Below are positions 1-64,000 of a stretch of DNA of 64,000 bases, piece by piece. How positions within the stretch are numbered: the stretch's first letter is position 1; each line of letters opens with the position of its first letter. The DNA is taken from IMG/VR virus record IMGVR_UViG_3300022902_000008; one strand, 5' to 3'. The position numbers and the translations under genes were made by a program. The notes below the pieces were generated by a model that saw nothing but the letters and a program-made list of their open reading frames with translations, was not told the DNA's origin and searched no databases. Origin of the DNA: a virus.

Positions 1-1
1 A

Positions 2-106
2 ACAAAATCGTGGTATATAAATGATCAAAAATACTCAGAAAACAAATATTGGAAAAAAGTAGGCCTTGACAAGAAAGAAGAGTATTATAAGGGATTGAAC
101 AAATGA
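2..106 (+). CDS. 3' end of an upstream WYLNG-repeat family paralogue (partial)
   Basis: Frame 2 reads TKSWYINDQKYSENKYWKKVGLDKKEEYYKGLNK*, the same C-terminus as ORFs 12781/14360/15430/18062; ATGA overlap with ORF 103. Confidence 0.85.
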   Translation, partial: TKSWYINDQKYSENKYWKKVGLDKKEEYYKGLNK

Positions 107-1419
107 ACCTATTAGAAAAATATATAAGATTATTGTTGGTTGAATCAAGAGTTGATGATATAAAGATAAAATATCCTAATATTGCAAATAAAGTTGAATT
201 ATTATCTAAACAAGACCCTTCAGGCAATAATAAATACCTTGAATGGATGGTTAAGCAGGCTTCAACAGGCTATGGTTTAGATGATATTGTTGAGTTAGTA
301 AACTTATTTCATAAAAGCCAACAAAGGTTGAAAGGTAATAAGAAAGATCTTTATAGTTATAAAAATCTTAGTGAACTGTCAAAAGAGTTAGATAAGCTTC
401 CAAAAAAATCAAAGAGACAACAAAAAATAGAAATTTCTGAAGGTGCAGAAAAAATATATGAAGATGATGAAGCTTTGTTAATAAGGGTGGACACAAAGGA
501 TGCTGTTTGTAAATATGGTGCAGGAACAAAGTGGTGCATAACGAGTAAAAATGAAAGACACTTTGAAAAATATTCAGAAGAGGGCGTTATATTTTATTAT
601 ATGATTGCAAAAAATATAGAAAATGACGGCTCTGTATTAAACAAGATCGCCTTTGCTGTTTATACTGTTGGTTCAAATGTTGGAAAAGTTGACATATTTG
701 ACTCTGAAGATAATGAAAGAAATGTTGTTGGTGATATTGAACATTATCCACCATATGATATGTTGGTCGAAAAGGCATTGCATTTAATTGAAAGTGATTC
801 TAAAAAATTAGGTAAAAATTATTATGTTGATAAAATAGTAGAAAAAATTTATAATAATCCGAAACAAATTTTAGATTATAGTTATAACGATGCCGCAGTA
901 CACGATTTGTTAGAAGATAAGGACTTGCCAGAGGATATATTAGAAGTTGTTTTTAATAATATGGATTTTTTTCTTCACAATATAAACAAGTGGGTATCAC
1001 ATTCAAACAACACGCCTAGATTATTAACTTACTTAAGTGATGATAGACGATTTCCACCATCAATTCGCTCTTTAGTCGCTCTGCATGAGAACACCCCTGT
1101 TGATGTTTTGGGTAGGATGGTTTTTGATTATAATGATGCGACTCAAAGTTGGATGGTTGCTAGGTCAGCGGTTTTGAATGAAAGAACGCCCTATTATGCA
1201 TTGAAGAATGTCATAACTATGGGAAGTCAAAGTCACGATGTAATTTCTTACATGTTGCTAAGGGATGATTTAACATATGAGATAATAAAATTAATGTTAG
1301 AAAATAAATCAACAATGTATTTTATAAAGGATGTTTATGATTATGTAAAAGATCACAAACAAAGCTTTACAGAGGAAGAATATAATAAACTAATGCAAAC
1401 AATTGAATATAATTTTTAA
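103..1419 (+). CDS. Leader-bearing family protein (DPSGNN + CxYGxxTKWC core, C-terminal HEAT/LRV-like repeats); putative virion internal protein
   Basis: MNLLEKYIRLLLVE leader, DPSGNNKYLEWM, AVCKYGAGTKWC, C-terminal HENTPVDVL/NERTPYYAL repeats. Confidence 0.7.
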   Translation: MNLLEKYIRLLLVESRVDDIKIKYPNIANKVELLSKQDPSGNNKYLEWMVKQASTGYGLDDIVELVNLFHKSQQRLKGNKKDLYSYKNLSELSKELDKLPKKSKRQQKIEISEGAEKIYEDDEALLIRVDTKDAVCKYGAGTKWCITSKNERHFEKYSEEGVIFYYMIAKNIENDGSVLNKIAFAVYTVGSNVGKVDIFDSEDNERNVVGDIEHYPPYDMLVEKALHLIESDSKKLGKNYYVDKIVEKIYNNPKQILDYSYNDAAVHDLLEDKDLPEDILEVVFNNMDFFLHNINKWVSHSNNTPRLLTYLSDDRRFPPSIRSLVALHENTPVDVLGRMVFDYNDATQSWMVARSAVLNERTPYYALKNVITMGSQSHDVISYMLLRDDLTYEIIKLMLENKSTMYFIKDVYDYVKDHKQSFTEEEYNKLMQTIEYNF

Positions 1420-1436
1420 ATGGGAGAGTTAAATAA

Positions 1437-1685
1437 ATGCAACTAACTGAAGCACAAATTGAAAATCTAATTTTAAAAGTAATTACAGAGACTACAAATG
1501 GCAAAAAGAAAAAAGTTGCAAGCACACTTAGTCAAGTTGTCAACCTTCTATCAACCTATCAGTTATCATTCTCAGGGGAAGAAAAAAGAAACTTAATTAA
1601 AGCTCAAGGGTTAATTGAAGACATTGTTATTGCAATGGAGAGAGAGTTCAAAAATAACAAACGACAATTAACTTTAGCAGCTTAA
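1437..1685 (+). CDS. Small leader-bearing hypothetical protein
   Basis: GGGAG RBS; N-terminus MQLTEAQIENLILKVITE. Confidence 0.6.
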   Translation: MQLTEAQIENLILKVITETTNGKKKKVASTLSQVVNLLSTYQLSFSGEEKRNLIKAQGLIEDIVIAMEREFKNNKRQLTLAA

Positions 1686-1764
1686 AATATTATAGTGTTT
1701 TTCCTAAATTAAAATATAATTAATATATAGAGAGTAAATTTAAATTAATTGGAATACAAATTAA

Positions 1765-2364
1765 TTGGGTAGATTATTTATAACAAAAAGAGAGCTTCAG
1801 CTTATTTCTGATATTAACAAAGAGTTAATAAAAGATATCATTGGAGAAGAGATAATATATCATCCAGTATCAGAAGAGAAGACAAAAAAGGATGAGCTAT
1901 ATGATGAGGCTGAGGTAAAGGTAACAGAGACTCCAATAAATATAAGATGTTTGGTTAATTGGGAAGGTTCAACAACTGAAACAACAAATTTTGGTGTGGA
2001 TAAGAAATATTCAATTGAAGTTTATTTTCATGAAGAGGATCTTTCAGATAAGAACATAAAGTTGAGAGAGGGTGATTTTGTTGAATATGGAGCAATATTT
2101 TTTGAAGTTATAAATTTAGGACAACCAGACCTTATTTATGGACAAGCTGAGCACAAAGTTATGACAAAAGCTATTTGTAAGTCTGTTAGAAAAGGTCAGT
2201 TTTATAAAGATAGCCTGGAAACAGACGAAGAAAGGGATACGTTTACACAGATTGCTGGTGATGAAGATGAGGGTGACAGGAGAGAGTTGGTTGAAGGTGG
2301 GAAGATTGAGAGGTTGTTGGACCATGGTGTAACTTCACCGTTTACTGAAGATGATGATTATTGA
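1765..2364 (+). CDS. Neck/head-closure protein (T4 gp14-like)
   Basis: ELIKDIIGEEIIY...LYDE...FGVD...EGDFVEYG pattern of large-myophage neck proteins; lies upstream of tail genes. Confidence 0.65.
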   Translation: MGRLFITKRELQLISDINKELIKDIIGEEIIYHPVSEEKTKKDELYDEAEVKVTETPINIRCLVNWEGSTTETTNFGVDKKYSIEVYFHEEDLSDKNIKLREGDFVEYGAIFFEVINLGQPDLIYGQAEHKVMTKAICKSVRKGQFYKDSLETDEERDTFTQIAGDEDEGDRRELVEGGKIERLLDHGVTSPFTEDDDY

Positions 2365-3152
2365 TGGACATATTAGAACGATATATAAAAAACTTAATTG
2401 AGAGGGAGTTAGTTAATGGGCTGTATGGTAAATATTTGTTTGGAGAGCCGAGGGGTCTGCCAACAAAAGAAAATCCAGAAAAAGATGTTGATGAGGAAAG
2501 AAAGTTATATAAAGCTTTGTCTGATTGGGTGCAAGATCGTCGTATAAGTGCTAAGTTTTTGAAGCAGCTTGATAAGTTAAAAGATATGATGGATCAGGGT
2601 TTATATAAGGATGTTTTGAAGCCAAAGCTTGGAAAAGTTTATCGTGGTATGCAACTATCAACTACTTTGGCAGAGGAAATGTTTGGAAACAATATTTTTG
2701 ATGAAATAACTACTGAAAATCTAGTTGTTAAAATTGAAAATTATGTATATGAACCAAGAAAAATGATTTCTTCATGGTCTTATAAAAAAAGAACGGCATT
2801 AGGTTTTTCTGTTTATCTTTATAATAGATTTTATAGAGATATATATTCTAATAAAAATCTTGTTTATGTAATATATAAGGCCAATGTTGCTAATAATAAT
2901 TTTCTGTTTGATTATAGGCAAATTAAGCCATATAATTACTACTTAAGTGGTAAGTATAAGGGCAAATATAAAGAGTTCTTTCCTCATCATGTACATAGTT
3001 CGAATTTAATGAGACAAGAAAGTGAAGTTATTTCATTAGGGCCTATTAATTGTGAGGAGGTTTGTATTATCCCATATGGACTCATAAGTAATGTGGGCAA
3101 ACATATATCTAAAAAAGACGTTGCTGATCTGTTTAGGAGGGAGGTTAGATAG
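2361..3152 (+). CDS. Putative ADP-ribosyltransferase (R-S-E type) with leader
   Basis: VYRG ... ISSWS ... RQESEV catalytic motif order; MDILERYIKNLIERE leader. Confidence 0.65.
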   Translation: MMDILERYIKNLIERELVNGLYGKYLFGEPRGLPTKENPEKDVDEERKLYKALSDWVQDRRISAKFLKQLDKLKDMMDQGLYKDVLKPKLGKVYRGMQLSTTLAEEMFGNNIFDEITTENLVVKIENYVYEPRKMISSWSYKKRTALGFSVYLYNRFYRDIYSNKNLVYVIYKANVANNNFLFDYRQIKPYNYYLSGKYKGKYKEFFPHHVHSSNLMRQESEVISLGPINCEEVCIIPYGLISNVGKHISKKDVADLFRREVR

Positions 3153-4445
3153 ATGCGCTTATTAGAACAATATATAAAAAATCTGTTAGTTGAATCAAGA
3201 TTTGATGATGCGAAAAAAATTGATCCAGAGTTAAAGGAGCCAGGATTAGAATATTTGTCTAATAATGATCCGTCAGGAAATGACAAATACTTAATGTGGA
3301 TGGTAAGGCAAAAGAATTATCCTTTAATGGATAGGCTTGAGTTGGTCAAACAGTTTCATAGAAATATACAAAGGTTGCCAAAAGACAAAAGAGACATAAA
3401 CAAATTTGTTAGTATGGAAGAGCTAAGTGCGTTTCTTGACAATATAGCTATAACTTCAAAAAGGCAGCAAAAAAAAGATATTTCAAAAGGTGGCGTAGAA
3501 AGGGTTTATGAAGATGATAATGTATTAGCTTTCAGGGTAAACACAGAGGATGCTGCTTGTAAATATGGTGCAGGAACAAAATGGTGCATTTCAGCAAAAA
3601 GAGATAACAGGTTTATACAATATTCTATGGATAATGTTGTGTTTTATTTTTTACTTAACAAAGATCTTATAAGTAAAGCCCCTCATGATAAGTATGCAAA
3701 GGTTGCAATTGCTGTTGGTACTGATGGAAGGGATGAAACATTTGATGCAACTGATACAAAATTTCATGTATTAGATTTGTTATCAAAGGCCGAAACTCCT
3801 GAAATTGACAACTCTATATCAAAAGCATTAGCAAGAATTAATGTAAATTGGGCAAAAAATTCAAAGTCTGTTTGTAAAGAAAAGTTTATGGAAGAGATAA
3901 ATAATAATCCAAAAAATGTTATGAAATTAGGTACTTCATATAAAATACGATTAGCTAGTGATTTTAACACACAAGGTAATGTTTTAGAATATTTGGCAGG
4001 GTATGAAAGTTATCCTGAAGTTTTGTTGCCGTTAACAGGAAACCCATCACTGACAATAAAAGCTATGAAGTTGTTGTCAAATCATGATAATTTTCAAGTG
4101 AGGGCCGGGATTGCTATAAATGAAAAAACTCCAATTAATATCTTAAGAGAATTGTCTAAGGACGATCATGAGTATGTTAAGTTTCAGTTAATTAGAAACA
4201 TTGTTGCTATGAAAGATAAAGGGGTTATTGATATATTGTTAAGTGGTGAGTGTAGTAAGGTTAGGGAAGTGTTGGCGTGGTCTAGCTATACTCCAATGAA
4301 TGCATTATTTAGGCTAGCTTATTATGATAACAGTTTAATTGTTAGGGAACGGGCATTGAAACAAATTATTGAAAGAGATTATAAAGACGAATATGATAGA
4401 TATAAGGAAACACCAGAAAAAGAGAGGCTAGAAAAGTATGCCTAA
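3153..4445 (+). CDS. Leader-bearing family protein with HEAT/LRV-like repeats
   Basis: MRLLEQYIKNLLVE, DPSGNDKYLMWM, AACKYGAGTKWC, VRAGIAINEKTPINILRELSKD repeats. Confidence 0.7.
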   Translation: MRLLEQYIKNLLVESRFDDAKKIDPELKEPGLEYLSNNDPSGNDKYLMWMVRQKNYPLMDRLELVKQFHRNIQRLPKDKRDINKFVSMEELSAFLDNIAITSKRQQKKDISKGGVERVYEDDNVLAFRVNTEDAACKYGAGTKWCISAKRDNRFIQYSMDNVVFYFLLNKDLISKAPHDKYAKVAIAVGTDGRDETFDATDTKFHVLDLLSKAETPEIDNSISKALARINVNWAKNSKSVCKEKFMEEINNNPKNVMKLGTSYKIRLASDFNTQGNVLEYLAGYESYPEVLLPLTGNPSLTIKAMKLLSNHDNFQVRAGIAINEKTPINILRELSKDDHEYVKFQLIRNIVAMKDKGVIDILLSGECSKVREVLAWSSYTPMNALFRLAYYDNSLIVRERALKQIIERDYKDEYDRYKETPEKERLEKYA

Positions 4446-5595
4446 TAGAGAAGATTACTTACAAAGGGGAGAAAGCCCAACATTTTCAAACAAAAGGGTT
4501 AAAAATGAAAATGTAAAGGATCGTCCTGGTACAACAACAGAAGACTTTGTATTACCTTCATCAACAATAAAAGATATTGATAAAGCAATATATAATCATT
4601 TTGACGAGAGCTTAAATATATTTTTAAAGATTAACAAGGAAAGTAAAAAAGTTCCTGTCATGTTTGCAACTGGAGAAAGGTGGGCATTAGTAAGAAAAAG
4701 AAAGCCACTAAGAGATGGTGATGGTAGGTTAATACTTCCACTAATAACAGTTAGCAAGGGAGACACAGAAAAAACAGAAGACATGCATGGCATTCCAGGT
4801 GATTTTGGGGAGCTAATAATAAAAAGAAAGATAGGGGCAGACAATCCAAACTACCAAAACCTAATTAACCAAACAGGCTTAATTAACCAAAAGAATGTAC
4901 ACTTATCTGGCTCAACAGAAAGTGATCAAGAAGGATCAAGAAGAACACCTCCAGGAAAACCATTTAATGGAGTGTTGTATAAGGGAAAGCAAATCAATCA
5001 ATCAAAGTTAAACCCAAGAAATATATATGAGATATACTCAATGGGGTTCCCAGATTTTGTTACAATAACTTATGAGGTAATTGTATGGACACAATATTCA
5101 ACTCAAAACAATACAATTGTTGAAAGTGTGTTAAGGGGATGTGATTGGAAGAATTCAATAAAACTAGATACTGACAAAGGATATTATTATATTGCTATTC
5201 TAGAGAAAAATATTGTAAATCAATCAAACAAAGACGATTTTTCAGACACAGAAAGACTAGTTAAAAGTGTGTTTACTGTTAAGGTTATGGCTTATATTAT
5301 GGGTGCAACTGATAGTGAAAGTGTGCCAATAACAAAAATGGTGAATGCCCCTCAATTAAGGTTTGAAACTTTTGATGGCAACGGCTCTTCAACGTTATAT
5401 GATCCAGATAAGCTGGGTGATGATGTTGATCAAGTGGATGAGTTATCAAAGATGGGGAGAAAGGCAAATAGAAAGATACGGAAGAGAAAAGGTGGAGACT
5501 CATCACATAAAAATAAAAATAAAACAAAAAAAGCTTCAGAGAAAGTTTGGTTTTTTAATGATGTTGAGCAGCTTGACGACTTTTTTGCAAATTAA
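4438..5595 (+). CDS. Tail terminator/sheath stabiliser (T4 gp15-like)
   Basis: KVPVMFATGERW...LPLITV...PDFVTITYEVIVW pattern; immediately upstream of sheath genes. Confidence 0.6.
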   Translation: MPNREDYLQRGESPTFSNKRVKNENVKDRPGTTTEDFVLPSSTIKDIDKAIYNHFDESLNIFLKINKESKKVPVMFATGERWALVRKRKPLRDGDGRLILPLITVSKGDTEKTEDMHGIPGDFGELIIKRKIGADNPNYQNLINQTGLINQKNVHLSGSTESDQEGSRRTPPGKPFNGVLYKGKQINQSKLNPRNIYEIYSMGFPDFVTITYEVIVWTQYSTQNNTIVESVLRGCDWKNSIKLDTDKGYYYIAILEKNIVNQSNKDDFSDTERLVKSVFTVKVMAYIMGATDSESVPITKMVNAPQLRFETFDGNGSSTLYDPDKLGDDVDQVDELSKMGRKANRKIRKRKGGDSSHKNKNKTKKASEKVWFFNDVEQLDDFFAN

Positions 5596-5717
5596 TTAAT
5601 TTTCTTAAAAATTTTTTGGCATTTCAATTAAGTGTAAACATACTTAATAATAAGCATTATTTTAAGTTTTTTAAATAATGAATAAAAATGTAATTATATA
5701 TTGGGAGAAAAAATAAT

Positions 5718-8558
5718 ATGGCAACAGAGAAGACATTTAGAAGTCCTGGTATTTTTCAGACTGAAATCGAATTAACCCCAACTCAGATTAAACCATTTGG
5801 TACTCCTGGTACTGTTGTAGGTACGGCAGAAAAAGGGCCTGCCTTTGTACCAGTACTATTTGCTCAATGGAAAGACTTTGTTGCAACATTTGGTGATTTG
5901 GACTCTGATTATTATGGTCCATATGCAATGAGAGAGTTTTTAAGGAGTAGCACATCTGGCGTTTATATGAGAGTTTTGGGTGGTGGAACAGCAGCAGTTA
6001 GTGCAACTGATGGTACAGTTTCCAATGCTGGTTTTTTGCTTTCTGGTAGTGATGGAAGGGTACAATTCCTTTGTGCAAACCATACAGACACTACAGATTC
6101 ACAATTCCTTGGACAAGCTTCAGGCTCAGCAGAAGATTCATCAGCAAACTTGGTGAGAGCCGTCATTATGACAAGTGGTTCAACAAGAATCAGGGTTGCA
6201 GATACCACTGAAGATGATGTTCCAATTGCTAACCTAGAAACTTTTAATGATACTTGTACGGCAACAGGTAACAAGTTTCACTTGTTTATTTCTTCATCAT
6301 CAGATTGGACTGGTGGAAATGTTGCTGGTAGTCTTAATGTTAGAAAATTAAGTGCATCATTAAACCCATCAGATACTGAGTATGTTGGTAATACCCTCAA
6401 TACTGATCCAGATTTATTTGGCACAGAAAGGCACTTACTTTACCTTGACTTCCCTGTTGATATTGAACGTGCGACTACTGTAGGCAAAACTGTAGAAATT
6501 CTTAGTGGTTCACATATTGATGCTGGCGAAAATTGGGATAAAAAATATGGTGATTATCAAAGTAGATATACAACTTCAAAATCTCCTTATGTTATTTCAC
6601 AAAGATTTGGTACAAGAAAGTATGATCTTTTCTATTTTGAGTCACTTTCTGATGGAAAATGGGCTAATGAAAATATTAAGATCTCTGTTACAAATGTAAG
6701 AAGGCCTGTTTCTGATACCGAACTTTATGGAACCTTTACTTTAGTGGTAAGAAAGTTTGATGATACAGATAACGATCCAGTTATTATGGAACAACATACA
6801 AACTTAGATCTTAACCCAAATTCAGAAAATTATATCATTAGAAGAATTGGAGATAAAAGTATTTATTTTGATTGGGATCAAAGTGATGATGACGAAAGAA
6901 GGTTAGTAGTAGATGGTGATTATGCAAACAGATCAACTCATATCAGAGTAATTCCAAGTAATGATCTTAAAAATGGTGTGGTTCCAACCGATGCCCTTCC
7001 ATGGGGATTTAAGGGATATCCATTAATGCATACAAAAAATAGGCTCTTTGGTGATGAAGCAACAATTATTGATTCGACCATCCCTCCAATCCCATTTAGG
7101 GTTAACGTGGGTAAAAAGTCTAGCACAAACAAAACCCTTAACACAAAACTACATTGGGGTGTACACTTTGAAAGAGCTTCAGGCTCAGCAGAAAGTGTGT
7201 GGTCAGGAAGAGATGATGGTTATATTAATGCCTCATTAAAACATAATAATTGTCTAGATAGTATGGCTAGGTTTATGGGAATTAATCATGCCGGACAAGA
7301 TGTATTGTTGTCTGGTTCAAATATGAATGATTATAGCGCAACTGTTGGTAGTTGGTATAATGAATTCTCATTAGAAAAAATTGATACAGCAGGGTCTTCT
7401 TCAAAATTGTCAGATGCAAAATATTGGCAATATAAAGGAACTTATGATCTTGCAGCTTCAAATGCATTCAAACCAGACTCAACTTATCTAAATAAGTTTG
7501 CAAATGTAGCTAAATTCTCATTCTTCTTTTATGGTGGTTTTGATGGCACAGATATGCTAGATAAAAATTCACGTCTAATGAGAGATGATGATATGCAAGC
7601 AACTGAGTTCACTGTGAGAAATGTTGTTCATGGTAATTCATTGGATTGTAATACAGTTAAGTCATATAGAACTGCAATTGATATTGTTGCAAATCCAGAA
7701 AATGTAGATACAAACTTGTTAGCAATTCCTGATATTCGAGATGGATTGGTTACTGACTATGCAGTAGATGCCGTTGAGGACAGGTTTGATTGTTTCTATA
7801 TTATGGATGCTGAAAATGTTGATGAAGATGGTGATGTAATTTTTGATAATCCAGTTGGGCAAGATGTCGCAGGAAGTGGTAGGCCATCAGTTGAAAATAC
7901 GATTAGTCAATTGGAGACAAGAGGCCTTGATACAAACTTTGCTGCAACTTATTGGCCTGATGTTCGTTTATATGACGAGGCAAATAATAAAGTAGTAACT
8001 GTTCCGCCTTCAGTTGTTGTGATGGGTGCATTTGCGTTTAATGATAAAGTAGCTCAGCCTTGGTTTGCCCCTGCTGGATTTAATAGGGGTGGATTAACTA
8101 ATGTTAGAGATGCAGATGTTAGATTGACTCACAAAGATCGTGGTGATCTTTATGATGCAAATGTTAATCCAATTGCACAGTTCCCTAAAGAGGGTGTTTT
8201 AATTCTTGGTCAGAAAACACTTCAAGCTGCACAATCTGCCCTTGATCGTGTTAATGTCCGAAGAATGGTGTTGGAAGTTAGGAGAGCAGTCAAGTCTGTT
8301 GCACAGAAATTGCTTTTCGAGCCAAATACTTTTAGCACATGGGAACGTTTTGTTTCTATGGTTAATCCTATTTTAGAACGTGTACAATCTCAGTCAGGAT
8401 TAGAGAAGTTCAAGGTTGTCATGGATGATACCACAACTTCACAGTCTGATGTTGAAAATTATGTGATGAAGGGGATGATCTACTTGGCCCCAACAAAGGC
8501 GGCAGAATTCATTAGTATCGATTTTGTTATTACAAATGCTGGTGTTGAATTTGCATAA
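5718..8558 (+). CDS. Tail sheath protein 1
   Basis: SPGIFQTEIE, KGPAFVP, WFAPAGFNRG, GQKTL...RVNVRR, EFISIDF sheath motifs. Confidence 0.95.
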   Translation: MATEKTFRSPGIFQTEIELTPTQIKPFGTPGTVVGTAEKGPAFVPVLFAQWKDFVATFGDLDSDYYGPYAMREFLRSSTSGVYMRVLGGGTAAVSATDGTVSNAGFLLSGSDGRVQFLCANHTDTTDSQFLGQASGSAEDSSANLVRAVIMTSGSTRIRVADTTEDDVPIANLETFNDTCTATGNKFHLFISSSSDWTGGNVAGSLNVRKLSASLNPSDTEYVGNTLNTDPDLFGTERHLLYLDFPVDIERATTVGKTVEILSGSHIDAGENWDKKYGDYQSRYTTSKSPYVISQRFGTRKYDLFYFESLSDGKWANENIKISVTNVRRPVSDTELYGTFTLVVRKFDDTDNDPVIMEQHTNLDLNPNSENYIIRRIGDKSIYFDWDQSDDDERRLVVDGDYANRSTHIRVIPSNDLKNGVVPTDALPWGFKGYPLMHTKNRLFGDEATIIDSTIPPIPFRVNVGKKSSTNKTLNTKLHWGVHFERASGSAESVWSGRDDGYINASLKHNNCLDSMARFMGINHAGQDVLLSGSNMNDYSATVGSWYNEFSLEKIDTAGSSSKLSDAKYWQYKGTYDLAASNAFKPDSTYLNKFANVAKFSFFFYGGFDGTDMLDKNSRLMRDDDMQATEFTVRNVVHGNSLDCNTVKSYRTAIDIVANPENVDTNLLAIPDIRDGLVTDYAVDAVEDRFDCFYIMDAENVDEDGDVIFDNPVGQDVAGSGRPSVENTISQLETRGLDTNFAATYWPDVRLYDEANNKVVTVPPSVVVMGAFAFNDKVAQPWFAPAGFNRGGLTNVRDADVRLTHKDRGDLYDANVNPIAQFPKEGVLILGQKTLQAAQSALDRVNVRRMVLEVRRAVKSVAQKLLFEPNTFSTWERFVSMVNPILERVQSQSGLEKFKVVMDDTTTSQSDVENYVMKGMIYLAPTKAAEFISIDFVITNAGVEFA

Positions 8559-8613
8559 TTAAATTAATTAGTGGAGATATTTAAATATATAATATTGATA
8601 GGAGATAATAATA

Positions 8614-11553
8614 ATGACAACTAATAGCAGAGCATTTCGTGGTGCTGGTATTTATGACAGGGAAATAGAAGTACAGGCTGCTGAGGCTGCGCCTTTTGGT
8701 ACTCCTGGTGGTGTTGTTGGCACCTCTATAAAGGGACCAGCTTTTGTGCCAGTATTGTTTTCACAATGGCGTGATTTTATTATTAATTTTGGTGAACCTG
8801 ATTATGATGAGGGCAATGTTGGCCCATATGCAATTAGGGAATTTTTACGAAATGCTAATGCTGGTGTTTTTGTTAGAGTTCTTGGTGCTGGATATGGCAA
8901 GCGGAATGCATCAACCAAGTTAGTTCCAGGCGCAGGGTTGCATTATTCCTCAGCCAGTTATGGTAGGGGTGGAATGTATTTTGTTGGTGCAGTTCATGGT
9001 TCAAGCTCAGTAAATACAGATTATTTTACTGGAGCGAATTTGCCAAGAACTGGCTCACTAACTAATAATGACAATAACTTTCCTGTCATCAAGACTGCAA
9101 TTGTTGCTGACAGTGGTGTTATCCTAAAAATTAAAGATGATAGGGGCGCACACGCCTCTCCAGCTTATGGTTCAACTGGCTCTTATGGTACTTATGGTAA
9201 TTCTACTAATTCTTTCGTGATGTATTTGGACGGATTTACTAGTTCTGATGAGGTATTGTATCCCTCTAGTATCACTGCTAGCTTTGATCACACTAAACCA
9301 AATTATGTTGATTATGTGTTGAATACAGATATGACACAGATTGATAGCTATGGTTATGCTGTGTATTCAAACTTTGGCATGGCTGATGTTGGTTCAAATG
9401 CTATTCTACAAGTTTCTGGTACAAACTATATTGACAACACAGCGTCATATGAAAATATTGTTTTCTGTCTGTCAGGATCAGAGCCAAGTACAACTGTACC
9501 AGATTTTAACAACTATGAAGAAAGATATACTGCACCAATTTCTCCTTATGTTACTTCACAAGATATTGGTGGTACAAAATATAAATTATTTAGAGTTGAG
9601 GCATTGTCTGATGGTGTTTGGGCAAATGAGAACCTAAAAATTTCAATTAGAGATGTGAGAAAAAGCACCTCAGACAATACTGATTTCGGATCGTTCACTT
9701 TACTTATAAGAGCTTTTGATGATACCGATTCTGAGCCAGTTATTTTGGAGCAATTTAAAACTCTAGATCTTAATCCAGGCTCAGAAAACTATATTGCTAG
9801 AAGAATTGGTGATAAGACTGTTTATTTTGATCATGATTATGATGATGAAGACAAACAAAAAATGGTTGTTGATGGAGAGTATCCAAATGTTTCTAAACAT
9901 ATTCGTATTGTTGCAACTGATGAACTTAAGAATAGTGAAGTTCCTGAAAATGCCATTCCATTTGGCTTTACTGGAAACTTTATGCTTAATACTTTTGATA
10001 TGTTTGATGTTGCTGGAATCCCAGAGATTGATGCTGATATTACAAATGCAAGCATTACAGATGTTGCAGAATTCTTTAATCAAGCAGTTGTTCCACCTGT
10101 GCCACTTAGAACTGAAATCAGCAAAAAGAGTGGTAATAATAAATCAAACAATAATAAACTTTATTGGGGCGTTAAATTTGAAAGAACTTTAGCTGGCGCA
10201 ACTAATTCAAATGCAGGCTTGGGCCAACCAAACTATTCAGATAAGGCAGAGCCAGCAATTAAAGCGTTTACAAAGTTTTATGGTAATGTTCATGTTGCTG
10301 AGTCAGCTACCGCATATGAATCACCTGTATGGCTACAATCAGATATTCCTACAAGTGGATCTTCAGTACTTTGGAATAATGAATTTAATCTTGGAAACAT
10401 CTCAGTTGTAACTAAGTCTCTAACTGATACTGACGCTGATCGCTCACAAATATATGCATGGAAATATCATAGAAATGGTGTTATGCCTGCTGGTAGTCGA
10501 TCATTTAGTGTTGATAGTGACTTAAATACAAATAGTGATGTAGCTAAGTTCTCATTCTTCCTACAGTATGGTTGGGATGGTACTGACATTACTAGAATTG
10601 ATGAGAGAAGAATGAATCAAACTGCACTTAATAATGCATCTAATGGATCAGGCTGGGATACCAATATTGCTAATTCATATAAGGTGGCTATCAAAGCAAT
10701 CACAGGTCCAGAAAATACTGACATTAGCTTATTGGCTGTTCCTGATATTCGTGATTCATTAATTACTGACTATGTAATTGAAAGATGTGAAGAAAGGTTT
10801 GATTGTTTCTATATTATGGATGCTGAAAATGTTGGTGATAGTAGCACAAAAATTAATTCACTTACTTCTTCAACTAGGCCATTAGTTTCAGAAACTGTAC
10901 AAACTCTTGAGGATAGAGGTCTTAACACAAACTTCGCTGCAACTTATTGGCCTGATGTTAAGATATTTGATGATATTACAAATAAGTCAATTACAGTTCC
11001 ACCTTCAGTTGTTGTAATGGGTGCATTTGCATTTAACGACAAAGTGTCATTCCCTTGGTTTGCTCCTGCTGGATTTAATAGGGGTGCTTTGGAGTCTGTT
11101 ACTGATGTTGTTGTGAGACTTTCAAAAGAAAACAGGAATGATCTTTATGATGCAGATATTAACCCAATTTATGTCCATCCCTCTGATGGTGCTGTTGTGT
11201 TTGGACAAAAAACACTTCAAGCTGCACAATCTGCCCTTGATCGTGTCAATGTTCGAAGGTTGATGATTGAGGTTAGAAGGGCAGTCAAGGTTGTTTCTCA
11301 GGGCTTGTTGTTCGAACCTAACACACAAAGTACATGGCAGAAGTTTACAAACCAAGTTAATCCTATTTTGGAAAGAATTAAGGAGCAAGCTGGTATTGAG
11401 CGTTACAAGGTTATTATGAACGATACCACAAACTCTTCAACTGATGTGGAGAATTATGTAATGCGTGGAACAATCTATCTGCAACCTACGAAGGTCGTAG
11501 AATTCATAAGTTTGGACTTTGTTATTACAAATGCTGGCGTTATATTCTCTTAA
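8614..11553 (+). CDS. Tail sheath protein 2 (paralogue)
   Basis: Same sheath motifs (KGPAFVP, WFAPAGFNRG, RVNVRR, EFISLDF). Confidence 0.95.
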   Translation: MTTNSRAFRGAGIYDREIEVQAAEAAPFGTPGGVVGTSIKGPAFVPVLFSQWRDFIINFGEPDYDEGNVGPYAIREFLRNANAGVFVRVLGAGYGKRNASTKLVPGAGLHYSSASYGRGGMYFVGAVHGSSSVNTDYFTGANLPRTGSLTNNDNNFPVIKTAIVADSGVILKIKDDRGAHASPAYGSTGSYGTYGNSTNSFVMYLDGFTSSDEVLYPSSITASFDHTKPNYVDYVLNTDMTQIDSYGYAVYSNFGMADVGSNAILQVSGTNYIDNTASYENIVFCLSGSEPSTTVPDFNNYEERYTAPISPYVTSQDIGGTKYKLFRVEALSDGVWANENLKISIRDVRKSTSDNTDFGSFTLLIRAFDDTDSEPVILEQFKTLDLNPGSENYIARRIGDKTVYFDHDYDDEDKQKMVVDGEYPNVSKHIRIVATDELKNSEVPENAIPFGFTGNFMLNTFDMFDVAGIPEIDADITNASITDVAEFFNQAVVPPVPLRTEISKKSGNNKSNNNKLYWGVKFERTLAGATNSNAGLGQPNYSDKAEPAIKAFTKFYGNVHVAESATAYESPVWLQSDIPTSGSSVLWNNEFNLGNISVVTKSLTDTDADRSQIYAWKYHRNGVMPAGSRSFSVDSDLNTNSDVAKFSFFLQYGWDGTDITRIDERRMNQTALNNASNGSGWDTNIANSYKVAIKAITGPENTDISLLAVPDIRDSLITDYVIERCEERFDCFYIMDAENVGDSSTKINSLTSSTRPLVSETVQTLEDRGLNTNFAATYWPDVKIFDDITNKSITVPPSVVVMGAFAFNDKVSFPWFAPAGFNRGALESVTDVVVRLSKENRNDLYDADINPIYVHPSDGAVVFGQKTLQAAQSALDRVNVRRLMIEVRRAVKVVSQGLLFEPNTQSTWQKFTNQVNPILERIKEQAGIERYKVIMNDTTNSSTDVENYVMRGTIYLQPTKVVEFISLDFVITNAGVIFS

Positions 11554-11588
11554 GGATGATTGTTTCTTAAAATAAATGTTAATTGATG

Positions 11589-11611
11589 GGGGCCTTTCTA
11601 GGCCCCTTTTT
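11589..11611 (+). terminator. Rho-independent terminator after sheath genes
   Basis: GGGGCCT-TTCT-AGGCCCC hairpin followed by TTTTT. Confidence 0.8.
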
Positions 11612-11627
11612 ATTTGGGGGGTTTTAA

Positions 11628-12764
11628 ATGTTGTTGGAAGTTAAAAAGGTCAAGGTGGTTAGTAAGTCTAAATTTAATAGTAAAAAGTTCAAAGAGATTT
11701 TAGTTTTAAAGTGTGATTATTGTGGAAAAATATTTGAAAAAAGGTTTGCTACTTGGTATAGTCAAAAAGAAAATCATTTTTGTTCAAGAATTTGTGCTAA
11801 CACACGTCCAGAAAGAAATGAGCATTTAAGCAGGGTAATGAAAATTATGCACCAAAACAGAACAGATGAAGAACGACTGGTTGTTAGTGAGAAGGTGAGC
11901 AAAAGTATTAAAAAATGGAATGACAATAGAACTGAAGAGGAAAAAAGGCTGGCATATGAAAAAACATCTAAAACTTTGAACAACAAGACTAATGATGAGA
12001 AACAAAAAAGGGCAAGAAAGTTTAAAAAGACATGGCATAATAGGTCAGAAGATGAAAAGAAAGCATATTCAGAAAAACAAAGGAGGAACACAAAACTAAG
12101 GTGGAATAATAAAACTGAAGAAGATAAACAAAAGTGGGCTGAAATGTCTAAAGAAAGATTAAACAATAGAACTAAAGAAGAGCGTATAAGGGATATTAAT
12201 CGTATTAAAGCTGGTCTTAATAAAAGAACAAAAAAACAAATTGAAGAAGCAAATAAAAAAAGAAAAGAAACAATAAGTAAAGATCCTGATTTCCATAGAA
12301 AGCGTATAAAGAAAACACAACAAACAAGGAAAAAGCGATATGGAGAAGGTGATTGTTTTGCTAAATCAGAAATAGAAAGCATATATTATGAATATCTTTT
12401 GTTTTGGTATTCCGAAGATGAGATTGAAAGACAGAGTTTTAAAAATGGATGGATAATGGATTTCTACATTATTCCAGAAAATACATATGTTAATTTTAAT
12501 GGTGATTATTGGCATGGAAAAGATCAGACACACAATGACTTAATGAAAAAAGCAATAATATATGAAAAGAAAAATAATTTGAAAAAATCTCAATATAGAA
12601 AAATTGCAAGTACTATTTTAATTGATCAAAAGAAAATAGACTACTTCAAAGAACAAAACATTCCCTATCAGATAATATGGGAGTATGATTTTAAAGAGTT
12701 TTTAAATAACAGTCCAATGTTAAAAGAAAATTTAGGTAAAAAAATGGAAAATAGACAAGTTTAA
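11628..12764 (+). CDS. Free-standing putative homing endonuclease (Vsr/DUF559-like C-terminus, Zn-binding N-terminus, basic helical repeats)
   Basis: CDYC...FCSRIC; about 7 N(R/K)(T/S)xEE-type repeats; C-terminal MDFYI...NGDYWH...IIWEYDF. Confidence 0.7.
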   Translation: MLLEVKKVKVVSKSKFNSKKFKEILVLKCDYCGKIFEKRFATWYSQKENHFCSRICANTRPERNEHLSRVMKIMHQNRTDEERLVVSEKVSKSIKKWNDNRTEEEKRLAYEKTSKTLNNKTNDEKQKRARKFKKTWHNRSEDEKKAYSEKQRRNTKLRWNNKTEEDKQKWAEMSKERLNNRTKEERIRDINRIKAGLNKRTKKQIEEANKKRKETISKDPDFHRKRIKKTQQTRKKRYGEGDCFAKSEIESIYYEYLLFWYSEDEIERQSFKNGWIMDFYIIPENTYVNFNGDYWHGKDQTHNDLMKKAIIYEKKNNLKKSQYRKIASTILIDQKKIDYFKEQNIPYQIIWEYDFKEFLNNSPMLKENLGKKMENRQV

Positions 12765-12780
12765 TTGATAATTATATATA

Positions 12781-13872
12781 ATGAACTTATTAGAAAAATA
12801 TATTAGATTATTGTTGGTTGAATCAAGAGTTGGTGATGTCAAAAAGAAGTATCCTGATTATGGTGGGTTTATACAAACAATGTCTGAGAACGATCCCTCT
12901 AATAACAATGCATATTTGATGTGGATGGTGGGACAATTTATTGATCATATAAATAATTATGAGTCAATAATAGACACAGTTAATAAGTTTCATAAAGTTA
13001 AGAATAAGCTCCCAAAAGATAAAAGAGATCTTTATAAGTATGAACATTTATATCAATTAAAAGATGAGATGGGCAAAGTGTCAGATGTGTCAAAACGTCA
13101 ACAAAAGAAGATTGTAAAGAAAAAGGGCGCAGACATTGTATTTGAGAATGATGAAGTTGTGGTATTAATCCCCAAGACGCATAAGGCCAGTTGTTATTAT
13201 GGAAGCAATACGAAGTGGTGTACAGCTTCAAAGGACAACTCAAGTCACTTTGATAACTATTTAGGAAAAGTAACGTTATATTACATTTTACCAAAAGATG
13301 GTGGGGAGAAGGTTGCGGTTGCAGTTGATGAAGATAATGATAAAAAGGTGTTTGATTCTAAGGATAATGGAAAGAATTTAAGTTGGCTGAAAGACAAGTT
13401 GCAACAATATAACATTCCAAGTTCGACATTTAAGTATGTTCTGTTGACGGGGATGATAGAAAGAAATGATGGAGCAAAAGAATGGTATTTAAATGGAGAA
13501 CTTCATCGAACTGATGGTCCCGCTTATGAACATCCTAATGAATCAAAAGAATGGTGGTTAAATGGGAGGCTTCATCGAACTGACGGACCTGCAATTGAAT
13601 ATTCTAATGGAACAAAACATTGGTATCTAAATGGAAAGTTGCATCGAGAAGATGGTCCTGCGCTTGAGTGGCCTGATGGATCAAAAGAATGGTATCTAAA
13701 TGGACAGCTTCATCGAGAAGATGGTCCTGCTATTGAATATTCTGACGGCCATAAAGAATGGTGGATAAATGGAAGGGAATATCTAGAAGATAAATATTGG
13801 CAAAAGGTAGGCCTTGACAAGAAAGAAGAGTATTATAACAATTACAACAATAAAAAACAAACTGACTCTTAA
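12781..13872 (+). CDS. Leader-bearing family protein with 4 x 23-aa WYLNG repeats
   Basis: Leader, DPSNNNAYLMWM, ASCYYGSNTKWC, WYLNGxxHRxDGPAxE repeats. Confidence 0.8.
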   Translation: MNLLEKYIRLLLVESRVGDVKKKYPDYGGFIQTMSENDPSNNNAYLMWMVGQFIDHINNYESIIDTVNKFHKVKNKLPKDKRDLYKYEHLYQLKDEMGKVSDVSKRQQKKIVKKKGADIVFENDEVVVLIPKTHKASCYYGSNTKWCTASKDNSSHFDNYLGKVTLYYILPKDGGEKVAVAVDEDNDKKVFDSKDNGKNLSWLKDKLQQYNIPSSTFKYVLLTGMIERNDGAKEWYLNGELHRTDGPAYEHPNESKEWWLNGRLHRTDGPAIEYSNGTKHWYLNGKLHREDGPALEWPDGSKEWYLNGQLHREDGPAIEYSDGHKEWWINGREYLEDKYWQKVGLDKKEEYYNNYNNKKQTDS

Positions 13873-13921
13873 CTATATTTTTATGCATTTTTTATTGCAT
13901 ATATAAGGACTTAAAATAGGT

Positions 13922-14359
13922 ATGAAAAATTTAAATTCGTTCATAGAGCTTGTTTTATTAGAAGGTATGGATGAGTACTACAAGGACAACACAGGCTTTT
14001 TAAAGCGAAATGTAAAGGATTTTTTGAACAAATATTCAAATAATATTGATAAATATTTTTTATATAAATCTGATCGACATTTGGAATATGCATTAAATAA
14101 TATAAGAGATCTATACGAAACCTTTTCAAACATGGTTGATGATAAATATTTGGATTTTGATGAAACATCGTTTTTACCAACAAAGGATATTGATTATGAT
14201 TATTTGCACAACCTTTCAGAGAACATGATTTCTTTTATAAATAAGATTGGTGACAAGGTTGAAGGTGGTGGGGATTCTATTGCTCATATTAAAGCTGGAA
14301 TTGAGAAGATCAAGTTTGTTATTGTTGCAATTGAGAGGGTGTTGGGTGAGAGTGAATAA
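13922..14359 (+). CDS. Leader-bearing hypothetical protein
   Basis: MKNLNSFIELVLLE-G N-terminus. Confidence 0.6.
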   Translation: MKNLNSFIELVLLEGMDEYYKDNTGFLKRNVKDFLNKYSNNIDKYFLYKSDRHLEYALNNIRDLYETFSNMVDDKYLDFDETSFLPTKDIDYDYLHNLSENMISFINKIGDKVEGGGDSIAHIKAGIEKIKFVIVAIERVLGESE

Positions 14360-15433
14360 GTGAACTTATTAGAAAAATACATTAGATTGTTGTTGGTTGA
14401 GGGAAGGTTGGAGGATGTTCGGAATAAATATCTTAACAACAAAGATCTTGTTAACAATTTGTCTAGTCAAGATCCGTCAGGCAACAACAAATATCTTTTA
14501 TGGATGACTCAACAAGTTGTTGATGGTGGGGAAAATGAAGCGAGTGTTGTTGATTTGGTTAACAAGTTTCATAAAAATCAACAAAGATTGAAAGGTGATA
14601 AGAGGGATTTATATAAATATAACAGCTTAAGTGATCTTGGGAAAGAGTTGAGTAAAGTTACAGATAAATCAAAAAGTCAACAAAAGAAGGCTATAAAAAA
14701 AGAAGGCGTAGACATTGTATTTGAAAGCGATAAGGTGTTGATTGTAATCCCCAAGACTCATAAGGCAAGTTGTTATTATGGGAGCAACACCAGTTGGTGT
14801 ACAGCTTCAAGGAAAAACTTAAATTATTTTGAGAGTTATTTGGGAAAAGTTACATTATATTACATATTACCGAAGGATGGTGGGGAGAAGATTGCAGTTG
14901 CAGTTTACAAGAATAATGATAAAAAGATATTTGATTCTGGGGATAATAAGAAGGGTTTAAGTTGGCTGGAAAACAAGTTGCAACAATATAACATTCCAAG
15001 TTCGATATTTAAGTATATTTTACTTGCTAGAATGATAAGAAAGGATGATGGGACAATATTATGGTATCTAAATGGACAGCTTCATCAAACTGACGGTCCT
15101 GCTGTTGAACATCCTGATGGAACAAAAAGATGGTATTTGAGTGGAAAGCGTCATCGAACTGACGGCCCTGCTATTGAATATTCTGACGGCCATAAATCAT
15201 GGTATTTAAATGGAGTACGTCATCGAACTGATGGTCCTGCTTATGAACATCCTGATGGAATAAAAACATGGTGGATAAATGGAAAGCGTCATCGAGAAGA
15301 TGGTCCTGCTGTTGAATATTCTGACGGCCATAAAGAATGGTGGTTAAATGGCATGGAATATCCAGAAGATAAATACTGGCAAAAGGTAGGTCTTGACAAG
15401 AAAGAAGAGTATTATAAGGGATTAAAAAAATAA
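14360..15433 (+). CDS. Leader-bearing family protein with 4 WYLNG repeats
   Basis: GTG start; paralogous to 12781 and 18062. Confidence 0.8.
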   Translation: MNLLEKYIRLLLVEGRLEDVRNKYLNNKDLVNNLSSQDPSGNNKYLLWMTQQVVDGGENEASVVDLVNKFHKNQQRLKGDKRDLYKYNSLSDLGKELSKVTDKSKSQQKKAIKKEGVDIVFESDKVLIVIPKTHKASCYYGSNTSWCTASRKNLNYFESYLGKVTLYYILPKDGGEKIAVAVYKNNDKKIFDSGDNKKGLSWLENKLQQYNIPSSIFKYILLARMIRKDDGTILWYLNGQLHQTDGPAVEHPDGTKRWYLSGKRHRTDGPAIEYSDGHKSWYLNGVRHRTDGPAYEHPDGIKTWWINGKRHREDGPAVEYSDGHKEWWLNGMEYPEDKYWQKVGLDKKEEYYKGLKK

Positions 15434-15504
15434 ACTTATTAGAAAAATATATTAGATTATTATTAGTTGAATCAAGGGTTGATGATGTTAAAAAAAGATA
15501 TCCT
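15299..15504 (+). repeat. 206-bp direct repeat, copy 1 (spans gene junction)
   Basis: Matches 19007-19212 with 3 mismatches by manual alignment. Confidence 0.9.
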
Positions 15505-16641
15505 GATTGTAGTATAATTGAAATGATGTCTAGAAGAGATCCATCAGGTAATAACAAATATTTAATGTGGATGGTGGGACAATTTGCTGATCATTTAAAT
15601 GACTATGAATCAATAATAGACACAGTTAACAAGTTTCATAAAGTTAAGAATAAACTCCCAAAAGACAAAAGAGATCTTTATAAGTATGAACATTTACATC
15701 AATTAAAGGATGAGATGGGTAAAGTGTCAGATGTGTCAAAAAGGCAACAAAAGAAGATTATAAAAAAAGAAGGTGCAGATACTGTGTTTGAGAATGACAA
15801 GGTTGCAGTTGTGATCCCCAAGACTCACAAGGCAAGTTGTTATTATGGAAGCAACACCAAATGGTGTACAGCTTCAAAGGATGATTCAAGTCACTTTGAC
15901 AATTATTTAGGAAAAGTCACATTATATTATATATTACCGAAGGATGGTGGGGAGAAGGTTGCAGTTGCAGTTGATGAGCATAATGACAAAGAGATATTTG
16001 ATTCTGGGGATAATGGAAAAAGGTTATGGTGGCTGGAAGGTAAGTTGCAACAATATAACATTCCAAGTTCAACATTCAAGTATATTCCACTTACGGGGAT
16101 GATAAGAAAGGATGATGGGACAATATTGTGGTATCTAAATGGCTATTTTCATCGAATTGATGGCCCTGCTTATGAACACCCTAATGGAAAAAAACGATGG
16201 TATCTAAATGGAAAGCTTCATCGAGAAGATGGTCCTGCTATTGAACGTCCTAATGGAACAAAATATTGGTTTCTAAATGGAAAGCTTCATCGAAAAGATG
16301 GTCCTGCTATTGAAGACTCTGATGAATCAAAAGAATGGTACTTAAATGGAAAGCGTCATCGAACTGACGGCCCCGCTTATGAACATCCTGACGGAACAAA
16401 ATCATGGTATCTAAATGGAAAACTTCATCGAGAAGATGGTCCTGCAATTGAACGGGCTGATGGAACAAAACATTGGTATTTAAATGGAAGGAAACATCGA
16501 AAAGATGGTCCTGCTGTTGAAGATTCTAATGGCCATAAAGAATGGTGGTTAAATGGCATGGAATATCCAGAAGATAAATACTGGCAAAAGGTAGGTCTTG
16601 ACAAGAAAGAAGAGTATTATAAGAATGACAATAAAAAATAA
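15430..16641 (+). CDS. Leader-bearing family protein with 6 WYLNG repeats; ancestral ATG mutated to ATA
   Basis: In-frame ATA-AAC-TTA-TTA-GAA (INLLEKYIRLLLVE) begins 31 codons before the ATG at 15523. Confidence 0.75.
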   Translation: MNLLEKYIRLLLVESRVDDVKKRYPDCSIIEMMSRRDPSGNNKYLMWMVGQFADHLNDYESIIDTVNKFHKVKNKLPKDKRDLYKYEHLHQLKDEMGKVSDVSKRQQKKIIKKEGADTVFENDKVAVVIPKTHKASCYYGSNTKWCTASKDDSSHFDNYLGKVTLYYILPKDGGEKVAVAVDEHNDKEIFDSGDNGKRLWWLEGKLQQYNIPSSTFKYIPLTGMIRKDDGTILWYLNGYFHRIDGPAYEHPNGKKRWYLNGKLHREDGPAIERPNGTKYWFLNGKLHRKDGPAIEDSDESKEWYLNGKRHRTDGPAYEHPDGTKSWYLNGKLHREDGPAIERADGTKHWYLNGRKHRKDGPAVEDSNGHKEWWLNGMEYPEDKYWQKVGLDKKEEYYKNDNKK

Positions 16642-16903
16642 AATATGTGAAATATGTAATAGTTTTTCTAATGGCCTTGACAAGCATCATATTCAGTCAA
16701 GGTGTTTTGGGGGAGAAAATAAAAAATATAATATTGTAAATATTTGTTGTAATTGTCATAGAAATGTTCATTTAGGAAAAGTTATTATTGAAGGTAGGTT
16801 TAATAGCACAAAAGGAAATGTTGTTGTTTGGAGATATGAGGGTGATGATAAAAAAATTGTAAGTGAAGATCCAAAAGTACATATAATAGGAGAAAAAAAA
16901 TGA
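16625..16903 (+). CDS. Small HNH endonuclease
   Basis: CEIC...DKHHI...GG...NIVNICCNCHRNVH; ATG at 16625 preferred over TTG 16598. Confidence 0.8.
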   Translation: MTIKNKICEICNSFSNGLDKHHIQSRCFGGENKKYNIVNICCNCHRNVHLGKVIIEGRFNSTKGNVVVWRYEGDDKKIVSEDPKVHIIGEKK

Positions 16904-17220
16904 ATAAGAAAATAAAGTTATCTGAAAGCAGAGTAAGGGCTGTTATAAAAAAAATTATAAAAGAAGAGTTTGATGATTACGGTGATGATGGTGATGATTA
17001 TGGTGATGCAATTGAACAGCTTTTAAATATTAAAGACAAAATGAAAGAGTTGGTTGAAGAAGCAAAACATATTATTCGTAATGCTGATGATGATAGGGGG
17101 ATATATGAGAGGGCGAGAAGGCAGTGGGCCGCACATATTGAAGGTGCGCTAGACAAGGAAAATGACTGGATGGGTGGCTCAATGCATACAATGCAAGATA
17201 CAATTGATGAACTTGAATAA
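16900..17220 (+). CDS. Leader-bearing acidic hypothetical protein
   Basis: KIKLSESRVRAVIKKIIKEE N-terminus; GGAG RBS. Confidence 0.65.
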   Translation: MNKKIKLSESRVRAVIKKIIKEEFDDYGDDGDDYGDAIEQLLNIKDKMKELVEEAKHIIRNADDDRGIYERARRQWAAHIEGALDKENDWMGGSMHTMQDTIDELE

Positions 17221-17244
17221 TAAAAATATAATAGGGGATAAAAA

Positions 17245-17745
17245 ATGAAAGTTAAAATGAAAAAAAAGCAGTTAAGGAAGATTATAAAAGAAGAGACAAA
17301 AAAGTGCTTAAAAGAGTATGGAGAGTATAAAGATCCTGAGAAGGTTGCGAGTGCTTTAGAGGGGATATCTTCAGAATTAGATCTAATAATGACAGCCTTC
17401 CCAGAAGGTGTTGGTGGAAGAGAGGGTAGGTTGGCTGATGATATTGAGGCTCTTCATAATTTAGCAAAAAGAGCACAAATGACTGCAATGGATGTTGCTC
17501 ATAGAAAAATTGCAGAAAATAAAAAAAAAGATCTAAGTGAGATATCAAAACCATATGGTGGAGAAAAGCCTGACTTTGATTCATGGCCACAAGAAAGGAT
17601 AAAAAAATATTGGGAAACTTTGTCAAAAAAACATAAAACTTTTGAGAGTAAAGTAGAGGCAGTATCATCTTTTGCTGACAACCCTGAAGCTTTTATTGCG
17701 GCTCTTGAAAAAAGAGCAACTAACGGATGGCCTGCGGAAAAATAG
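17245..17745 (+). CDS. Leader-bearing hypothetical protein
   Basis: MKKKQLRKIIKEETKKCLKE N-terminus. Confidence 0.65.
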   Translation: MKVKMKKKQLRKIIKEETKKCLKEYGEYKDPEKVASALEGISSELDLIMTAFPEGVGGREGRLADDIEALHNLAKRAQMTAMDVAHRKIAENKKKDLSEISKPYGGEKPDFDSWPQERIKKYWETLSKKHKTFESKVEAVSSFADNPEAFIAALEKRATNGWPAEK

Positions 17746-17767
17746 TTAAGGGGAGATAAAAATAAAA

Positions 17768-18058
17768 ATGAATAATAATAAATTAGAATTAATTATTGAA
17801 AGTTTGTTATTAGAAGAGATTGGTTCTCCAACAATTGCAGAGTTAATGCAATCAAAAATACACAAAGCATATACAGTAGTTGCTGATGATCTTGCATCTT
17901 TAGGTTATTTTACAACTGAAGAGAGGATATCATTATCTTCAGCAATATCAAATGCGTTAAAAGAATTTTCTGAAGAGGCAAAAAGAAATAAAGCTTTTGA
18001 TAAAAAAGTAAGACCAGAACATTTAGATAAGTTGGTTATGAAAAGAGGGAAAGAATAA
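17768..18058 (+). CDS. Leader-bearing hypothetical protein
   Basis: KLELIIESLLLEE N-terminus; GGGAG RBS. Confidence 0.6.
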   Translation: MNNNKLELIIESLLLEEIGSPTIAELMQSKIHKAYTVVADDLASLGYFTTEERISLSSAISNALKEFSEEAKRNKAFDKKVRPEHLDKLVMKRGKE

Positions 18059-18061
18059 AAG

Positions 18062-19141
18062 GTGAACTTATTAGAAAAATATATTAGATTATTATTGATT
18101 GAGGGAAGGTTAGAAGATGTTATAAAGAAATATTCTAATTATCATACTGTTCCCTCAATAAAGCTTTTGGCACAAAAAGATCCTTCTGGAAATAACAAAT
18201 ATTTAATGTGGATGATGGACCAATATGATAAAAACAATAATGATTATGAGTTAATAATTGATCTAGTTAACAAATTTTATAAAAATCAACAAAGGTTGAA
18301 GGGTGACAAGAGGGATTTATATAAATATAACAGCTTAAGTGATCTTGAAAGTGAATTAAGTAAAGTTCCAGATAAATCAAAGAGACAGCAAAAAAAGGCC
18401 GTAAAGAGGGAAGGTGCAGATATCGTATTTGAGAATGATGAAGTTGTGGTATTAATTCCGAAGACTCATGAGGCCAGTTGTTATTATGGAAGTAATACCA
18501 AATGGTGTACAGCATCAAAAGATGATTCGAGTTACTTTGATGATTATTTGGAAGAAGTCACATTATATTACATATTACCGAAGGATGGTGGGGAGAAGGT
18601 TGCAGTTGCAGTTGATGAGCATAATAACAAAGAGATATTTGATTCTGGGGATAATGGAGAAAGGTTAAGTTGGTTGGAAGACAAATTGCAACAATATAAC
18701 ATTTCAAGTTCGATATTTAAGTATATTCCGCTTACGGGGGTGATAAAGAGGGGCGACGGGGGAAGGCATTGGTTTCTAAATGGCAAGCGTCATCGAATTG
18801 GTGGCCCTGCAATAGTTCGGCCTAATGGTAGAAAAGAATGGTATTTAAATGGAAAGCGTCATAGAACTGATGGCCCTGCTGTTGAACGGGCTGATGGATA
18901 TAAAGCATGGCTTCTAAATGGAAAGCGCCATAGAACTGATGGCCCTGCAATAGTTCGGCCTAATGGGACAAAAGCATGGTATCTAAATGGAAAGCGTCAT
19001 CGAACCGATGGTCCTGCTGTTGAATATTCTGACGGCCATAAAGAATGGTGGTTAAATGGCATGGAATATCCAGAAGATAAATACTGGCAAAAGGTAGGTC
19101 TTGACAAGAAAGAAGAGTATTATAAGGGATTAAAAAAATGA
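18062..19141 (+). CDS. Leader-bearing family protein with 4 WYLNG repeats
   Basis: GTG start; paralogous to 14360. Confidence 0.8.
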   Translation: MNLLEKYIRLLLIEGRLEDVIKKYSNYHTVPSIKLLAQKDPSGNNKYLMWMMDQYDKNNNDYELIIDLVNKFYKNQQRLKGDKRDLYKYNSLSDLESELSKVPDKSKRQQKKAVKREGADIVFENDEVVVLIPKTHEASCYYGSNTKWCTASKDDSSYFDDYLEEVTLYYILPKDGGEKVAVAVDEHNNKEIFDSGDNGERLSWLEDKLQQYNISSSIFKYIPLTGVIKRGDGGRHWFLNGKRHRIGGPAIVRPNGRKEWYLNGKRHRTDGPAVERADGYKAWLLNGKRHRTDGPAIVRPNGTKAWYLNGKRHRTDGPAVEYSDGHKEWWLNGMEYPEDKYWQKVGLDKKEEYYKGLKK

Positions 19142-19212
19142 ACTTATTAGAAAAATATATTAGATTATTATTAATTGAATCAAGGGTTGACGATGTTAAA
19201 AAAAGATATCCT
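19007..19212 (+). repeat. 206-bp direct repeat, copy 2
   Basis: Matches 15299-15504. Confidence 0.9.
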
Positions 19213-20445
19213 AATTATGGTAGTGAAATTGAAATGATGTCTAAACAAGATCCTTCAGGCAATAACAAATATTTAATGTGGATGGCAGATCAATTTATTA
19301 AATATTCAAACAATTATGAATCAATAGTAAACATAATTAATAAGTTTCATAAGGTTAAAAATAGGTTGCCAAAAGATAAAAGAGATATTAATAAATATAA
19401 GCATTTATACCAATTGAAGGATGAGTTGTTAAAAGTTCCGGTAGGTTCTAAAAGACAGAAAAGGATAGAGATTTCCAAGGGGGCAGAAAAAATATATGAA
19501 GATGAAGAGTTTATTGTATTGAGGGTAAACACAAAAGAAGCTGCTTGTAAATACGGATCAGAAACAAAATGGTGTATTTCAGGTAAAGAAGATAATAGGT
19601 TTATAGAATATTCTAGGCGAGATAATGTATTTTTCTATATCATAAAAAAAGGTTTTTCAAAAAATGATCATGATCCATTGTATAAAATTGCAGTTGCAAC
19701 AAATAAAGATGGTGACTTTGAAATATTTGACGCATGGGACGATACCATCTCTCCAGCCAAAGTAAGTGATTATTTGGGAGAGAAAAGATATGATGTAATA
19801 AATAATAGGATGCTTAATAGTGTAACAGAAGAACCAAGCTCAAAATACAACAAAGAACTTGAAAACGGAATAAAAAATAAAGATCCAGAAATATTAAAAA
19901 CTATACAAGAAAATGACTTGGATTCAAATTCAAGTATAATATTATCACTTGTTAACAAAAAAGAACTAAGGAGAACAGTGTTTCTAAATGTTTCTTATGA
20001 TCAATTGATTGTGATGGTAAGTGAACATAATAATGCTAGTCATGATTTTACAAATGAAGACTTAATTGCAATTATAGATAAATATTATGGAAAAAACTAT
20101 AGTAAGGATAATAATGGTTGGAATTTAAGGCTTGCCTTTAAAATTGTCAATGTTTATTTGGGTAAGACTGATAGAGAAGTAGTTACTATGAGGTTAGTAA
20201 AACTTCCAATAGAACAAGTAAGAGAGAAGATCGCTTTAAGACCAAATTTGCCTGAAAATATTGCTTTAATGTTGGCTGAAGATGAGAGTAAGGATGTTAA
20301 AATGAGCTTATCATTAATGACTGGCTGGCTATCTGTATTTAAAAAGTTAATGAAAGATAAAGATGAGAAAGTGGTGCAATATGCTAAAGAAAATTTAAAT
20401 AGTTTAAATAAAAGAAGAAGTGAGATGGGATTATCAGAAATATAA
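19138..20445 (+). CDS. Leader-bearing family protein with HEAT/LRV-like C-terminus
   Basis: Leader, DPSGNNKYLMWM, AACKYGSETKWC, VREKIALRPNLPENIALMLAEDE. Confidence 0.75.
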   Translation: MNLLEKYIRLLLIESRVDDVKKRYPNYGSEIEMMSKQDPSGNNKYLMWMADQFIKYSNNYESIVNIINKFHKVKNRLPKDKRDINKYKHLYQLKDELLKVPVGSKRQKRIEISKGAEKIYEDEEFIVLRVNTKEAACKYGSETKWCISGKEDNRFIEYSRRDNVFFYIIKKGFSKNDHDPLYKIAVATNKDGDFEIFDAWDDTISPAKVSDYLGEKRYDVINNRMLNSVTEEPSSKYNKELENGIKNKDPEILKTIQENDLDSNSSIILSLVNKKELRRTVFLNVSYDQLIVMVSEHNNASHDFTNEDLIAIIDKYYGKNYSKDNNGWNLRLAFKIVNVYLGKTDREVVTMRLVKLPIEQVREKIALRPNLPENIALMLAEDESKDVKMSLSLMTGWLSVFKKLMKDKDEKVVQYAKENLNSLNKRRSEMGLSEI

Positions 20446-20454
20446 ATATTAAAA

Positions 20455-20683
20455 ATGAGCTTATTAGAAAAATATATTAGATTATTATAAAAAGAAAAGA
20501 TGCTATTTCCCAGACCTTTTAATAGAATATAATGATGGTACAAAAGAATTAATCGAAATTAAACCAAAAAGATTGCTTGACGATTTAATGGTAAAAGCAA
20601 AAGAAAAAGCAGCAAAAAAATATTGTAAGAAAAATGGATTGTTGTACTTTGTCTGGACCGAAAAAGAATTGAAAATTAAATAA
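20455..20683 (+). pseudogene. Truncated leader (MSLLEKYIRLL*) abutting out-of-frame C-terminal half of a TnsA/T4 gp4-like PD-(D/E)xK nuclease
   Basis: 20455-20490 leader remnant; +1 frame reads RCYFPDLLIEYNDGTKELIEIKP...KEKAAKKYCKKNGLLYFVWTEKEL*. Confidence 0.7.
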
Positions 20684-20804
20684 AATAATCATAATATTAA
20701 AAAAAAACAGTAAAAAGAACTTAGTAAAATATATTTAATTATGATCATGAACCACTCATGATTGATAATTGTTTTGTGGAAAATTAATACGGAGAAAAAA
20801 AATA

Positions 20805-21305
20805 ATGGCAGAAACACTTAATGTAACTGGCGATTCGGCTTCAATGTTGGCCAATAAATTTGAGCCAAAAAGGAAATTTAGATGGGTTCTGGAAATTGAT
20901 GGAATTGATGCATTCTTGCTGAAATCAGCACAAAGGCCCTCGTTCACTTTTGAGGAGACAAAAATTCAGTGGCTTAATGTGGAAAGGAAACTTTCTGGGA
21001 GGGCCACTGTTGGTGATATGAGCATTACGCTTTATGACCCTATTGCACCCTCTGGAGCACAACAAGTGATGGAATGGGTAAGGCTTAATTGGGAGGCTAT
21101 TACAGGCCGTAGCGGCTACGCAGATTTTTACAAAAGATCCTTAGTAGTCAAGATGTTAGACCCTGTTGGGACAGTCGTAGAACGATGGGACTGTAGAGGC
21201 TGCTGGATTTCTGATATCAATTTCGGAGATTTAGCGTATGACTCATCTGACCCTGCTGACATTACACTCACGGTTAAGATGGATCAGGCGATAAACCAAT
21301 TTTAG
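20805..21305 (+). CDS. Tail tube protein (gp19-like)
   Basis: FEPKRKFRW...LYDPIAPSGAQQVMEW...GYADFYK...LDPVG...FGDLAYD; ATG 20805 with GGAG RBS. Confidence 0.9.
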   Translation: MAETLNVTGDSASMLANKFEPKRKFRWVLEIDGIDAFLLKSAQRPSFTFEETKIQWLNVERKLSGRATVGDMSITLYDPIAPSGAQQVMEWVRLNWEAITGRSGYADFYKRSLVVKMLDPVGTVVERWDCRGCWISDINFGDLAYDSSDPADITLTVKMDQAINQF

Positions 21306-21355
21306 TAAGTGGTTGATTTTATTAGATTATTTGAAAATTAATTCAATTTGTATTT

Positions 21356-21408
21356 ATAAGGGACAGCAGGTAGCTCCTGTTGCATTGCCTGTACAAAGCT
21401 AACCTTAT
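21356..21408 (+). ncRNA. Candidate structured (pseudoknotted) cis RNA upstream of HNH gene
   Basis: ATAAGG/CCTTAT outer helix, CAGCAGG/CCTGTTG hairpin, loop TAGCT complementary to downstream AGCTA. Confidence 0.45.
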
Positions 21409-21443
21409 ACTTACATTCTTTTTATTTTGCAGGAGGTGTCAAC

Positions 21444-22502
21444 ATGGCTGTAGTAAAAATAATAAAAATTGTTAAAAATGGTGGAAAAGATAAGCTTGGT
21501 AGAAAAAAACCACCTAAAAGAAAAATAATATTAAGATGTGATTATTGTGACAAAGAGCGGGTTGTTGGCTTTTTAAACAAACTCATAAAAAAAAATAAAC
21601 ACTATTGTAATGCTAGTTGCTTTGCCAGAAGTAATGATAGAAAGGAGAGAAGAAAGCCACAAATTTTTATATGCCCTATTTGCAATGAAATTTTTAAATT
21701 TAAGGCTTTTTTTAAAAAACATTTAAGTGACAAGCATAATAAAGATATTAATGAAGTTAATTATGTTAATAAATATGTTGATTCAAAAAAGACAATAGAC
21801 GAACTTTATGTTGAACATATTTTAAGTGGGGAATGGTTGTTGTGTGCTTGTGGCTGTGGTGAAAAAATACCTAACCCAAGGAGGGGTCAAAAATATATTG
21901 CTGGTCATGCAATAAGGGTTCACAACAATTGGGGGCATAATCCGAGGGCGTTAATGAAAAGCCAGGAGGCTCGACGAAAAGCGATTAGGGAGGGTCGGTT
22001 TGTGCCTTGGAATAAAGGCTTGACGAAAGAGGTTGATGAGCGTATGAATGTTATAGCAAAAAAAGTTTCAAAAGCATTTACCAATGAGCGTAAAAAAGCA
22101 GCAGCAAAGAATATGCGGCAAGTTTGGGCAGATGGTAAAATAGTAATTAAATATGGAAAGGAAACTTCTCAATGGAAAGGTGGTGTTAGTTATGTAACAA
22201 GTAAGTTATATTCTTTAACGAGATTGTATTCTGTATGGAAAAAGCCCATTTTAGAAAAAGATGGTTTTGTTTGCCAGGAATGTAAAAGCACTAAAAATCT
22301 ACAAGTGCATCATGATGATATTACATTATCAGAAATAATAATGTTAATTATAAATCAATTTAAAAACTATGACCCAACTATTGATGGTGATAAAAGAAAG
22401 TTAACTGATTTAGTTATTAATTATCACCTAGAAAATAATGTGTCGGGCATTACACTATGTAAGGAATGCCACAAAAAACTTCATCCTAGTTATAATTTTT
22501 AG
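21444..22502 (+). CDS. HNH homing endonuclease with Zn fingers and NUMOD-like segment
   Basis: CDYC, CPIC..H, CACGCG, PWNKG, WKGG, CQEC...VHH...TLCKECHKKLH. Confidence 0.85.
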   Translation: MAVVKIIKIVKNGGKDKLGRKKPPKRKIILRCDYCDKERVVGFLNKLIKKNKHYCNASCFARSNDRKERRKPQIFICPICNEIFKFKAFFKKHLSDKHNKDINEVNYVNKYVDSKKTIDELYVEHILSGEWLLCACGCGEKIPNPRRGQKYIAGHAIRVHNNWGHNPRALMKSQEARRKAIREGRFVPWNKGLTKEVDERMNVIAKKVSKAFTNERKKAAAKNMRQVWADGKIVIKYGKETSQWKGGVSYVTSKLYSLTRLYSVWKKPILEKDGFVCQECKSTKNLQVHHDDITLSEIIMLIINQFKNYDPTIDGDKRKLTDLVINYHLENNVSGITLCKECHKKLHPSYNF

Positions 22503-22564
22503 TTTCCCCATTTCCCTTACCTAAGTCGATAAGTCGAACCTTCCAAAAAATAATCCAACCAAAA

Positions 22565-22595
22565 GGTTAACAAAACCTCACTCTTATGTTATAGT
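22565..22595 (+). promoter_or_regulatory. sigma70-like early promoter (GGTTAACAAA class)
   Basis: TTAACA-17 bp-TATAGT with TG extension. Confidence 0.7.
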
Positions 22596-22627
22596 CCTCT
22601 CAGGTCAATCGAAGAGAGGGCAATAAA

Positions 22628-22846
22628 ATGATCAATAAGACACCAAGTCCTTCAGATCTTACTCATGGAACAGTTGTATGGATTGAAGGTGTTGAGGGCA
22701 CTACCTACAACTATTGTGGTGTTGGTATCATTAGAGCAATTTGTGTGAAAAGGTTTTTTGGGGTAGGTGTTCCAGTTGGTTTTTTTGGAGAAGATAATTA
22801 TTGTTGGTGCTTAATTAGCGACATCAAAAAGGTAATTAAAAAATGA
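22628..22846 (+). CDS. Small GxxVW/YxG family protein
   Basis: HGTVVWIE...YCGVGII. Confidence 0.7.
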   Translation: MINKTPSPSDLTHGTVVWIEGVEGTTYNYCGVGIIRAICVKRFFGVGVPVGFFGEDNYCWCLISDIKKVIKK

Positions 22847-23091
22847 ACAATAATATCACCATATCAGATATTGAGGAAGGCTTAGCTGTGTATATAAACA
22901 AGCACAATAAACGTTTTTCCTATGTAGGGACAGCAATTGTAACTGGTTATAGTTTAGAGTGTGATGGAGTAGAATTGTTGTTACCATTTTGTGTAAGAAT
23001 TAATTCTGTTATTAGTGATGCTTTTGTATGTAATAGGTGTGTTTGGGTAAACATTAATGACATTGATATTGTAAGGGTCATCAAAAAATGA
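22843..23091 (+). CDS. Small GxxVW/YxG family protein
   Basis: EGLAVYIN...YVGTAIV; ATGA coupling. Confidence 0.65.
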   Translation: MNNNITISDIEEGLAVYINKHNKRFSYVGTAIVTGYSLECDGVELLLPFCVRINSVISDAFVCNRCVWVNINDIDIVRVIKK

Positions 23092-23381
23092 CTAATAAAA
23101 CAATAAAAGGATATATTATTTGGATTAACACGGTAAAAGACATAGACAAAATAATAAAAAAATATAACTTAGCTTATTTTATAGTTTATAGTGGTTTGAT
23201 TAATGTTAAAATTATGTTTAATGATAAAAAGTTTTATTTGTTTCGGTTTAAATCTGGTTATAAGAAACATAGTAATGGAAAGATAACAGGGGTTTCTATT
23301 GATTCTGACCATCTCATCAGTGTTGATTTATTTAACAACCTTAACAATGATGGTTATATTAAAATAATAAAAGAAATTTGA
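23088..23381 (+). CDS. Small GxxVW/YxG family protein
   Basis: KGYIIWIN...YSGLINV. Confidence 0.6.
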   Translation: MTNKTIKGYIIWINTVKDIDKIIKKYNLAYFIVYSGLINVKIMFNDKKFYLFRFKSGYKKHSNGKITGVSIDSDHLISVDLFNNLNNDGYIKIIKEI

Positions 23382-23388
23382 AAAAGAT

Positions 23389-23419
23389 GGTTAACAAATG
23401 AGGTCGGTTGTGGTATAAG
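23389..23419 (+). promoter_or_regulatory. sigma70-like early promoter (GGTTAACAAA class)
   Basis: TTAACA-17 bp-TATAAG, TGTG extension. Confidence 0.75.
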
Positions 23420-23450
23420 GGGGTTGTGTAAAAAGGAGGAGGTTGGTGAG

Positions 23451-23810
23451 ATGATGGCAACACAAACACAACAGTTACGAACGCCAAAAGATATATTTGG
23501 AGAAAGATATAAATATATTGGTAATATGTGGATTAAAAAAGGGTTTCAACTTAAGACTAGTGAGCTTACTTATGGTTATGAATATAATGGCCCCGTTAAG
23601 ATTTATTGTGGAAGACTTAATGTAACTGAAGTACCAATAATATATATTCAATTTGCGTTTAATTGTTTGAAGTATAATCATTATGGCGATTTTAACAACA
23701 TTCGTTTTAAATCTTTTTACACTAAGCATACGCTTTTTAACAACAAGCAATTTAAAGGCATGTTTCCAGAATTTTATAAACAACATGAGGACTTAATAGA
23801 TAATGTTTAA
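23451..23810 (+). CDS. Small YxG family protein
   Basis: IGNMWIK...YNGPVKI; ATG 23451 after GGAGGAGG RBS. Confidence 0.6.
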   Translation: MMATQTQQLRTPKDIFGERYKYIGNMWIKKGFQLKTSELTYGYEYNGPVKIYCGRLNVTEVPIIYIQFAFNCLKYNHYGDFNNIRFKSFYTKHTLFNNKQFKGMFPEFYKQHEDLIDNV

Positions 23811-24156
23811 AAAAGAACAACTTAGATCTGGAAAAGTACTGTTTATTAGGAAACCAATATATAGTTTGTCTAGATCTAATAGAAGTATTGTTCGTATTAA
23901 TTATATAGGCCCTGCTATTGTTGGCGTCCATTGGGGTGATTTTGTTAACTTAATATTTCCAAAAGAAGTTATACATTATGTGTTGATTCTAGAAGGTCAT
24001 GATCCAAGAATAAAACCCATTTGTTATAATAAGATTAAGTCTGTTTTTGATGAAAGCTATATAAGTGTTTCAAATCGTCAAGGTCGTAGTAGTTGTGATG
24101 GCTATATGATGGATAGAATTAATATAAGAAAGTATTTTTTAAGGGAAATTATTTGA
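23803..24156 (+). CDS. Small GxxVW/YxG family protein
   Basis: SGKVLFIR...YIGPAIV. Confidence 0.65.
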   Translation: MFKKEQLRSGKVLFIRKPIYSLSRSNRSIVRINYIGPAIVGVHWGDFVNLIFPKEVIHYVLILEGHDPRIKPICYNKIKSVFDESYISVSNRQGRSSCDGYMMDRINIRKYFLREII

Positions 24157-24165
24157 TGAATTTAA

Positions 24166-24390
24166 TTGAAGAAAATGATATCTAAAAAAGACATTCAGGC
24201 TGGCTCAATTGTATGGATTAGGGTTGGTTGTTATAATTATTATGGCTTAGCAGTTGTTGATCAATTAAGAAACCATATATATAAAAACTATATTCCTGTT
24301 AAATTATGTGGTAAAATTAATTGTGATAGTGGAGAATATTCTTATATGCATATCTTATTAAGTTCAATCAAAAAGGTTATTAAGAAATGA
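24166..24390 (+). CDS. Small GxxVW/YxG family protein
   Basis: AGSIVWIR...YYGLAVV...IKKVIKK (like 22628). Confidence 0.7.
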   Translation: MKKMISKKDIQAGSIVWIRVGCYNYYGLAVVDQLRNHIYKNYIPVKLCGKINCDSGEYSYMHILLSSIKKVIKK

Positions 24391-24725
24391 ACAATAATAA
24401 TAGCGACAAGTTTAATTGTTCATTACAGTTTGAAAAAGAGTCTAGAAAAAGTAAAAAAAGGCTTAAAAAAAGAAACTTATGGCATGACGGAAAAAGAATG
24501 AGGGCTTCAAGAAAAAATATGAATAAGTTTTATAAGGTAGGCGATATTGTATGGGTTAAATGGGATAACCATAAGATGGGCAAGAATAAAAACAATGTTG
24601 CAATAATAGAGGATGTATATTATTTCAATCCTAAATATGATTATTCAGTTCGGTTTAATAATGAATATATTTGCTGGAGAATATGTTATTGTCATATTAA
24701 AAAGTTGGTTAAAAGGAATGGTTAA
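24387..24725 (+). CDS. Small GDIVW family protein
   Basis: YKVGDIVWVKW. Confidence 0.65.
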   Translation: MNNNNSDKFNCSLQFEKESRKSKKRLKKRNLWHDGKRMRASRKNMNKFYKVGDIVWVKWDNHKMGKNKNNVAIIEDVYYFNPKYDYSVRFNNEYICWRICYCHIKKLVKRNG

Positions 24726-24728
24726 CAA

Positions 24729-24950
24729 ATGAGACAATTAAAAAAGGGTGATGTTATTTGGGTTAATCACAACAGGGGTAATTCTACTCCATATTGTGGC
24801 CCAGCAGTTATTTTTTCTGGTCAGGGCCTTAATAGAGATGGTTGGGCTATATATGTTATTCTACCAAAAAAGGTTGTATTTAAAATGACAAATTTCAGTA
24901 CAAATAAAATAAATGTTTACAAGGGTGGCTTTTGTTTAATTGAGGGTTAA
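24729..24950 (+). CDS. Small GxxVW/YxG family protein
   Basis: KGDVIWVN...YCGPAVI. Confidence 0.7.
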   Translation: MRQLKKGDVIWVNHNRGNSTPYCGPAVIFSGQGLNRDGWAIYVILPKKVVFKMTNFSTNKINVYKGGFCLIEG

Positions 24951-24980
24951 CAAATGAACCTTGTTGTGGTATATTGTTGT
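24945..24980 (+). promoter_or_regulatory. sigma70-like early promoter; 36-bp exact repeat of 46145-46180
   Basis: TTAACA-17 bp-TATATT, TGTG extension. Confidence 0.8.
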
Positions 24981-24998
24981 TATTGAAAGGGAGGTTTC

Positions 24999-25430
24999 AT
25001 GAGCAATAAACCAACAATGAAAAGATATTCTGATGGATCAATAGAGTGGCTTTTAAATGGATTGTATCATCGAACTGATGGGCCTGCTTGTGAATATTCT
25101 AATGGAACAAAAATATGGTATCTAAATGGAGAACGTCATCGTGAAAATGGTCCTGCATATGATTGTCTTGATGGAACAAAACATTGGTATTTAAATGGAA
25201 AGTATCACCGAGTTGACGCTCCTGCAATCGAACGGCCTGATGGAACAAAAGAATGGTGTTTGAGCGGAAGGTTTTATAATCATATCAAAGGAAAGCTACA
25301 CAACAATAACTTCTTAACATCAGATCAATACATAGGCCCAGTAATAATAGCAGGAGGAAAAAATAAAATAAAGTTTATGAAGACAATAGATGACAGATAT
25401 TTGGTAATTGAAACAAACAAGGCGGATTAA
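24999..25430 (+). CDS. 3 WYLNG repeats fused to YxG-family domain
   Basis: WxLNGxxHRxxGPA x3 then YIGPVII; paralogue of 46200. Confidence 0.75.
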   Translation: MSNKPTMKRYSDGSIEWLLNGLYHRTDGPACEYSNGTKIWYLNGERHRENGPAYDCLDGTKHWYLNGKYHRVDAPAIERPDGTKEWCLSGRFYNHIKGKLHNNNFLTSDQYIGPVIIAGGKNKIKFMKTIDDRYLVIETNKAD

Positions 25431-25692
25431 TATTATGATTAACAACAAAAAAGAAAAATATGAATCTTATTATATTGGAAAGGTTATATTTGCCAAACCT
25501 AAACAAAATAGAACATATAAATATAATTATTATGGTCCTTATATTATTGAAGGTGGAACAACAAATGGTTTCCACTGTATAGCGCCTAAAGTAGTTGGGT
25601 TTATAAGATCAAACGGTACGCCTGCTTTTAAATCAAAGTATGTAGAGGTTTATTTTGAAGAAATTATTAACTCTAAGGAGGTGTTAGCATGA
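25408..25692 (+). CDS. Small YxG family protein
   Basis: IGKVIFAK...YYGPYII. Confidence 0.6.
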   Translation: MKQTRRINIMINNKKEKYESYYIGKVIFAKPKQNRTYKYNYYGPYIIEGGTTNGFHCIAPKVVGFIRSNGTPAFKSKYVEVYFEEIINSKEVLA

Positions 25693-25925
25693 CCTTTCAA
25701 GAAAAGTGGGCAATATGTTCAGACGATGTTCGAGATTGGATGTTAGATAATCTTGATGACTTAATAACAGAGAAGTCTTGTTTGCTTCATAATAACAAGT
25801 GGCTTAAATATAAATATTATTCAGGCCCAATAAGGATGTTGGAACATAAAAAAAATATTGGTATTGTTGTTGTGGAAGGGATCGATAAGCAAGTTTTTGG
25901 TATAACTGAGGATTGCTTTGAGTGA
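25689..25925 (+). CDS. Small YxG family protein
   Basis: YSGPIRM; GGAGG RBS. Confidence 0.6.
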   Translation: MTFQEKWAICSDDVRDWMLDNLDDLITEKSCLLHNNKWLKYKYYSGPIRMLEHKKNIGIVVVEGIDKQVFGITEDCFE

Positions 25926-26384
25926 GTATGAAGTCGTATATGACGTTATGTTCCCCAACGAGATAAGTAAATATAGGGTTGCTAATGATATAAGAATAGT
26001 TGACTTTACTGTTAAGGGTGAGTGGATAAGGGGGGTAGTTGGATGAAGCATTATTGTGGAAGCATATGGTTTGATGGATATAAAAACAAAATAATTGAAC
26101 AAGTTGGTCATAGCAATTATATTTTGTATGTTGATTATTGTGGAATTATTAAGATTTATCATAGAAAACAAAAGGCAAGTACGCCAGGGGGCTTTTTTCT
26201 TTCCTTTCCTCATAAAGTTAATTTGAGGTCAATTAATAAAGAATATTTAAATTCTGAAAAGGCTCTCACACAATGGTTTAAACAGACTACAGAGATCTAT
26301 CATGTGAGTGAAAATAACTTTAGGTTAAACTTCCCTAATTTAAATTTTGATTTAATGGTGAGTAGAATGTTGTATAATTGTTAA
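25918..26384 (+). pseudogene. YxG family gene split by a frameshift in a G6 run
   Basis: ORF 25918-26046 and ORF 26022-26384 join by -1 at G6 (26030-26035) to give KGEWIRGGSWMKHYCGSIW. Confidence 0.5.
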
Positions 26385-26626
26385 ATTCTTTTTAGCTTAT
26401 TTGGCAGCATATCTCTAAATTGTCCACTAGTCATTGGGTCTTTATTTTCTTTTTGTCCCTTTGTTTCTTTTATTTCTTTTGCTACCCTATTAATAAACCA
26501 TATTCTCTTAGGTATAGATAGTTTGTAGGCATTTTCGTAAGAAAATCCACAATAATACATAAGCAAGAATATTTGATCCAGAAATAGTTCTTTAGCTTCT
26601 GGAGAGTTGAGGCCAAAAAAATTCAA
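26381..26626 (-). CDS. Baseplate hub/tail assembly protein (gp51-like), possibly a frameshift extension of the upstream chaperone
   Basis: QIFLLMYYCGFSYENAYKLSIPKRIWF; overlaps end of 26592-27467 at a T7 run. Confidence 0.6.
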   Translation of the reverse strand: MNFFGLNSPEAKELFLDQIFLLMYYCGFSYENAYKLSIPKRIWFINRVAKEIKETKGQKENKDPMTSGQFRDMLPNKLKRI

Positions 26627-27467
26627 CCCCTAATGGGATCGTCACCTCCGAGTCTTCCCCACAATCAGGGCAAGTTGCAAACTGCCTCATTTCAATTCCT
26701 GGCTCGTTGTCATCAATAAAGTTTCTTAATGCCAAAGAATCTCTTGCAGGTAAATGTCTAATGATATTTGCAATTTTTGATCTATCTGTAACTCCATCAA
26801 AATACTTGACTGACTTAATTAACCTTGCGCTAACTAAAGAGTCAATTGATGTCTTTAGTTTTTTCTTTTTTCTGTCTGATTGCTTTGTTAGCTCTTCCTC
26901 GTCAGCACCAGTTAAGAAGCTGAAATGTACTTCTTTTTTAAGGCCAGGAAGCATAAAAGAGAAGATGTTTTCGTTTTCTTCTATGGGGTCAATTTTAAAC
27001 CGCTTGATTGGGAGATCATTAAGATCAAATTCATTTTTGTATTTATGATCACAAACTGGACAAGTAATTTCTACTGGATATTCTGCACCATAACCAGTAA
27101 TTCTAATTGAGGTCATAAGAGCGTTTTTATCGCCTGCAAGAAGGGAGTCAGGATCAATTGATTTATTAGTTACACAACTTTTGATTAGATATGTTAGCAC
27201 TGTTCCTTGTTTAATAAGTGCTCTAGAAGTTAGAATATCTTCTTCTTTTGCAGTCATTGATTTAATTTCAACAAACTCAGCTTTGCGTAAAGGATGGTTT
27301 TCAGAATATACCAGACCATTTGATGGAAGCGGCACTAGCTCTACAGGAACTTCAAAACCAAGGTCATCTTCCATTTTTTTTTGTGACATTGAAGACATCA
27401 TATTTTGCATTCCTGCTTGAACGTCTTCTTTACTTTTGAAAACTTCATTTCTACTTTCTTTTGACAT
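26592..27467 (-). CDS. Baseplate hub assembly chaperone (T4 gp26-like)
   Basis: LPSNG...MTAKEEDIL...GDKNAL...CPVC...CPDCG...FFWP. Confidence 0.8.
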   Translation of the reverse strand: MSKESRNEVFKSKEDVQAGMQNMMSSMSQKKMEDDLGFEVPVELVPLPSNGLVYSENHPLRKAEFVEIKSMTAKEEDILTSRALIKQGTVLTYLIKSCVTNKSIDPDSLLAGDKNALMTSIRITGYGAEYPVEITCPVCDHKYKNEFDLNDLPIKRFKIDPIEENENIFSFMLPGLKKEVHFSFLTGADEEELTKQSDRKKKKLKTSIDSLVSARLIKSVKYFDGVTDRSKIANIIRHLPARDSLALRNFIDDNEPGIEMRQFATCPDCGEDSEVTIPLGVEFFWPQLSRS

Positions 27468-27565
27468 TTTAGCCTCCGATTTATTTAAAAACTTTGTGTT
27501 ATTAAATATGCTTTAAGTTATTTTTTTTCTGTTAAAATTAATATAGGTATGTAAAAAATATATAT

Positions 27566-27910
27566 TTAATGATTATAGCTTATGTCTAGCTTACTTTTGT
27601 TTTTGTTAGAAAAGTTCATCATAAATTCACATCTCCCGCCAGTTTTACCTTTCGCCCATCCAGAAATAAACTGAGAATTAGGTACGTTTTCAATTTCAGC
27701 TTTAATATATTTTAGACTATCTTGCATTCTATTTTCTGCAACTTGTTTCATAAAATCACTAGTTTCAATCCAATTAATTAATGCGTCATAATCTCCAAAT
27801 TCAACATCTTTTGGCTTTGGTATACTAGCAGGATGATCAATCCAACTCTCTAATATGCTTTTTATTTCTTCCTTTATGATTTTTTTAAGTTTAGTTTCTG
27901 TTAGTTTCAT
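27566..27910 (-). CDS. Leader-bearing hypothetical protein
   Basis: MKLTETKLKKIIKEEIKSILE-S; AGGAG RBS. Confidence 0.65.
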   Translation of the reverse strand: MKLTETKLKKIIKEEIKSILESWIDHPASIPKPKDVEFGDYDALINWIETSDFMKQVAENRMQDSLKYIKAEIENVPNSQFISGWAKGKTGGRCEFMMNFSNKNKSKLDISYNH

Positions 27911-28063
27911 TTTCTTCTCCTGTTTAATAAAAGAAACTTGTATTATAATTATTACATGTAAGAGTTTTTTTTGTAAAATATTTTAATAAAAAAACAAGAA
28001 AATACTATTATTCAAATATATTTATAGGTGTGGTTTGTATAGAATAATTGGGAGCATAATGAT

Positions 28064-28375
28064 ATGAGTGATAATGTTGATGGATATAAAGTTTTCAATT
28101 TAAGTGAGATAAAAAATGGAACCTTGGAAGAGGTTGCAAAATATATTGCTGGATTTGTTGGTGCTTTAGCTGGTTATTATTTGGGAAAAAAGGTATATAC
28201 CAAAATATTTGGTGAATCAAAAGATGTTGAAGAGTTTGCAAAGGTTTTGGTTGAGTCAAAAGAAGAGTTTGACGCAGATCCAAAAAAGAAAGAAATGTTG
28301 GCATCGTTTGTTGAAAATGATACGCTTCAAGATTTAGAGCAGATTGAATTAATTGTTGGCAAAAAATTATTGTAA
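28064..28375 (+). CDS. Hypothetical protein upstream of tape measure gene
   Basis: GGGAG RBS; hydrophobic IAGFVGALAGYYLG segment. Confidence 0.55.
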   Translation: MSDNVDGYKVFNLSEIKNGTLEEVAKYIAGFVGALAGYYLGKKVYTKIFGESKDVEEFAKVLVESKEEFDADPKKKEMLASFVENDTLQDLEQIELIVGKKLL

Positions 28376-28398
28376 ATATATTATGGGAGTTTTTATAG

Positions 28399-31300
28399 TT
28401 GGCTAGAACCGTAAAAGGACAAACAAAATCTATTTCCAGTGCTCAGATAGAAATGACAAAACAATTGTCTGCTGTTATTGAAAAGCTGTCTAGTAATTTT
28501 GATAGGTTTAATGATGTAGTAGGTAAACAGGTCGGTATGCAAAAAGAGTTGGCAGACGCAGCAAAGGATACAGAGGGTGCTTTAGGATCTCAGGCAAAGT
28601 CAGAAGAAGTAAATAGGGATGCTCTTCATAAACTAGCAGAGCGAGAGCAAAAAGATAACAAAGAGTTAATGAACTCTGTTGAACGTATTATGAATATTCG
28701 TGAAAGAATGCGAAAAACATCAGAAAAGTTTGGTTTATCAGAGGAAACATTGAACAGAGCTTTAAACGATCAGATAGACTATATCAAGTCTTTGGGTGAA
28801 GTTAGTGGCGATCTTATTCCTGTACATAAACAATGGTGGCATTCAGTAAAAGGTTTAATTAAATCTTATCATTTGTTGTGGAAAAACCTAACACTCACCC
28901 AAAAGGTTATGTTGGTTGGCAAAGCACAGATTAAATTGTATACGGCAGCTTTAAAGGGCTTATGGTTTGTTGCCAAGGGCGTGTTTAAAGTTTTTGAAAT
29001 TGGGGTATCTGTTGTCTTAGCAGGCTTTACAACTGCTTTAGATATTTTAGGAGATGCATTAAAAACAGTTGGTGTGGGGTTTGAGTCTGTGGGGAAGGTT
29101 ATTTATAGTTCGTTTGCAGAGCCAATGAAAGCTATGTATGATGTGTTAAAACATGCTGTTATTGGTTTATATGGTTCTATTAAAAACTTTATGGGCCAGA
29201 TGATTGATATATTTTTAGGTCAATTCCCAATAATACCAGATATTTTAAAGGAGTTTGGCAATTTAACTGAAACTATATTCAAAGAAGTATTTATGGCAAT
29301 TGAGGATGTGTTTTCTCATATGCATAGCTTTGTTAGCGATGTTTTGAGTAATTTATTATCTGTTATTACTTCACCATTTGAAAGCTTACAAAATATTTTA
29401 AAAAGCATTGCTGATACTGTTGGTAATTTATTGGCAACTGCCTTTAAATCGGCTGCAAACATAATAAAAGCTTCGATGGAAACAGTTCTTAATATAATAA
29501 ACTTGATATTGTCATCTACAGTTAAGTTAATGGTATTTTTCTGGAATACTGCAACAGAAATGTACTCAGGTGTTTCTCAGTGGAGACAAGAATTAGAAAA
29601 GCTTCGTGCTGAATATGGTAATTTAGAAAGGGGTGTCGCAAGGTTTGCTATTAACATGGCAAAAGCATCTAAGTCAGCATTTAGACAATTTAGATATTTT
29701 AGAGGGGAAGTTCTTGCCCTTGCTGCTGAGTTAGTTAAGAATTTAGGCCCAACTGTTGAGGCTATTATGGGTCAACTTGCTGATCCAAACTCTCAAAAAT
29801 TATTGATGTTGTTTAACAAGGGGTTAACGTTAAGTGCAGAGGCTATGCAAGAAATAGCAAGAGAGTCTTTGGCTAGTGGTAAGCCAATGTTAGGTATTTT
29901 AAGAGATATTCATGACTCAGCACAAGCCTTAGCGAAAGCCTTTAATGTTAGTGCCAAATTGATCGCTAAAGATATTGGTGAAATGAAGGTTGATATTGCC
30001 TCTTGGGGAGGCCTTACTACAAAACAAATGGCAGCAGCAGCGATGAGAACGAGGTCTTTGGGCCTTGAAATTAAGAAAGTTGCTGGTATTGTTAAGGCTT
30101 TTGATACCTTCAAAGATGCATCAAAGAACGTGGCTATGTTGTCGAGAGCTTTTGGTGTACAAATTGACTCATTACGAATGATGAAAGAGGAAGATCCAAC
30201 AAAACGTATTGAAACAATAAGAAAAGAGTTCTCTAGGTTAGGAAGATCAACTGAAACAATGTCTAGAAGACAAATTATGTTATTAGCTCAAACAACTGGG
30301 TTAGATGAGGCAACTGCAAAAGCAGCGTTTTCCACTAGAAACCAAGGTAAATCTATTGAAGAGATTAATAAACAACTAGATAAATCTCAGGCTAAAAAGA
30401 AGACTGATAAACAAAGGGTGAGTGAACTTAAGGAAGAGATTGAAAGGCTAGTAAAATCTGGCCATCAATTTACTGGCATTTGGGATGCAATGACAAAAGG
30501 TTTCGAAAGGGGAACAAAAGTGTGGGCAAGACAAACGGGCTTGACGGCGGATTTAACTGTGGGATTAAGAAAGGTATATAAAATAACCAAACTGGCAACA
30601 AAAGAGTTCCTAGAACATTCAGATGCGGCTGAAGGATTTGCTGCACAAACTTCTAGGTTTTTTGAAATATTTACAGAAAAAGGTGAGGAATTACAAAAAA
30701 CATTAGAGAATTTATTTAAAGACATTGAAAAAAACGCACCTAATGCCTTTGGAACATTTTGGGATAAAATTATTAGTATTTTTAAAGCTGGGGGCTTAGA
30801 TATAGAAGCAGCATTGGTTGGGCTTAAAAAGGTATTCTTAACCTTGTTTGGACAAATTAGTGGTGCTGTAATACGAATAATTGGTAATATGATAGTAACA
30901 ATTGTTGAGTTGATTAATGATCCGGCAAGGGTATCAAAGTTTGCTCCTGGAATGGAATGGACTAAGCCAATTGTAGCAGCGTTTTCAGATGTTTGGAAAG
31001 ACTTAGAAAAGCCATTAAAAACATTATGGGAAAGTTTAAGTGATTGGTTTTGGAGAATGTGGGGAAAGCTTAAAAAAATTGCTATTGATAATTGGGAGTT
31101 AATGTTTGCGGCGGGGATGAAAATATGGCATGAAAACATATCACCATTTGTAGACGGCATTTTAGATGGATTACAGTCTAAGTATGATAAAATAAAAAAT
31201 GGTATTCATGATTTATTAAAAAATATGAAAAAGTGGATTGTAGATTGGTGGAAAGATAATGGGGATAAGGTTATTGCTGGTATGCTTGTCGGAACGGTTG

Positions 31301-32829
31301 GCCCTGGTTTGTTATCTGCTGCGATAGGGGGTATTGGCAAGACTGGTGGTGCGGGTGCTCTTGGCAAACTTGCGGGGGCTGGTGTTGGTGCTTTGGGCGC
31401 ATATTCAGGTCGTGCTGCCTTTGGTGCAGGCTCTACTGGGGCTGCTGTATCTGGAATTGGTGGTGGTGCTTTGAGTGGTGCCATGGTTGGGAGTATGTTT
31501 GGTCCGATGGGCATAGCTGTTGGTGGTGCGGTGGGGGCACTTACGGGGTTTATTTATTCTTTGGAAACTGGTGAAGAGAAACTAAGAAAAGGTATAAAGG
31601 GAATTGTGTCATCATTAAAGGTGTATTTTGATGAACAAAATAAAGTTATTAATGCAAATATTGACAAAATGAAGCTTTTAAATTCAGAGTTAGGTCAAGC
31701 AACAAAGTCATATAATTTAGAAAAGGCCCATACAGATTACATGGTAGCTAGTATAAAAAAAGCTGGAGATGATCTGAGCGGGTTAAGTGACGCCGTTAAA
31801 TTGCAATTGTTGAAAAAGGTAAAAGAGTTATCAGGCAACACTAATGATGGCAGTTTGGGTAAGTTAATGGCGGCATTGAAGGGCGATGAGGAGGCTTTGA
31901 AAGATAAAACAGTAGTTGAACAGGCGTCTAGGGTTGCTTCAGCCATGCTTGTTGCTGCCAAACGTCTTGAGACTGAAATAATTGCGAAGAAAATGGAGGT
32001 TGATAGGGCGGCTTTAAAAGTAGAGGTTGGGCTAAAAAACAGAGCTAAGCTAGAGCAGGATATTGTAGAGCTATCTATAAAGCGAAAAAAAGATACAGAG
32101 AATTTTCTCGACGATATGCAATATTTACATGCAAGATTTAGGGGTGAGATAAAAAATTTACCCGAGGCAGTTCAAACCTTAGTTAAAAAAGTTCCAGAAT
32201 TAGAGTTGTCAGGCTATTTAAAGAAAAGGATTGCGGTGGGCGATAGAAATGCGCCACAATATAAGAATATACTTGAGGCCCAGAAAAAAATAAACGACCG
32301 AGGCGTGCAGGCAGGTAAAATTATTAATGCTTTGGCCGAGAAAGAAAGGCAATATAAGACAAGCGGTAAGGACATGGAAGATATCCAAGAGAAACAATTA
32401 AAAAGTATGAGCGAACTTGTTAAGTTATATGATCCAAAAACTAGGAAAGAGTATGAGAAACAAGCATTTACAGACGCACAGAAAGAAGTTGCCCAAAAAG
32501 AAACCAATCAAGCATTGACAAAAATGTCACAAAATGCAGTGGCTGAAAGTGGTATTTTCGCTCATGATCCTGGGTTGGAGCAGCTTTTCGGAAAGGTTAT
32601 TGATAGTGATGAGTTTTTGAAGATTAAACTTCCAGAGTATGCAGAAGTACATGTTGCAGATGATTCAATTAATAAGATTAGTGCGGGATCTTCAACAAGC
32701 ATCAATGTTGCTAAAGTGTCACCAGAGGTTAATGTTTCATTGTATATTGGAAATGAGAAGTTTAATGACTTTATTGAGAAGGTGGCAAAAGAGGTGACTA
32801 GCCCAAGAGCGTCTGGGAGAAGTAATTAA
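28399..32829 (+). CDS. Tape measure protein
   Basis: 1476 aa, helical Ala/Leu-rich, W/F periodic segments, glycine zipper; precedes baseplate genes. Confidence 0.8.
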   Translation: MARTVKGQTKSISSAQIEMTKQLSAVIEKLSSNFDRFNDVVGKQVGMQKELADAAKDTEGALGSQAKSEEVNRDALHKLAEREQKDNKELMNSVERIMNIRERMRKTSEKFGLSEETLNRALNDQIDYIKSLGEVSGDLIPVHKQWWHSVKGLIKSYHLLWKNLTLTQKVMLVGKAQIKLYTAALKGLWFVAKGVFKVFEIGVSVVLAGFTTALDILGDALKTVGVGFESVGKVIYSSFAEPMKAMYDVLKHAVIGLYGSIKNFMGQMIDIFLGQFPIIPDILKEFGNLTETIFKEVFMAIEDVFSHMHSFVSDVLSNLLSVITSPFESLQNILKSIADTVGNLLATAFKSAANIIKASMETVLNIINLILSSTVKLMVFFWNTATEMYSGVSQWRQELEKLRAEYGNLERGVARFAINMAKASKSAFRQFRYFRGEVLALAAELVKNLGPTVEAIMGQLADPNSQKLLMLFNKGLTLSAEAMQEIARESLASGKPMLGILRDIHDSAQALAKAFNVSAKLIAKDIGEMKVDIASWGGLTTKQMAAAAMRTRSLGLEIKKVAGIVKAFDTFKDASKNVAMLSRAFGVQIDSLRMMKEEDPTKRIETIRKEFSRLGRSTETMSRRQIMLLAQTTGLDEATAKAAFSTRNQGKSIEEINKQLDKSQAKKKTDKQRVSELKEEIERLVKSGHQFTGIWDAMTKGFERGTKVWARQTGLTADLTVGLRKVYKITKLATKEFLEHSDAAEGFAAQTSRFFEIFTEKGEELQKTLENLFKDIEKNAPNAFGTFWDKIISIFKAGGLDIEAALVGLKKVFLTLFGQISGAVIRIIGNMIVTIVELINDPARVSKFAPGMEWTKPIVAAFSDVWKDLEKPLKTLWESLSDWFWRMWGKLKKIAIDNWELMFAAGMKIWHENISPFVDGILDGLQSKYDKIKNGIHDLLKNMKKWIVDWWKDNGDKVIAGMLVGTVGPGLLSAAIGGIGKTGGAGALGKLAGAGVGALGAYSGRAAFGAGSTGAAVSGIGGGALSGAMVGSMFGPMGIAVGGAVGALTGFIYSLETGEEKLRKGIKGIVSSLKVYFDEQNKVINANIDKMKLLNSELGQATKSYNLEKAHTDYMVASIKKAGDDLSGLSDAVKLQLLKKVKELSGNTNDGSLGKLMAALKGDEEALKDKTVVEQASRVASAMLVAAKRLETEIIAKKMEVDRAALKVEVGLKNRAKLEQDIVELSIKRKKDTENFLDDMQYLHARFRGEIKNLPEAVQTLVKKVPELELSGYLKKRIAVGDRNAPQYKNILEAQKKINDRGVQAGKIINALAEKERQYKTSGKDMEDIQEKQLKSMSELVKLYDPKTRKEYEKQAFTDAQKEVAQKETNQALTKMSQNAVAESGIFAHDPGLEQLFGKVIDSDEFLKIKLPEYAEVHVADDSINKISAGSSTSINVAKVSPEVNVSLYIGNEKFNDFIEKVAKEVTSPRASGRSN

Positions 32830-35800
32830 TGTCAGATTTGGAAAAAAGGGGAAGAGAGACTTTGGGCAGGCTTATTAAAAAGAATAGGTTTGACAGTCAA
32901 AATATGGCTAGTGATGTTTTGGTAAAAGAGGATAACAACACTAAAAATTTACCAAAAGATAAATCTGTTCTTAATTTTGGCAGTACTTTAAAAATTGGTC
33001 CTGCTCATGAATTAACTAGCGTCCCATATTCACCAAGTTATAATGCTGAAGATGTTATTAGAGATATTTTAGAGGGACCGTCTTGGGCAGGCGCTAAGCA
33101 TGTATTGCCAAATGATTTACCTGGATATTCTCCAAAAACTGGTGGAAGTCCTGGTAAGACTATAGAAGAAGTTGAACAATATGGCGGTGTTCCTCAAAGT
33201 TCTAATCCGCCCAAATTTTCCTCTTTAAAGATGACAATGGGCACATATGCTAACTCCGTCAATAGTTCTATTTTAATCAACTTGCCTGCAACTAAAGATC
33301 CTCTTGTGGAATTAACTAAGACATTAGACACTAGTTTGTTTGAGGTGTTTAAGGTATTTTCAGCAAATCCTAATGCTCATGGTAGCTTAAATAGAAAATC
33401 AATATATTCTCCCGATAATATATTTGCAGAAGATGGTACAATACCCAATTCTGTTCTTGGGTTTTTTATTGATGGTGCAAAGGTAAATAAGCTCAGCGGT
33501 CTAAGTGTTTTTGGTGAAGTTTTAAGTAGGAATAAAAAGTTAATTGGTCTAGTTGGCAACTTAAATAGCTATCTTGACAAGTTGTTGAAGTTTAATGTTA
33601 ACCCTAACGCAACTGTTATTAATGGTGAAGCATCATCAAATCCCAAATCTTTTGAAGGTCAATACAAGGGTGTTTTAGGGGAACATTTCAAGGAGATTAA
33701 TAATAAAGTTTTAGAGGCTTATTTTAAAAATTCAGGGTTAACTACAGTTGACCTAGAGTTAAAAACAACATATGGTACGAAAATTTTATCTGTCACTGTT
33801 GGTAATGAAATCTTACAAACAAAAGCTAAGGGTAAAAGTTATAATGCATATATGTTTAAACCTGAGCAATTTAGATCTGATGGTGAGGGTGGGGTTTATG
33901 ATGAGTTTAGTAAGGGTGAAGGTGTCGCTGCAAGTAAAATTGCTGGACACAACAACTCTGACAGTCCTGGTGCTGGAGTAGATCCAGAATTTATTAAAGG
34001 GAAGGCTGGCTATTCTAATTATAAAAAATATGGTATACAAAGATTATCAAATGCTTTTAATGAGAATAGGTTCGGGCCAAAGACATTTGACTCTAGCACA
34101 ACAAAGTTCAAAAAAGAAGGTTATATAGATGAGAGTACTTTTCAAGATTTTGAGGCTAGCAAAGAAAAGTTATGGAACCCAAGTGCTGGAGATCCGCCTA
34201 GAATAGATGGATCAAAATACTTTAGCTCAGGCAAGATGTTTTCATGGGATAGTTTGAAAGCTTTGGGAAATAAGCTAGTTAAAGAACAACAGAACAAAAC
34301 TAATGATGGAAGTTTAACTAATCTTGTCAGTATATTTGATATTGATAATAATGTCAACCATACAATGTCTAATGGTACAAATAAAACATGGGGCCAATTT
34401 TACACACCTGATCGGGTGTTTGCTGCAAGGAGGATGGGGCAAAGTAATTTTGGTGAAGATGTTGTAGAGGCTCTTGAGGCTTCATTTTTTGGTGTGTTTG
34501 GGGCCTTATCTTTAGTTGGCAAGTCAATTGACTCGTTTGGCTCATTAGAGAATCCATATATAAACTTTTTCAATGGTATAGCTAGGGAATATAATAGAAC
34601 AGGTGGTGTAAAAATCCTTAAATGGGTTTTAAATAATTTATTGCTAACTGCTATGAACCCAAATGTTAGAAATATTGATGAAGAAACTTCGGGTGGTGGA
34701 CTAGCAAGTGCTTTAGCCGCAATAGGGTTAGAAGATAATAGTTCGTTTGCAAAAAGAAGTGTGGCAGACATTACATTGAGAGCAGGGCCATCAGTTTTAT
34801 CATGGATTCCATCCCCTGCTGCGTTTGCGCCAGGGAAAGGAAAGATATTTAATCCTTTAAGAATTTCATCTGGTGCAGGCTTTTTGATGGGTGAGACTTG
34901 GTTGCCAGTGGTTCAGGTTCCATATTTAGATAGTTTGCTTGATGATGGAACGTTATCATTTACTGAGTTTAGAGATGATTTGGAACCGAAGTTGTCTATT
35001 GTAATAGAGGAAAATCCAGTCCATACTAAGGCTAAAAGAATGGTTGTTAAACATGTTGCTAAAAATGAGACAAGTGTTTCAAATTTAAGTTCAATTATTT
35101 ATGGAAATAATATTGGTGGAAAAGATGTACTGCTTAATAATAAAGAAAATCAATTTATTATAAAAAATAAAATTGAAAGAATACCATTAGAAACAGTTGT
35201 TAAGGTGGAGAATCTATTAGAGGCTGAATATTGTCCGTTTTATTTTCATGATTTAAGAACTAATGAAGTTATATCTTTTCATGCATTTTTAACTAATTTA
35301 GGCCAATCATTTTCTCCTTCCTGGAGCGCAGAATCATTTTATGGACGCTCAGATGTAGTTCCTAACCTTGCAGGCACTGGGAGGACATTAGCATTAAGTT
35401 TTATAGTTGCGGCGATGAGCCCTAAAGATATGGATTATATGTACGATAAAATAAACAAGTTAGTTACTTTTGTATATCATCAATATAATGCTGGGGAAAA
35501 AAACATTAAAGATCAAACTATCCCATTTTCGCAGTTGCCTATAGCAGATCCGATAATTAGGTTAAGGGTTGGTGATTATATTACAACAAACTACAGTTAC
35601 AAGGATGCTGAAAGAATTGTTGGCAAGCAAGGTGATGATGATACCAAGCTTCAAAGGGTTCATGCTAACTTTAAAAATTATGGTGGAAAAGGTTTAGCTG
35701 GTTATATAACATCGTTAGACTTTGATATTACAAATGTTACTTGGGAGACTGCCCCAGGGTATGTAATGCCTCAATATTTAGCAGTGACAGTTGCATTTAC

Positions 35801-35948
35801 AGCAATACACGACATTCAGCCAGGGCTTGACTTTGATGGGTTTAATAGGGCACCATTATTTAGGAAAAATATGATTGGCTGGCCTACTGATTCAAATTAT
35901 GAGGCCTCAACAGACACTTTGGATGAACTTTTGAAAAAGGGGAGCTAA
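32829..35948 (+). CDS. Baseplate/tube-initiator-like structural protein
   Basis: C-terminal FHAFLTNL...SW...YGRSD...RTLALSF...RLRVGD...GYITSL tube-fold motif. Confidence 0.6.
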   Translation: MSDLEKRGRETLGRLIKKNRFDSQNMASDVLVKEDNNTKNLPKDKSVLNFGSTLKIGPAHELTSVPYSPSYNAEDVIRDILEGPSWAGAKHVLPNDLPGYSPKTGGSPGKTIEEVEQYGGVPQSSNPPKFSSLKMTMGTYANSVNSSILINLPATKDPLVELTKTLDTSLFEVFKVFSANPNAHGSLNRKSIYSPDNIFAEDGTIPNSVLGFFIDGAKVNKLSGLSVFGEVLSRNKKLIGLVGNLNSYLDKLLKFNVNPNATVINGEASSNPKSFEGQYKGVLGEHFKEINNKVLEAYFKNSGLTTVDLELKTTYGTKILSVTVGNEILQTKAKGKSYNAYMFKPEQFRSDGEGGVYDEFSKGEGVAASKIAGHNNSDSPGAGVDPEFIKGKAGYSNYKKYGIQRLSNAFNENRFGPKTFDSSTTKFKKEGYIDESTFQDFEASKEKLWNPSAGDPPRIDGSKYFSSGKMFSWDSLKALGNKLVKEQQNKTNDGSLTNLVSIFDIDNNVNHTMSNGTNKTWGQFYTPDRVFAARRMGQSNFGEDVVEALEASFFGVFGALSLVGKSIDSFGSLENPYINFFNGIAREYNRTGGVKILKWVLNNLLLTAMNPNVRNIDEETSGGGLASALAAIGLEDNSSFAKRSVADITLRAGPSVLSWIPSPAAFAPGKGKIFNPLRISSGAGFLMGETWLPVVQVPYLDSLLDDGTLSFTEFRDDLEPKLSIVIEENPVHTKAKRMVVKHVAKNETSVSNLSSIIYGNNIGGKDVLLNNKENQFIIKNKIERIPLETVVKVENLLEAEYCPFYFHDLRTNEVISFHAFLTNLGQSFSPSWSAESFYGRSDVVPNLAGTGRTLALSFIVAAMSPKDMDYMYDKINKLVTFVYHQYNAGEKNIKDQTIPFSQLPIADPIIRLRVGDYITTNYSYKDAERIVGKQGDDDTKLQRVHANFKNYGGKGLAGYITSLDFDITNVTWETAPGYVMPQYLAVTVAFTAIHDIQPGLDFDGFNRAPLFRKNMIGWPTDSNYEASTDTLDELLKKGS

Positions 35949-35955
35949 TTAATAT

Positions 35956-36261
35956 ATGGCTATTTCTAGATACGCAAATAATTGGCCTCTTAATGGTATT
36001 TTTGGATCATTTTATGAGTCTTTTGATGATTATAGTTTTATATATGATATGATTGAAAATAACAAGATAAAGACTCATGAGGTTATTGTTAGGCCTGGAG
36101 ATCGTTTGGATCATATTGCTTTTAAAGAATTTGGCGATGGTGAATATTTTTGGATTTTAGCATTGTGTAATAAAATTGGGTTTATTCCACAAGTGCCTCC
36201 TGGAACTATCTTACAGGTTCCAGATAATATTGATGATGTTTTATTATATTTCAAAGAGTAA
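35956..36261 (+). CDS. LysM baseplate wedge protein (gp53/gpX-like)
   Basis: GDRLDHIAFKEFGDGEYFWILALCN...GTILQVP. Confidence 0.85.
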   Translation: MAISRYANNWPLNGIFGSFYESFDDYSFIYDMIENNKIKTHEVIVRPGDRLDHIAFKEFGDGEYFWILALCNKIGFIPQVPPGTILQVPDNIDDVLLYFKE

Positions 36262-36264
36262 AAA

Positions 36265-39200
36265 ATGGCAAAAAAGACAGAAAGCACCTTTGTTTTACTT
36301 AGTAACGAAGTGGTTAAAATACCAAAAAACGTTGGTAGTAGTGTAGAAAAACAAATTATAAGAATATCTGAAAATATTGAAGCAGACGATGGTGAGCAAC
36401 AAAGCACTCCGTTGGAATTTGCATATGCAGATAATTGGTCATATTTACAAAGTGATGTCTTAGATGTATTTTTTAATTATATTCCAACAATTAATTGGGC
36501 TTTAGCAAAACCGTTTATTAATTTTAGGGCTATTGGCCCTTCTGTTGTCAGTCTTGACAAGTTGGTGTTTGATGACATTGTTAATTTAAATGGACCCAGT
36601 AGTTATGGTGCAACTAGTGCAGATTTTAAGAGTGGTGCTTGGGAAGGAATTGGCATTGAAGCATATACAATGCCAGTGACCCTAAACAACACTAACAAAG
36701 CATTTGCAGCTAGGGGCAATTATTATAATAAGTTTAAGCCAATTTTTAGCATAAAGGACATGACAGTTAAGATTGTACAAGCTCCAGGCGCAGTGGCTTT
36801 TTCTGAGGAAATTAGTTTAAATTTATATATACACGATAAGAGCAAGTTGAGGGAGTTAACTGCCTTATTTAACCCACAATATGGTACTTATTTTATAATT
36901 GAATATGGTTGGAATCATCCTGAAATTAACAATGAAAATATTTCTGACTTTCCAATTGATGTTTATGATTATGGTTTTAATGGTACAACAAACAAGGTAG
37001 AGAAGAAAGATATAAAGTTCAAAAGTGTGGCAAGTTTTTTAAATGGTCTTAAGAAAAGCAGTGTTTTTATATTAGAAAATTTTGATATATCTTTAGATGA
37101 AACAGGAACTACAACGGCTAATTTAAGTTTAGTTTCCATCGCCGGTAATGTTTTTTCAGCCGAAACTGGCTTAATTAATGTTAATTTCCAAAAGAGTCTT
37201 AGTGAATATGTTTTGTATAGAAAGCGATTGACAAGAATGGCCTCTAGGTATGAAAATAACCCACAATTATTTGGTAGAAAGAAGATAGTCAAACGTTTGA
37301 GGGATAGCATATCTATCCTTAATGGGGAAGATGCTTATGGTGTTGACAGAAGAAAGGTAAAAGAGCCGCTTCAAGTTAGAGGTAGTGCAAAGGCAGAGGT
37401 CGAAAAAAGAATAAATAAATTATTCTCAGCGAAAGAAAATGAGAAGAGGCTAGCTAGTTTTAGAAAGTTGGGCGAAACGACTGATAAGATATATTCAGAA
37501 AAGTTGTTAGTTCCTAATGTTATTTCTAAGGGAGCCAAGAAAAAATTTAAAGGGTTTTCAAGTGTCAATATTACATCTGAATCTAGTGGGAATGATTATT
37601 CTTATTTGTCATATGCTTTAAGTTCATTGTTTAAGTTTGTTGAAAATGACATAAAAAATGTTGTTCGAGGCGCAGATGTTGGCTTACATGGCAAGGTAGT
37701 TAAAGATTTAAATATAGTATATTTTACATTTAATAATTATTGTGGAAACATGAGTGGGAAAAATATAGGTTCTTTTGTTATAGATAAGAAAAAGTTTGTA
37801 GATGCAATTTTTGAAGTTGTTTCGTCTAAGCCTTCATATAACATTAATTTTAATGATATGAAAAATATATTTAAGAACATGGTTAGCAATAAAAAGAATA
37901 TAAATTATGGTTTGCAAAAGTTTTACGATCACATTACTGACAAGCCTGTTGATAATCCAAACCTTCAAGAGCAATATAATGGGTTTATTAAACAAAGTGG
38001 TGGCCAATTTATTGTTCCAAAGATAAGATTTTTATTAAGAAGCACTAAGACTACTATTAAAAAAGAGGAAACAGTAAAGCATTTTCTTTTTATATATGAT
38101 GAAGCGAACTTTGAATCTTCAGAGTCTTCATTTAACACAAAACAATTTGAAGATTTAATGGATGGTACAATTAGAGGACAAGTTAGTGGAGATGTTGAAA
38201 AATATAATTTAGAAGTTACCAAAAGAAAGATTAGAGATGAAATTAAAATGCCATATGTTATTCCTGGCACTGAAAGAAGCCCAATAAAGAAAATAGGGGC
38301 TAAAACTGAGACTAATGATTTGATGGGAGCAATTTATTTAGAGCAAAATACAGATCCCAACCCTATTATAACAAACAGATTGGTTAATCAGTTAGATGAG
38401 TTGCCAATTGATTATGTTCCAATGGAGCTTTCGATGGATATGGCTGGCTATCCTTTGTTAGAGCCACAAAAAAAGATGTTTATTGATTTTAAAACAGGAA
38501 CAAATATAGATTCCATATATTCAGTGGGTGAGATAACGCATAAAATATCAGCAGATAATTTTACAACAAATTGTACTTTATATCCCTTACAAAGTTATTT
38601 AAAGTATAGGACAGCAGCAGATATAAGAAGTGAGTTTATTGATCTAACTGAAGAAAGTGTTACAAGAGCGCCGAGTGTTAGTGATGGTTATGATTTAGAT
38701 GCAGCAGAGAAAATATATGAACGATATAGGGATGTTGCTTGGTCATTAATTAATCAAGATTTCATTAGGTTGTTTATAATGAGATATTATGCTAAGACTA
38801 TTGAGCGAGAAACATATAGAAGTAAAAGAAACAGAAAGAAAATTCTTGTTAACAATAAATTAGAATGGTCACATGGTATTGGGGATACTAGCATATTTGA
38901 ATTTTATAAATTAATGGCATTGGCAGAGCTTGATTATTTTAAATTAAGAATGCATGAAAAGTTGTATTATGAAAAGTTAATCGAGCCAAAGTCCTTTACT
39001 TATATTTTACCAGATGACATAAACAGAAACATGAAATCAATAAGAGATTCTTTAGATTCATTAGGATTTTTAAGTGAGTCAAGCTTTTTTTATTCATGGT
39101 TTTTGACTAATATTAATAATGATAGTAAAGGAAAAAAAGTTAATATTTCTGATTTAGAAAGGGAATATAAAACCTTATTATTTGGCGAGGGAGATGATGA

Positions 39201-39912
39201 TAAAGGTGTTTTTGATATATTAGGTGTTGAAAACAAATATCCCTTTATAGGTAGTTTTACAAACAACAAAGCATATCCACCGAACAACATTGACCCAAAA
39301 GCTTTATGGAAATATTCTGATAAAAAGTTAGACAGGGTTTTGAGTTATTATCAATGGACAGAAAATTTTGATGTAAAATTAAAGCCTAATCAAATTAATA
39401 AAGCATTGTTTGCTGGTGGAGCGCCGGGCCAATTTAAATTAAATGATGCTTTGTTCGATAAGGAAATTAACAATGCATTTTTGAATGATGAATTAAGTTT
39501 TATTGCCTTAGCCACGAAAAAAGATGTTGAAATAGAATCTTTAAATGTTGGCTTTGACAAGTTAAAGGAGAAGTATGAGAGAAAAATGTTGAGGTTGGCA
39601 CAGTTACAAGATGTTTTTGCTCCATTTGCTCCCGATCAAATCAAAGAGAAGTCAACATTGTCTTCAAGGAAATATTTTGCAAGAGTCTTAATTAAGTCAG
39701 GACAACAGACTGGTTTTGCCCCTATTGATGTCGATGTTAAGGGAACAAACAGGGGAAATGCTGCAAATAGGGCAAAGACAAACGAGAAAGTCTTAGGTGT
39801 TATAAATAAAAATAAAAAATTGATTTCAAGCATAGAGGTTTGGTTGTATAATAAGAAAGAAGATAGGGCTTCTAGCAAGGATCCCAACTCTAAAAAGGTT
39901 TTTAAAGTTTAA
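36265..39912 (+). CDS. Putative baseplate hub protein
   Basis: IEYGW motif and IYSVGEITHKIS...FTT hub-like motif; follows LysM gene. Confidence 0.5.
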   Translation: MAKKTESTFVLLSNEVVKIPKNVGSSVEKQIIRISENIEADDGEQQSTPLEFAYADNWSYLQSDVLDVFFNYIPTINWALAKPFINFRAIGPSVVSLDKLVFDDIVNLNGPSSYGATSADFKSGAWEGIGIEAYTMPVTLNNTNKAFAARGNYYNKFKPIFSIKDMTVKIVQAPGAVAFSEEISLNLYIHDKSKLRELTALFNPQYGTYFIIEYGWNHPEINNENISDFPIDVYDYGFNGTTNKVEKKDIKFKSVASFLNGLKKSSVFILENFDISLDETGTTTANLSLVSIAGNVFSAETGLINVNFQKSLSEYVLYRKRLTRMASRYENNPQLFGRKKIVKRLRDSISILNGEDAYGVDRRKVKEPLQVRGSAKAEVEKRINKLFSAKENEKRLASFRKLGETTDKIYSEKLLVPNVISKGAKKKFKGFSSVNITSESSGNDYSYLSYALSSLFKFVENDIKNVVRGADVGLHGKVVKDLNIVYFTFNNYCGNMSGKNIGSFVIDKKKFVDAIFEVVSSKPSYNINFNDMKNIFKNMVSNKKNINYGLQKFYDHITDKPVDNPNLQEQYNGFIKQSGGQFIVPKIRFLLRSTKTTIKKEETVKHFLFIYDEANFESSESSFNTKQFEDLMDGTIRGQVSGDVEKYNLEVTKRKIRDEIKMPYVIPGTERSPIKKIGAKTETNDLMGAIYLEQNTDPNPIITNRLVNQLDELPIDYVPMELSMDMAGYPLLEPQKKMFIDFKTGTNIDSIYSVGEITHKISADNFTTNCTLYPLQSYLKYRTAADIRSEFIDLTEESVTRAPSVSDGYDLDAAEKIYERYRDVAWSLINQDFIRLFIMRYYAKTIERETYRSKRNRKKILVNNKLEWSHGIGDTSIFEFYKLMALAELDYFKLRMHEKLYYEKLIEPKSFTYILPDDINRNMKSIRDSLDSLGFLSESSFFYSWFLTNINNDSKGKKVNISDLEREYKTLLFGEGDDDKGVFDILGVENKYPFIGSFTNNKAYPPNNIDPKALWKYSDKKLDRVLSYYQWTENFDVKLKPNQINKALFAGGAPGQFKLNDALFDKEINNAFLNDELSFIALATKKDVEIESLNVGFDKLKEKYERKMLRLAQLQDVFAPFAPDQIKEKSTLSSRKYFARVLIKSGQQTGFAPIDVDVKGTNRGNAANRAKTNEKVLGVINKNKKLISSIEVWLYNKKEDRASSKDPNSKKVFKV

Positions 39913-39924
39913 TTAAAGGGTTTT

Positions 39925-41250
39925 ATGGATTTTGATTATTTCATAGCATATATTAATAAAAATATATACCACTCAGACAGTAATAACATTAACAAGTTTG
40001 ATGTTACATTTGATAAATCATTATTTGAAAACAACAATAGCATGTGTTTTGCCAATTCTCACCTTTTAAATATAAAAAACCTATATGATATTCAAGACAT
40101 TATTCAGCTTTATAATATAAAAAGGCCAAGAATATATGATTATGATAGAAAGTTTATTAGAAGGTTTAACAATATAACAAAAAAAATAAATGCTTATAAA
40201 AGGTCATATGAATTATTAGGCGTTAATTTAAATCAACTTGAAATAGAAAAGTGTCTTCCAATAACAACATTAAGGGAATTTATTGGTTGCAGGTTGGAAT
40301 TTATGAACTTTTTTATTAAATATTGTAAAAGTAATGAAACAGATTTAAGTTATTACAAGAATCATTTTATAAAACACAAACATGCCCTTAACAACCTTGG
40401 TGCTATCCATATGTCAAAAGAAAGCTTAGCATTTGCTTGCTTGCTTAATAAGAATATGGCGTCTTTGGCAAAAAAGGTAAGGTATTTAGATCATAAAAAT
40501 GAATTGTTGTTTCCAATAAGGTATAATAACTTAAGCACTAAAACAGGCAGGCTGATTGTCTCATCTGGATTAAACATCTTGACATTACCAAAGAATTATA
40601 GATATTTAGTTAAATCAAAGTTCCAGGGGGGGAAAATAATATCTATTGACTTTAAAGCTATAGAGCCAACAATAATATTATCATTAATGGGCGGGGATGG
40701 AGATCTGGGTGTAGGTGATTTATATGGGAATATTGCAAAGTTAGCAAATAACAAGAATGTTGACAGGGATGTAATAAAAAAAATATTTTTACCTTTTATA
40801 TATGGAGCTTCTTTGGAAAGAATCGTGGAGTTAAGTGGCATATGCAAGTCTGATGTAAAAAGGGTAAGTGATATAATTAACATTAACTTTAATAAAAATA
40901 AAATATTGTCAAAAATAAACATTAAAGATTATGGTTATGATAACAAGGTCTTGTATAATGAGTATGGAAGGCCGATATCTTTACAGAATAATATGCAAAA
41001 ATATAAAAACATAAATTATTATGCTCAATCAACAGGAGTTGATGTTGTACTAGATGCATTGTATAAGATATTAAAGTTAAAAAAAGAAAAAGAATACAAG
41101 TCAGAGTGTGTTGCAATCATTCATGACGATCTGTTGTTTGACGTTCATCCTAACGAAGAACAGAAGTTTATTGATGATGTTGTTAGTATTATGACAAATA
41201 ATAATATTATTAATAATAAAATGAATGTTTCAATTAGAGAAATTTTATAA
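39925..41250 (+). CDS. Compact family A DNA polymerase (polymerase domain)
   Basis: TKTGRL, motif A DFKAIEP, motif B RDVIKKIFLPFIYG, NYYAQST, motif C IHDDLLFD. Confidence 0.8.
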   Translation: MDFDYFIAYINKNIYHSDSNNINKFDVTFDKSLFENNNSMCFANSHLLNIKNLYDIQDIIQLYNIKRPRIYDYDRKFIRRFNNITKKINAYKRSYELLGVNLNQLEIEKCLPITTLREFIGCRLEFMNFFIKYCKSNETDLSYYKNHFIKHKHALNNLGAIHMSKESLAFACLLNKNMASLAKKVRYLDHKNELLFPIRYNNLSTKTGRLIVSSGLNILTLPKNYRYLVKSKFQGGKIISIDFKAIEPTIILSLMGGDGDLGVGDLYGNIAKLANNKNVDRDVIKKIFLPFIYGASLERIVELSGICKSDVKRVSDIININFNKNKILSKINIKDYGYDNKVLYNEYGRPISLQNNMQKYKNINYYAQSTGVDVVLDALYKILKLKKEKEYKSECVAIIHDDLLFDVHPNEEQKFIDDVVSIMTNNNIINNKMNVSIREIL

Positions 41251-41272
41251 ATTTTGGTGATTATGTTATAAT
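41244..41272 (+). promoter_or_regulatory. sigma70-like promoter (TTTATA -35 class)
   Basis: TTTATA-17 bp-TATAAT with TGn. Confidence 0.6.
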
Positions 41273-41309
41273 TAATTAATTAAACGTTTCAATGTTAAGG
41301 AGTTTTGTT

Positions 41310-41930
41310 ATGTATTCAAATGATCGTACTGAGTTGGCTAAGAAAAACCATAAACGTCTTGTTAAATTATTGGACAACATTCCTGGCAGACGGGGAGAGT
41401 TAGCGAAGTTGATGATGGAAGATCTACAAGAAAGGTTTTGTATCGCACCCGCTTCGCATAAAAAGCAATTCCATGCTGCATATCCAGGTGGATTGATGCA
41501 TCACAGTATTAATGTTTGTATCAATCTATTGAAGATGGCAAAGACACACTATCCTGATCGTTGGGATGATGGGCAATTAATTTTCGTTGCATTGTTTCAT
41601 GATATCGGTAAGATTGGAAACTTAAAGGAAGATCAATATGTGTTTAATTCTTCTAAGTGGCACCAAGAAAGGGGCATCTACTATGGGTTTAATGATGATA
41701 TTCAGTTTATGCTTCATGCACATAGATCCTTGTATTTGTTGCAACATTATGACATTAAATTAACTGAAGAAGAATATGTTGCTATTTTGACTCATGATGG
41801 TATGCATTTGGAAGCAAATCAAGCATATTCCCAAAAACAACCACCACTAGCACTAACATTACATTTTGCAGACATGTTAGCCGTTCAACAAGAAAAAGAA
41901 ATGGAACAATTAGAGTCAGAAGAAAACTAG
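41310..41930 (+). CDS. HD-domain phosphohydrolase (YhaM-like)
   Basis: APAS...HAAYPGGLMHHS...HDIGK...HDG...HFAD; ATG 41310 after AAGGAG. Confidence 0.85.
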   Translation: MYSNDRTELAKKNHKRLVKLLDNIPGRRGELAKLMMEDLQERFCIAPASHKKQFHAAYPGGLMHHSINVCINLLKMAKTHYPDRWDDGQLIFVALFHDIGKIGNLKEDQYVFNSSKWHQERGIYYGFNDDIQFMLHAHRSLYLLQHYDIKLTEEEYVAILTHDGMHLEANQAYSQKQPPLALTLHFADMLAVQQEKEMEQLESEEN

Positions 41931-41983
41931 ATGAACAAGATAATATTTTGTCTTTTTGTTGGGTTGACTAAGTAATTATAGTT

Positions 41984-42910
41984 ATGTCAAAAGAAAAAAA
42001 ACCATACGATGTTAATGATGATCATAGCCAAGATTTAACAGCAGAAGATATGTTAGATCTTATTGATGGTGAAGATATTAGTAATGATGGGGCAATAGTG
42101 AAAAAGAGTTCTCCCCAAGGTGCAATTGCTGGAAATAATCATTATAGGGACATGTCAAAACGATCCACCCCAGGTACAACAAGGGGATTCCCAGGTGGAC
42201 CAATAGTAAAATATACAAAAGAGGAACTAAGACAAATGGCAACAGGTAAAAAAACAGAGTCAGAGTTAGAGTTTGAAGAGCTTGATGATGTTTTGGAAGA
42301 GGAAGAGGATAGTTTAGAAGAGGTAAGTTCAACAGCGTCAGTTGCAGGGTATCAAGCCCCAATGGGTCATGATTCTAAATCAAAGCCAGGGGCAGATAAA
42401 ATGATGGATGATTGGGATGAGGTTGATGGTGATTATATAAATGATCCAAACATGAAAAAAAGCTTTAAAAGTAGTATGGCTTATAAAACAAGCAACAAGG
42501 TAAAGAAAGAGTCATTAGACTTATACATTAAAGATATTGTTATAGAGGAGTTAAACGAAGGCTTTTTTTCAAGATTATATGCTCAAGCAAAGGGGACAAA
42601 AAATTCTTTAAGTCAGTATGTCAAAAATGTACACGCATCCGGCCAGGGAAGAACAGAAGACATTATAAACCCTAAGTTTAAAAAGCAAGCAACTATTGCA
42701 GTTAGTGTTGTAGAAGGCCTGAGAGATTCGTTAAAAGGAAAGTTTGAAAAATATGTGGTGGATTTAATAAAAATATTTGGCAATCCAGATGATTATGATA
42801 TGGAAGAAAGTGTTAAAAACAACCTAAATGAAATTGATCAAAACATTACAAAACTTATAGATAATTTAAATGAATTAATAGAGAATATGCAAGAGCAATT
42901 TAAGATTTAA
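41984..42910 (+). CDS. Acidic hypothetical protein with internal leader-like/E-cleavage motifs
   Basis: SLEEVSS and SLDLYIKDIVIEELNE-G. Confidence 0.55.
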   Translation: MSKEKKPYDVNDDHSQDLTAEDMLDLIDGEDISNDGAIVKKSSPQGAIAGNNHYRDMSKRSTPGTTRGFPGGPIVKYTKEELRQMATGKKTESELEFEELDDVLEEEEDSLEEVSSTASVAGYQAPMGHDSKSKPGADKMMDDWDEVDGDYINDPNMKKSFKSSMAYKTSNKVKKESLDLYIKDIVIEELNEGFFSRLYAQAKGTKNSLSQYVKNVHASGQGRTEDIINPKFKKQATIAVSVVEGLRDSLKGKFEKYVVDLIKIFGNPDDYDMEESVKNNLNEIDQNITKLIDNLNELIENMQEQFKI

Positions 42911-42924
42911 AGTTTTCGAATTTA

Positions 42925-43386
42925 ATGGTAAATCAAATAAAGTGGGGGCTAAAAGTGATGAAGAATAGAAATTACGATTCTGATGTTATTTTGTTGTGTA
43001 CGATTATTGAACATTCCAAGTACTATCTGGAAAAAACAGTGGATAATATTACAAGAAACTTTGAGGTTGTAGGTGGAAATATATTTGTCCTTAAAACAAA
43101 AGATAATGATAATAGCAAATTTATATTAACTTATAATGTTAAAAACCAGCCGGATCTAAAATATAAGGACATCCTTAAGTCAACCTTTCAGATCCATAGA
43201 AAAAAAGATTATAACGTCTTATATACCCTTAATGCGTTGAATATGGTTGTTGTAAATGAAAATGGGGAGCAAAATAGAGATTATGTAATTGATTGGGAAA
43301 ACTATAAAAATTCACTATTGCTAGTCAGAAATAATGATGAGCTTCATAAGATTCCAACAGTCTTATATGAAATTATTGGTGTCTAA
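42925..43386 (+). CDS. Conserved phage hypothetical protein (replication region)
   Basis: HRKKDYNVLYTLNALN...IDWENYKNSLL; 153-aa ORF between polymerase and SSB. Confidence 0.6.
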   Translation: MVNQIKWGLKVMKNRNYDSDVILLCTIIEHSKYYLEKTVDNITRNFEVVGGNIFVLKTKDNDNSKFILTYNVKNQPDLKYKDILKSTFQIHRKKDYNVLYTLNALNMVVVNENGEQNRDYVIDWENYKNSLLLVRNNDELHKIPTVLYEIIGV

Positions 43387-43399
43387 TTAAAAAAAATGC

Positions 43400-43428
43400 T
43401 TTATAGATAGAGAAAACTTTGCTACAAT
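43400..43428 (+). promoter_or_regulatory. sigma70-like promoter upstream of SSB
   Basis: TTTATA-17 bp-TACAAT with TGn. Confidence 0.6.
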
Positions 43429-43490
43429 GTTGTTAGTTAGGTTGTGTTTTAAATGTTTTGTTAACCTTAGAAAATTAAGGAGAGAAAAGA

Positions 43491-44282
43491 ATGGATTTTG
43501 AACTGATTAAAAAGAAACTAGAGAAGCTTCAAAGTGGTCCTCAAGGCTCTGGAAAGAAGGATACATGGGGACCAGGAATTGAAAAGGCTGTGCATGAAGT
43601 AAGGATTGTGCCTATTAAGGGTGTGAATGATCCTTTTAGGGAACGAGCTTTTTATTACAACATTGGAAAATATCGTAGTCTGGTGTCTCCATGGGCAAGC
43701 TTTGAAAAACAAGATCCTATTTGGGAATTCAGGAAAACTCTTTTTGATAAAGGGACAGATGATTCAGTGGCGCTTGCAAAACAGCTTTCTCCAAAGTCTA
43801 GATATTTTGCACCAATTATTGTAAGAGGCAAAGAAGGTGATGGAGTAAAGTGGTGGGGATTCTCTAAAACTGTTTACATGTATCTTCTTTCAAAGCTAAT
43901 TGACGAAGATTATGGTAACTATATTGATGCAAAAGAGGGCAGAGATATTAAGGTTATTGTAACTCCAGTGCAGGGAAGGGCTTATCCTGATATTGATGTG
44001 GAACTTAAGCCAAGAACAAGTCAGCTTGCAGAATCAGACAAGGAAATTAAAGAGTTGATGGAAGGTATTTCTGATTTTGACAACATTGAGTTTCTTAAGG
44101 CAAAGTCATATGAGGAGTTAGAAGAAATTCTCCTAGAATGGCAGGCAGAAATGACTGATGAGCCAAGTGTTGAGGAAATCGATAGCGGTTCAGAATACAA
44201 AGGTAAAGATAAGGAAGAAAAGCCTGCTTCTGGTGTGCATAAAAGTATTGATGACGCTTTTGATGACTTAGGTTTGGATTAA
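43491..44282 (+). CDS. Single-stranded DNA-binding protein (gp32-like)
   Basis: VRIVP...DPI...RYFAPIIVRG...EGRDI and acidic tail ending DDAFDDL. Confidence 0.8.
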   Translation: MDFELIKKKLEKLQSGPQGSGKKDTWGPGIEKAVHEVRIVPIKGVNDPFRERAFYYNIGKYRSLVSPWASFEKQDPIWEFRKTLFDKGTDDSVALAKQLSPKSRYFAPIIVRGKEGDGVKWWGFSKTVYMYLLSKLIDEDYGNYIDAKEGRDIKVIVTPVQGRAYPDIDVELKPRTSQLAESDKEIKELMEGISDFDNIEFLKAKSYEELEEILLEWQAEMTDEPSVEEIDSGSEYKGKDKEEKPASGVHKSIDDAFDDLGLD

Positions 44283-44314
44283 TAAAAATTAAATAAAAAT
44301 ATTGCTAACTTAAT

Positions 44315-44334
44315 TGCCGTCCTTCGGGACGGCA
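44315..44334 (+). terminator. cUUCGg hairpin between SSB and recA (terminator or stabilising stem)
   Basis: TGCCGTCC-TTCG-GGACGGCA perfect stem; weak U tract. Confidence 0.55.
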
Positions 44335-44357
44335 TTGCAATGGAGTAGTGTGCAAAC

Positions 44358-46019
44358 ATGGTAACAAAAAAAGAAACTAATAAAGAAAAAAAAGAAGAAG
44401 AGCAAAAAAAGAAGTTTATTGAAAAATCAAAAGAGAATGACAAAATTATTAGTGAAATCTCAAAAGAATTAATTGAAGAAATTAATAAAAGCTCAAAAAC
44501 AAAAATAGCTTATTCCCTTGGGTTCGAAGAAAGCCCAACTGATATTAAAGAGTTTATTTCAACAGGAAGTACGTTGCTTGATTATGCAATTGCAAATAAA
44601 AAAGGTGGAGGTGTGCCTGTTGGAAGATTAACTGAGATTGTCGGTGAGGAAAGTTGTATCACTGGACGTTCCGCTATTAGAGTCTCTACTGATGGAGATG
44701 TAAAAAAAATAGTTAAGATTGTTGATATTAAAGAAATGTTAGAGAGTGGTAGAAGTGTTTGTGTTGACTCTCCTTATGGTTTTATTCCTGTAAAAAGGTT
44801 TGTTGAGAAAGGGAAACTACATGCTATTAAGGTTGTTGTTAAGGATAAAAGGTTTATTGAATGTACTGGTGATCACTTGTTGTTTTGTGAAAATGAGAAT
44901 GAAGTTGGTTGGGTTTGTGCAAAAGATTTAGACATCAGTGATAAAATATCTACAGTTACTGGTCCTCAAAAAATTATATCAATTGAATCAATTGGAAAAC
45001 ATGAGATTTATGACATTGAAGTTGATCATGAAGAGCATTGTTATTGGGCAAATGGAATAAAAAATCACAACACAGGAAAAAGTTTATTAGCCATAGAGTT
45101 ATTAAAATCAACCCAAAAGAAAGGTGGTATTGGAGTTTTGTTGGATACTGAAAATGCAACCAGTCCTGAGCTACTTAAAAGACTTGGTATTAATTTAAAG
45201 GGTTTTGTGTATGCACAACCTAATCATATTGAAGATGTGTTTAGCACAATTGAGCAAGTTATTAAAAAGATAAGAACAATAGGTAAAAATAAGCCTGTGA
45301 CAATTGTTTGGGACTCCGTTGCTGGAACTCCTACAAAAGCAGAGTTGGATGGTGAACATGATGATAAGTTTATGGCTGCTGCTGCAAAAGTGATTGCTCA
45401 AAGTCTTAGAAAAATTACACAGATGATCGGTTCAGAAAAGGTTACAATGGTATTTACTAATCAATTAAAGTCAAAGATTGGTGTGGTTTATGGTGATAGT
45501 ATGGTATCGTTTGGGGGCAAAGCGATACCCTATCACTCTAGCACACGGATTAAATTGTTAAGAGATGGCAAAGTGCTTGGTGATAAAGGCAAAGATGATC
45601 AAATTGGGGTTGGTGTTAAGGCCAAGGTTATTAAAAATAAAGTATCTATCCCATTTAAGACTGCTGGCTTTAATATTATGTTTAACGTTGGAATTGAAGA
45701 GAGTGAACAAATATTTGATACTTTGGCTAAGGCTGAAAACTTAACTTATACTATTAATGATAAAGAATGTATTGTTAATTTTTCTGCTAGCGCTTGGAGT
45801 AAAGTGGTTGCAAAAGATCAGAAAGGCAACATTCTTTTAAATGAAAGCTTCAGGAAGAAAGAATTTAAAGAAAAGATAATCAATGTATATCCTGAAATGA
45901 TCGAAGAATTAATTGATCAATCTTGTGTTAGAAAACTTGGCAACCCTGAAGAGTTTGAAATAAACCCAGATTCCTACCTTGAAGTGTCTGCTTTGGCAGA
46001 TCAAATCTTAGAAAATTAA
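44358..46019 (+). CDS. recA: RecA/UvsX-like recombinase with mini-intein
   Basis: ISTGS..LD, GRLTEIVGEES[intein]TGKS, DTENA, WDSVA, FTNQL, GGKAIPYHSS, KNK. Confidence 0.9.
   Translation: MVTKKETNKEKKEEEQKKKFIEKSKENDKIISEISKELIEEINKSSKTKIAYSLGFEESPTDIKEFISTGSTLLDYAIANKKGGGVPVGRLTEIVGEESCITGRSAIRVSTDGDVKKIVKIVDIKEMLESGRSVCVDSPYGFIPVKRFVEKGKLHAIKVVVKDKRFIECTGDHLLFCENENEVGWVCAKDLDISDKISTVTGPQKIISIESIGKHEIYDIEVDHEEHCYWANGIKNHNTGKSLLAIELLKSTQKKGGIGVLLDTENATSPELLKRLGINLKGFVYAQPNHIEDVFSTIEQVIKKIRTIGKNKPVTIVWDSVAGTPTKAELDGEHDDKFMAAAAKVIAQSLRKITQMIGSEKVTMVFTNQLKSKIGVVYGDSMVSFGGKAIPYHSSTRIKLLRDGKVLGDKGKDDQIGVGVKAKVIKNKVSIPFKTAGFNIMFNVGIEESEQIFDTLAKAENLTYTINDKECIVNFSASAWSKVVAKDQKGNILLNESFRKKEFKEKIINVYPEMIEELIDQSCVRKLGNPEEFEINPDSYLEVSALADQILEN
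44655..45071 (+). mobile_element. Mini-intein (139 aa) in RecA Walker A
   Basis: Starts CITG, block B TGDH, ends YDIEV...ANGIKNHN/T; no endonuclease domain. Confidence 0.9.
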
Positions 46020-46144
46020 AAAAATAACAAAAAAATAGCTTATTTAAATTTTGTCGTCATATGGGAATCTGATTTTCTTGAATGGTTCAAATCTTAATTA
46101 AATACCCTTAAATTACAATTTTTTTAAAATATATTTCAGTTGTA

Positions 46145-46180
46145 GGTTAACAAATGAACCTTGTTGTGGTATATTGTTGT
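46145..46180 (+). promoter_or_regulatory. sigma70-like early promoter; exact repeat of 24945-24980
   Basis: TTAACA-17 bp-TATATT. Confidence 0.8.
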
Positions 46181-46199
46181 CAGTTGAAAAGGAGGGCTA

Positions 46200-46559
46200 A
46201 TGTTCAACAAATCAATGATGACAGAATATCCTAGTGGAACAAAACATTGGTATCTAAATGGAAAGTTGCATCGAGAAGATGGTCCTGCTGCTGAGCATCA
46301 TAGTGGAACAAAAGGATGGTATCTAAATGGGGAGTGTCATCGAGAAGATGGCCCTGCTTATGAACATCCTGATGGATATAAAGAATGTTATCTCAATGGG
46401 CAATTTTATTATGACACCAAAGGGAAGTTGCACAATAATAATTTCCTGGTATCAAATGAATATACAGGCCTAGTAATAATAATGGGAGGGAAAAATAAAA
46501 TAAGGTTCATGAGAACAATAAATAATATATATCTGGTAATTAAATTTGAGGAGTTATAA
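46200..46559 (+). CDS. 2 WYLNG repeats fused to YxG-family domain
   Basis: Paralogue of 24999 (KGKLHNNNFL...YTGLVII.GGKNKI.FM). Confidence 0.75.
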   Translation: MFNKSMMTEYPSGTKHWYLNGKLHREDGPAAEHHSGTKGWYLNGECHREDGPAYEHPDGYKECYLNGQFYYDTKGKLHNNNFLVSNEYTGLVIIMGGKNKIRFMRTINNIYLVIKFEEL

Positions 46560-46562
46560 ATA

Positions 46563-46862
46563 ATGTCACATAAATATAAAGTTGGTGATATTGTATGGGT
46601 TAAAATTCCACCAGCAAAGGACATTAAAAATAGAAAACATAATAAACATTTTATTGCTGCCTGTGGTGGTTGCAGTTGTCTAGGAAGAGTCAGCAAAGTA
46701 TTAAATCAAAACGGTTTAAATAATAATAATAATATCTCAGGTTGGCATTATAATGTTGAGCTTTCATTGCTATTCCCGCTTGAGCTTAACAACTTGTCTG
46801 CTGTTGATGAAAAATATAAATGGTCTATTGCCGAAGAATGGATTGATAGAAAAATAAAATGA
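46563..46862 (+). CDS. Small GDIVW family protein
   Basis: YKVGDIVWVKIP. Confidence 0.7.
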   Translation: MSHKYKVGDIVWVKIPPAKDIKNRKHNKHFIAACGGCSCLGRVSKVLNQNGLNNNNNISGWHYNVELSLLFPLELNNLSAVDEKYKWSIAEEWIDRKIK

Positions 46863-47107
46863 CTTATAAATACAAATATGAAATTGGTGATATTGTATGG
46901 GTTAAAGAGGCTTTTTATTGGCCAAGAAAAGGCAGCTATTCTTTTTATACTGGACCAGTAAGCATTGTTAGTTGTGGATTGTCAGGAAAATATGATCATG
47001 ATATAAGGGGGATTGTATATGTAGTCAGATTGCCTGTTGGGGTATATGAAGGTCTTAGTATTATTGGAGAAAGCCAAATAAAAGGTTTAATAAATGAAAA
47101 TTTATAA
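46859..47107 (+). CDS. Small GDIVW/YxG family protein
   Basis: YEIGDIVWVK...YTGPVSI. Confidence 0.7.
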   Translation: MTYKYKYEIGDIVWVKEAFYWPRKGSYSFYTGPVSIVSCGLSGKYDHDIRGIVYVVRLPVGVYEGLSIIGESQIKGLINENL

Positions 47108-47369
47108 ATATAAAGTTGGTGATATTGTTTGGGTTAAAATTCCAAACTTAAGAAATGTTAAAAATGAAAATTGTAAAGGACATGCAGTTGTAAAAAAGGG
47201 TGGTTGTACCTTTGTTGCTGTTATTTTTGAGGTATATTCTCATAACAATAAATTTGGTTCTTGGGATTATGTCATTTCATTGCCTATTGGTTTTAGTCTT
47301 GAATATGGCACTAAAAAACTTAAAGAGTGGGCTATTGTCAAAGAGTGGGTTAAAGGGAAAGTAAAATGA
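47094..47369 (+). CDS. Small GDIVW family protein
   Basis: YKVGDIVWVKIP; close paralogue of 46563. Confidence 0.7.
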   Translation: MKIYKYKVGDIVWVKIPNLRNVKNENCKGHAVVKKGGCTFVAVIFEVYSHNNKFGSWDYVISLPIGFSLEYGTKKLKEWAIVKEWVKGKVK

Positions 47370-47578
47370 CTTATAAATATAAAATTGGTGATATTGTGTG
47401 GATTAACAACTATCAGCATATGTGTGCAGGGAAGTTCATAACGATGTCAGGTCTTGCTATTATTCAACAAAGTTACATAAATGGTTCTAAAAAATATCTA
47501 GTTTCTTGGGTTGGGTTGCTGTCTGGTCGTTGGGTAGCAATAACGGAGAAAGATATTGACAAAAAAATTAATGTTTAG
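47366..47578 (+). CDS. Small GDIVW family protein
   Basis: YKIGDIVWIN...MSGLAII. Confidence 0.7.
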   Translation: MTYKYKIGDIVWINNYQHMCAGKFITMSGLAIIQQSYINGSKKYLVSWVGLLSGRWVAITEKDIDKKINV

Positions 47579-47804
47579 ACATAGAAAAGGTGATATTGTT
47601 TGGGCTAGTTGTTATATTGTTAGCTTTAATGGCGTTCTTGGGTTTTATAGGTGGCAATCATTTTCAGGAGTAGGAATTGTTTATCACCCAAGATTTCCTG
47701 GCAAATGTGGTAATTATTATGAATATATTATTAAGTTTGGGGAGCATATATATGGAATAGCCAAAGCAGATTGCACAAAAGGAATAAATAATGAAACATT
47801 TTAA
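47571..47804 (+). CDS. Small GDIVW family protein
   Basis: RKGDIVWAS...FSGVGIV. Confidence 0.65.
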   Translation: MFRHRKGDIVWASCYIVSFNGVLGFYRWQSFSGVGIVYHPRFPGKCGNYYEYIIKFGEHIYGIAKADCTKGINNETF

Positions 47805-48129
47805 GCACATTTTTAAAAAGAAAGGATATAAGATAGACTGGCAATATGATGATGGTATTGGTTATAGTAACAAACATCATATTGTTCGAATTCTTTATAA
47901 GGAAGGTAAAGGAGATACTGTTTCAATGGGATCAGCGAAGTATTTTGACAGGTGGGCTAACTCAAGTCATATTAATTGGGAAATTATGGAAAAAAATAAT
48001 AATTGGACTGAAAAAATGGTTGAAGAAGACTTTTTGAACAACCTCAGAAATGCTGAATGGTTATGTTTAATTATTGCAAGGTTGTTGCCAACTCTTTTTG
48101 ACAACCCTCTTTTTAGAATTGATTTGTGA
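47791..48129 (+). CDS. Hypothetical protein
   Basis: 112-aa ORF overlapping the previous gene's end. Confidence 0.55.
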   Translation: MKHFKHIFKKKGYKIDWQYDDGIGYSNKHHIVRILYKEGKGDTVSMGSAKYFDRWANSSHINWEIMEKNNNWTEKMVEEDFLNNLRNAEWLCLIIARLLPTLFDNPLFRIDL

Positions 48130-48134
48130 CTTAT

Positions 48135-48165
48135 GGTTAACAAACAGGGTTGGTTGTGGTATAAA
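48135..48165 (+). promoter_or_regulatory. sigma70-like early promoter (GGTTAACAAA class)
   Basis: TTAACA-17 bp-TATAAA, TGTG extension. Confidence 0.75.
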
Positions 48166-48200
48166 GGTTTTATTGATTGATATTTAAAAGGAAGGGACAA

Positions 48201-48565
48201 ATGGAAAGTATCAATGAAAAAATGGTTTGTGAGTTTATTGGTTCTGTTGATTGGGACAACAATAAGGAAGTACAAAAGCAAGACATAGAAGATCGTTACG
48301 GTGAAAACACATGGGCCTCAGATGATGTTTGGGAACAGTTTTGAAATTTTATAGTAATGAAATTAGAAAGTTATGTTGGGTTGATGGAAGGGTAGGTTTT
48401 TCATTGGGTGATCATTATGTTTATCGAGATTTTGTTGGGCCATTAATGATTATTTTCAAAGATACGTCAATGAAACAACAAGCTTTATATCTTGGGTTTT
48501 ATTCCAAAGATGAATATATGTGTCTTGTTTCGGAAGATGCAATTAAGGACATTATAGAAGGCTGA
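48201..48565 (+). pseudogene. YxG family gene split by a frameshift in a T run
   Basis: ORF 48201-48344 (..WEQF*) joins ORF 48329-48565 by -1 to give WEQFLKFYSNEIRKLCWVDG...FVGPLMI. Confidence 0.5.
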
Positions 48566-48847
48566 TTGATGAAAAAAAATAAAAAGTATAAAGCTGGCGA
48601 TGTTATTTGGTATCAGATTCCACTAAAAGAAGTTGCGGAGCTTACTGATTATCAAGCTTTAATTAATAATCATTTTTTATTAAGCTTTAAAAGGGCTGTC
48701 AAAGGTCTTGCTATTATTTCTGAACAGTCTACATGGAACCCCTGGGATTATGATATTGTTTTTGCTAACAAGTTAATTGTTGATAGATTAGAAATTGGTG
48801 GTTGTCAGATTCCTGAAAGTTGGGTTTTGGAAAAGGTAGAGATATGA
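48566..48847 (+). CDS. Small GDIVW family protein
   Basis: YKAGDVIWYQIP...VKGLAII. Confidence 0.65.
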   Translation: MMKKNKKYKAGDVIWYQIPLKEVAELTDYQALINNHFLLSFKRAVKGLAIISEQSTWNPWDYDIVFANKLIVDRLEIGGCQIPESWVLEKVEI

Positions 48848-49206
48848 TTGATTTGTACTTTACAAACAGCACATCTAAAGAAATATCTAGACGAACATTT
48901 CATTATCATTGCAAATCGTTAAGTTGGCAATTTATTGGTGGTGGACAATCATTAAAGTTTTCAAGAGTATTCTTTGATCGTTATGCATATGATAATTTTG
49001 CCGCAAATAAAATAATTTATGTTGGGCCAGTCGTTAGACGAAAAGTTATTTTTGTTAGTAAATTTAACCCTAAAGAACAAATGGCTTTTTTTACATATAC
49101 TTTCCCCAAGTTTGTTGGTGCAGAAAGAATAGTTTCGGGTTGGTTTATAAATAGGAAGGGTGACAAAATAACTTTATGTTCTGATGTTGATTGGTTTGAA
49201 AGATGA
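48844..49206 (+). CDS. Small YxG family protein
   Basis: YVGPVVR; ATGA coupling at 48844. Confidence 0.55.
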   Translation: MIDLYFTNSTSKEISRRTFHYHCKSLSWQFIGGGQSLKFSRVFFDRYAYDNFAANKIIYVGPVVRRKVIFVSKFNPKEQMAFFTYTFPKFVGAERIVSGWFINRKGDKITLCSDVDWFER

Positions 49207-49544
49207 AATATATAAAAATTGAAACTAACTTTGGCCATTTAATTCAAAAAAGAAAACAATTTGAAATGTTCTTTATAGCAGGATTCAAATTTGATATAAT
49301 TAAACAAGAGGTTGCTTTTGTTAATTTGAAGTATAAGTTAACAAACGATCAATTCAATTATGTTGGCCCAGTTATATTAAAAAGGCTGCTTGGTGAAAAG
49401 GGAGAAGAAGATGTTGTTGTTATAATTGAAACATTTAAGTTGCCAGAAAGCCGATTAAAAAAGCTCATTGGGCTTAAGAGTTTACACGTTAAGAATGATG
49501 GGTTAATATTATTTATCAATACTGAAGCAAAAAATGAAATATAA
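49203..49544 (+). CDS. Small YxG family protein
   Basis: YVGPVIL. Confidence 0.55.
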   Translation: MKYIKIETNFGHLIQKRKQFEMFFIAGFKFDIIKQEVAFVNLKYKLTNDQFNYVGPVILKRLLGEKGEEDVVVIIETFKLPESRLKKLIGLKSLHVKNDGLILFINTEAKNEI

Positions 49545-49821
49545 TCTTGACAAAGGGTTAGTTTTCACTTATATTACTGAAGAAGGCAGAGAAGGGCTTC
49601 CAGTATATGTTGTACTAATTAATAAACAGGGAGACTTGCTTTATAATAATATAGCTTTGTTATATAAAGAATGTCATGGTAACTATTTTAGCTTTAAGTT
49701 TTTAACTAAAAATATATATAATGTTGTGTTTTCTAAAATAGACAATACAAATTGGTTCATAAATAAGAGGAACATACAGAAACTTTATTATTTAAATGGG
49801 GGAAATGGTTATGGGAAGTGA
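49534..49821 (+). CDS. Hypothetical protein
   Basis: 95-aa ORF overlapping its neighbours. Confidence 0.5.
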   Translation: MKYNLDKGLVFTYITEEGREGLPVYVVLINKQGDLLYNNIALLYKECHGNYFSFKFLTKNIYNVVFSKIDNTNWFINKRNIQKLYYLNGGNGYGK

Positions 49822-51709
49822 TAATATTAAAAATAAAATTGTTGGCATTGATCTTGGGACTTCTCGATCTGCAATTGCGGTGATGGAAGCAGGCAAGACA
49901 AGCATTATTATTAATCAAGAGGGCGATAGAACAACACCATCAGTTGTTAGTTTAAGTGACGGTTCAGTTGGGATATCAGCAAAAAGGGCTGGAGTTGTTC
50001 ACCCGGAATCTACAATTTATTCAGTAAAAAGGTTGATTGGTAGAAGGTATAAAGATATTAAGGGTGAGTTAAAAAACTTATCATATTCTGTCTTTGAAAA
50101 CAGCAATGGTTCAACAAAAATTGTTTATGATGATAACGAACATTCACCACAAGAGATCTCTTCAAAGATATTAATTAAACTTAAGAAGGCCGCTGAAGAT
50201 TATCTTGGGGAAAAGGTTGAGAAGGCTGTTATTACCGTTCCTGCTTATTTTGATGATTCTCAAAGAATGGCAACAAAGGTTGCAGGCGAAATTGCTGGGT
50301 TGGATGTTGTAAGGATCATCAATGAGCCGACAGCGGCAGCTTTAGCTTATGGTGTTGATAAAAAAGATGATTTTAAGGTTATGGTTGTTGATATTGGCGG
50401 GGGAACAACGGACTTCTCAGTACTTGAAGTTGGTGGCGGAATTGTTGAGGTATTATCAACAAGTGGCGATACATATTTAGGTGGTGATGATATAGATAAT
50501 GTTTTGTTGGGTCATTTTATTGAGGAATTTAAAAATCAGACTAACATCGATGCCTCTGGTGATAAGATGGTTATGCAGAGGTTAAAAGAGGCAGCGGAGA
50601 AGGCGAAGATTGAGTTGTCCCTAATGTTGGAGACTGAGGTTAACTTACCATTCCTTTCAGCAAATGAAACTGGTCCTAAGCATTTTATTTATAAGCTTAG
50701 TAGGAGTAAGTTCGAGGTAATGATTATGCCATTGTTAGAGAGGGCCTTGGTCCCATGTAAAATTGCATTGGAAGATGCTAAACTAAGTGTTGATGATATA
50801 GATGAGGTTTTGTTTGTTGGTGGAACAACAAGAATTCCATTAGTGACGAAAATTATGGTTGATTTTTTTGGAAAAGAGCCAAACAAGAGTGTTAATCCAG
50901 ATGAAATTGTTGCAATGGGTGCGGCTATCCAGGGGGCGGTTCTTTCTGGTGACGATGCCGTGAAAGATATTTTGTTGTTGGATGTCACTCCATTGTCTTT
51001 GGGGATTGAAACTTTAGGTGGAGTATTTACAAGAATTATTGAAAGAAACACAACAATCCCTTGTGTAAAATCGGAGATCTTCTCTACAGCAGCAAATAAC
51101 CAACCAGCAGTATCTATTGTTGCCTATCAGGGGGAAAGAAATATTGCTGCAAATAATAAACTTTTAGGTAAGTTTGATTTAATTGGAATTCCACCTGCCC
51201 CAAAAGGTACTCCACAAATTGAAGTTAAATTTAATTTGAATTCAGATGGCATTTTGAATGTTGTTGCAACTGATAAGGTGACTGGAGAAAATAAAGATAT
51301 TACAATTACATCTTCTTGTGGGCTTTCTGATGAAGAAATTGAAAAGATGAAAAATGATGCAGAAGAGAACAAAGTAAAAGATGAGGAAAAAATTGAAATT
51401 ATCAATTTAAGGAATGAACTTGAAACATTAAAAATTTCTGCTGAGAGCCTTTTTAAAGAGCATTCAGGGAAGGCCTATGTCAACCCATTGGGTGATGTTA
51501 TAAAATCCACTGAGGAGCTTTTGGGGAATTCTGACACCACGTCTGAGGCCTTAAATGAGCAGAAAAAAATGTTAGAAAGTATTCTCCACAACATCTCAAA
51601 GGAAATGTATCAGGGCTGTTCTGATGATGACCTAAGTTGCGATGCCAGGGGGGAAAACAGTAAAAGAGGTGAGGTAATTATTGACGCAGAATTTGAGGAT
51701 ATTGAATAA
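49796..51709 (+). CDS. dnaK: Hsp70 chaperone DnaK
   Basis: GIDLGTS, EGDRTTPS, TVPAYF, INEPTAAALAYG, DIGGGT, LLLDVTPLSLGIET. Confidence 0.97.
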   Translation: MGEMVMGSDNIKNKIVGIDLGTSRSAIAVMEAGKTSIIINQEGDRTTPSVVSLSDGSVGISAKRAGVVHPESTIYSVKRLIGRRYKDIKGELKNLSYSVFENSNGSTKIVYDDNEHSPQEISSKILIKLKKAAEDYLGEKVEKAVITVPAYFDDSQRMATKVAGEIAGLDVVRIINEPTAAALAYGVDKKDDFKVMVVDIGGGTTDFSVLEVGGGIVEVLSTSGDTYLGGDDIDNVLLGHFIEEFKNQTNIDASGDKMVMQRLKEAAEKAKIELSLMLETEVNLPFLSANETGPKHFIYKLSRSKFEVMIMPLLERALVPCKIALEDAKLSVDDIDEVLFVGGTTRIPLVTKIMVDFFGKEPNKSVNPDEIVAMGAAIQGAVLSGDDAVKDILLLDVTPLSLGIETLGGVFTRIIERNTTIPCVKSEIFSTAANNQPAVSIVAYQGERNIAANNKLLGKFDLIGIPPAPKGTPQIEVKFNLNSDGILNVVATDKVTGENKDITITSSCGLSDEEIEKMKNDAEENKVKDEEKIEIINLRNELETLKISAESLFKEHSGKAYVNPLGDVIKSTEELLGNSDTTSEALNEQKKMLESILHNISKEMYQGCSDDDLSCDARGENSKRGEVIIDAEFEDIE

Positions 51710-51712
51710 GCA

Positions 51713-52054
51713 ATGAAAGTAAGGCAAGGATTTGTCAGCAATAGTTCAACAAGCAGCTTTATTATTACTAACAAGTCTGATAAAATGCTAAATGTAGTTG
51801 ATTTGGTGATTGATTTGTCTGATAGGCTAGGGGAGTCTTATCTTGACATTTCTTTGAGACAACTATTAAATGATGCTGAGCAATTATATAGGAATAACTA
51901 TAACTTAAAGCCCAAAATAAGTATAAAGTTATATGTTTCAAATGAAGATGATAATTATGCAAGCTGTTTTTTAAGTCAGATCTTAAATAAAGATAGAGAT
52001 GAGGTTAATGAAAGTGAAAATTTTACATGGGAATTTAAAAATTATTATGGATAA
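51713..52054 (+). CDS. MKxRxGFVSNSSS-motif protein 1
   Basis: MKVRQGFVSNSSTSSFII. Confidence 0.7.
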   Translation: MKVRQGFVSNSSTSSFIITNKSDKMLNVVDLVIDLSDRLGESYLDISLRQLLNDAEQLYRNNYNLKPKISIKLYVSNEDDNYASCFLSQILNKDRDEVNESENFTWEFKNYYG

Positions 52055-52068
52055 ACGGAGGTAAAAAA

Positions 52069-52662
52069 ATGAAAATTAGAACAGGCTTTGTTAGTAACTC
52101 CTCATCAAGTAGTTTTATTTGTAACGTGTGTGGAGAAAATGTTTCAGGTTATGACATGATGTTAAGTGAAGCAGAAATGTATGAGTGTGGTAATGGTCAT
52201 ATTTTTTGTGAAGGTCATGTTAAGGGCGGGTTTGATTATCATGAGATTCTTGGTAATGAAGAGAAGTTATTGCAGTTTGTTGAAAATAAATTAAATGGTC
52301 AAATTACAACAACGAAAAATAACATAAGGAAACTTAAGGCCACTAATTCAAATTGGAATTCATCAGGCTATGAAGCAAACATTAGCAATCTTGAAAAAGA
52401 ACTTAGTGAGTTGAAAAATAAAGAATATGAAGAAATTATAGAAGAGTGGGAAAACTTTTTTGAGGAAGGAGAGTATAGGTATGAATTTCCTATAGACTAT
52501 TGTCCTGTTTGTACTTTAGAGGCATTCAGAGATGAAGATTTGTTAGAGTTTATGTTGGCATCTCAAGGGAAAAACAAAACTAATATTGAAGAGGCAATTA
52601 AAAAATCATTTAAAAACATTAATGAGCTTAATGAATTTATTGGAAAAAATAAAAAGGGTTAA
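52069..52662 (+). CDS. MKxRxGFVSNSSS-motif protein 2 (Zn-binding)
   Basis: MKIRTGFVSNSSSSSFICNVC...CGNGHIFC...CPVC. Confidence 0.7.
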   Translation: MKIRTGFVSNSSSSSFICNVCGENVSGYDMMLSEAEMYECGNGHIFCEGHVKGGFDYHEILGNEEKLLQFVENKLNGQITTTKNNIRKLKATNSNWNSSGYEANISNLEKELSELKNKEYEEIIEEWENFFEEGEYRYEFPIDYCPVCTLEAFRDEDLLEFMLASQGKNKTNIEEAIKKSFKNINELNEFIGKNKKG

Positions 52663-52665
52663 AAC

Positions 52666-53169
52666 ATGAAAGTTCGTCAAGGTTTTGTTAGTAACAGTTC
52701 AAGCACATCATTTGTTATTAAAGAGGAGTCGATTAAAACTACAGCAGAATGTGCATTGCAAATGTTAAAAATTGTTAAAGATGATTATTTTGATGAGGAT
52801 AGGGAGTCAATTATTGAAGGAATTAGAAAATATTCTAATGGGAAAATTTTGATGGCAATAAAATGGCTGCAAAACAATATTAAATATGATGGAAATATAT
52901 ATTTTCCATGGTCAATTAATTATAAAACATATATTTGGAAAAATAATAATGGGATATTTGTTGACACATGCAATAATCATTACTGGCATAATCATTTTGC
53001 TGTGGATTCTAGAATGGATCATTATTGTTGGTATACTTCTAAATATAATGACACACCGGAAAAACTACCTAGCGACACTCCAGATCCAATTAATAATTAT
53101 TTTGATGAATATTTAGACTTAAGTGATCTTACTTTTGTTGATATTAAAGATAATAAATATTGCTTTTAA
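52666..53169 (+). CDS. MKxRxGFVSNSSS-motif protein 3
   Basis: MKVRQGFVSNSSSTSFVI. Confidence 0.7.
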   Translation: MKVRQGFVSNSSSTSFVIKEESIKTTAECALQMLKIVKDDYFDEDRESIIEGIRKYSNGKILMAIKWLQNNIKYDGNIYFPWSINYKTYIWKNNNGIFVDTCNNHYWHNHFAVDSRMDHYCWYTSKYNDTPEKLPSDTPDPINNYFDEYLDLSDLTFVDIKDNKYCF

Positions 53170-53214
53170 TAAGTATGGTTTGGGTTGATAAAGGTAAGAT
53201 CGAATGGGGGTCCA

Positions 53215-53460
53215 ATGATTAGCAAAGAAATAGTTGAAGAGGGAAAAGCATATTGGGTTCAAGTTAGCCATATAGAGACATTTACTACTGGTTCTTTTTC
53301 TTATCCAATTAACTATACTGGCGTGGGGGTTGTCAATAGGAATAAATATTATAAAGAACATCCTTATTTTTTTATTAATTTGTCAAAACACACTACTAAT
53401 TATTTGTATATGGTTTTAGCCAAAAACATTAATTTTATTGAAAAGATAGGAGAGTTATAA
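53215..53460 (+). CDS. Small GxxxW/YxG family protein
   Basis: EGKAYWVQ...YTGVGVV. Confidence 0.6.
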   Translation: MISKEIVEEGKAYWVQVSHIETFTTGSFSYPINYTGVGVVNRNKYYKEHPYFFINLSKHTTNYLYMVLAKNINFIEKIGEL

Positions 53461-53463
53461 TAA

Positions 53464-54084
53464 ATGCCAAGATTTAAAGCTGGAGACATTGTGTCTTTCA
53501 AGTATAGTGGGCCATATTCACATGATCCAAGTCCAATGGTGTTAATATTAAACCCAAGTTGGGGTGGGTTTGTACATGCAATTAACTTGAATTATTTAAC
53601 AACACAACAAACAATTCATTTATTGTGCTTAGCCTATCCAGATAAGGCAGAAGATTTAACATTTAGTTATCCTGCTGTTAAAGATTTTTTAAAAACTTAT
53701 GGAGAGGTTCCAAATATTCATGAGCATCAAAAGTTTTATTATAATTATGTTCAAGAGCCAGCAACGAGGCTAATGGTATATAGAAAATATCGTGCATCAA
53801 GAATGAATGGGATTAATTTTAAAACTGTTGAAACTCTTAATAAGTTTACCTTGCAGGGAAGGCAGGAAAGAGAACGTGTTGAACAGGGTGAAGTTGACAA
53901 GTTAGCTAAAGAAAAAGAAGAGCAAGAAAGACAGGAACAAGAGGAAATCGATAAGCGTGCTCAAGAGGAGTTGGAAGCACAAGAGGCAGAAAAGGAAAAA
54001 ATTGAAGAAAGTAAAAGAATAAATCGTAAAAAGAAAACTTCCAGTAAAACAAAAAGGCCCAAGAGAAAAAAGAAGAAGATTTAA
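53464..54084 (+). CDS. Possible DNA end-protector protein (T4 gp2-like) with charged tail
   Basis: GDIVSFKY...DPSPMVLIL...HAINLNYL...YRKY pattern. Confidence 0.45.
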   Translation: MPRFKAGDIVSFKYSGPYSHDPSPMVLILNPSWGGFVHAINLNYLTTQQTIHLLCLAYPDKAEDLTFSYPAVKDFLKTYGEVPNIHEHQKFYYNYVQEPATRLMVYRKYRASRMNGINFKTVETLNKFTLQGRQERERVEQGEVDKLAKEKEEQERQEQEEIDKRAQEELEAQEAEKEKIEESKRINRKKKTSSKTKRPKRKKKKI

Positions 54085-54486
54085 ATGGTTGATCAAAAGA
54101 ATAATTCTATATGGTTAGCATGGTTAGGGAAAGTTCTTTGGGTTGATTATAGTTTTATTCCTTATTATTATGTTAAAAATATTATAGATTATGAGCCAAT
54201 TAGAACAAAGACAGAAGCCGTTAAAAGACAATATTGTGGCCCTGCAATTGTTGCTGGTATTGATTTTGGAGTCAGCGATGCTTCAGGTGGAAATAAAAAT
54301 TTAACTTTTCCATATTATCAGTTACAATTAGCGAACAAGGAAGTTAATATTGAAAACAAAGTTTATAGTATTATTAGGCCCATAAGAAGAGATCCAACTG
54401 ACAACATTTGGTTAAACAGATATATATTTTTGGAATTGTTAAAAAATAATGGAGAGAAAGAAAAGGTTAAAGGAAACGAATGTTAG
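54085..54486 (+). CDS. Small GxxVW/YxG family protein
   Basis: LGKVLWVD...YCGPAIV. Confidence 0.65.
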   Translation: MVDQKNNSIWLAWLGKVLWVDYSFIPYYYVKNIIDYEPIRTKTEAVKRQYCGPAIVAGIDFGVSDASGGNKNLTFPYYQLQLANKEVNIENKVYSIIRPIRRDPTDNIWLNRYIFLELLKNNGEKEKVKGNEC

Positions 54487-54764
54487 TTTGGATTAATGGT
54501 AAATGTGGTTATTGTGGGGTTGGGCTTGTACAATCAACATTAACATCTAGGGATACTGGAAGAGCATTATATATGATAAGTGTTCAAAATAATTCAGTTT
54601 ATAAATTTAAGAAATCTGAAATTGCGAAAGAGAATTACATTACTTTTGATAAAAAAATTAAAAGTGCTGAAGATTTAATGGTTTTTCATGGGATGGATTT
54701 TTTTAGTCATTTTACATATACAGACAAGACTGACTTAGTTTTAATGGGGAAGAAGGGTGGGTAA
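54480..54764 (+). CDS. Small VW/YxG family protein
   Basis: LVWING...YCGVGLV. Confidence 0.6.
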   Translation: MLVWINGKCGYCGVGLVQSTLTSRDTGRALYMISVQNNSVYKFKKSEIAKENYITFDKKIKSAEDLMVFHGMDFFSHFTYTDKTDLVLMGKKGG

Positions 54765-55047
54765 TAAATTTAAAAATGGTGATTCTGTGTGGATTAATTG
54801 CACTTGTCCCTATTATGTTGGGCTTGGGATCATTATTCAGAAATATGGAAATGCATATATTACAAGAATTGCTAGCAAATCATTTGCAGTAGATTCTACA
54901 AGTTATCAAACAAGAAAGCTAAAGTGCAAATGGAATTTAGAAATGGCATTAGATTTATCATGTCATTTAAAACATCCTGTTGAGTATATATTTGACAATG
55001 TGTTATATTTACAAGAAGATCATTTAACATTAGTGGAGAAAAGATGA
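54757..55047 (+). CDS. Small GxxVW/YxG family protein
   Basis: FKNGDSVWIN...YVGLGII. Confidence 0.65.
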   Translation: MGNKFKNGDSVWINCTCPYYVGLGIIIQKYGNAYITRIASKSFAVDSTSYQTRKLKCKWNLEMALDLSCHLKHPVEYIFDNVLYLQEDHLTLVEKR

Positions 55048-56012
55048 GCAAAAGCAAAGAGATGGTTATGTTGATTGATGGATTATCTGAATTTATTAGA
55101 CATTTCACGGCTAATCCAACACAGTCAGCTATAACTGGAAATCATATTGGTGGTGCTTTTGGGTTCTTAAGAGCACTTTCTTATTTGACTTATAATATTA
55201 GGCCAAGCAAAATTATAATTGCATGGGATGGAAAGGATAGTTCAAAAAATAGAAGAAAGTTGTTGCCTGAATATAAAAATGGAAGAACACCATTGAGGTT
55301 GAATAGGTTTTATAAGGATGAAACTCCTGTTGAGGTTGAAGAGAATAAAAAATATCAACTGAGGTTATTGTTTTTATGCTTGAAGTGTTTACCAATCACA
55401 CAAGTTTTTTCTGATGGTTGTGAGGCTGATGACATTATTGCTTATTTATGTGCAAACAAGTTCAAAGATAACAAAAAGTTGATTGTGACAAATGATAAAG
55501 ATTTTTTTCAATTGCTCGACAACAAGACAATCATTTACAGAAGCATTAAAAGAGAGTATGTCACAAAGAAGCATTTGATCGAAGAGTTTAAGATTTTGCC
55601 AGAAAATTTCGCTATTGCAAAAGCTATAAATGGTGATAAATCTGACAACGTTACTGGTGTTCATGGCTTTGGGTTTAAGACTATTGCCAAGATGTTTCCT
55701 ATTTTAAGTGAAAAATATATATATATTAACGACTTTATTGAAACGGTAGAAGGTTTTGAAGAAAAAAACAAACTAATTGAACGTTTTTTGGAAGATAAAG
55801 AGGTCGTGAAAAATAATTATAGAGTGGTAGCATTAGACGGGGTGATATTAAAAAATTCTCAAATAGATCAGTTAGAATATTGCTTTGAAAAAGAGGTCGT
55901 GTATGATAAAATAAAGCTATTGAGATTGTTTAATGAGTATGGTTTTAATAAGTTTGGGTTTAATTGGCCAAATGTTTTCAATTATTTAATGGAGGTTAAA
56001 AATGGGGTTTGA
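55044..56012 (+). CDS. 5'-3' exonuclease/flap endonuclease (T4 RNase H / Pol I N-terminal-like)
   Basis: LIDG, AWDG, RRKLLPEYKNGR, EADDII, NDKDFFQL, GDKSDNVTGVHGFGFKT. Confidence 0.92.
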   Translation: MSKSKEMVMLIDGLSEFIRHFTANPTQSAITGNHIGGAFGFLRALSYLTYNIRPSKIIIAWDGKDSSKNRRKLLPEYKNGRTPLRLNRFYKDETPVEVEENKKYQLRLLFLCLKCLPITQVFSDGCEADDIIAYLCANKFKDNKKLIVTNDKDFFQLLDNKTIIYRSIKREYVTKKHLIEEFKILPENFAIAKAINGDKSDNVTGVHGFGFKTIAKMFPILSEKYIYINDFIETVEGFEEKNKLIERFLEDKEVVKNNYRVVALDGVILKNSQIDQLEYCFEKEVVYDKIKLLRLFNEYGFNKFGFNWPNVFNYLMEVKNGV

Positions 56013-56253
56013 TCATGATTATGATAAAGAACTAGTTGGGATTTTGAGTGAACGTTATAAGGATGTTAAGTTTGATATTGGTAGAAATGGTTTTCTTTAC
56101 GCAAATAGTATGTCAACTCAAGTAAGTTGGAAAAGTGCTGTTGATGACTTCAAAAAGGCTTACATTAACAAGAAGGTGCAATCTTGGTTGCATGACAACA
56201 TGAAGTTAATGGATGCTTATTTTTATAATGAAACAAATTCAGAACAACAGTAA
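56002..56253 (+). CDS. Hypothetical protein
   Basis: GGAGG RBS, 83 aa. Confidence 0.55.
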   Translation: MGFDHDYDKELVGILSERYKDVKFDIGRNGFLYANSMSTQVSWKSAVDDFKKAYINKKVQSWLHDNMKLMDAYFYNETNSEQQ

Positions 56254-56264
56254 AGTTATAAATA

Positions 56265-57683
56265 ATGTCAGAAAACAATAATAATAATAATGTTGATTTT
56301 TCTTCTTTTGGGCCAACGTTTCAAAAGAAGATTGTTCAAGCATTAATTGTTGATCCAAAGTTTGCTGAGCAGTTGGTTGACATTCTTAATGTTAATTTTT
56401 TTGTTTTACAATATTTAAAAGTTATTGTTGATAAATATTTTAGTTATTATACAAAATATAATGCATTTCCATCATTTCAATTGTTATGTACAATTATTAA
56501 AGATGAGGTTGGTTCTGAAGGCGAGGAAGGTTTGGTCAAAAAAGAGATTTTATCTTATTTTGTTGACATAAAGACCCAGCCTTTAAATGGTGATTTGCAG
56601 TATGTTAAAGATAAGGCTTTGGAGTTTTGTAAGAGTCAGTCATTGAAAAATGCTATGTTCGAAGTAGTTGATATGATGGATAAAATGGATTATGAAAACA
56701 TTGTATCAACTATTAAAAAAGCCATTGATGTAGGGGGAGAAACGGACTATGGCCATGAGTATAGTGAGCGATTAGAGGACAGGCTTTCAGAAGATAATGT
56801 GGAAACTGTTGCGACTGGCTTTGATGTTTTGGATGATAAGAATATTTTAAATGGTGGGCTGGCAAGGGGAGAGTTGGGTATTGTTATTGCGCCTACAGGT
56901 GTTGGCAAATCAAATATGCTGGCAATATTAGCAGCTAATGCAATGAGGCAAGGGCTAAATGTGGTTTATTTTACATTTGAGTTGTCTGAAAAAGATGTTG
57001 GTCGAAGGTTTGATGCCAACTTTTCTGGAATCCCGCAAAATGAATTAAAAGATTTCAAAGAAAGTGTTAAAGAGAAGGTAAGTCAAAAAAGAGGGAGACT
57101 TTTTATTAAATTTTTTCCAACAAAAAGTGCAACCACCAACACCTTAAGATCTTATATTGACAAGTTAGCAATAAAGAACTTTAAATGTGACTTGCTAGTT
57201 TTGGATTATGCGGACACAATGAAGGGAACAAGATATACAGACACAAAAAGATTTGAACTTGAGGCAATTTATGAGGATTTAAGGAACTTGGCAGGTGAAT
57301 TACAAATTCCACTATGGACTGCTAGTCAAAGCAATCGCTCTGGATACAATGATGAAATACTTGAGATTGATAAGGCACATGAAAGTTTTGCAAAAACAAT
57401 GGTTGCAGATGTTATCATTACGTTAACAAGAAGGTTAAAAGATAGGGCAAACAATATGGGCAAGCTTTATATTGGCAAATCTAGAAGAGGCAGAGATGGG
57501 CTTGTGTTTCCTATTATGCTAGATACAGCAACAGTTAGGGCTGAGATTTATAATAAGTTAGATCAAAGTCTTGTTGAAAAAATGATGAACAAAGGCGAAC
57601 AAGGTGTTGATATGAAAGAGGTGTTAAAAAGTAATAGTGTTCAGGAAGCCTTTGCAGAATTAAGGAACAAAAATAACAAATAA
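56265..57683 (+). CDS. DnaB-like replicative helicase
   Basis: GGLARGEL..IAPTGVGKS, FELSE, LDYAD, WTASQSNR, KSRRG. Confidence 0.92.
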   Translation: MSENNNNNNVDFSSFGPTFQKKIVQALIVDPKFAEQLVDILNVNFFVLQYLKVIVDKYFSYYTKYNAFPSFQLLCTIIKDEVGSEGEEGLVKKEILSYFVDIKTQPLNGDLQYVKDKALEFCKSQSLKNAMFEVVDMMDKMDYENIVSTIKKAIDVGGETDYGHEYSERLEDRLSEDNVETVATGFDVLDDKNILNGGLARGELGIVIAPTGVGKSNMLAILAANAMRQGLNVVYFTFELSEKDVGRRFDANFSGIPQNELKDFKESVKEKVSQKRGRLFIKFFPTKSATTNTLRSYIDKLAIKNFKCDLLVLDYADTMKGTRYTDTKRFELEAIYEDLRNLAGELQIPLWTASQSNRSGYNDEILEIDKAHESFAKTMVADVIITLTRRLKDRANNMGKLYIGKSRRGRDGLVFPIMLDTATVRAEIYNKLDQSLVEKMMNKGEQGVDMKEVLKSNSVQEAFAELRNKNNK

Positions 57684-57700
57684 ATTGGAGAAGAGTTTTA

Positions 57701-60565
57701 ATGTTAAGAACATATACTGAAGTTGAAGTTAAAGAAGCCACTTTAGATTATTTTAATGGTGATGAGCTTGCTGCAAATGTTTGGATCAACAAATATTGCT
57801 TAAAAGATAAAGACAATAATTTTTTAGAAAAAACACCAGATGATACACATAAAAGGCTCGCAAAAGAATTCGCTAGAATTGAAAATAAATATAAAAATGC
57901 ATTGCCTGAAAAAGATATCTATGAATTAATTAAGAACTTTAAGTATGTGGTTCCGCAAGGTGGCCCGATGAGTGGAGTTGGCAACAAGTATAAAGTACAA
58001 AGCTTGGGCAATTGTTTTGTTTTAAATTCTCCATTTGATAGTTATGGTGGAATTTTACAAACTGATCAAGAAATTGTACAAATTGCAAAAAGACGTGGTG
58101 GTGTTGGTTTTGATATTAGCACAATAAGACCGAAAGGAGCTAATGTTAACAACTCAGCAAACACTTCTGACGGTCTTGCTTTGTTTGTTGAACGTTATTC
58201 TAATTCGATTGGTGAAGTGGCCCAAGGTGGACGAAGGGGAGCGGGCTTAATTAGCTGCTCGATCCATCATCCAGACATCTTAGACTTTGTTACCCTTAAA
58301 AAAGATCTTAGAAAGGCTACCAACGTAAATTTATCTGTTAGGCTAACGAATGAGTTTATGGAAGCAGTCAAAAATAATACATCTTATGAACTAAGGTTTC
58401 CAGTTGGCAGCGATACACCAATAATTAAAAAAATGGTAGATGCAGTTGATGTTTGGGGTGAGCTAATCAAGTCTGCCTGGAAGTGTGGGGAGCCTGGAGT
58501 ATTTTTTTGGGACACAATACTTGACAATTCTCCAGCAGATGCATATGAAAAATTTAGAACTGTTTGCTCCAACCCTTGTGTTTCCGGTGACGCTATTGTA
58601 ATTACTGATATTGGTAACAAAACAATAAAGGAACTCGCTGATGCAGAAACTATATTTAAGGTTTTAAGCTTCAATGAAAGCAATAATGGGCTAGAATTCA
58701 AAGTAGCACATGCGTTTAAAACAAAAGATGAAAAAAAAATTATTGCAATTGAGCTTGAAAATGGTTCGACATTAAAATTAACATATGATCATAAAGTGTT
58801 TGTTTATAACAATGGATGGGTTAAAGCTAAGAAATTAAGAAAGAATGATGAAATAATTATATCAAATGGTGTTTCTAGAATAAAAGACATAAAAAGTCTT
58901 AATGAAAAAATTGAAGTCTATGATCTTAGTGTAAATGATAATAACAATTATTTTGCCAATGGTATGTTGGTTCATAATTGTGGTGAAATTTTTATGGGTG
59001 CTGGTGCAAGTTGTATATTAACTTTGCTCAACTTAAAATCATTTGTAAAAAATCAATTTAAAGAAGATGCTTACTTTGATTTCGAAATGTTTACAGAAAA
59101 GGTTCAATTGGCAACAAGGCTTTTGGATGACTTGGTTGATCTTGAATTAGAAAAAATAGATCAAATTATTGAAAAAGTAACTCTTGATCCTGAGCCTTCG
59201 TTTATTACAGAAACAGAAGTTAATTTATGGGAAAATATTAAAAGCATATTAGCTGAAAGTAGGCGAGTAGGGTTGGGCATTACTGCCCTTGGAGATGTTT
59301 TTGCATTTTTAAATTTAGATTATGGGTCAGATGAATCTATTAGCTTGACTGAAAAAATTTATAAGGCACTTTCTATCAACTCCTACAAGGCTAGTTGTAT
59401 TTTGGCAAAAGAAAGAGGCCCATTTCCAGCGTTTGACGCAAGTGTCGAAAAGAACAATAGTTTTATTAGCAAGGTATTAAATGAAGATAAGGGGTTATAT
59501 GATTTATATAATAAACATGGTAGAAGAAACATAGCCTTAACAACAACCCCACCAGCAGGTTCTGTAAGTTGTGAAACACAAAGCACTTCTGGTATTGAAC
59601 CTGTATTTAAGTTGTCATATAAAAGACGAAGAAAAATTGGGCAAGGGGAAAATGCCAAGGTTGCTTTTATTGATGATTTTGGTACTGAGTGGGAAGAATA
59701 TGAAGTTGAGCATTTTGGGTTAGTACAATGGAAGCATGTTTCTGGCTTAAATGATACAGAGAAGTCCCCTTATTATAATTCAACTTCAGATAAAATTGAG
59801 CCAATTAAAAAGGTTATGCTTCAATCGGCTGCCCAAAGATGGGTATGTCACTCTATATCAAACACAACAAACCTCTTAAAGACGGCAAGTGTTAATGATG
59901 TTAATGATATTTATATGATGGGTTGGCAAAGTGGTTGTAAGGGGATGACTGTTTATAGAGATGGTTCTAGGAGTGGAGTGCTTGTTTCAAAGGATGAGGA
60001 GAAAGAAAATAAATTTACACAATGTAACGCACCAAAAAGACTAAAGGAGTTAGTTTGTGATATACACTCTACTTCTATTGTAGGCGAACAGTATATTGTA
60101 TTGGTTGGTTTATATAATAACAAACCATATGAATTATTTTCAGGGCTACAAAATAAAATTAAAATACCTAGAAAATATAAGACTGGAAAGATAGTGAAAA
60201 ACTCTAAAAAAACCATTAGATCAACATATGACTTGATTGTTGGTGAAGGGGATGATGAGCTTGTAGTTTCAGATATTGTTGAACAGTTTGACAATAGCAA
60301 TAACTTGTCTCTATGTAGAATGGTTTCATTGTCGTTAAGACATGGAGCTAGCCCTAAATATGTTGTGGAACAATTGCAAAAAAACAAAGATTCAGATTTT
60401 TATTCTTTCACAAAGGGGTTGGCAAGAATTGTAAAGGGATATATATCTGATGGAGAGTCTGCTAATGGAATGTTAAAGGCTTGTCCTGATTGTGGACAGG
60501 AAGATGGTCTTGTTTATCAGGGTGGATGCATTCAGTGTTCTTGTGGCTGGTCTAAATGTGATTAA
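57701..60565 (+). CDS. nrdJ: Class II (adenosylcobalamin-dependent) ribonucleotide reductase with mini-intein
   Basis: SLGNCFV, GGVG, QGGRRGA, EPG, NPC[intein]GEI, RRVGLG, PAGSVS, SGIEP, YRDGSR, C-terminal Zn ribbon; no beta-subunit gene nearby. Confidence 0.88.
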   Translation: MLRTYTEVEVKEATLDYFNGDELAANVWINKYCLKDKDNNFLEKTPDDTHKRLAKEFARIENKYKNALPEKDIYELIKNFKYVVPQGGPMSGVGNKYKVQSLGNCFVLNSPFDSYGGILQTDQEIVQIAKRRGGVGFDISTIRPKGANVNNSANTSDGLALFVERYSNSIGEVAQGGRRGAGLISCSIHHPDILDFVTLKKDLRKATNVNLSVRLTNEFMEAVKNNTSYELRFPVGSDTPIIKKMVDAVDVWGELIKSAWKCGEPGVFFWDTILDNSPADAYEKFRTVCSNPCVSGDAIVITDIGNKTIKELADAETIFKVLSFNESNNGLEFKVAHAFKTKDEKKIIAIELENGSTLKLTYDHKVFVYNNGWVKAKKLRKNDEIIISNGVSRIKDIKSLNEKIEVYDLSVNDNNNYFANGMLVHNCGEIFMGAGASCILTLLNLKSFVKNQFKEDAYFDFEMFTEKVQLATRLLDDLVDLELEKIDQIIEKVTLDPEPSFITETEVNLWENIKSILAESRRVGLGITALGDVFAFLNLDYGSDESISLTEKIYKALSINSYKASCILAKERGPFPAFDASVEKNNSFISKVLNEDKGLYDLYNKHGRRNIALTTTPPAGSVSCETQSTSGIEPVFKLSYKRRRKIGQGENAKVAFIDDFGTEWEEYEVEHFGLVQWKHVSGLNDTEKSPYYNSTSDKIEPIKKVMLQSAAQRWVCHSISNTTNLLKTASVNDVNDIYMMGWQSGCKGMTVYRDGSRSGVLVSKDEEKENKFTQCNAPKRLKELVCDIHSTSIVGEQYIVLVGLYNNKPYELFSGLQNKIKIPRKYKTGKIVKNSKKTIRSTYDLIVGEGDDELVVSDIVEQFDNSNNLSLCRMVSLSLRHGASPKYVVEQLQKNKDSDFYSFTKGLARIVKGYISDGESANGMLKACPDCGQEDGLVYQGGCIQCSCGWSKCD
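58577..58978 (+). mobile_element. Mini-intein (134 aa) at RNR catalytic Cys
   Basis: NP/CVSGD...TYDHK...VYDLSV...ANGMLVHN/CGE. Confidence 0.92.
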
Positions 60566-60569
60566 TTGC

Positions 60570-60598
60570 TTTAGTTTTTAACTAGGTCGTGGTATATT
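60570..60598 (+). promoter_or_regulatory. sigma70-like promoter after nrdJ
   Basis: TTTAGT-17 bp-TATATT with TGn. Confidence 0.45.
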
Positions 60599-60636
60599 AT
60601 TGTTAGTTTAAGGGTTTAAAATGATAGAAAGGGTTT

Positions 60637-60912
60637 TTGAATATGATAGATAATATAAGAAGGTTTTTAACTCCTAAAGAATATCATGATTTCTATAGGG
60701 AAATGGATGATAGGTTTCGTCATATGCCGATCACTCTTCAGCTAGAATCAACAGCAAACCAATTTGTTAATAATTATTTTAAATCATATTGCCCCAACTT
60801 ATTTAATTATTATTCTTGTGAGGTAAGGATTGATGAGTATGGAGTTTTCCAAATGTGCTTTTTAGAAAAGGATCGTTTAGTTAAACATATAAAAATGGAG
60901 ATTGAAGTATGA
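60637..60912 (+). CDS. Hypothetical protein
   Basis: 91-aa ORF, ATGA-coupled to next gene. Confidence 0.55.
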   Translation: MNMIDNIRRFLTPKEYHDFYREMDDRFRHMPITLQLESTANQFVNNYFKSYCPNLFNYYSCEVRIDEYGVFQMCFLEKDRLVKHIKMEIEV

Positions 60913-61424
60913 ATAAAAGTATTGAACTTAGTAGGACTTGGGCTATGCCTTCTATTTGGACATTTAATGTTAAGCCTATAAAGCAATTAATAGATAAATA
61001 TGTTCCAAATAATAACAATTGGGCAGATCCATTTGCTGGTAATAATAGCCCATGTAATATTACAAATGATATCGAAAAGAACAATCGTAATGCTGTATAT
61101 AATCTTGACGCATTAGATTTTTTAAAACAGCTAGATAGGGGTTCTGTGGATGGTGTTTTGTTTGATCCCCCATATTCTGTTGAACAATGTCTTAGGAGAT
61201 ATACACCAAAACATAATGGTACGGCAGGAAGAGCAGAATATTGGGCTAAGTGTAAAGATGAGATAGCTAGAATAATAAAACCGGGAGGTTTATGTATATC
61301 GTTTTGTTGGGATAGTACTGGTGTTGGTAAAAAGAGGGGTTTTGAAATTAAAGAAATCATGATTGTTTGTCATGGAGCATGTCATAATGATACAATAATT
61401 ACTATAGATAAAAAAATAAAATAG
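60909..61424 (+). CDS. Small amino-DNA methyltransferase (N6A/N4C type)
   Basis: ADPFAG SAM-binding motif and FDPPYS catalytic motif. Confidence 0.8.
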   Translation: MNKSIELSRTWAMPSIWTFNVKPIKQLIDKYVPNNNNWADPFAGNNSPCNITNDIEKNNRNAVYNLDALDFLKQLDRGSVDGVLFDPPYSVEQCLRRYTPKHNGTAGRAEYWAKCKDEIARIIKPGGLCISFCWDSTGVGKKRGFEIKEIMIVCHGACHNDTIITIDKKIK

Positions 61425-61437
61425 ATTAGGAGGCTTT

Positions 61438-61725
61438 ATGAAGTATTCAAGTATGGATGTTGAGCTTATGTTAAATAAAATTTTAACATTGCCTGATAAT
61501 GATTTTTTGTCTCAAGATGAAATGATGAGATTAGAAACTATGTTAGGTGATTTGATGGGGATTAATAAAAATAAACATGATGATGGTGAAAATGCAGAAG
61601 GTTATAAAGAAATAATTGAAGAAACGTTAGATAGGCTATATGACTGTCAAGGGTATGTTGGTAGCATAGAGAGAGAGGTAGATGATGTTATTTATTGTTT
61701 AAAAAAAGCTGTGAAGGAGAAATAA
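61438..61725 (+). CDS. Hypothetical protein
   Basis: AGGAGG RBS. Confidence 0.6.
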   Translation: MKYSSMDVELMLNKILTLPDNDFLSQDEMMRLETMLGDLMGINKNKHDDGENAEGYKEIIEETLDRLYDCQGYVGSIEREVDDVIYCLKKAVKEK

Positions 61726-61726
61726 A

Positions 61727-61927
61727 ATGAAATATATTGTTGATATTACATATAAAGCTGTAGATAAAAAAACAAAAAAGAAGAAGCAAGAAAATAGAAA
61801 GTTTAATGTTGTTGGGAGTGGTAAGGATGAGGTTGTGGAGTGGGTGTATAAACAAATGGAAGTTTTAAATGTGAGCAAAAAAAATGTTGTTAGTGTGGAA
61901 GTTGTTGAGGAAGAGTTAAATGGATAA
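61727..61927 (+). CDS. Hypothetical protein
   Basis: AAGGAG RBS, 66 aa. Confidence 0.55.
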   Translation: MKYIVDITYKAVDKKTKKKKQENRKFNVVGSGKDEVVEWVYKQMEVLNVSKKNVVSVEVVEEELNG

Positions 61928-63293
61928 TAATAAGAATATAATCAGAAGTCCCGCAGACAAAAAGTATAGTTATAGTACAGAAAAACAAGACTTAGACACA
62001 AGTGCTAATCTTAATTTTGAGTTTTTTTGTTCGTCTGACTCAAAGTTGCCAGTCAACTATGAAGTTTTAAGACATGAATATTATAGAGGTTTTATTGAGG
62101 ACTATTTAGGTTCTACTGATTATATTATAGCTAGGATCCCAGAGACAATATTTAGAACCAAACACTTCAAGTTAGACAATAATGTGTTTGGTATATATAA
62201 AAAATATAGCGTTTTTAATGATAAGGTCATAAGTGTTGATAATAATATTCCGGCACCATTATCTTGTTATACTGTTTTTGATAGTAATATCAAGTTGGTT
62301 TTATTAGAAAGTCAAAATTTACTAAATGATAATGATGAGGATGATCGTTATTATGATGATTATAATGATTATTGTGTAGTTGGTGCAATTGATAAAAATG
62401 ACTTTGTTAAGTTTGATAATGAATTAAAGAACTTAAACCTTAAAGTTGAGAAATATAAAAACAGTTCATTTGACCCAATGTACCTTACAGATGAAACTTC
62501 TATTATTAAAAAAGATATAGATTTTTTTACTAACAATAGAAGTTGGTTTGATCAAAAAAATATTCCTTACAAAAGGTCGTATTTATTTTATGGGCCTCCT
62601 GGAAATGGTAAGAGTCTGTTTATTAGTTGTTTGTCCAAGTTTTTATGTACAAAGCCTAAAACATTTGATTTTTCGGCAGCGTTAGACGCACCTGACACAG
62701 AGTTTATTAGGTGGTTGCATGGTAATAGTAATAATAATAGAAGAAGAGATAGTAATGCCCCTGCATCTTTAAATATGTCATCAATAAGCATGGCAAACAA
62801 AGGTGGCACAAATGTTAAGTTGTACATTTTGGAAGACATTGATAGGATGTTTGACAAAGAACAAAAAGTTAATGTTAGCTTAGCCGCACTCCTGAACGGC
62901 CTTGATGGGGCAAATAAAATAAAAAACTCTATTATTGTTGCAACGGCAAATAGGCCAGAGTTACTAGATAAGACTGTGTTGTTAAGGCCAGGAAGGTTTG
63001 ATAGGAGGATTAAATTTGATTGTCCTAGTGAGGAAAATGCATATAAGTTTTTAAAAAACAAGTTTAAAGGTGAGCGGGTTTCTGGTAATATGATTAAAGA
63101 TGTTGTTGGAAGATTGAAGGGTCATAGTTTTTCATTGTTAAATGAAATTTATATTTCTTCAATTGTTTCCACTTTTGACTTGAACAGAAAGAGGGCTACA
63201 GATTCTGATCTTAAAAAGGCTGTTCAAGAACACACTTATTTCTTAAATGAAATAAAAAATGTTAAAAAGGAAAAAACTGGCTTTGGAATTTAA
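61920..63293 (+). CDS. AAA+ ATPase (BCS1-like)
   Basis: PYKRSYLFYGPPGNGKS, LEDID, LLNGLDG, ATANRPELLD...RPGRFD. Confidence 0.9.
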   Translation: MDNNKNIIRSPADKKYSYSTEKQDLDTSANLNFEFFCSSDSKLPVNYEVLRHEYYRGFIEDYLGSTDYIIARIPETIFRTKHFKLDNNVFGIYKKYSVFNDKVISVDNNIPAPLSCYTVFDSNIKLVLLESQNLLNDNDEDDRYYDDYNDYCVVGAIDKNDFVKFDNELKNLNLKVEKYKNSSFDPMYLTDETSIIKKDIDFFTNNRSWFDQKNIPYKRSYLFYGPPGNGKSLFISCLSKFLCTKPKTFDFSAALDAPDTEFIRWLHGNSNNNRRRDSNAPASLNMSSISMANKGGTNVKLYILEDIDRMFDKEQKVNVSLAALLNGLDGANKIKNSIIVATANRPELLDKTVLLRPGRFDRRIKFDCPSEENAYKFLKNKFKGERVSGNMIKDVVGRLKGHSFSLLNEIYISSIVSTFDLNRKRATDSDLKKAVQEHTYFLNEIKNVKKEKTGFGI

Positions 63294-63317
63294 TTGACTT
63301 AAAATGGAGGTTTTAAA

Positions 63318-63605
63318 ATGACAGAAGAAATTATGGAGATGGTAGAGAAATCAGAGGGCGCAGTGGATCTTGAGGCAGTAAGAGAGTTTATCGAAAGACT
63401 TTTTACATTAGAGCAAGAAGTTATTGGCCTAAGAGAAGATCGCAAGGTTCTTAAGGCTGAATATAAGGAACGCATCCCGATGAAGATGGTAAGTAATATT
63501 ATTAAGATTGTAAAGGCTAAGCTTGCTATTGAGAATGCATCTCTGGAAACAATTGAAGAAGTAGAAGATATTGTTAAAGATAAAATTGGAATGATTATTG
63601 ATTGA
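63318..63605 (+). CDS. GapR (DUF2312)/T4 DsbA-like DNA-binding protein
   Basis: VREFIERLFTLEQEVIGLREDRKVLKAEYK coiled-coil pattern. Confidence 0.55.
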   Translation: MTEEIMEMVEKSEGAVDLEAVREFIERLFTLEQEVIGLREDRKVLKAEYKERIPMKMVSNIIKIVKAKLAIENASLETIEEVEDIVKDKIGMIID

Positions 63606-63625
63606 TTAGGGGGAAGGCTAAATAA

Positions 63626-64000
63626 ATGAATAAGCAATGTTATTGTTGTAACTTAAGTACAACAGGTGAGCATGAAAACTGTTGCCCCATGCATTCTGAT
63701 AATTTGGAGAGTGAAATGTGTGGAAATATAATCTACGGATGGTGTTGTCCTATTTGTAAAAGAGTTTATGGCCCAAATAAGCTACAGTGTCTTGATTGCA
63801 ATATGGAGCCTGAATTAAAAAGGCGACAGGAGGAAGGTGGGGCAGTTGTTCCTAGCTGTTGGTCAACAGACAATGTTGGCTTAGGTGAGACAAAGTGGGA
63901 GTTTTTTTATACTGAGGATGAACATTATAATCTTTGCTCAACAAGTGATATTAACATAAGTCCATTTAATGTTTTTCTAACAAAAGACTATTTGGAGGGG
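63626..64000 (+). CDS. Cys-rich Zn-ribbon hypothetical protein (runs off window)
   Basis: MNKQCYCC...GWCCPICKRVYGP...CLDC; no stop before 64000. Confidence 0.55.
   Translation, partial: MNKQCYCCNLSTTGEHENCCPMHSDNLESEMCGNIIYGWCCPICKRVYGPNKLQCLDCNMEPELKRRQEEGGAVVPSCWSTDNVGLGETKWEFFYTEDEHYNLCSTSDINISPFNVFLTKDYLEG

Follow-up and report, generated by a model that had tools for sequence, protein, structure and literature searches.

An expanded family of leader-bearing, PcfJ-like modular proteins in a large uncultured marine phage: possible cargo of the phage head

Introduction

Why would a phage keep, close to its structural genes, a whole series of genes that begin alike and end differently? The question is raised by a 64,000-nucleotide stretch of viral DNA (IMG/VR record IMGVR_UViG_3300022902_000008; "the window" hereafter means this whole stretch), in which seven open reading frames have an N-terminal module of about 225 aa in common. 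A first-pass annotation, made from the letters alone, had proposed that they encode virion effectors with an invariant two-Cys catalytic core, packaged into the head, injected with the DNA and aimed at different host targets by swappable repeat domains. The module belongs to one of the larger uncharacterised phage families (at 50% identity it splits into more than 9000 clusters, and jumbo phages carry several copies), and one member has been proteomically confirmed in virions. Here we ask which parts of the proposal hold and how the family might work.

Results

Family copies in the window and just upstream

The seven ORFs proposed initially were found at the positions given, with all their motifs. 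A profile of the first 225 aa, run against all six frames of the window, matched exactly these seven (E 1e-100 to 2e-115) and no further copies. An eighth copy ending at position 106 is also genuine, since bases 2-106 in frame 2 encode the C-terminal end of another MORN-type copy, whose full length on overlapping contigs is 340 aa. As a total, eight is too low: the phage has at least ten copies, two more (612 aa and 357 aa) lie upstream, flanked by the genes for the portal and the prohead protease, and the 612-aa copy has a C-terminus of a third type. No GenBank phage with near-identical DNA to the window was found. The copies and the parts of one of them are as follows.

2..106, + strand: upstream MORN-type copy, C-terminal end (full copy 340 aa, L002:3193-4215 / L108:11642-12664)
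103..1419, + strand: family copy, 438 aa, LRV-like helical C-terminus (profile; LRV 15.8 bits)
3153..4445, + strand: family copy, 430 aa, LRV/HEAT-like helical C-terminus (motifs, profile, hhalign)
12781..13872, + strand: family copy, 363 aa, 23-aa repeats (profile; DUF6745 32.9 bits)
12781-12822, + strand: leader of copy 12781 (aa 1-14)
aa 25-105 of copy 12781, + strand: helical domain
13096-13395, + strand: PcfJ-like alpha/beta core of copy 12781 (aa 106-205)
13456-13800, + strand: 23-aa repeats of copy 12781 (aa ~226-340)
14360..15433, + strand: family copy, 357 aa, GTG start, MORN-like repeats (motifs, Pfam, profile)
15430..16641, + strand: family copy, 403 aa if read from ATA, six full repeats (motifs, profile)
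18062..19141, + strand: family copy, 359 aa, GTG start, MORN-like repeats (motifs, profile)
19138..20445, + strand: family copy, 435 aa, helical C-terminus (motifs, profile)

Copy 3153..4445 abuts its upstream gene and overlaps its downstream gene. Copy 15430 has ATA at the start position, where the other copies have ATG or GTG; one G>A change gives this ATA and also turns the upstream TGA stop into TAA. Read from the next Met (15523), the product would have 372 aa and no leader.

Each protein consists of a leader, a helical domain with the motif DPSxNxKYLxWM, an alpha/beta domain of about 100 aa and a variable C-terminus. The alpha/beta domain carries the motif G..T.WC, of which WC (W146 and C147) is invariant and G141 and T144 nearly so. 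At 50% identity the family comprises 9302 clusters, almost wholly viral in the atlas and in BFVD, and each of five jumbo phage genomes holds two to six dispersed copies; among related phages, numbers and types vary. Pfam has no model for the family. PHROGs 17056 and 28193 cover the module under the annotation 'unknown function', searches against Pfam, NCBIfam and PDB sequences gave chance-level matches only, and Foldseek against the PDB returned nothing at E<=0.001, whether the query was the complete module or just the core.

In most paralogue comparisons dN/dS is well below 1 (0.05-0.53 over all segments). Together, the genes of the window and those just upstream form an expanded group of ten or more old paralogues, all under purifying selection. 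A constant N-terminal module with varied repeat C-termini, as first described, is valid family-wide (among 106 representatives). The stronger claim, a C-terminus swapped on a fixed core, fails within this genome, where the core comes in two subtypes, each going with one C-terminal class. The segment exchanged within the genome is instead the N-terminal helical part (residues 25-105), as in the mosaic copy 19138, which resembles MORN-class copies over aa 25-105 and the helical class in its core.

Two classes of C-termini

The division into two C-terminal classes was borne out: 23-aa repeats in 12781, 14360, 15430 and 18062, helical repeats in 103, 3153 and 19138. The former consist of four to six full W(Y/W/F)LNG..HR.DGPA units and a degenerate last one. 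Reading of all scores depends on the Pfam cut-offs, which are 21.6 bits for LRV (PF01816), 27.7 for HEAT_2, 27 for DUF6745 (PF20530) and 29.6 for MORN_2. LRV stays below its cut-off in ORF 103 (15.8 bits) and ORF 19138 (12.0 bits), and so does HEAT_2 in ORF 3153 (15.1 bits). Aligned with the LRV repeats of the family relative P0218 (LRV 50.9 bits), the three helical C-termini nevertheless give an hhalign probability of 87% (E 3.9e-6). DUF6745 exceeds its cut-off in 12781 (32.9 bits) and 14360 (31.1) and falls below it in 15430 (22.5) and 18062 (19.4); the matched stretch is only about 20-30 residues. Of the profile's 206 positions, the matches take in no more than one or two repeat units. MORN repeats have a 23-residue period, and MORN_2 (PF07661) scores 12.5 bits on the 23-aa repeats, under its cut-off. 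Their nearest atlas clusters are DUF6745-bearing viral proteins, and nothing was found among PDB sequences. Among the 106 representatives the C-terminal partners are LRV (27), HEAT (19), LRV_2 (15) and DUF6745 (2).

A borderline PcfJ-like core, and the question of catalysis

The core had been said to recall PcfJ-like domains. This resemblance is real but weak: the best relative scores 23.4 bits (E 5.8e-5) against the Pfam PcfJ model (PF14284), whose gathering score is 25 bits, and the seven window proteins show no match at E<=1. Matches at E<=1e-3 occur in 4 of the 106 representatives, and those on relatives fall on the core, aligning residues ~104-196 with positions 23-121 of the profile. A small PcfJ HMM matches the cores of seven relatives (E 3.5e-4 to 1.4e-2). 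Two hhalign runs of the family against PcfJ gave E 0.014 and 0.035 at low probability, both pairing WC with HC over the same region, and in Foldseek searches of BFVD the PcfJ-like phage proteins rank right after the family members (E 2.8e-3 to 8e-2, low TM-scores). This evidence, weak but consistent, places the core as a borderline relative of the PcfJ domain. No PDB search returned a solved PcfJ structure. No paper in the literature searched gives a function for PcfJ, so the link names a fold and not a mechanism. On plasmid pCF10, pcfJ adjoins an AcrIIA9-family gene; PcfJ-like domains also occur upstream of DGR variable regions.

An invariant pair of catalytic cysteines is not what the family shows. 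W146 and C147 are invariant in 177/177 domains, C147 being the second Cys (GTKWC), while the first is mobile or absent: 60% of domains have it at position 138, a further 20% at the adjacent 137, and about 20% lack it. A conserved His, a known catalytic fold and a solved-structure match were not found for the core. With no solved fold or catalytic signature, the label 'catalytic core' is unsupported, and nothing was found that indicates an enzyme. One could still picture a Cys-dependent enzyme that uses both cysteines and is delivered as a toxin-like effector, given the invariance of W146 and C147, the near-invariance of G141 and T144 and the strong constraint on the core (omega mostly 0.07-0.14 among MORN-class copies, rising to as much as 0.23 in comparisons with 14360). 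We regard this as very unlikely, as the first Cys is shifted or lost in so many domains and absent in the homologue of phage PA5oct, there is no conserved His or other partner for a nucleophile, and PcfJ itself is without known activity.

Genes around the family copies

The family genes of the window lie co-directionally in partly overlapping structural operons and in the sheath-to-tube interval. Placing them among neck and tail genes was correct for the tail, with two sheath genes and a gp19-type tube; the 'neck' label of the small neighbours found no confirmation. The phage also encodes a T4-type portal and a gp21-type prohead protease (PF03420; phrog_207, 5.8e-44), whose gene starts, on one contig, 54 bases past a family copy. 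In the T4 gene map, the portal-protease interval is occupied by the core genes 67 and 68. The neighbours are as follows.

5718..11553, + strand: two tandem tail sheath genes (5718-8558 and 8614-11553), which separate family copies
20769..21305, + strand: tail tube gene of T4 gp19 type, bounding the family block downstream
L111:14758-15396: prohead protease, Peptidase_S77 / PF03420 (phrog_207, 5.8e-44)
2364..3152, + strand: non-family gene, 262 aa, begins MDILERYIKNLIERE, family-like leader
13922..14359, + strand: non-family gene, 145 aa, begins MKNLNSFIELVLLEG, leader-like N-terminus
16900..17220, + strand: small protein, ..IIKEEF leader-like start, then acidic DDYGDDGDDYGD run

The protein of 16900..17220 resembles a very acidic 77-aa protein that is encoded directly 3' of the protease and begins VNLLEKYIENIIKEEF. 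Searches of ORF 2364-3152 against Pfam, NCBIfam and PDB sequences lent no support to an ADP-ribosyltransferase assignment. Within the window the T4 late promoter TATAAATA is enriched, yet it does not precede the family genes, and a sigma-70 and terminator scan yielded one strong terminator and was otherwise uninformative.

The leader and the case for head packaging

The leader is a short amphipathic segment, NLLEKYI..LL-V/I/A-E, followed by G/S-R. It is the most conserved part of the proteins, with 62-96% identity in pairs of copies that reach only 32-40% in their cores, and as its dS is 0.6-1.3 in most pairs, this conservation reflects selection and not recent conversion. All copies match the T4-style (L/I)-x-E pattern at motif level (L12-(V/I/A)13-E14, then S or G). 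Across the family, 81% of domains have E at position 14, and the next residue is G, S or A in about 90%. A NLLEKYI-type leader also heads the small acidic protein beside the protease and other non-family small genes, and PF03420 is encoded in all five of the other family-bearing jumbo genomes tested. In T4, a 10-residue CTS is cut after Glu, and the gp21 logo fits LIE (PMC9026906).

A second line of evidence comes from Pseudomonas phage PA5oct, whose EST35_0205 (QCG76086.1) matches the N-module at E 4e-24 and about 25% identity. The protein was detected in virions and is annotated 'structural protein, ESI-MS/MS' (PMC7318152). Its gene adjoins an ORF that resembles a large terminase by sequence (annotated hypothetical). 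No Pfam match was found for its C-terminus, and the PcfJ Pfam model had no match in the PA5oct record.

Head packaging, as first proposed, thus has a circumstantial case in the PA5oct virion homologue, the gp21-type protease, the copies between portal and protease and the shared leader, which together suggest that family proteins are loaded into the phage head. Several observations point the other way. The PA5oct homologue is distant and does not begin with an LLEGR-type sequence. Internal domain copies in multi-domain relatives retain the leader from position ~11 on, and AlphaFold puts it inside one long helix (residues 2-23), so that it may simply belong to the fold. In only 7 of 79 IMG/VR loci is a protease, portal or TerL gene found no more than 8 kb from a family gene, about chance level, so linkage to the head cluster does not characterise the family as a whole; one homologue is located among metabolic genes. 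Finally, L-x-E within 25 residues is frequent by chance in such proteomes.

The same observations feed the idea of unpackaged proteins, made during infection as cytoplasmic host-takeover or anti-defence adaptors, in which the PcfJ-like module would be effector or scaffold, the repeats would bind host proteins and the N-terminal helix would be part of the fold. LRV, HEAT, ankyrin and MORN-type repeats and acidic tails typify intracellular binding proteins, homologues elsewhere are dispersed (some amid metabolic genes), internal domain copies retain the leader region, and an AcrIIA9-family gene stands beside pCF10 pcfJ. We nonetheless find it rather unlikely in view of the PA5oct homologue in purified virions, the co-directional, overlapping structural operons at the portal-protease and sheath-tube intervals, and the leader on unrelated small proteins beside the protease.

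The virion status of the PA5oct homologue would equally suit external virion parts, with the N-module anchored to neck, tail or baseplate and the C-termini as distal binding domains, like interchangeable fibres or whiskers. Receptor-binding proteins usually combine a constant N-terminus with variable C-termini, and tail genes lie nearby, as do fibre-like and beta-helix-like proteins (by-eye calls; Pfam found nothing in the beta-helix-like one). But LRV/HEAT helical and ankyrin repeats and long acidic tails are unusual in receptor-binding proteins, two copies lie in the head cluster near the protease, and the models show no fibre-like or trimerisation features; we consider such a role improbable.

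The portal-protease location, and a leader common to small acidic proteins, would also fit prohead-core assembly factors in the manner of T4 gp67/gp68, which help to build a large head and are then degraded or inert. Assembly alone hardly explains ten diverged paralogues with different binding repeats, or numbers and types that vary among related phages, and a pure assembly role seems highly unlikely to us.

Discussion

Our preferred reading is that the phage has at least ten leader-bearing PcfJ-like paralogues which would be loaded into the head, trimmed by the protease, carried in the virion and injected, their repeats binding different partners; from the analysis above we give it a probability of roughly 45%. 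Under this scenario the leader would act as a T4-like capsid-targeting propeptide, bringing into the prohead core both the family proteins and several small, unrelated proteins that share it. The gp21-type protease would then remove the leader in the prohead, cutting after the glutamate of L-x-E. The mature proteins would ride in the virion and enter the cell along with the DNA, and in the cell the repeat domains (LRV/HEAT, 23-aa MORN-like/DUF6745, or other) would bind different partners. A bolder version is doubtful, namely that NLLEKYI..L-x-E might be a portable capsid-loading tag in marine T4-related jumbo phages, loading ten PcfJ-like adaptors plus small cargo for co-injection, with the PcfJ-like domain as a general 'first-into-the-cell' effector module.

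Should the leader prove to be a tag for capsid targeting, the logic of T4 internal proteins would extend to uncultured marine jumbo phages, and a sequence rule would allow packaged cargo to be predicted from a genome without other data. The PcfJ superfamily, shared by phages and conjugative plasmids, would gain its first functional context, and the repeat C-termini would become a readable record of the host partners aimed at.

Comparison with known systems

T4 offers one of the closest parallels. Its CTS proteins (IPI-III, Alt) and gp67/gp68 share with the window family an amphipathic N-terminal leader ending in L/I-x-E, and both phages have a gp21-type protease and a T4-type portal, with some of the copies here lying between portal and protease. 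As in T4 cargo, the leader occurs on otherwise unrelated proteins and the set is diversified and lineage-variable (PMC9026906). In contrast, the IPs, Alt, gp67 and gp68 have no sequence homology to the window family, whose proteins are much larger and modular with repeat domains, and whose post-Glu motif (G/S-R..D) is conserved as part of a domain.

The PcfJ-like domain (PF14284; prototype PcfJ, Enterococcus faecalis pCF10) presents strand, P.T, helix, G, (W/H)C, Y and strand in the same order. It is C-terminal in PcfJ, whereas here it is N-terminal, behind leader and helical domain, and PcfJ has HC where the window family has WC. The helical C-termini align to confirmed LRV repeats, yet the window copies stay under the Pfam LRV and HEAT cut-offs; the other class has the 23-residue period of MORN repeats, and two of its copies reach the DUF6745 cut-off. 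PA5oct EST35_0205 differs in being single-copy and in having neither the first Cys nor an LLEGR-type start, but it is a true homologue of the window N-module and a virion protein.

Results and discussion

A multi-copy family in the structural region

The seven ORFs named in the first-pass annotation (103, 3153, 12781, 14360, 15430, 18062 and 19138) were all found on the + strand with their motifs as described. A profile of their first 225 residues (hereafter the N-module: leader, helical part and alpha/beta core) matched them at E 1e-100 to 2e-115 in the six frames of the 64-kb window, and nothing else in it. The further copy reported to end at 106 is genuine: bases 2-106 encode, in frame 2, the C-terminal 34 residues of another copy, which is complete on overlapping metagenome contigs (340 aa) and carries the 23-residue MORN-like repeats (MORN-type). 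The window is part of a circularly permuted marine metagenome contig of 216,854 bp and low GC, whose far end runs straight into the window start; the samples of origin are JGI 3300022912 and 3300024243 and ENA ERZ27250217. The upstream gene order is as follows.

Gene order upstream of the window (L111 is DNA of the same phage from this region)
1. large terminase
2. T4-type portal (PF07230)
3. three small genes
4. family copy, 612 aa, third kind of C-terminus
5. three small genes
6. family copy, 357 aa, MORN-type
7. L111:14758-15396, T4 gp21-type prohead protease (PF03420; phrog_207, 5.8e-44)
8. L111:15409-15642, very acidic 77-aa protein, directly after the protease
9. several unknowns
10. one gene judged fibre-like from its repeated sequence, and one beta-helix-like by eye, the latter with no Pfam match
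11. the 340-aa copy, then the window

From the window copies and this order, the phage therefore carries at least 10 family copies within ~45 kb of its structural region, which confirms and extends the original observation. Two tail sheath genes stand between the window copies, and the block ends just before a gp19-type tube gene. A strong G+C-rich hairpin followed by a T run (11588-11621) lies directly 3' of the second sheath gene; within the first 20 kb of the window no other intrinsic terminator is convincing. Elsewhere in the window, 49796-51709 encodes a phage Hsp70/DnaK-like protein (637 aa, N-terminus GIDLGTSRSA.., phrog_22485 at 7e-210). Three genes in and around the block have HNH or Zn-ribbon regions.

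11628-12764: CDYC Zn-ribbon N-terminal region shared with 21444-22502 (E 7e-5)
16598-16903: HNH domain by Pfam, inside the family block
21444-22502: the same Zn-ribbon region, and a match to an HNH endonuclease PHROG

The first and last flank the sheath-to-tube insertion that carries five family copies; these are possible homing endonucleases behind local shuffling. The 15430 copy has ATA where its start codon is expected: a single G>A within 15428-15434 removed its ATG and at once converted the TGA stop of 14360, which overlaps it, to TAA. Translation of this copy may be poor, or may begin at the next Met (15523) and so omit the leader; despite the ATA, omega of its core against 12781 is ~0.07.

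Modularity of the family

C-termini of two classes support the proposed modular repeats in part. Those of ORFs 103, 3153 and 19138 are helical, share only 19-24% pairwise identity and lie below Pfam cut-offs; as a profile they matched the LRV repeats of P0218, a database relative, at 87% probability (E 3.9e-6). Each MORN-type copy has between 3 and 6 full 23-residue units and a degenerate last one; two reach the DUF6745 cut-off and none that of MORN_2, and the atlas neighbours of these repeats are small viral DUF6745-type proteins. The same WYLNG..HR.DGPA repeat also forms two stand-alone small proteins among the non-structural genes of the window (24999-25430, 143 aa; 46200-46559, 119 aa), which lack leader and core. 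Family-wide, LRV/HEAT is the commonest C-terminal partner, others being acidic tails, ankyrin and LRR.

Pairwise identity along the N-module
Residues 1-24, leader: 62-96% in most pairs, 50-67% for the divergent 3153, across both classes
Residues 25-105, helical part: mosaic; 19138 (helical class) is 67-68% identical to 12781 and 15430 (MORN class)
Residues 106-200, alpha/beta core: 69-87% within the MORN class, 32-40% between classes

The core therefore divides exactly by C-terminal class, and the idea of C-termini swapped on a fixed core does not hold in its proposed form: within this genome, core and C-terminus move as a unit and the mosaic N-terminal part has been exchanged. Over all segments dN/dS ranges from 0.05 to 0.53, and most comparisons lie well below 1. 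Since leader dS is 0.6-1.3 in most pairs, the leader is conserved by selection on the peptide and not by recent conversion.

A large viral family

The N-module, which has no model in Pfam or NCBIfam and in PHROGs matches solely groups of unknown function, defines a large, uncharacterised family. Its profile matched 9302 clusters at E<=1e-3 among 1.84 billion representative proteins; at E<=1e-10 there were 5115. The neighbours in the atlas and in BFVD are viral, and a pattern scan of 185,579 species genomes returned only 20 loci, chiefly on contigs of Bacteroidota MAGs, a weak hint at Bacteroidota as hosts. Among cultured phages only the PA5oct group, CcrBL9 and Salicola SCTP-2 carry it. Five large IMG/VR genomes have 2-6 dispersed matches each, and a second copy lies within 8 kb at 28 of 79 loci. 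In 134 of 147 representatives the domain begins at or before residue 45, and 26 proteins hold 2-5 domain copies. Some relatives (P0121, P0122, P0130 and others; 1000-1844 aa), with 2-5 modules in tandem that each begin near L-x-E-G-R, could represent polyproteins that are cleaved into units, or else fusions made in gene calling. Members in 'Marseillevirus LCMAC' metagenome bins (BFVD A0A481YZT2, A0A481Z016, A0A481YW50; one named ankyrin repeat protein, one glutamate-tRNA ligase) reflect either mis-binned phage DNA or a broader viral range.

The core: a probable distant PcfJ relative

Conservation scored on 183 domain instances from 147 representatives does not bear out an invariant catalytic Cys pair. 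W146 and C147 are invariant (177/177), and G141 (176/177) and T144 (171/177) nearly so. The first Cys stands at position 138 in 60% of domains, at 137 in 20%, and is missing in the remainder, as it is in EST35_0205, the virion-proven homologue of Pseudomonas phage PA5oct; no conserved His or other obvious partner was found among the scored domains. A two-Cys active site thus does not characterise the family; a single structural or functional Cys is possible. Neither conservation nor comparison with solved structures gave evidence of catalysis. An enzymatic two-Cys core is very improbable.

The AlphaFold model of the N-module (30-sequence alignment; mean pLDDT 88.8) predicts helices from residue 2 to 115 and, behind them, a small alpha/beta domain (117-210); the core alone reached pLDDT 86.4 and pTM 0.78. 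Neither model had a convincing match among solved structures (Foldseek, none at E<=0.001). The suspected likeness to PcfJ (PF14284) finds weak support from several sides, below the Pfam threshold. Four of 106 representatives matched, all on the core (residues ~104-196 to profile positions 23-121), at best with 23.4 bits (cut-off 25). A small HMM from Enterococcus PcfJ proteins matched the same region of seven relatives, and hhalign placed strand-P.T-helix-G..WC on the ..HC of pCF10 PcfJ (E 0.014 and 0.035). In a Foldseek comparison with BFVD many 'PcfJ-like' phage proteins rank directly behind the family's own members, and PcfJ occurs on 26% of members of the nearest named atlas cluster. Because these lines all weakly agree, the core is probably a distant PcfJ relative. 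In pCF10 (L006:10874-12984, NC_006827.2) the prototype pcfJ overlaps a gene whose annotation reads Cas9 inhibitor AcrIIA9 family, and a DpnD/PcfM family gene is close by; the setting looks like an anti-defence neighbourhood. A PcfJ-like motif has also been reported upstream of DGR variable regions (PMC5758913).

Are the proteins loaded into the head?

Packaging into the virion, as first proposed, finds partial support. We tentatively favor head-loaded, co-injected adaptors (probability roughly 45%). In PA5oct, for which 93 virion-linked products have been reported (PMC7318152), the distant homologue EST35_0205 bears the label of structural protein, with detection by ESI-MS/MS. That the family instead forms an external appendage is rather improbable. 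A gp21-type protease is present in this phage, in PA5oct and in 5/5 family-bearing jumbo genomes tested, and two copies lie between the portal and protease genes. Proteins acting only in core assembly are also very unlikely. Homologues elsewhere, however, are dispersed, one of them in a metabolic gene setting, and there is no enrichment of head genes around the family; cytoplasmic adaptors that are never packaged are unlikely, but the least so of these alternatives.

Head loading would make the leader a portable capsid-targeting tag, cut after E14, the Glu of L-x-E, by the gp21-type protease, with the proteins loaded into the head and then co-injected as adaptors. Two unrelated genes, at 2364 and 13922, have leaders of this kind, and the starts of several small neighbours are more loosely alike. 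Against such a tag, the region from about position 11 is retained in internal domain copies and modelled within a long helix, and the PA5oct protein lacks such a start. For leader-bearing ORF 2364-3152, an ADP-ribosyltransferase assignment found no support in Pfam, NCBIfam or PDB sequence searches.

In favor of head loading, the 77-aa acidic protein just after the protease begins VNLLEKYIENIIKEEF. A small protein at 16900-17220 has a leader-like start too (..VIKKIIKEEF), and both contain very acidic D/G/Y-rich runs. The two products are reminiscent of the small prohead core proteins of T4 that are processed to acidic internal peptides. As a motif match, the leader's L-(V/I/A)-E, with G or S as the next residue, agrees with the T4 rule that cleavage follows the Glu of L/I-x-E, and T4's own 10-residue capsid targeting sequence sets a precedent for a tag of this portable kind (PMC9026906).

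Follow-up and report, generated by a model that had tools for sequence, protein, structure and literature searches.

The window analysed here, a 64,000-nucleotide stretch of viral DNA (IMG/VR record IMGVR_UViG_3300022902_000008), raises the question of whether a short N-terminal leader marks out the proteins that this phage packs into its head. A sequence-only reading had proposed that about 14 proteins encoded between positions 103 and 27910, including unrelated cargoes, begin with an amphipathic leader that targets them to the capsid, as in phage T4. Every leader string quoted in that reading was found at the start of the ORF to which it had been assigned. A common leader was confirmed for seven paralogs of one protein family and for the gene at 2364; the six other ORFs carry a loose motif only. 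The paralogs are encoded by the following genes.

1..102, plus strand: further (eighth) family member, C-terminal end only, the rest lying beyond the window edge
103..1419, plus strand: family member 1, 438 aa; leader codons 103-144 (MNLLEKYIRLLLVE, followed by S); HEAT-like C-terminus
3153..4445, plus strand: family member 2, 430 aa; leader 3153-3194 (MRLLEQYIKNLLVE, followed by S)
12781..13872, plus strand: family member 3, 363 aa; leader 12781-12822; MORN-like C-terminal repeats
14360..15433, plus strand: family member 4, 357 aa, GTG start; leader 14360-14401
15430..16641, plus strand: family member 5; leader in an open frame beginning at 15430, where ATA replaces ATG; first ATG at 15523, past the leader
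18062..19141, plus strand: family member 6, 359 aa, GTG start; leader 18062-18103
19138..20445, plus strand: family member 7, 435 aa; leader 19138-19179

Common to the seven paralogs in the window is the leader MNLLEKYIRLLL[VI]E-[SG]-R; the part up to the Glu is present in the members starting at 103, 3153 (where it reads MRLLEQYIKNLLVE), 12781, 14360, 15430, 18062 and 19138. The 15430 member has ATA as start codon and its longest ATG ORF begins at 15523, without the leader; all other members start with ATG or GTG. Among the 76 ORFs, a 16-residue HMM of the family leader recovered all seven members (E <= 5.6e-11) and also matched 2364 (E 0.0034). The leader scan suggested earlier thus picks out these eight and none of the six other claimed ORFs, which gave no N-terminal match (all E > 3). 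A megablast of 25 kb of the window against phages returned no match. Across the family, the junction lies within the first 45 residues in 95 of 150 representatives, with P1 at positions 4 to 44. P1 is Glu in 77 of these 95 and P3 is Leu or Ile in 76. One homolog, EST35_0205 of phage PA5oct, is annotated as a virion protein ('structural protein, ESI-MS/MS'); the PA5oct paper and two of its supplementary files contain nothing on its processing.

The same type of leader heads a gene of a different kind.

2364..3152, plus strand: ADP-ribosyltransferase-like cargo, 262 aa; family-type leader 2364-2408 (MDILERYIKNLIERE)

All five 2364-type proteins begin with MNLLE[KR]YI.., one of them with MNLLEKYIRLLLTEE. 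When 2364-type and family proteins were aligned by hhalign, columns 1-17, that is the leader, were the only ones to align. This bears out the claim of leaders on sequence-unrelated cargoes, and the same leader heads at least two unrelated bodies. In the predicted model of 2364, which is of moderate quality (overall pLDDT 60), residues 1-39 fall below pLDDT 50, so that the model does not pack the leader against the core. Foldseek with this model placed ADP-ribosyltransferase (ART) toxins on top (best E 0.013). In a second look by VIA, all but 2 of the 50 matches listed are, by title or known fold, ART-fold proteins; the Z-scores were 4.2-6.6, all below 8, and identity to cholera toxin/LT A1 reached up to 24% over ~100 residues. 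The R-S-E ADP-ribosyltransferases share the catalytic pattern R / S-x-S / E-x-E. R94 (in VYRG), S136-S137-W and E219-x-E221 are invariant in all five 2364-type sequences, and the putative catalytic residues R94, S136-S137 and E219-x-E221 would fit this pattern. In predicted fold and invariant residues, 2364 would thus resemble cholera toxin/LT A1, pertussis S1 and Vis as well as T4 Alt/ModA/ModB; unlike these, it lacks a Pfam or PDB sequence match. Pfam returned none of the ART families for the five members at E <= 10, a PDB profile search with the 2364-type gave no ART, and hhalign of 2364 against T4 Alt gave a probability of 0.07. From the model, the body of 2364 looks like an ADP-ribosyltransferase, as does that of Alt.

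The six remaining ORFs were assessed with a loose motif, defined as the regular expression PHI-[LI]-x-E within residues 2-25.

1437..1685, plus strand: small ORF, 82 aa; loose leader 1437-1490 (MQLTEAQIENLILKVITE, followed by T); leave-one-out PSSM 6.4
13922..14359, plus strand: small ORF, 145 aa; leader-like 13922-13963 (MKNLNSFIELVLLE, followed by G), family-junction-like; weak, leave-one-out PSSM 0.9
16900..17220, plus strand: small acidic ORF, 106 aa; leader-like 16900-16968 (ending in VRAVIKKIIKEE, followed by F)
17245..17745, plus strand: helical ORF, 166 aa; leader-like 17245-17295 (ending in KQLRKIIKEE, followed by T)
17768..18058, plus strand: small ORF, 96 aa, weakest candidate; 17768-17818 (MNNNKLELIIESLLLEE, followed by I)
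27566..27910, minus strand: orphan ORF, 114 aa, adjoining the baseplate hub gene; leader-like 27866-27910 (MKLTETKLKKIIKEE, followed by I); second site SILE, followed by S

The motif matched 16 of the 76 ORFs, 13 of them claimed genes, and missed 2364; of the 678 internal windows of 24 residues, 43 matched (6.3%). Outside the cluster it occurred in 3 of 56 ORFs (49534, 52666 and 56002), which equals the background rate, so that sheath, tube, replication and early genes do lack the leader, as had been stated earlier. Cluster genes outside the family matched in 6 of 13 cases (binomial p 7e-5, for a pattern picked after the data had been seen). A plain [LI]-x-E within residues 2-25 is present in 7/7 family members and 7/7 other claimed ORFs, against an internal-window background of 22.7%. 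As a control, the loose motif recovered 8 of 11 known head-core genes of T4, and it was also present in ~20 of ~223 other ORFs (~9%), giving a predictive value of ~30% genome-wide. Pairwise comparison of the N-terminal 24-mers linked 17245 to 27566c (score 51), 16900 to 27566c (39), 16900 to 17245 (37), 1437 to 16900 (33) and 13922 to the family (32-33), where the 99th percentile of the null is 26; 17768 was linked to none of the other leader-bearing ORFs. The six small ORFs as a set therefore exceed chance, and none is established singly; for each of them, we see roughly even chances of its bearing a head-protein propeptide.

Counted from the first codon, which at 15430 is the non-canonical ATA, the leaders of the 14 ORFs are 13-23 residues long. 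Their proposed amphipathic character is apparent in 11, with a helical hydrophobic moment above the 90th percentile, and does not extend to 1437 (72nd), 13922 (68th) and 17768 (39th percentile). A Sec-type signal peptide was ruled out by eye, as charged residues break up the hydrophobic stretch. Neither Pfam nor PHROGs matched the small ORFs, no homologs were detectable in the related records G002 and G005, and the homolog search with 27566c left, out of three candidates, only the protein itself. The Protein Atlas gave no usable match to 17245 by features and helical look-alikes by structure (TM <= 0.50). The sequence TATAAATA lies ~110 nt upstream of 27566c on its strand; a late-promoter scan with it gave 21 sites where 12 were expected, not systematically upstream of leader genes. 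One further ORF, missing from the earlier list, carries a similar stretch.

1765..2364, plus strand: extra candidate ORF, 199 aa, TTG start; ELIKDIIGEE at residues 20-29; PSSM 9.1

No protease, portal or capsid gene was found in the 64 kb of the window (tblastn best E 5.4). Peptidase_S77, the prohead protease of T4 gp21 type, is encoded in four of five related records, and in two of them (G001 and G002) it directly follows a family member, with T4-type genes for terminase and portal lying upstream. Just after a relative's protease, a 77-aa acidic protein begins with MNLLEKYIENIIKEE and thus has MNLLEKYI in common with the leader. On a variant contig (L024), an ART-like gene, a family gene, a gene for a 761-aa acidic protein and a Gp23 capsid gene (E 3e-74) occur in this order. 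The 761-aa protein occupies the position of gp22, and the family's C-subdomain occurs in it twice (E 3e-8). From an alignment of the L024 capsid protein with T4 gp23, no propeptide site could be placed. The window is linked to the head-module contig by contig ends that overlap exactly over 110 and 127 nt, and a metagenome scan with the first 52 nt of the window returned two contigs, which share only 127 nt with it. Within the portal-to-protease block of G002, 8 of 11 ORFs have the loose motif, the protease itself among them, as against 4 of the 47 ORFs outside it (Fisher p 3e-5). In G005, a more distant relative, it is not concentrated, with 4 of 12 in the head block versus 24 of 161 (15%) outside (p 0.11). 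A degenerate DNA pattern for MNLLEKYI, which by design missed the relatives' genes with their GTG start, located 26 loci in viral contigs and no further cargoes: 23 have reading frames of <=43 residues, and in the three longer ORFs the leader does not continue beyond the pattern.

Based on these observations, we consider it fairly probable that the leaders are propeptides cut by a prohead protease and act like the capsid-targeting sequences of T4. This reading covers the seven to eight family members, the ART-like 2364 protein and the acidic protein behind the relative's protease. Proteins of the prohead core and the head interior would then be made with the leader as an N-terminal propeptide. 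The leader's amphipathic helix of ~13-23 residues would anchor the precursor on the scaffolding core during prohead assembly, a serine protease of T4 gp21 type (Peptidase_S77) would cut after the Glu of PHI-[L/I]-x-E and free the mature protein within the capsid, and some of the freed proteins would probably be ejected together with the DNA. For this phage, we infer cleavage, a targeting role and a location inside the head. Counting against the reading are the protease-free window, the predicted helix of the family domain that continues through the proposed cut site, the spread of the motif in G005 and the missing homologs of the small ORFs in G002 and G005. The earlier comparison to T4 gains from the context, namely the L/I-x-E motif, the relatives' Peptidase_S77, the unrelated bodies, the ART-like cargo and the PA5oct virion homolog; for six of the about 14 proteins it depends on a motif of ~30% predictive value.

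In T4, the gp21 protease recognizes L/I-x-E, propeptides span 7-65 residues (10-19 in internal proteins), and gp21 itself has such a site, LIE-9 (PMC9026906). In the T4 record, ipII/ipIII, alt, 21, 22, 67, 68, 24 and inh begin with the same kind of N-terminus. The phage studied here thus resembles T4, where gp21 removes the leader from IPI, IPII, IPIII, Alt, gp67, gp68, gp22 and gp24, in having short N-terminal leaders with L/I-x-E at their end, a single leader shared by unrelated cargoes, a cargo comparable to Alt in looking like an ADP-ribosyltransferase, relatives with a T4-type portal, protease and Gp23 capsid module, and a relative's protease that, like gp21, has such a site near its own N-terminus. 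Unlike in T4, the leader is longer (13-23 versus 6-19 residues, or 7-20 for T4 internal proteins, Alt and gp24), differs in sequence and heads a family of at least eight copies with a fixed E-[GS]-R-x-x-D junction, and the cargo families have no detectable homology to T4 internal proteins or Alt; moreover, processing and targeting are known by experiment in T4 and are here read from sequence. The T4 targeting sequence is described as having been used for loading foreign proteins into heads (PMC9026906; PMC3012670). By analogy to these T4 experiments, the leader may be the phage's packaging code and could lend itself to loading foreign cargo, as had been suggested.

According to PMC5694885, the protease of SPN3US and phiKZ is a gp21 relative that cuts after Glu, and diverged paralogs (SPN3US gp53/gp54, the phiKZ gp93 family) keep an identical N-terminal stretch with a prohead-protease site, as is the case here. 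In contrast to L/I-x-E, that paper gives the motif as A/S/G-x-E, with propeptides often > 100 residues, in another phage lineage that was compared through the paper's text only. The system is of the T4 internal protein/Alt and SPN3US gp53/gp54 kind, and the principle itself is not new. If the propeptide reading is true, it extends T4 capsid targeting to a distant lineage with a different leader, and marks out from the DNA of an uncultured marine jumbo phage a head-packed, probably injected protein set, including a multi-copy family of no known function and an ADP-ribosyltransferase-like enzyme. It would also provide a first clue to the function of a protein family that comprises thousands of metagenomic clusters. 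More tentatively, the amphipathic leader with its L-x-E-[GS]-R junction might be a general module for encapsidation and processing. The family it serves, undescribed and very large with 6371 clusters at 50% identity, would consist of internal effectors, probably ejected, of marine T4-related jumbo phages. In these proteins the C-terminal binding repeats would be interchangeable, and there would be polyproteins from which the prohead protease releases several effectors within the head; other cargoes, the ADP-ribosyltransferase for one, would have acquired the same module by copying. We regard this wider scheme as possible but less likely than not.

It is rather unlikely that the leader is instead the uncleaved first helix of the family's helical subdomain, and that the small ORFs encode unrelated helical proteins, their N-termini being alike because an AT-rich genome makes them rich in K/I/E/L. 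The AF2 model of the family domain would agree with this, as a single helix spans residues 3-23 unbroken through E14 (pLDDT ~78-84) and residues 3-104 align as one helical bundle. Foldseek with this domain gave 0 matches at E <= 0.001, and a VIA-wide search assigned no fold (best Z 6.3 for designed helical repeats and 5.5 for p32-like chains). R16 and D19 are invariant to the same degree as E14, and internal tandem copies within the family retain ..LLVEGR.., so that the junction is possibly part of the fold. The six small ORFs, unmatched by the family-leader HMM, and the motif background of 6-7% in the window, ~9% in the remaining ORFs of T4 and 15% in G005 beyond its head block are also as such a helix would have it. 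However, non-homologous bodies carry the same leader, it varies in length with 3 to 43 residues preceding the junction, it is detached in the model of the ART-like protein, and leader-like N-termini in G002 cluster around the protease.

Still less probable is an uncleaved helix that binds the core or scaffold, or mediates oligomerisation, and so recruits proteins into the prohead or another late assembly. The amphipathic character of 11 of the 14 leaders would suit such a helix, as would the 18 of 95 family representatives without Glu at P1. In the T4 sequence, moreover, targeting and processing map to different residues, and Asp at position 10 blocks cleavage and not targeting (PMC9026906). 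On the other hand, the retention of P1 Glu (77/95) and of P3 Leu or Ile (76/95) across the family fits the needs of a cleavage site and exceeds those of a binding helix. That DNA or RNA is the conserved entity, as a recombination or gene-conversion tract or a translation-start element with the peptide incidental, is highly improbable: the leader DNA of the paralogs is similar and common 5' ends could mediate swapping of gene bodies, but the peptide junction is retained in 50%-identity representatives, far past any DNA similarity, and pairwise differences among the paralogs amount to 64 synonymous versus 34 non-synonymous in leader codons 2-14 and are reversed in the next 12 codons (15-26; 41 versus 116), showing that the leader is kept by selection on the peptide.

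Selection acts at the peptide level on the N-terminal leader of the seven paralogous proteins (the family) encoded at 103, 3153, 12781, 14360, 15430, 18062 and 19138. All seven begin with MNLLEKYIRLLL[VI]E-[SG]-R (in member 3153, MRLLEQYIKNLLVE-SR), and their bodies are only 29-36% identical to that of the first member. In pairwise comparisons of the seven, leader codons 2-14 hold 64 synonymous vs 34 non-synonymous changes, and codons 15-26 hold 41 synonymous vs 116 non-synonymous changes. Positions 1-102 encode the C-terminal end of an eighth member. The leader strings quoted in the sequence-only reading, which proposed a capsid-targeting leader on about 14 proteins, were all found at the corresponding ORF starts; the member it placed at about 15523 has a leader frame that actually runs from 15430. 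There, ATA replaces the ATG or GTG of the neighbours and overlaps the stop of the upstream gene; the G-to-A change also makes this stop TAA (TGA at 19138), and 31 leader-plus-linker codons (15430-15523) remain open and conserved. Together, these features point to non-AUG re-initiation or very recent leader loss.

A 16-residue leader HMM scanned against all 76 ORFs recovered 7/7 members and the gene at 2364..3152 (E 0.0034), but at the N-terminus none of the six small ORFs (1437, 13922, 16900, 17245, 17768 and 27566c) that had also been proposed to carry the leader. There are thus two tiers: the family and 2364 share a genuine leader, and the small ORFs carry a looser motif. As an observation, the leader is real for the former; for the latter, the motif is suggestive when they are taken together, unproven for each ORF singly.

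Homologs of 2364 were found in the protein database (three) and on the related contig L025 (one). All five sequences start with M(N/D)(L/I)LE(K/R/N)YI.. (one reads MNLLEKYIRLLLTEE), and in profile-profile comparison only the first 17 columns align with the family. Invariant in their bodies are VYR94G, S136-S137-W and E219-x-E221. The AF2 model of 2364 (pLDDT 60; below 50 for residues 1-39) gave weak Foldseek matches, led by pertussis S1, Vis and cholera toxin A1 (E from 0.013). Of the 50 rows listed in a VIA structural comparison, all but two are probably proteins of the ADP-ribosyltransferase (ART) fold, judged in part by title, with Z 4.2-6.6 and at most 24% identity. As neither Pfam, a PDB sequence search nor T4 Alt gave a sequence match to an ART, the predicted product is termed ART-like only, without membership of a named family. 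A precedent for such a cargo is T4 Alt, an ADP-ribosyltransferase that is part of the prohead core, is processed by gp21 and is ejected with the DNA (PMC9026906). ART-like genes also lie at 103-840 and 8387-9190 on the 60,868-bp variant contig L024; the 2364-type proteins P0270, P0271 and P0272 lie on contigs of at most 60,868 bp, and the P0272 N-terminus resembles the product of 8387-9190. The variant phage, too, thus appears to encode several copies of the ART-like cargo.

Capsid-targeting sequences and their processing by gp21 are textbook knowledge for T4 (PMC9026906, PMC3012670), and the N-termini of T4 head-core proteins are of the same kind as the leaders in the window: MKTYQEFIAE (IPII and IPIII), MELITE (Alt), MNEPQLLIE (gp21), MLKEQLIAE (gp22), MEGLIE (gp67), MLLIPE (gp68), MAKINELLRE (gp24) and MIDKDYIAE (Inh). 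The loose motif PHI-[LI]-x-E (PHI, hydrophobic) matched 8/11 T4 head-core genes, plus some 20 of roughly 223 other ORFs (150 of T4's 169 kb). By itself, the motif has a predictive value near 30% in T4, so leader identity and gene context must bear the argument. The hypothetical protein gp61.1 of T4 (18966-19130 in the T4 sequence used) starts with MKTFKEFIKE, close to the targeting sequences of IPI, IPII and IPIII.

In the window, the motif occurred within residues 2-25 of 16/76 ORFs vs 43/678 internal windows (6.3%). It was present in 6/13 non-family genes of the cluster (binomial p 7e-5, a generous value because the pattern was picked after the data had been seen) and in 3/56 other genes. 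When the N-terminal 24-mers of all 76 ORFs were compared pairwise (null 99th percentile 26, 99.9th 39.9), links appeared for 17245-27566c (51), 16900-27566c (39), 16900-17245 (37) and 1437-16900 (33), and 13922 scored 32-33 with family members; 17768 had no link to the other claimed small ORFs or the family. The bodies of the small ORFs showed no mutual similarity except a weak 16900-17245 match (E 0.005). The helical hydrophobic moment exceeded the 90th percentile in 11/14 leaders, the exceptions being 1437, 13922 and 17768. The orphan ORF with a leader at 27566-27910 (minus strand) is preceded, at a distance of about 110 nt, by a TATAAATA resembling a T4 late promoter (28019-28026, same strand).

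With a G+C content of about 32%, the window is a fragment of a T4-related myophage, with these features:

5718-8558 and 8614-11553, two long tail-sheath paralogs in tandem (946 and 979 aa)
20769-21305, gp19 tail tube
26592-27467, minus strand, T4_baseplate hub protein
28399-32829, tape measure
3' of the tape measure, replication genes: DNA polymerase A, gp32, RecA-like with intein, DnaB, ribonucleotide reductase with intein, Hsp70

No near-identical relative was present among 50,697 phage records. The scanned window ORFs included no prohead protease, portal or major capsid protein, and a relative's protease had no tblastn match in the window (best E 5.4). The related contigs G001 and G002, each with a family member 68% identical to that at 12781, share the following gene order:

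T4-type terminase
T4-type portal
three ORFs
612-aa family member (MSILLENIDMLLVE-SR)
two small ORFs (..LKDILKEE.., ..FANFLKEE..)
one more ORF
357-aa family member
Peptidase_S77
77-aa acidic protein (start MNLLEKYIENIIKEE)
107-aa protein (..RRLIKE..)

In G002, outside the window, the motif marked 8/11 ORFs of the portal-to-protease block vs 4/47 others (p 3e-5). A PSSM trained on the window leaders was enriched at N-termini over internal windows both in G002 (4/55 vs 9/799) and in the distant relative G005 (13/166 vs 29/1826). Counting against the reading, motif matches in G005 were not concentrated in the head block (4/12 vs 24/161, p 0.11). Since the first 110 nt of L025 equal the end of G002 and its nucleotides 4044-4170 equal window positions 1-127 (both 100%), the window probably continues a G002-like head module, the overlaps being junctions at assembly repeats and not proof. 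On L024, an ART-like gene and a family gene are followed by the gene for a very acidic 761-aa protein (2464-4749) and, immediately after it, the Gp23 capsid gene. The acidic protein occupies the position of the gp22 scaffold, and the C-subdomain of the family occurs in it twice (E 3e-8), as identical repeats (residues 343-441 and 453-551) that lack the two Cys of that subdomain.

The family N-domain (residues 1-225) matched 6371 clusters at 50% identity (E <= 0.001; 2058 at E <= 1e-10), with no Pfam family, PHROG matches of unknown function and no convincing structural match. A junction x-[GSA]-[RK] fell within the first 45 residues of 95/150 representatives. Before the proposed cut, P1 was Glu in 77/95, P3 Leu/Ile in 76/95 and P4 Leu/Ile/Val in 70/95, with P1 at positions 4 to 44 (median 16). 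Such a hydrophobic extension of variable length ending in L-x-E fits a propeptide. Pointing away from this, E14, R16 and D19 are equally invariant, the family model predicts a single helix spanning residues 3-23, and tandem internal units in P0124, P0128 and P0166 retain ..LLVEGR... Proteins of 1000-2155 aa among the N-domain matches likewise carry the family domain as tandem or internal units with their own ..LLVEGR.. junction. Either the junction has a structural role too, or the long tandem-unit proteins may represent polyproteins that are cleaved into several parts.

Capsid targeting with gp21-type processing is the best supported reading of the leaders, and we consider it somewhat favoured; the leaders would then be a further case of an already known T4-type principle. 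A second precedent comes from the giant phage SPN3US, whose gp53 and gp54 are paralogs diverged overall that keep identical N-terminal 15 residues containing protease sites (PMC5694885). Full-text literature searches, and passages of PMC7824862, gave no description of the leader or the family. Cultured phages with the family are PA5oct-like phages, SCTP-2, Atu_ph07 and CcrBL9. The PA5oct homolog is an annotated virion protein detected by ESI-MS/MS; the searched passages of the PA5oct paper and two supplement files contain nothing on its processing.

Other features of the window include HNH endonuclease genes amid the late genes (16598-16903, by Pfam and PHROG; 21444-22502, by PHROG) and Intein_splicing domains in the RecA-like gene (44358-46019) and the ribonucleotide reductase large-subunit gene (57701-60565). 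Another common N-terminus, MK[VI]R[QT]GFVSNSS[ST], is found on the adjacent ORFs 51713, 52069 and 52666 (51713-53169), with N-terminal comparison scores of 64-78.

What the first reader, a model, noticed from the sequence alone, without database searches (positions are those of the whole stretch)
22628..55047. About 25-member expansion of tiny GxxVW...YxG (SH3/KOW/Tudor-like) proteins across three islands
Seen: most small ORFs in 22.6-26.4 kb, 46.2-49.5 kb and 53.2-55.0 kb carry one or both of (Y/F)KxGD(I/V)VW(V/I) and (Y/F)xG(P/V/L)xx(I/V). Examples are YCGVGII, YIGPAIV, YYGLAVV, YCGPAVI, YTGPVSI, YVGPVIL and YVGLGII, despite otherwise low identity. 46563-47578 are recent tandem duplicates sharing 5' DNA. 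Known: xKxGDxVW is the first-strand signature of PWWP/Tudor/KOW beta-barrels. Inference: an early-expressed diversified binder library (anti-defence or host-takeover decoys) built on one fold.
Basis: partly seen in the sequence, partly recalled or inferred. Interest (0 to 1): 0.72.

Follow-up and report, generated by a model that had tools for sequence, protein, structure and literature searches.

The report
Expanded orphan SH3-like mini-protein family
An uncultured jumbo phage carries at least 18 very diverged copies, in this window alone, of one tiny SH3/Tudor-like beta-barrel protein known only from its own phage clade; the family is real and unusually large, but what the proteins bind is untested.

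Summary
Both motifs are strongly enriched and confined to the three islands. GDx[IV]W has 9 DNA-level hits against 0.24 expected. YxGPxx[IVM] has 9 against 0.8, and 8 of the 9 lie in the islands.

- **Membership:** 18 ORFs align as one family. A profile of them, run against 1.84 billion proteins, recovers window ORFs or their strain variants. It also finds three true foreign members, from two or more related phages (two confirmed by synteny) that carry the family in syntenic islands.
- **Marginal ORFs:** Three more ORFs are borderline. Five or six ORFs that carry essentially only the YxG motif are not shown to belong, including two repeat-domain fusions. "About 25" is therefore an upper bound.
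- **Fold:** AlphaFold gives a five-stranded SH3-like barrel (pLDDT 81). Its structural neighbours are all KOW, Tudor, PWWP or PsaE barrels. No Pfam, PHROGs or NCBIfam model matches.
- **Duplicates:** The "recent tandem duplicates" are old. Only the gene 5' ends and one junction stay similar.
- **Promoters:** Islands 1 and 2 contain five copies of a sigma-70-like extended -10 promoter element, which fits early expression.
- **Function:** The binder or anti-defence role remains inference.

The scan had already reported this family in neighbouring windows of the same genome.

The parts
22628..22846 (+). Family member (72 aa), the one modelled. Predicted as a five-stranded SH3-like barrel.
   Evidence: Profile E 2.3e-12. 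AF2 pLDDT 81. Fold hits.
22843..23091 (+). Family member (82 aa). Has YVGTAIV; strand 1 is degenerate (GLAVYI).
   Evidence: Aligned in A1 and A2. The strain variant P0022 scores E 4e-4. That variant has a 24-bp in-frame deletion.
23803..24156 (+). Family member (117 aa) with a longer C-terminal part.
   Evidence: hhalign against A2, which does not contain it: E 2.1e-5, probability 77%.
24166..24390 (+). Family member (74 aa).
   Evidence: Profile E 4.5e-12. BLASTP against 22628: 2.5e-5.
24387..24725 (+). Family member (112 aa as called; the barrel starts near residue 45). Has motif A only.
   Evidence: Profile E 3.2e-11, matched over residues 42-111.
24729..24950 (+). Family member (73 aa) with both motifs.
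   Evidence: Profile E 4.4e-9. Motif hits.
25408..25692 (+). Family member (85-94 aa). Has YYGPYII.
   Evidence: Profile E 2.8e-10.
46563..47578 (+). Four tandem members: 46563-46862, 46859-47107, 47094-47369 and 47366-47578. They form an old duplication of a two-gene cassette. All four genes start with a near-identical 38-41 nt segment.
   Evidence: Repeats D1, D2 and D9. The cassette alignment shows identity only at the gene 5' ends and the junction. Profile E 2e-11 to 4e-9.
47556..47804 (+). Family member (77-82 aa) with both motifs.
   Evidence: Profile E 6e-8 and 6e-3.
48329..48565 (+). Family member (74-78 aa). Has FVGPLMI.
   Evidence: Profile E 9.3e-6.
48566..48847 (+). Family member (92-93 aa) with a long insertion in the strand 1-2 loop.
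   Evidence: Profile E 1.6e-8.
53185..53460 (+). Family member (91 aa as called). Has YTGVGVV.
   Evidence: The strain variant P0019 scores E 1.5e-4 and 1.2e-5.
54085..54486 (+). Family member (133 aa) with a long strand 1-2 loop and a C-terminal extension.
   Evidence: hhalign against A2, which does not contain it: E 9.2e-6, probability 83%.
54480..54764 (+). Family member (94 aa). The barrel starts at residue 2.
   Evidence: Profile E 1.3e-5. hhalign against A2: E 1e-3.
54757..55047 (+). Family member (96 aa) with both motifs.
   Evidence: Profile E 2.5e-4. Motif hit.
49203..49544 (+). Probable member (113 aa). Has YVGPVIL.
   Evidence: hhalign against A2: E 9e-4 over 31 columns covering strands 1 and 2.
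23088..23381 (+). Possible member (97 aa).
   Evidence: hhalign E 0.013. Carries a nonsense mutation in strain variant L014.
26022..26384 (+). Possible member (120 aa). The coding assignment is itself uncertain because a minus-strand ORF overlaps it.
   Evidence: hhalign E 0.014. ORF table.
24999..25430 (+). Protein with 23-aa repeats (DUF6745/MORN_2-like) and a C-terminal tail containing YIGPVII. Not shown to be a family member.
   Evidence: BLASTP against 46200: 2e-44. The tail fold was tested on its paralogue and was inconclusive.
46200..46559 (+). Second repeat-plus-tail protein (YTGLVII). One of at least five such paralogues in this phage. Not shown to be a family member.
   Evidence: hhalign E 0.065, motif only. 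AF2 of the tail gave pLDDT 52.7 and three strands. Paralogues.
48820..49206 (+). ORF with the motif only (YVGPVVR). Membership unsupported.
   Evidence: hhalign E 0.043. A 25-nt DNA repeat over the motif is shared with 49348 (D12).
22565..22595 (+). Promoter-like element GGTTAACAAA-N-TGTTATAGT, about 30 nt before the first gene of island 1.
23389..23419 (+). Promoter-like element: GGTTAACAAATGA...GTTGTGGTATA.
24945..24975 (+). Promoter-like element. Its 30-mer is identical to the one at 46146.
46145..46175 (+). Promoter-like element at the head of island 2.
48135..48165 (+). Promoter-like element inside island 2.

Best explanation
**What it is (shown).** The islands hold a lineage-specific, heavily expanded family of stand-alone proteins of about 70-130 aa.
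- Each protein is a single SH3-like small beta-barrel with five conserved elements:
  - strand 1: xKxGDxVWV
  - strand 2: YxG(P/L/V)AxI, long and kinked at the Gly
  - strand 3: xYxVxh
  - strand 4: WxI
  - a short turn, then strand 5: ExxIKxh
- There are at least 18 members in this window.
- The family also sits in the same genomic positions in related phages.
- It matches no named protein family.

**How it most likely works (inferred).**
- The genes are accessory genes. In islands 1 and 2 they are transcribed from their own sigma-70-like promoters by host RNA polymerase, probably early in infection.
- The conserved residues build the barrel core. The three loops, which vary greatly in length and sequence, carry the specificity.
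- Each paralogue therefore binds a different host or phage macromolecule and modulates it. That role would be host takeover, regulation or counter-defence.
- The family grows by tandem duplication of one- and two-gene cassettes and turns over quickly.

**Confidence.** About 0.9 that this is a real SH3-like family. About 0.45-0.5 for the early-accessory-binder reading.
For: **Family is real**
- Motif enrichment.
- 18 sequences align.
- The profile search of 1.84e9 proteins returns only window ORFs or their variants plus P0017, P0018 and P0024.
- Non-circular hhalign for 23803, 54085 and 54480 gives E 2e-5, 9e-6 and 1e-3.

**Fold**
- AF2 pLDDT 81 with five strands.
- Foldseek top hits are OapB, TDRD3 Tudor, the Hpy99I N-domain, NdhS and the NusG C-terminal domain.
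- The exhaustive structural search gives Z 6-7.5 over 50-66 of 72 residues, all SH3-like barrels.

**Conserved positions in relatives**
- L001 has at least 6 members between the tail-tube gene and a minus-strand gene, as island 1 does.
- P0018 lies just upstream of a 5'-3' exonuclease gene, as island 3 does.

**Fast turnover**
- The tube proteins of the two phages are 77% identical. The best cross-phage family pair is 39% identical, and there are no one-to-one orthologues.

**Own promoters**
- GGTTAACAAA occurs exactly 7 times in the window. Six copies are on the plus strand inside islands 1 and 2. Five of those are followed at the right spacing by TGnTATAnT, a ribosome-binding site and a start codon.
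- Extended -10 motifs are also enriched in the island of the relative (15 against 5.2 expected).

**Duplication**.

**Dispensability**
- An otherwise identical strain contig has a 24-bp in-frame deletion in one member and a stop codon in a neighbouring island gene.
- P0019 is a frameshifted variant of 53185.

**Scaffold and loops**
- Only G10, W14 and G32 are at least 90% conserved.
- The strand 1-2 loop ranges from a few residues to about 30 residues.
Against: - There are no expression, interaction or phenotype data, and the host is unknown.
- Promoter calls are consensus matches only. Overall promoter-like counts in the regions are near shuffle expectation.
- Island 3 has no copy of the element.
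- Variable loops on a conserved core are what any old, diverged family shows, so this is not specific evidence for a binder repertoire.
- Structural Z scores of 6-7.5 are in the range the tool gives for common arrangements, so they place the fold class and nothing finer.
- Only one member was modelled with confidence.
- The profile E-values for window members are inflated because those sequences were in the profile.
- The disrupted strain variants could equally mean the genes are neutral passengers.
Confidence: 0.5

Rival explanations
1. Nucleic-acid-binding regulators. The barrels act like KOW, LSm or Tudor modules on RNA, DNA, RNA polymerase or the ribosome. [quoted passage not shown]
For: - The nearest structures are mostly nucleic-acid or transcription and translation factors: OapB bound to OLE RNA, NusG and Spt5 KOW, ribosomal L21e and L14e, Xrn1, and a PWWP bound to ssDNA.
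- By my hand count of residues, several members I counted are strongly basic, with Lys-rich ends such as IKKVIKK, KGKVK and MKKNKKYK.
- T4 has a small family of early barrel proteins linked to mRNA stability (PMC12152347).
Against: - There is no sequence or profile similarity to GoF, MotB.1 or MotB.
- No KOW, Tudor or LSm Pfam model matches.
- Lys richness is expected in a 32% GC genome.
- It is hard to see why dozens of paralogues would be needed for such a role.
Confidence: 0.25
2. Largely neutral or selfish cassette proliferation. Small promoter-bearing cassettes multiply and shuffle by recombination at the shared promoter and 5' segments. Most copies contribute little to phage fitness.
For: - The 5' DNA and junction segments are conserved next to saturated gene interiors.
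- An identical 30-nt promoter segment sits in front of two paralogues in different islands.
- Disrupted alleles occur in otherwise identical strains.
- There are no one-to-one orthologues between relatives.
Against: - The barrel scaffold is kept in all 18 members, and in relatives whose best pairs share only about 30-39% identity. That needs purifying selection on folding.
- The reading frames are intact and tightly coupled, with overlapping stop and start codons.
- The 5' DNA identity is largely explained by a conserved peptide plus strong codon bias.
Confidence: 0.15
3. Virion or assembly role. Island 1 lies between the tail-tube and baseplate genes. The barrels could be tail or baseplate decoration, or assembly helpers, expressed late.
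For: - Island 1 sits among structural genes: gp19-like tube at 20769 and a T4 baseplate homologue at 26592 on the minus strand.
- SH3-like domains are common in phage tail and lysis proteins (endolysin rows).
Against: - Islands 2 and 3 sit among replication and recombination genes: gp32, RecA, Hsp70 and a 5'-3' exonuclease.
- Members are not conserved one-to-one between relatives whose tube proteins are 77% identical.
- The promoter-like elements are of the sigma-70 type.
Confidence: 0.07
4. No family. The motifs are chance or compositional recurrences in unrelated small ORFs.
For: - Pairwise BLASTP links are mostly weak.
- Several motif-only ORFs fail the profile comparison.
Against: - Motif counts are 11- to 37-fold over shuffles and confined to the islands.
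- A profile of these ORFs finds independent members in related phages at E of about 3e-5 to 8e-4 against 1.84e9 proteins.
- The alignment yields a confident single-domain model.
Confidence: 0.02

Closest known systems
Royal-family barrels (Tudor, PWWP, Agenet), for example the PHF19 and TDRD3 Tudor domains and the DNMT3A PWWP domain
   Same: - Five-stranded SH3-like barrel, with Z 6.5-7.0 and TM about 0.5-0.57.
- Strand 1 reads (Y/F)KxGDxVW, as PWWP strand 1 does. Strand 2 ends in PAxI, as PWWP's WPAxI does. The PWWP consensus here comes from my own knowledge and was not tested.
   Different: - No Pfam Tudor or PWWP match, even at E<=1.
- YxGP stands in place of P-W-W-P.
- There is no C-terminal helical bundle.
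- These are stand-alone phage proteins.
- An aromatic cage was not demonstrated.
KOW domains (NusG and Spt5 C-terminal domains, OapB, ribosomal L24, L14e and L21e)
   Same: - Best Foldseek hit is OapB (E 8e-3, TM 0.62-0.64).
- NusG and Spt5 KOW score Z 6.5-7.2.
- Similar size, and similarly basic.
   Different: - The KOW sequence motif and Pfam model are not matched.
- The family is not part of a larger transcription or ribosomal protein.
[quoted passage not shown]
   Same: - Small, non-essential, early T4-type phage proteins.
- The N-terminal part is a five-stranded bent beta-sheet.
- The paralogues have almost no sequence similarity to one another.
   Different: - No profile similarity to this family, and no PHROGs hit.
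- T4 has three copies, each with an extra C-terminal domain. This phage has at least 18 mostly single-domain copies in 32 kb.
Retroviral and retrotransposon integrase C-terminal SH3-like domain (GPY/F module; MLV integrase CTD, 2m9u)
   Same: It is the best sequence-level PDB hit. GDTVWV...WKGPYTV aligns to GDiVWV...YvGPaiI over strands 1 and 2.
   Different: - E 0.32 is not significant.
- The integrase domain is part of a large enzyme.
- There is no evidence of common descent.

Membership tests
SH3-like small beta-barrel (fold class) | Five antiparallel strands forming a barrel, with a short helical turn between strands 4 and 5. | tested here: met
   The AF2 model has strands 16-20, 30-40, 43-47, 58-62 and 66-71, with a turn at 63-65. 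The hit lists are filled almost entirely by SH3-like barrels.
PWWP domain (PF00855) | Match to the family profile. | tested here: not met
   No Pfam hit for any of the 23 members at E<=1, and none at E<=0.1.
PWWP domain (PF00855) | A Pro-Trp-Trp-Pro type motif at the start of strand 2, and a C-terminal helical bundle. | tested here: not met
   Strand 2 begins with YxG(P/L/V). The model ends with strand 5 and has no helices.
Tudor / Royal family | Structural match clearly above background. | tested here: inconclusive
   PHF19 Z 7.0, TDRD3 Z 6.5, Foldseek E 0.04-0.1. The tool notes that Z below 8 may reflect only a common arrangement.
Tudor / Royal family | An aromatic cage of 3-4 surface aromatic residues that binds methylated Lys or Arg. 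| not testable with these tools
   Conserved W (strand 1), Y (strand 2), and Y or W (strands 3 and 4) exist. Their exposure could not be read because the script machine was lost.
KOW domain (PF00467) | Match to the family profile or the KOW glycine motif. | tested here: not met
   No Pfam hit at E<=1. Structural similarity to NusG and Spt5 is only at Z 6.5-7.2.
T4 GoF/MotB.1/Frd.2 LSm-like family | Detectable sequence or profile relationship to the T4 proteins. | tested here: not met
   hhalign of A2 against GoF gives E 0.3, and against MotB.1 gives E 0.22. Frd.2 itself was not fetched or tested. PHROGs gives 0 families.
Integrase C-terminal GPY/F module | Significant sequence similarity. | tested here: inconclusive
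   Best PDB sequence hit is 2m9u at E 0.32 over 32 positions.
This phage family (profile A2) | Motif-B-only ORFs (24999, 46200, 48820, 25689, 23424) share the barrel. | tested here: inconclusive
   hhalign E 0.04-0.2, aligned only over the YxGP motif. AF2 of the repeat-fusion tail gave pLDDT 52.7 and three strands.

The most novel reading that the evidence does not exclude
The phage maintains a germline repertoire of dozens of single-domain barrel binders on one scaffold. There are at least 18 in this window, and possibly 60 or more genome-wide according to notes on neighbouring windows. The repertoire would be diversified by cassette duplication and recombination at the shared promoter and 5' segments. 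It would be deployed early to neutralise a broad range of host defence or regulatory proteins. In effect this would be a phage-encoded counter-immunity library.
Probability: 0.2. Interest if true: 0.85.

Novelty: new variant of a known kind. Interest (0 to 1): 0.55.

Why it matters
Jumbo phages are full of small orphan genes, and very few of them can be grouped or assigned even a fold.

Here a large share of the "dark" small genes of one uncultured phage collapses into a single unnamed SH3-like family. The family is restricted to one phage clade, sits in conserved hot spots, has its own promoters and turns over fast.

If the members prove to be specific binders, the family would be a natural, compact scaffold library. 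It would also be a source of new host-takeover or anti-defence activities. If they are RNA or DNA binders, it would greatly extend the T4 GoF-type idea.

Either way, the finding yields a defined set of about 20 short proteins that can be synthesised and screened.

Tried and rejected
- **Named families:** Pfam, PHROGs and NCBIfam scans of all members gave no family.
- **PDB by sequence:** A profile search of PDB sequences gave nothing significant.
- **BFVD fold search:** It returned only uncharacterised phage barrels.
- **ESM Atlas:** It returned only unnamed viral clusters. Weak leads (DUF3104, T4 MotB; score 0.85) were not borne out by hhalign against MotB.
- **T4 GoF and MotB.1:** No profile similarity.
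- **IMG/VR searches:**
  - The alignment was too variable for the search for related loci.
  - A single-protein scan found no relative.
  - A degenerate DNA motif scan gave 89 contigs with one match each. That is what chance would give, and no contig had an array.
- **Genome-wide count:** It was not possible. No whole genome is held, and the metagenome records behind the loci are not searchable.
- **Script machine:** It was lost. There was no leave-one-out HMM test, no dN/dS and no inspection of model coordinates.
- **AF2 of the repeat-fusion tail:** Low confidence.
- **Word-based homologue searches:** They added no new relatives.
- **"Recent tandem duplicates":** Rejected after aligning the cassettes.
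- **Host inference from the phage Hsp70:** Uninformative, at 51% identity or less to anything in the phage collection.

Full report
**Setting**

The window has 30-39% GC, and nearly all genes are on the plus strand. It belongs to a large T4-like myophage.

Genes identified:
- a gp19-type tail tube at 20769
- a T4 baseplate homologue at 26592, on the minus strand
- gp32 at 43491
- RecA with an intein at 44358
- Hsp70 at 49796
- a 5'-3' exonuclease at 55044

There are also two tail-sheath paralogues at 5718 and 8614. The closest sheath in the phage collection is from an uncultured 484-kb phage, at 28% identity. There is no nucleotide match to any deposited phage.

The same proteins occur on metagenome contigs of up to 216,854 bp, so this is a jumbo phage. 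No whole genome is held for the window.

**The observation**

Motif enrichment, tested as degenerate DNA patterns against shuffles:
- GDx[IV]W gives 9 matches against 0.24 expected. All 9 lie in the islands.
- YxGPxx[I/V/M] gives 9 matches against 0.8 expected. Eight lie in the islands, and the ninth is in a tail-sheath gene.

In the translations, about 25 of the 29 small plus-strand ORFs in 22.6-26.4, 46.2-49.8 and 53.2-55.0 kb carry at least one motif in strict or relaxed form.

**Is it one family?**

Eighteen ORFs align over five conserved elements (A1; A2 with relatives):
- xKxGDxVWV
- YxG(P/L/V)AxI
- xYxVxh
- WxI
- ExxIKxh

Pairwise BLASTP links are weak. The best are 46563 against 47094 at 4e-16 and 22628 against 24166 at 2.5e-5.

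A profile of the 18 was run against 1.84 billion representative proteins and found only 23 proteins at E<=1e-3:
- Three are long repeat proteins, matched through repeated short stretches. They are spurious.
- The rest are window ORFs or their strain variants, plus three foreign proteins: P0017, P0018 and P0024.

The foreign members were not in the profile, so they are independent support.

Non-circular profile comparisons against A2, which excludes the tested sequence:

| ORF start | hhalign E-value |
|---|---|
| 54085 | 9e-6 |
| 23803 | 2e-5 |
| 49203 | 9e-4 |
| 54480 | 1e-3 |
| 23088 | 0.013 |
| 26022 | 0.014 |
| 53464 | 0.017 |
| 48820 | 0.043 |
| 46200 | 0.065 |
| 25689 | 0.09 |
| 23424 | 0.22 |

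My count is therefore:
- 18 firm members
- one probable member (49203)
- two possible members (23088, 26022)
- five or six ORFs that share essentially only the YxG motif

"About 25" is an upper bound for this window.

**The repeat fusions**

24999-25430 and 46200-46559 consist of 23-aa repeats followed by a conserved 45-aa tail that contains Yx G(P/L)VII.
- The repeats score weakly as DUF6745 or MORN_2 in their larger paralogues.
- The repeats are widespread, with more than 2,000 hits.
- The tail is found only in five paralogues of this phage.
- AlphaFold of the tail alone gave three strands at pLDDT 52.7. Whether it is a cut-down barrel remains open.

**Fold**

AlphaFold2 of 22628-22846 with the 18-row alignment gave pLDDT 81 and pTM 0.67. 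The model has five strands and a short turn before the last strand.

Foldseek against the PDB, at E 8e-3 to 0.1 and TM 0.5-0.64:
- OapB (KOW-like, RNA-bound)
- TDRD3 and PHF19 or PHF1 Tudor domains
- the N-domain of Hpy99I
- NdhS
- the NusG C-terminal domain
- ribosomal L14e and L21e
- PWWP domains

An exhaustive aligner that does not rely on Foldseek, at Z 6-7.5 over 50-66 of 72 residues:
- PsaE
- Xrn1
- NusG and Spt5 KOW
- PHF19 Tudor
- Agenet
- PWWP

Every neighbour is an SH3-like small barrel, so the fold class is secure. The scores are too low to choose among KOW, Tudor and PWWP.

At sequence level nothing matches:
- Pfam at E<=1, PHROGs and NCBIfam give nothing.
- The best PDB sequence hit is the SH3-like C-terminal domain of MLV integrase, at E 0.32.

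The strand-1 motif and the PAxI of strand 2 resemble PWWP. That consensus is from my own knowledge. However, the P-W-W-P motif and the helical bundle are absent.

**Relatives and synteny**

P0017 lies on a 9.8-kb contig (L001). Its layout is gp19-like tube, HNH-type gene, a run of small genes, then a minus-strand gene. This is the layout of island 1. At least six of its small genes are family members.

P0018 lies a few genes upstream of a 5'-3' exonuclease and next to a 212-aa protein. This is the layout of island 3.

The tube proteins of the two phages are 77% identical. The best cross-phage family pair is 39% identical, and no one-to-one orthologues are evident. The family is kept as a class, while individual genes turn over fast.

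**Duplication**

The four genes at 46563-47578, and to a lesser degree 47556 and 48566, begin with a 38-nt segment that is 71-100% identical.

Aligning 46542-47093 with 47076-47585 shows a two-gene cassette duplicated in tandem. Identity is confined to the two gene starts and the junction between gene 1 and gene 2. The interiors are close to random.

These are old duplicates, not recent ones. A conserved peptide plus the strong AT-biased codon usage explains much of the DNA identity. Gene conversion at these short segments is possible but not shown.

**Promoter-like elements**

GGTTAACAAA occurs exactly seven times in the window. Six copies are on the plus strand within islands 1 and 2.

Five of them are followed at sigma-70 spacing by TG(G/T)TATA(A/T/G)(T/A/G), then by a ribosome-binding site and a start codon. 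They start at:
- 22565
- 23389
- 24945
- 46145
- 48135

The 30-mers at 24946 and 46146 are identical. The full pattern is found 3 times against 0.22 expected.

The relative L001 lacks the -35-like word but is enriched in extended -10 motifs, several of them in island intergenic gaps.

This fits transcription by unmodified host RNA polymerase, which in T4-like phages means early. It is consensus evidence only, and island 3 has no such element.

**Dispensability**

A contig from another sample (L014) is identical to the window over about 1,060 nt except for two changes:
- a 24-bp in-frame deletion inside 22843-23091
- a GGA-to-TGA change that truncates 23088-23381

P0019 is a C-terminally frameshifted variant of 53185. 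Single low-coverage contigs can carry errors. Taken at face value, individual members can be lost.

**Interpretation**

Shown:
- a real, clade-restricted, highly expanded family of stand-alone SH3-like barrels
- conserved genomic hot spots
- tandem cassette duplication
- fast turnover

Inferred:
- The conserved positions (G-D-x-V-W, Y-x-G, alternating hydrophobic residues) form the barrel core.
- The three loops, which vary from two to about thirty residues, carry the specificity.
- The genes are early accessory genes whose products bind host or phage macromolecules.

I rate this reading at about 0.5.

Rival readings:
- neutral or selfish cassette proliferation: 0.15
- a virion or assembly role: 0.07

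An anti-defence role is possible, but nothing here points to it specifically.

**Relation to earlier notes of this scan**

Notes on neighbouring windows of the same genome describe the same family, with 20-45 copies each (e1-5835500, e1-5835512, e1-5835490). They also describe the same promoter element (e1-5835501, e1-5835487).
- I found the promoter element before reading those notes.
- I took the T4 GoF lead from them and tested it. The result was negative at sequence level.
- The genome-wide total is likely well above the 18 counted here, but I could not verify it.

**Possible clade**

A 2025 paper describes "moraphages", large aquatic phages with DnaK and predicted Bacteroidota hosts (PMC12619734). 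This phage also has Hsp70, and its sheath partly matches Flavobacterium phages. Membership of that lineage was not tested.

Noticed in passing
window 49796-51709: A full-length Hsp70/DnaK gene (Pfam HSP70, E 9e-222) lies between islands 2 and 3. It is at most 51% identical to any DnaK in the phage collection.
   Followed up: partly
window 44358-46019: A RecA homologue carries an intein-splicing domain near residues 122-200.
   Followed up: no
window 103-20445: At least seven paralogues (starts at 103, 3153, 12781, 14360, 18062 and 19138, plus a truncated one at 15523) share an N-terminus MNLLEKYIRLLL. Four of them end in 23-aa W-x-L-N-G-x-x-H-R-x-D-G-P-A repeats. The same repeats occur in the small fusion proteins at 24999 and 46200.
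   Followed up: partly
window 5718-8558 and 8614-11553: There are two adjacent full-length tail-sheath paralogues (946 and 979 aa).
   Followed up: no
window 51713-53169: Three tandem genes begin with the same peptide, MK(V/I)RxGFVSNSS, and are otherwise unalike.
   Followed up: no
L014 compared with window 22210-23300: This strain variant is identical to the window apart from a 24-bp in-frame deletion in 22843-23091 and a nonsense change in 23088-23381.
   Followed up: yes
window 53464-54084: A 206-aa protein starts with FKAGDIVSF and then YSGP, and has a long Lys/Glu-rich tail. A 212-aa protein occupies the same position in a relative. It is not demonstrably a family member (hhalign E 0.017).
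   Followed up: partly
window 21444-22502 and 11628-12764: Two HNH-type (homing-endonuclease-like) genes have similar Cys-rich N-termini. The homologue of the first in L001 carries DUF7487.
   Followed up: no
window 25821-26384: The coding assignment is ambiguous here. A 130-aa minus-strand ORF overlaps plus-strand ORFs at 25918-26046 and 26022-26384, at the end of island 1.
   Followed up: no
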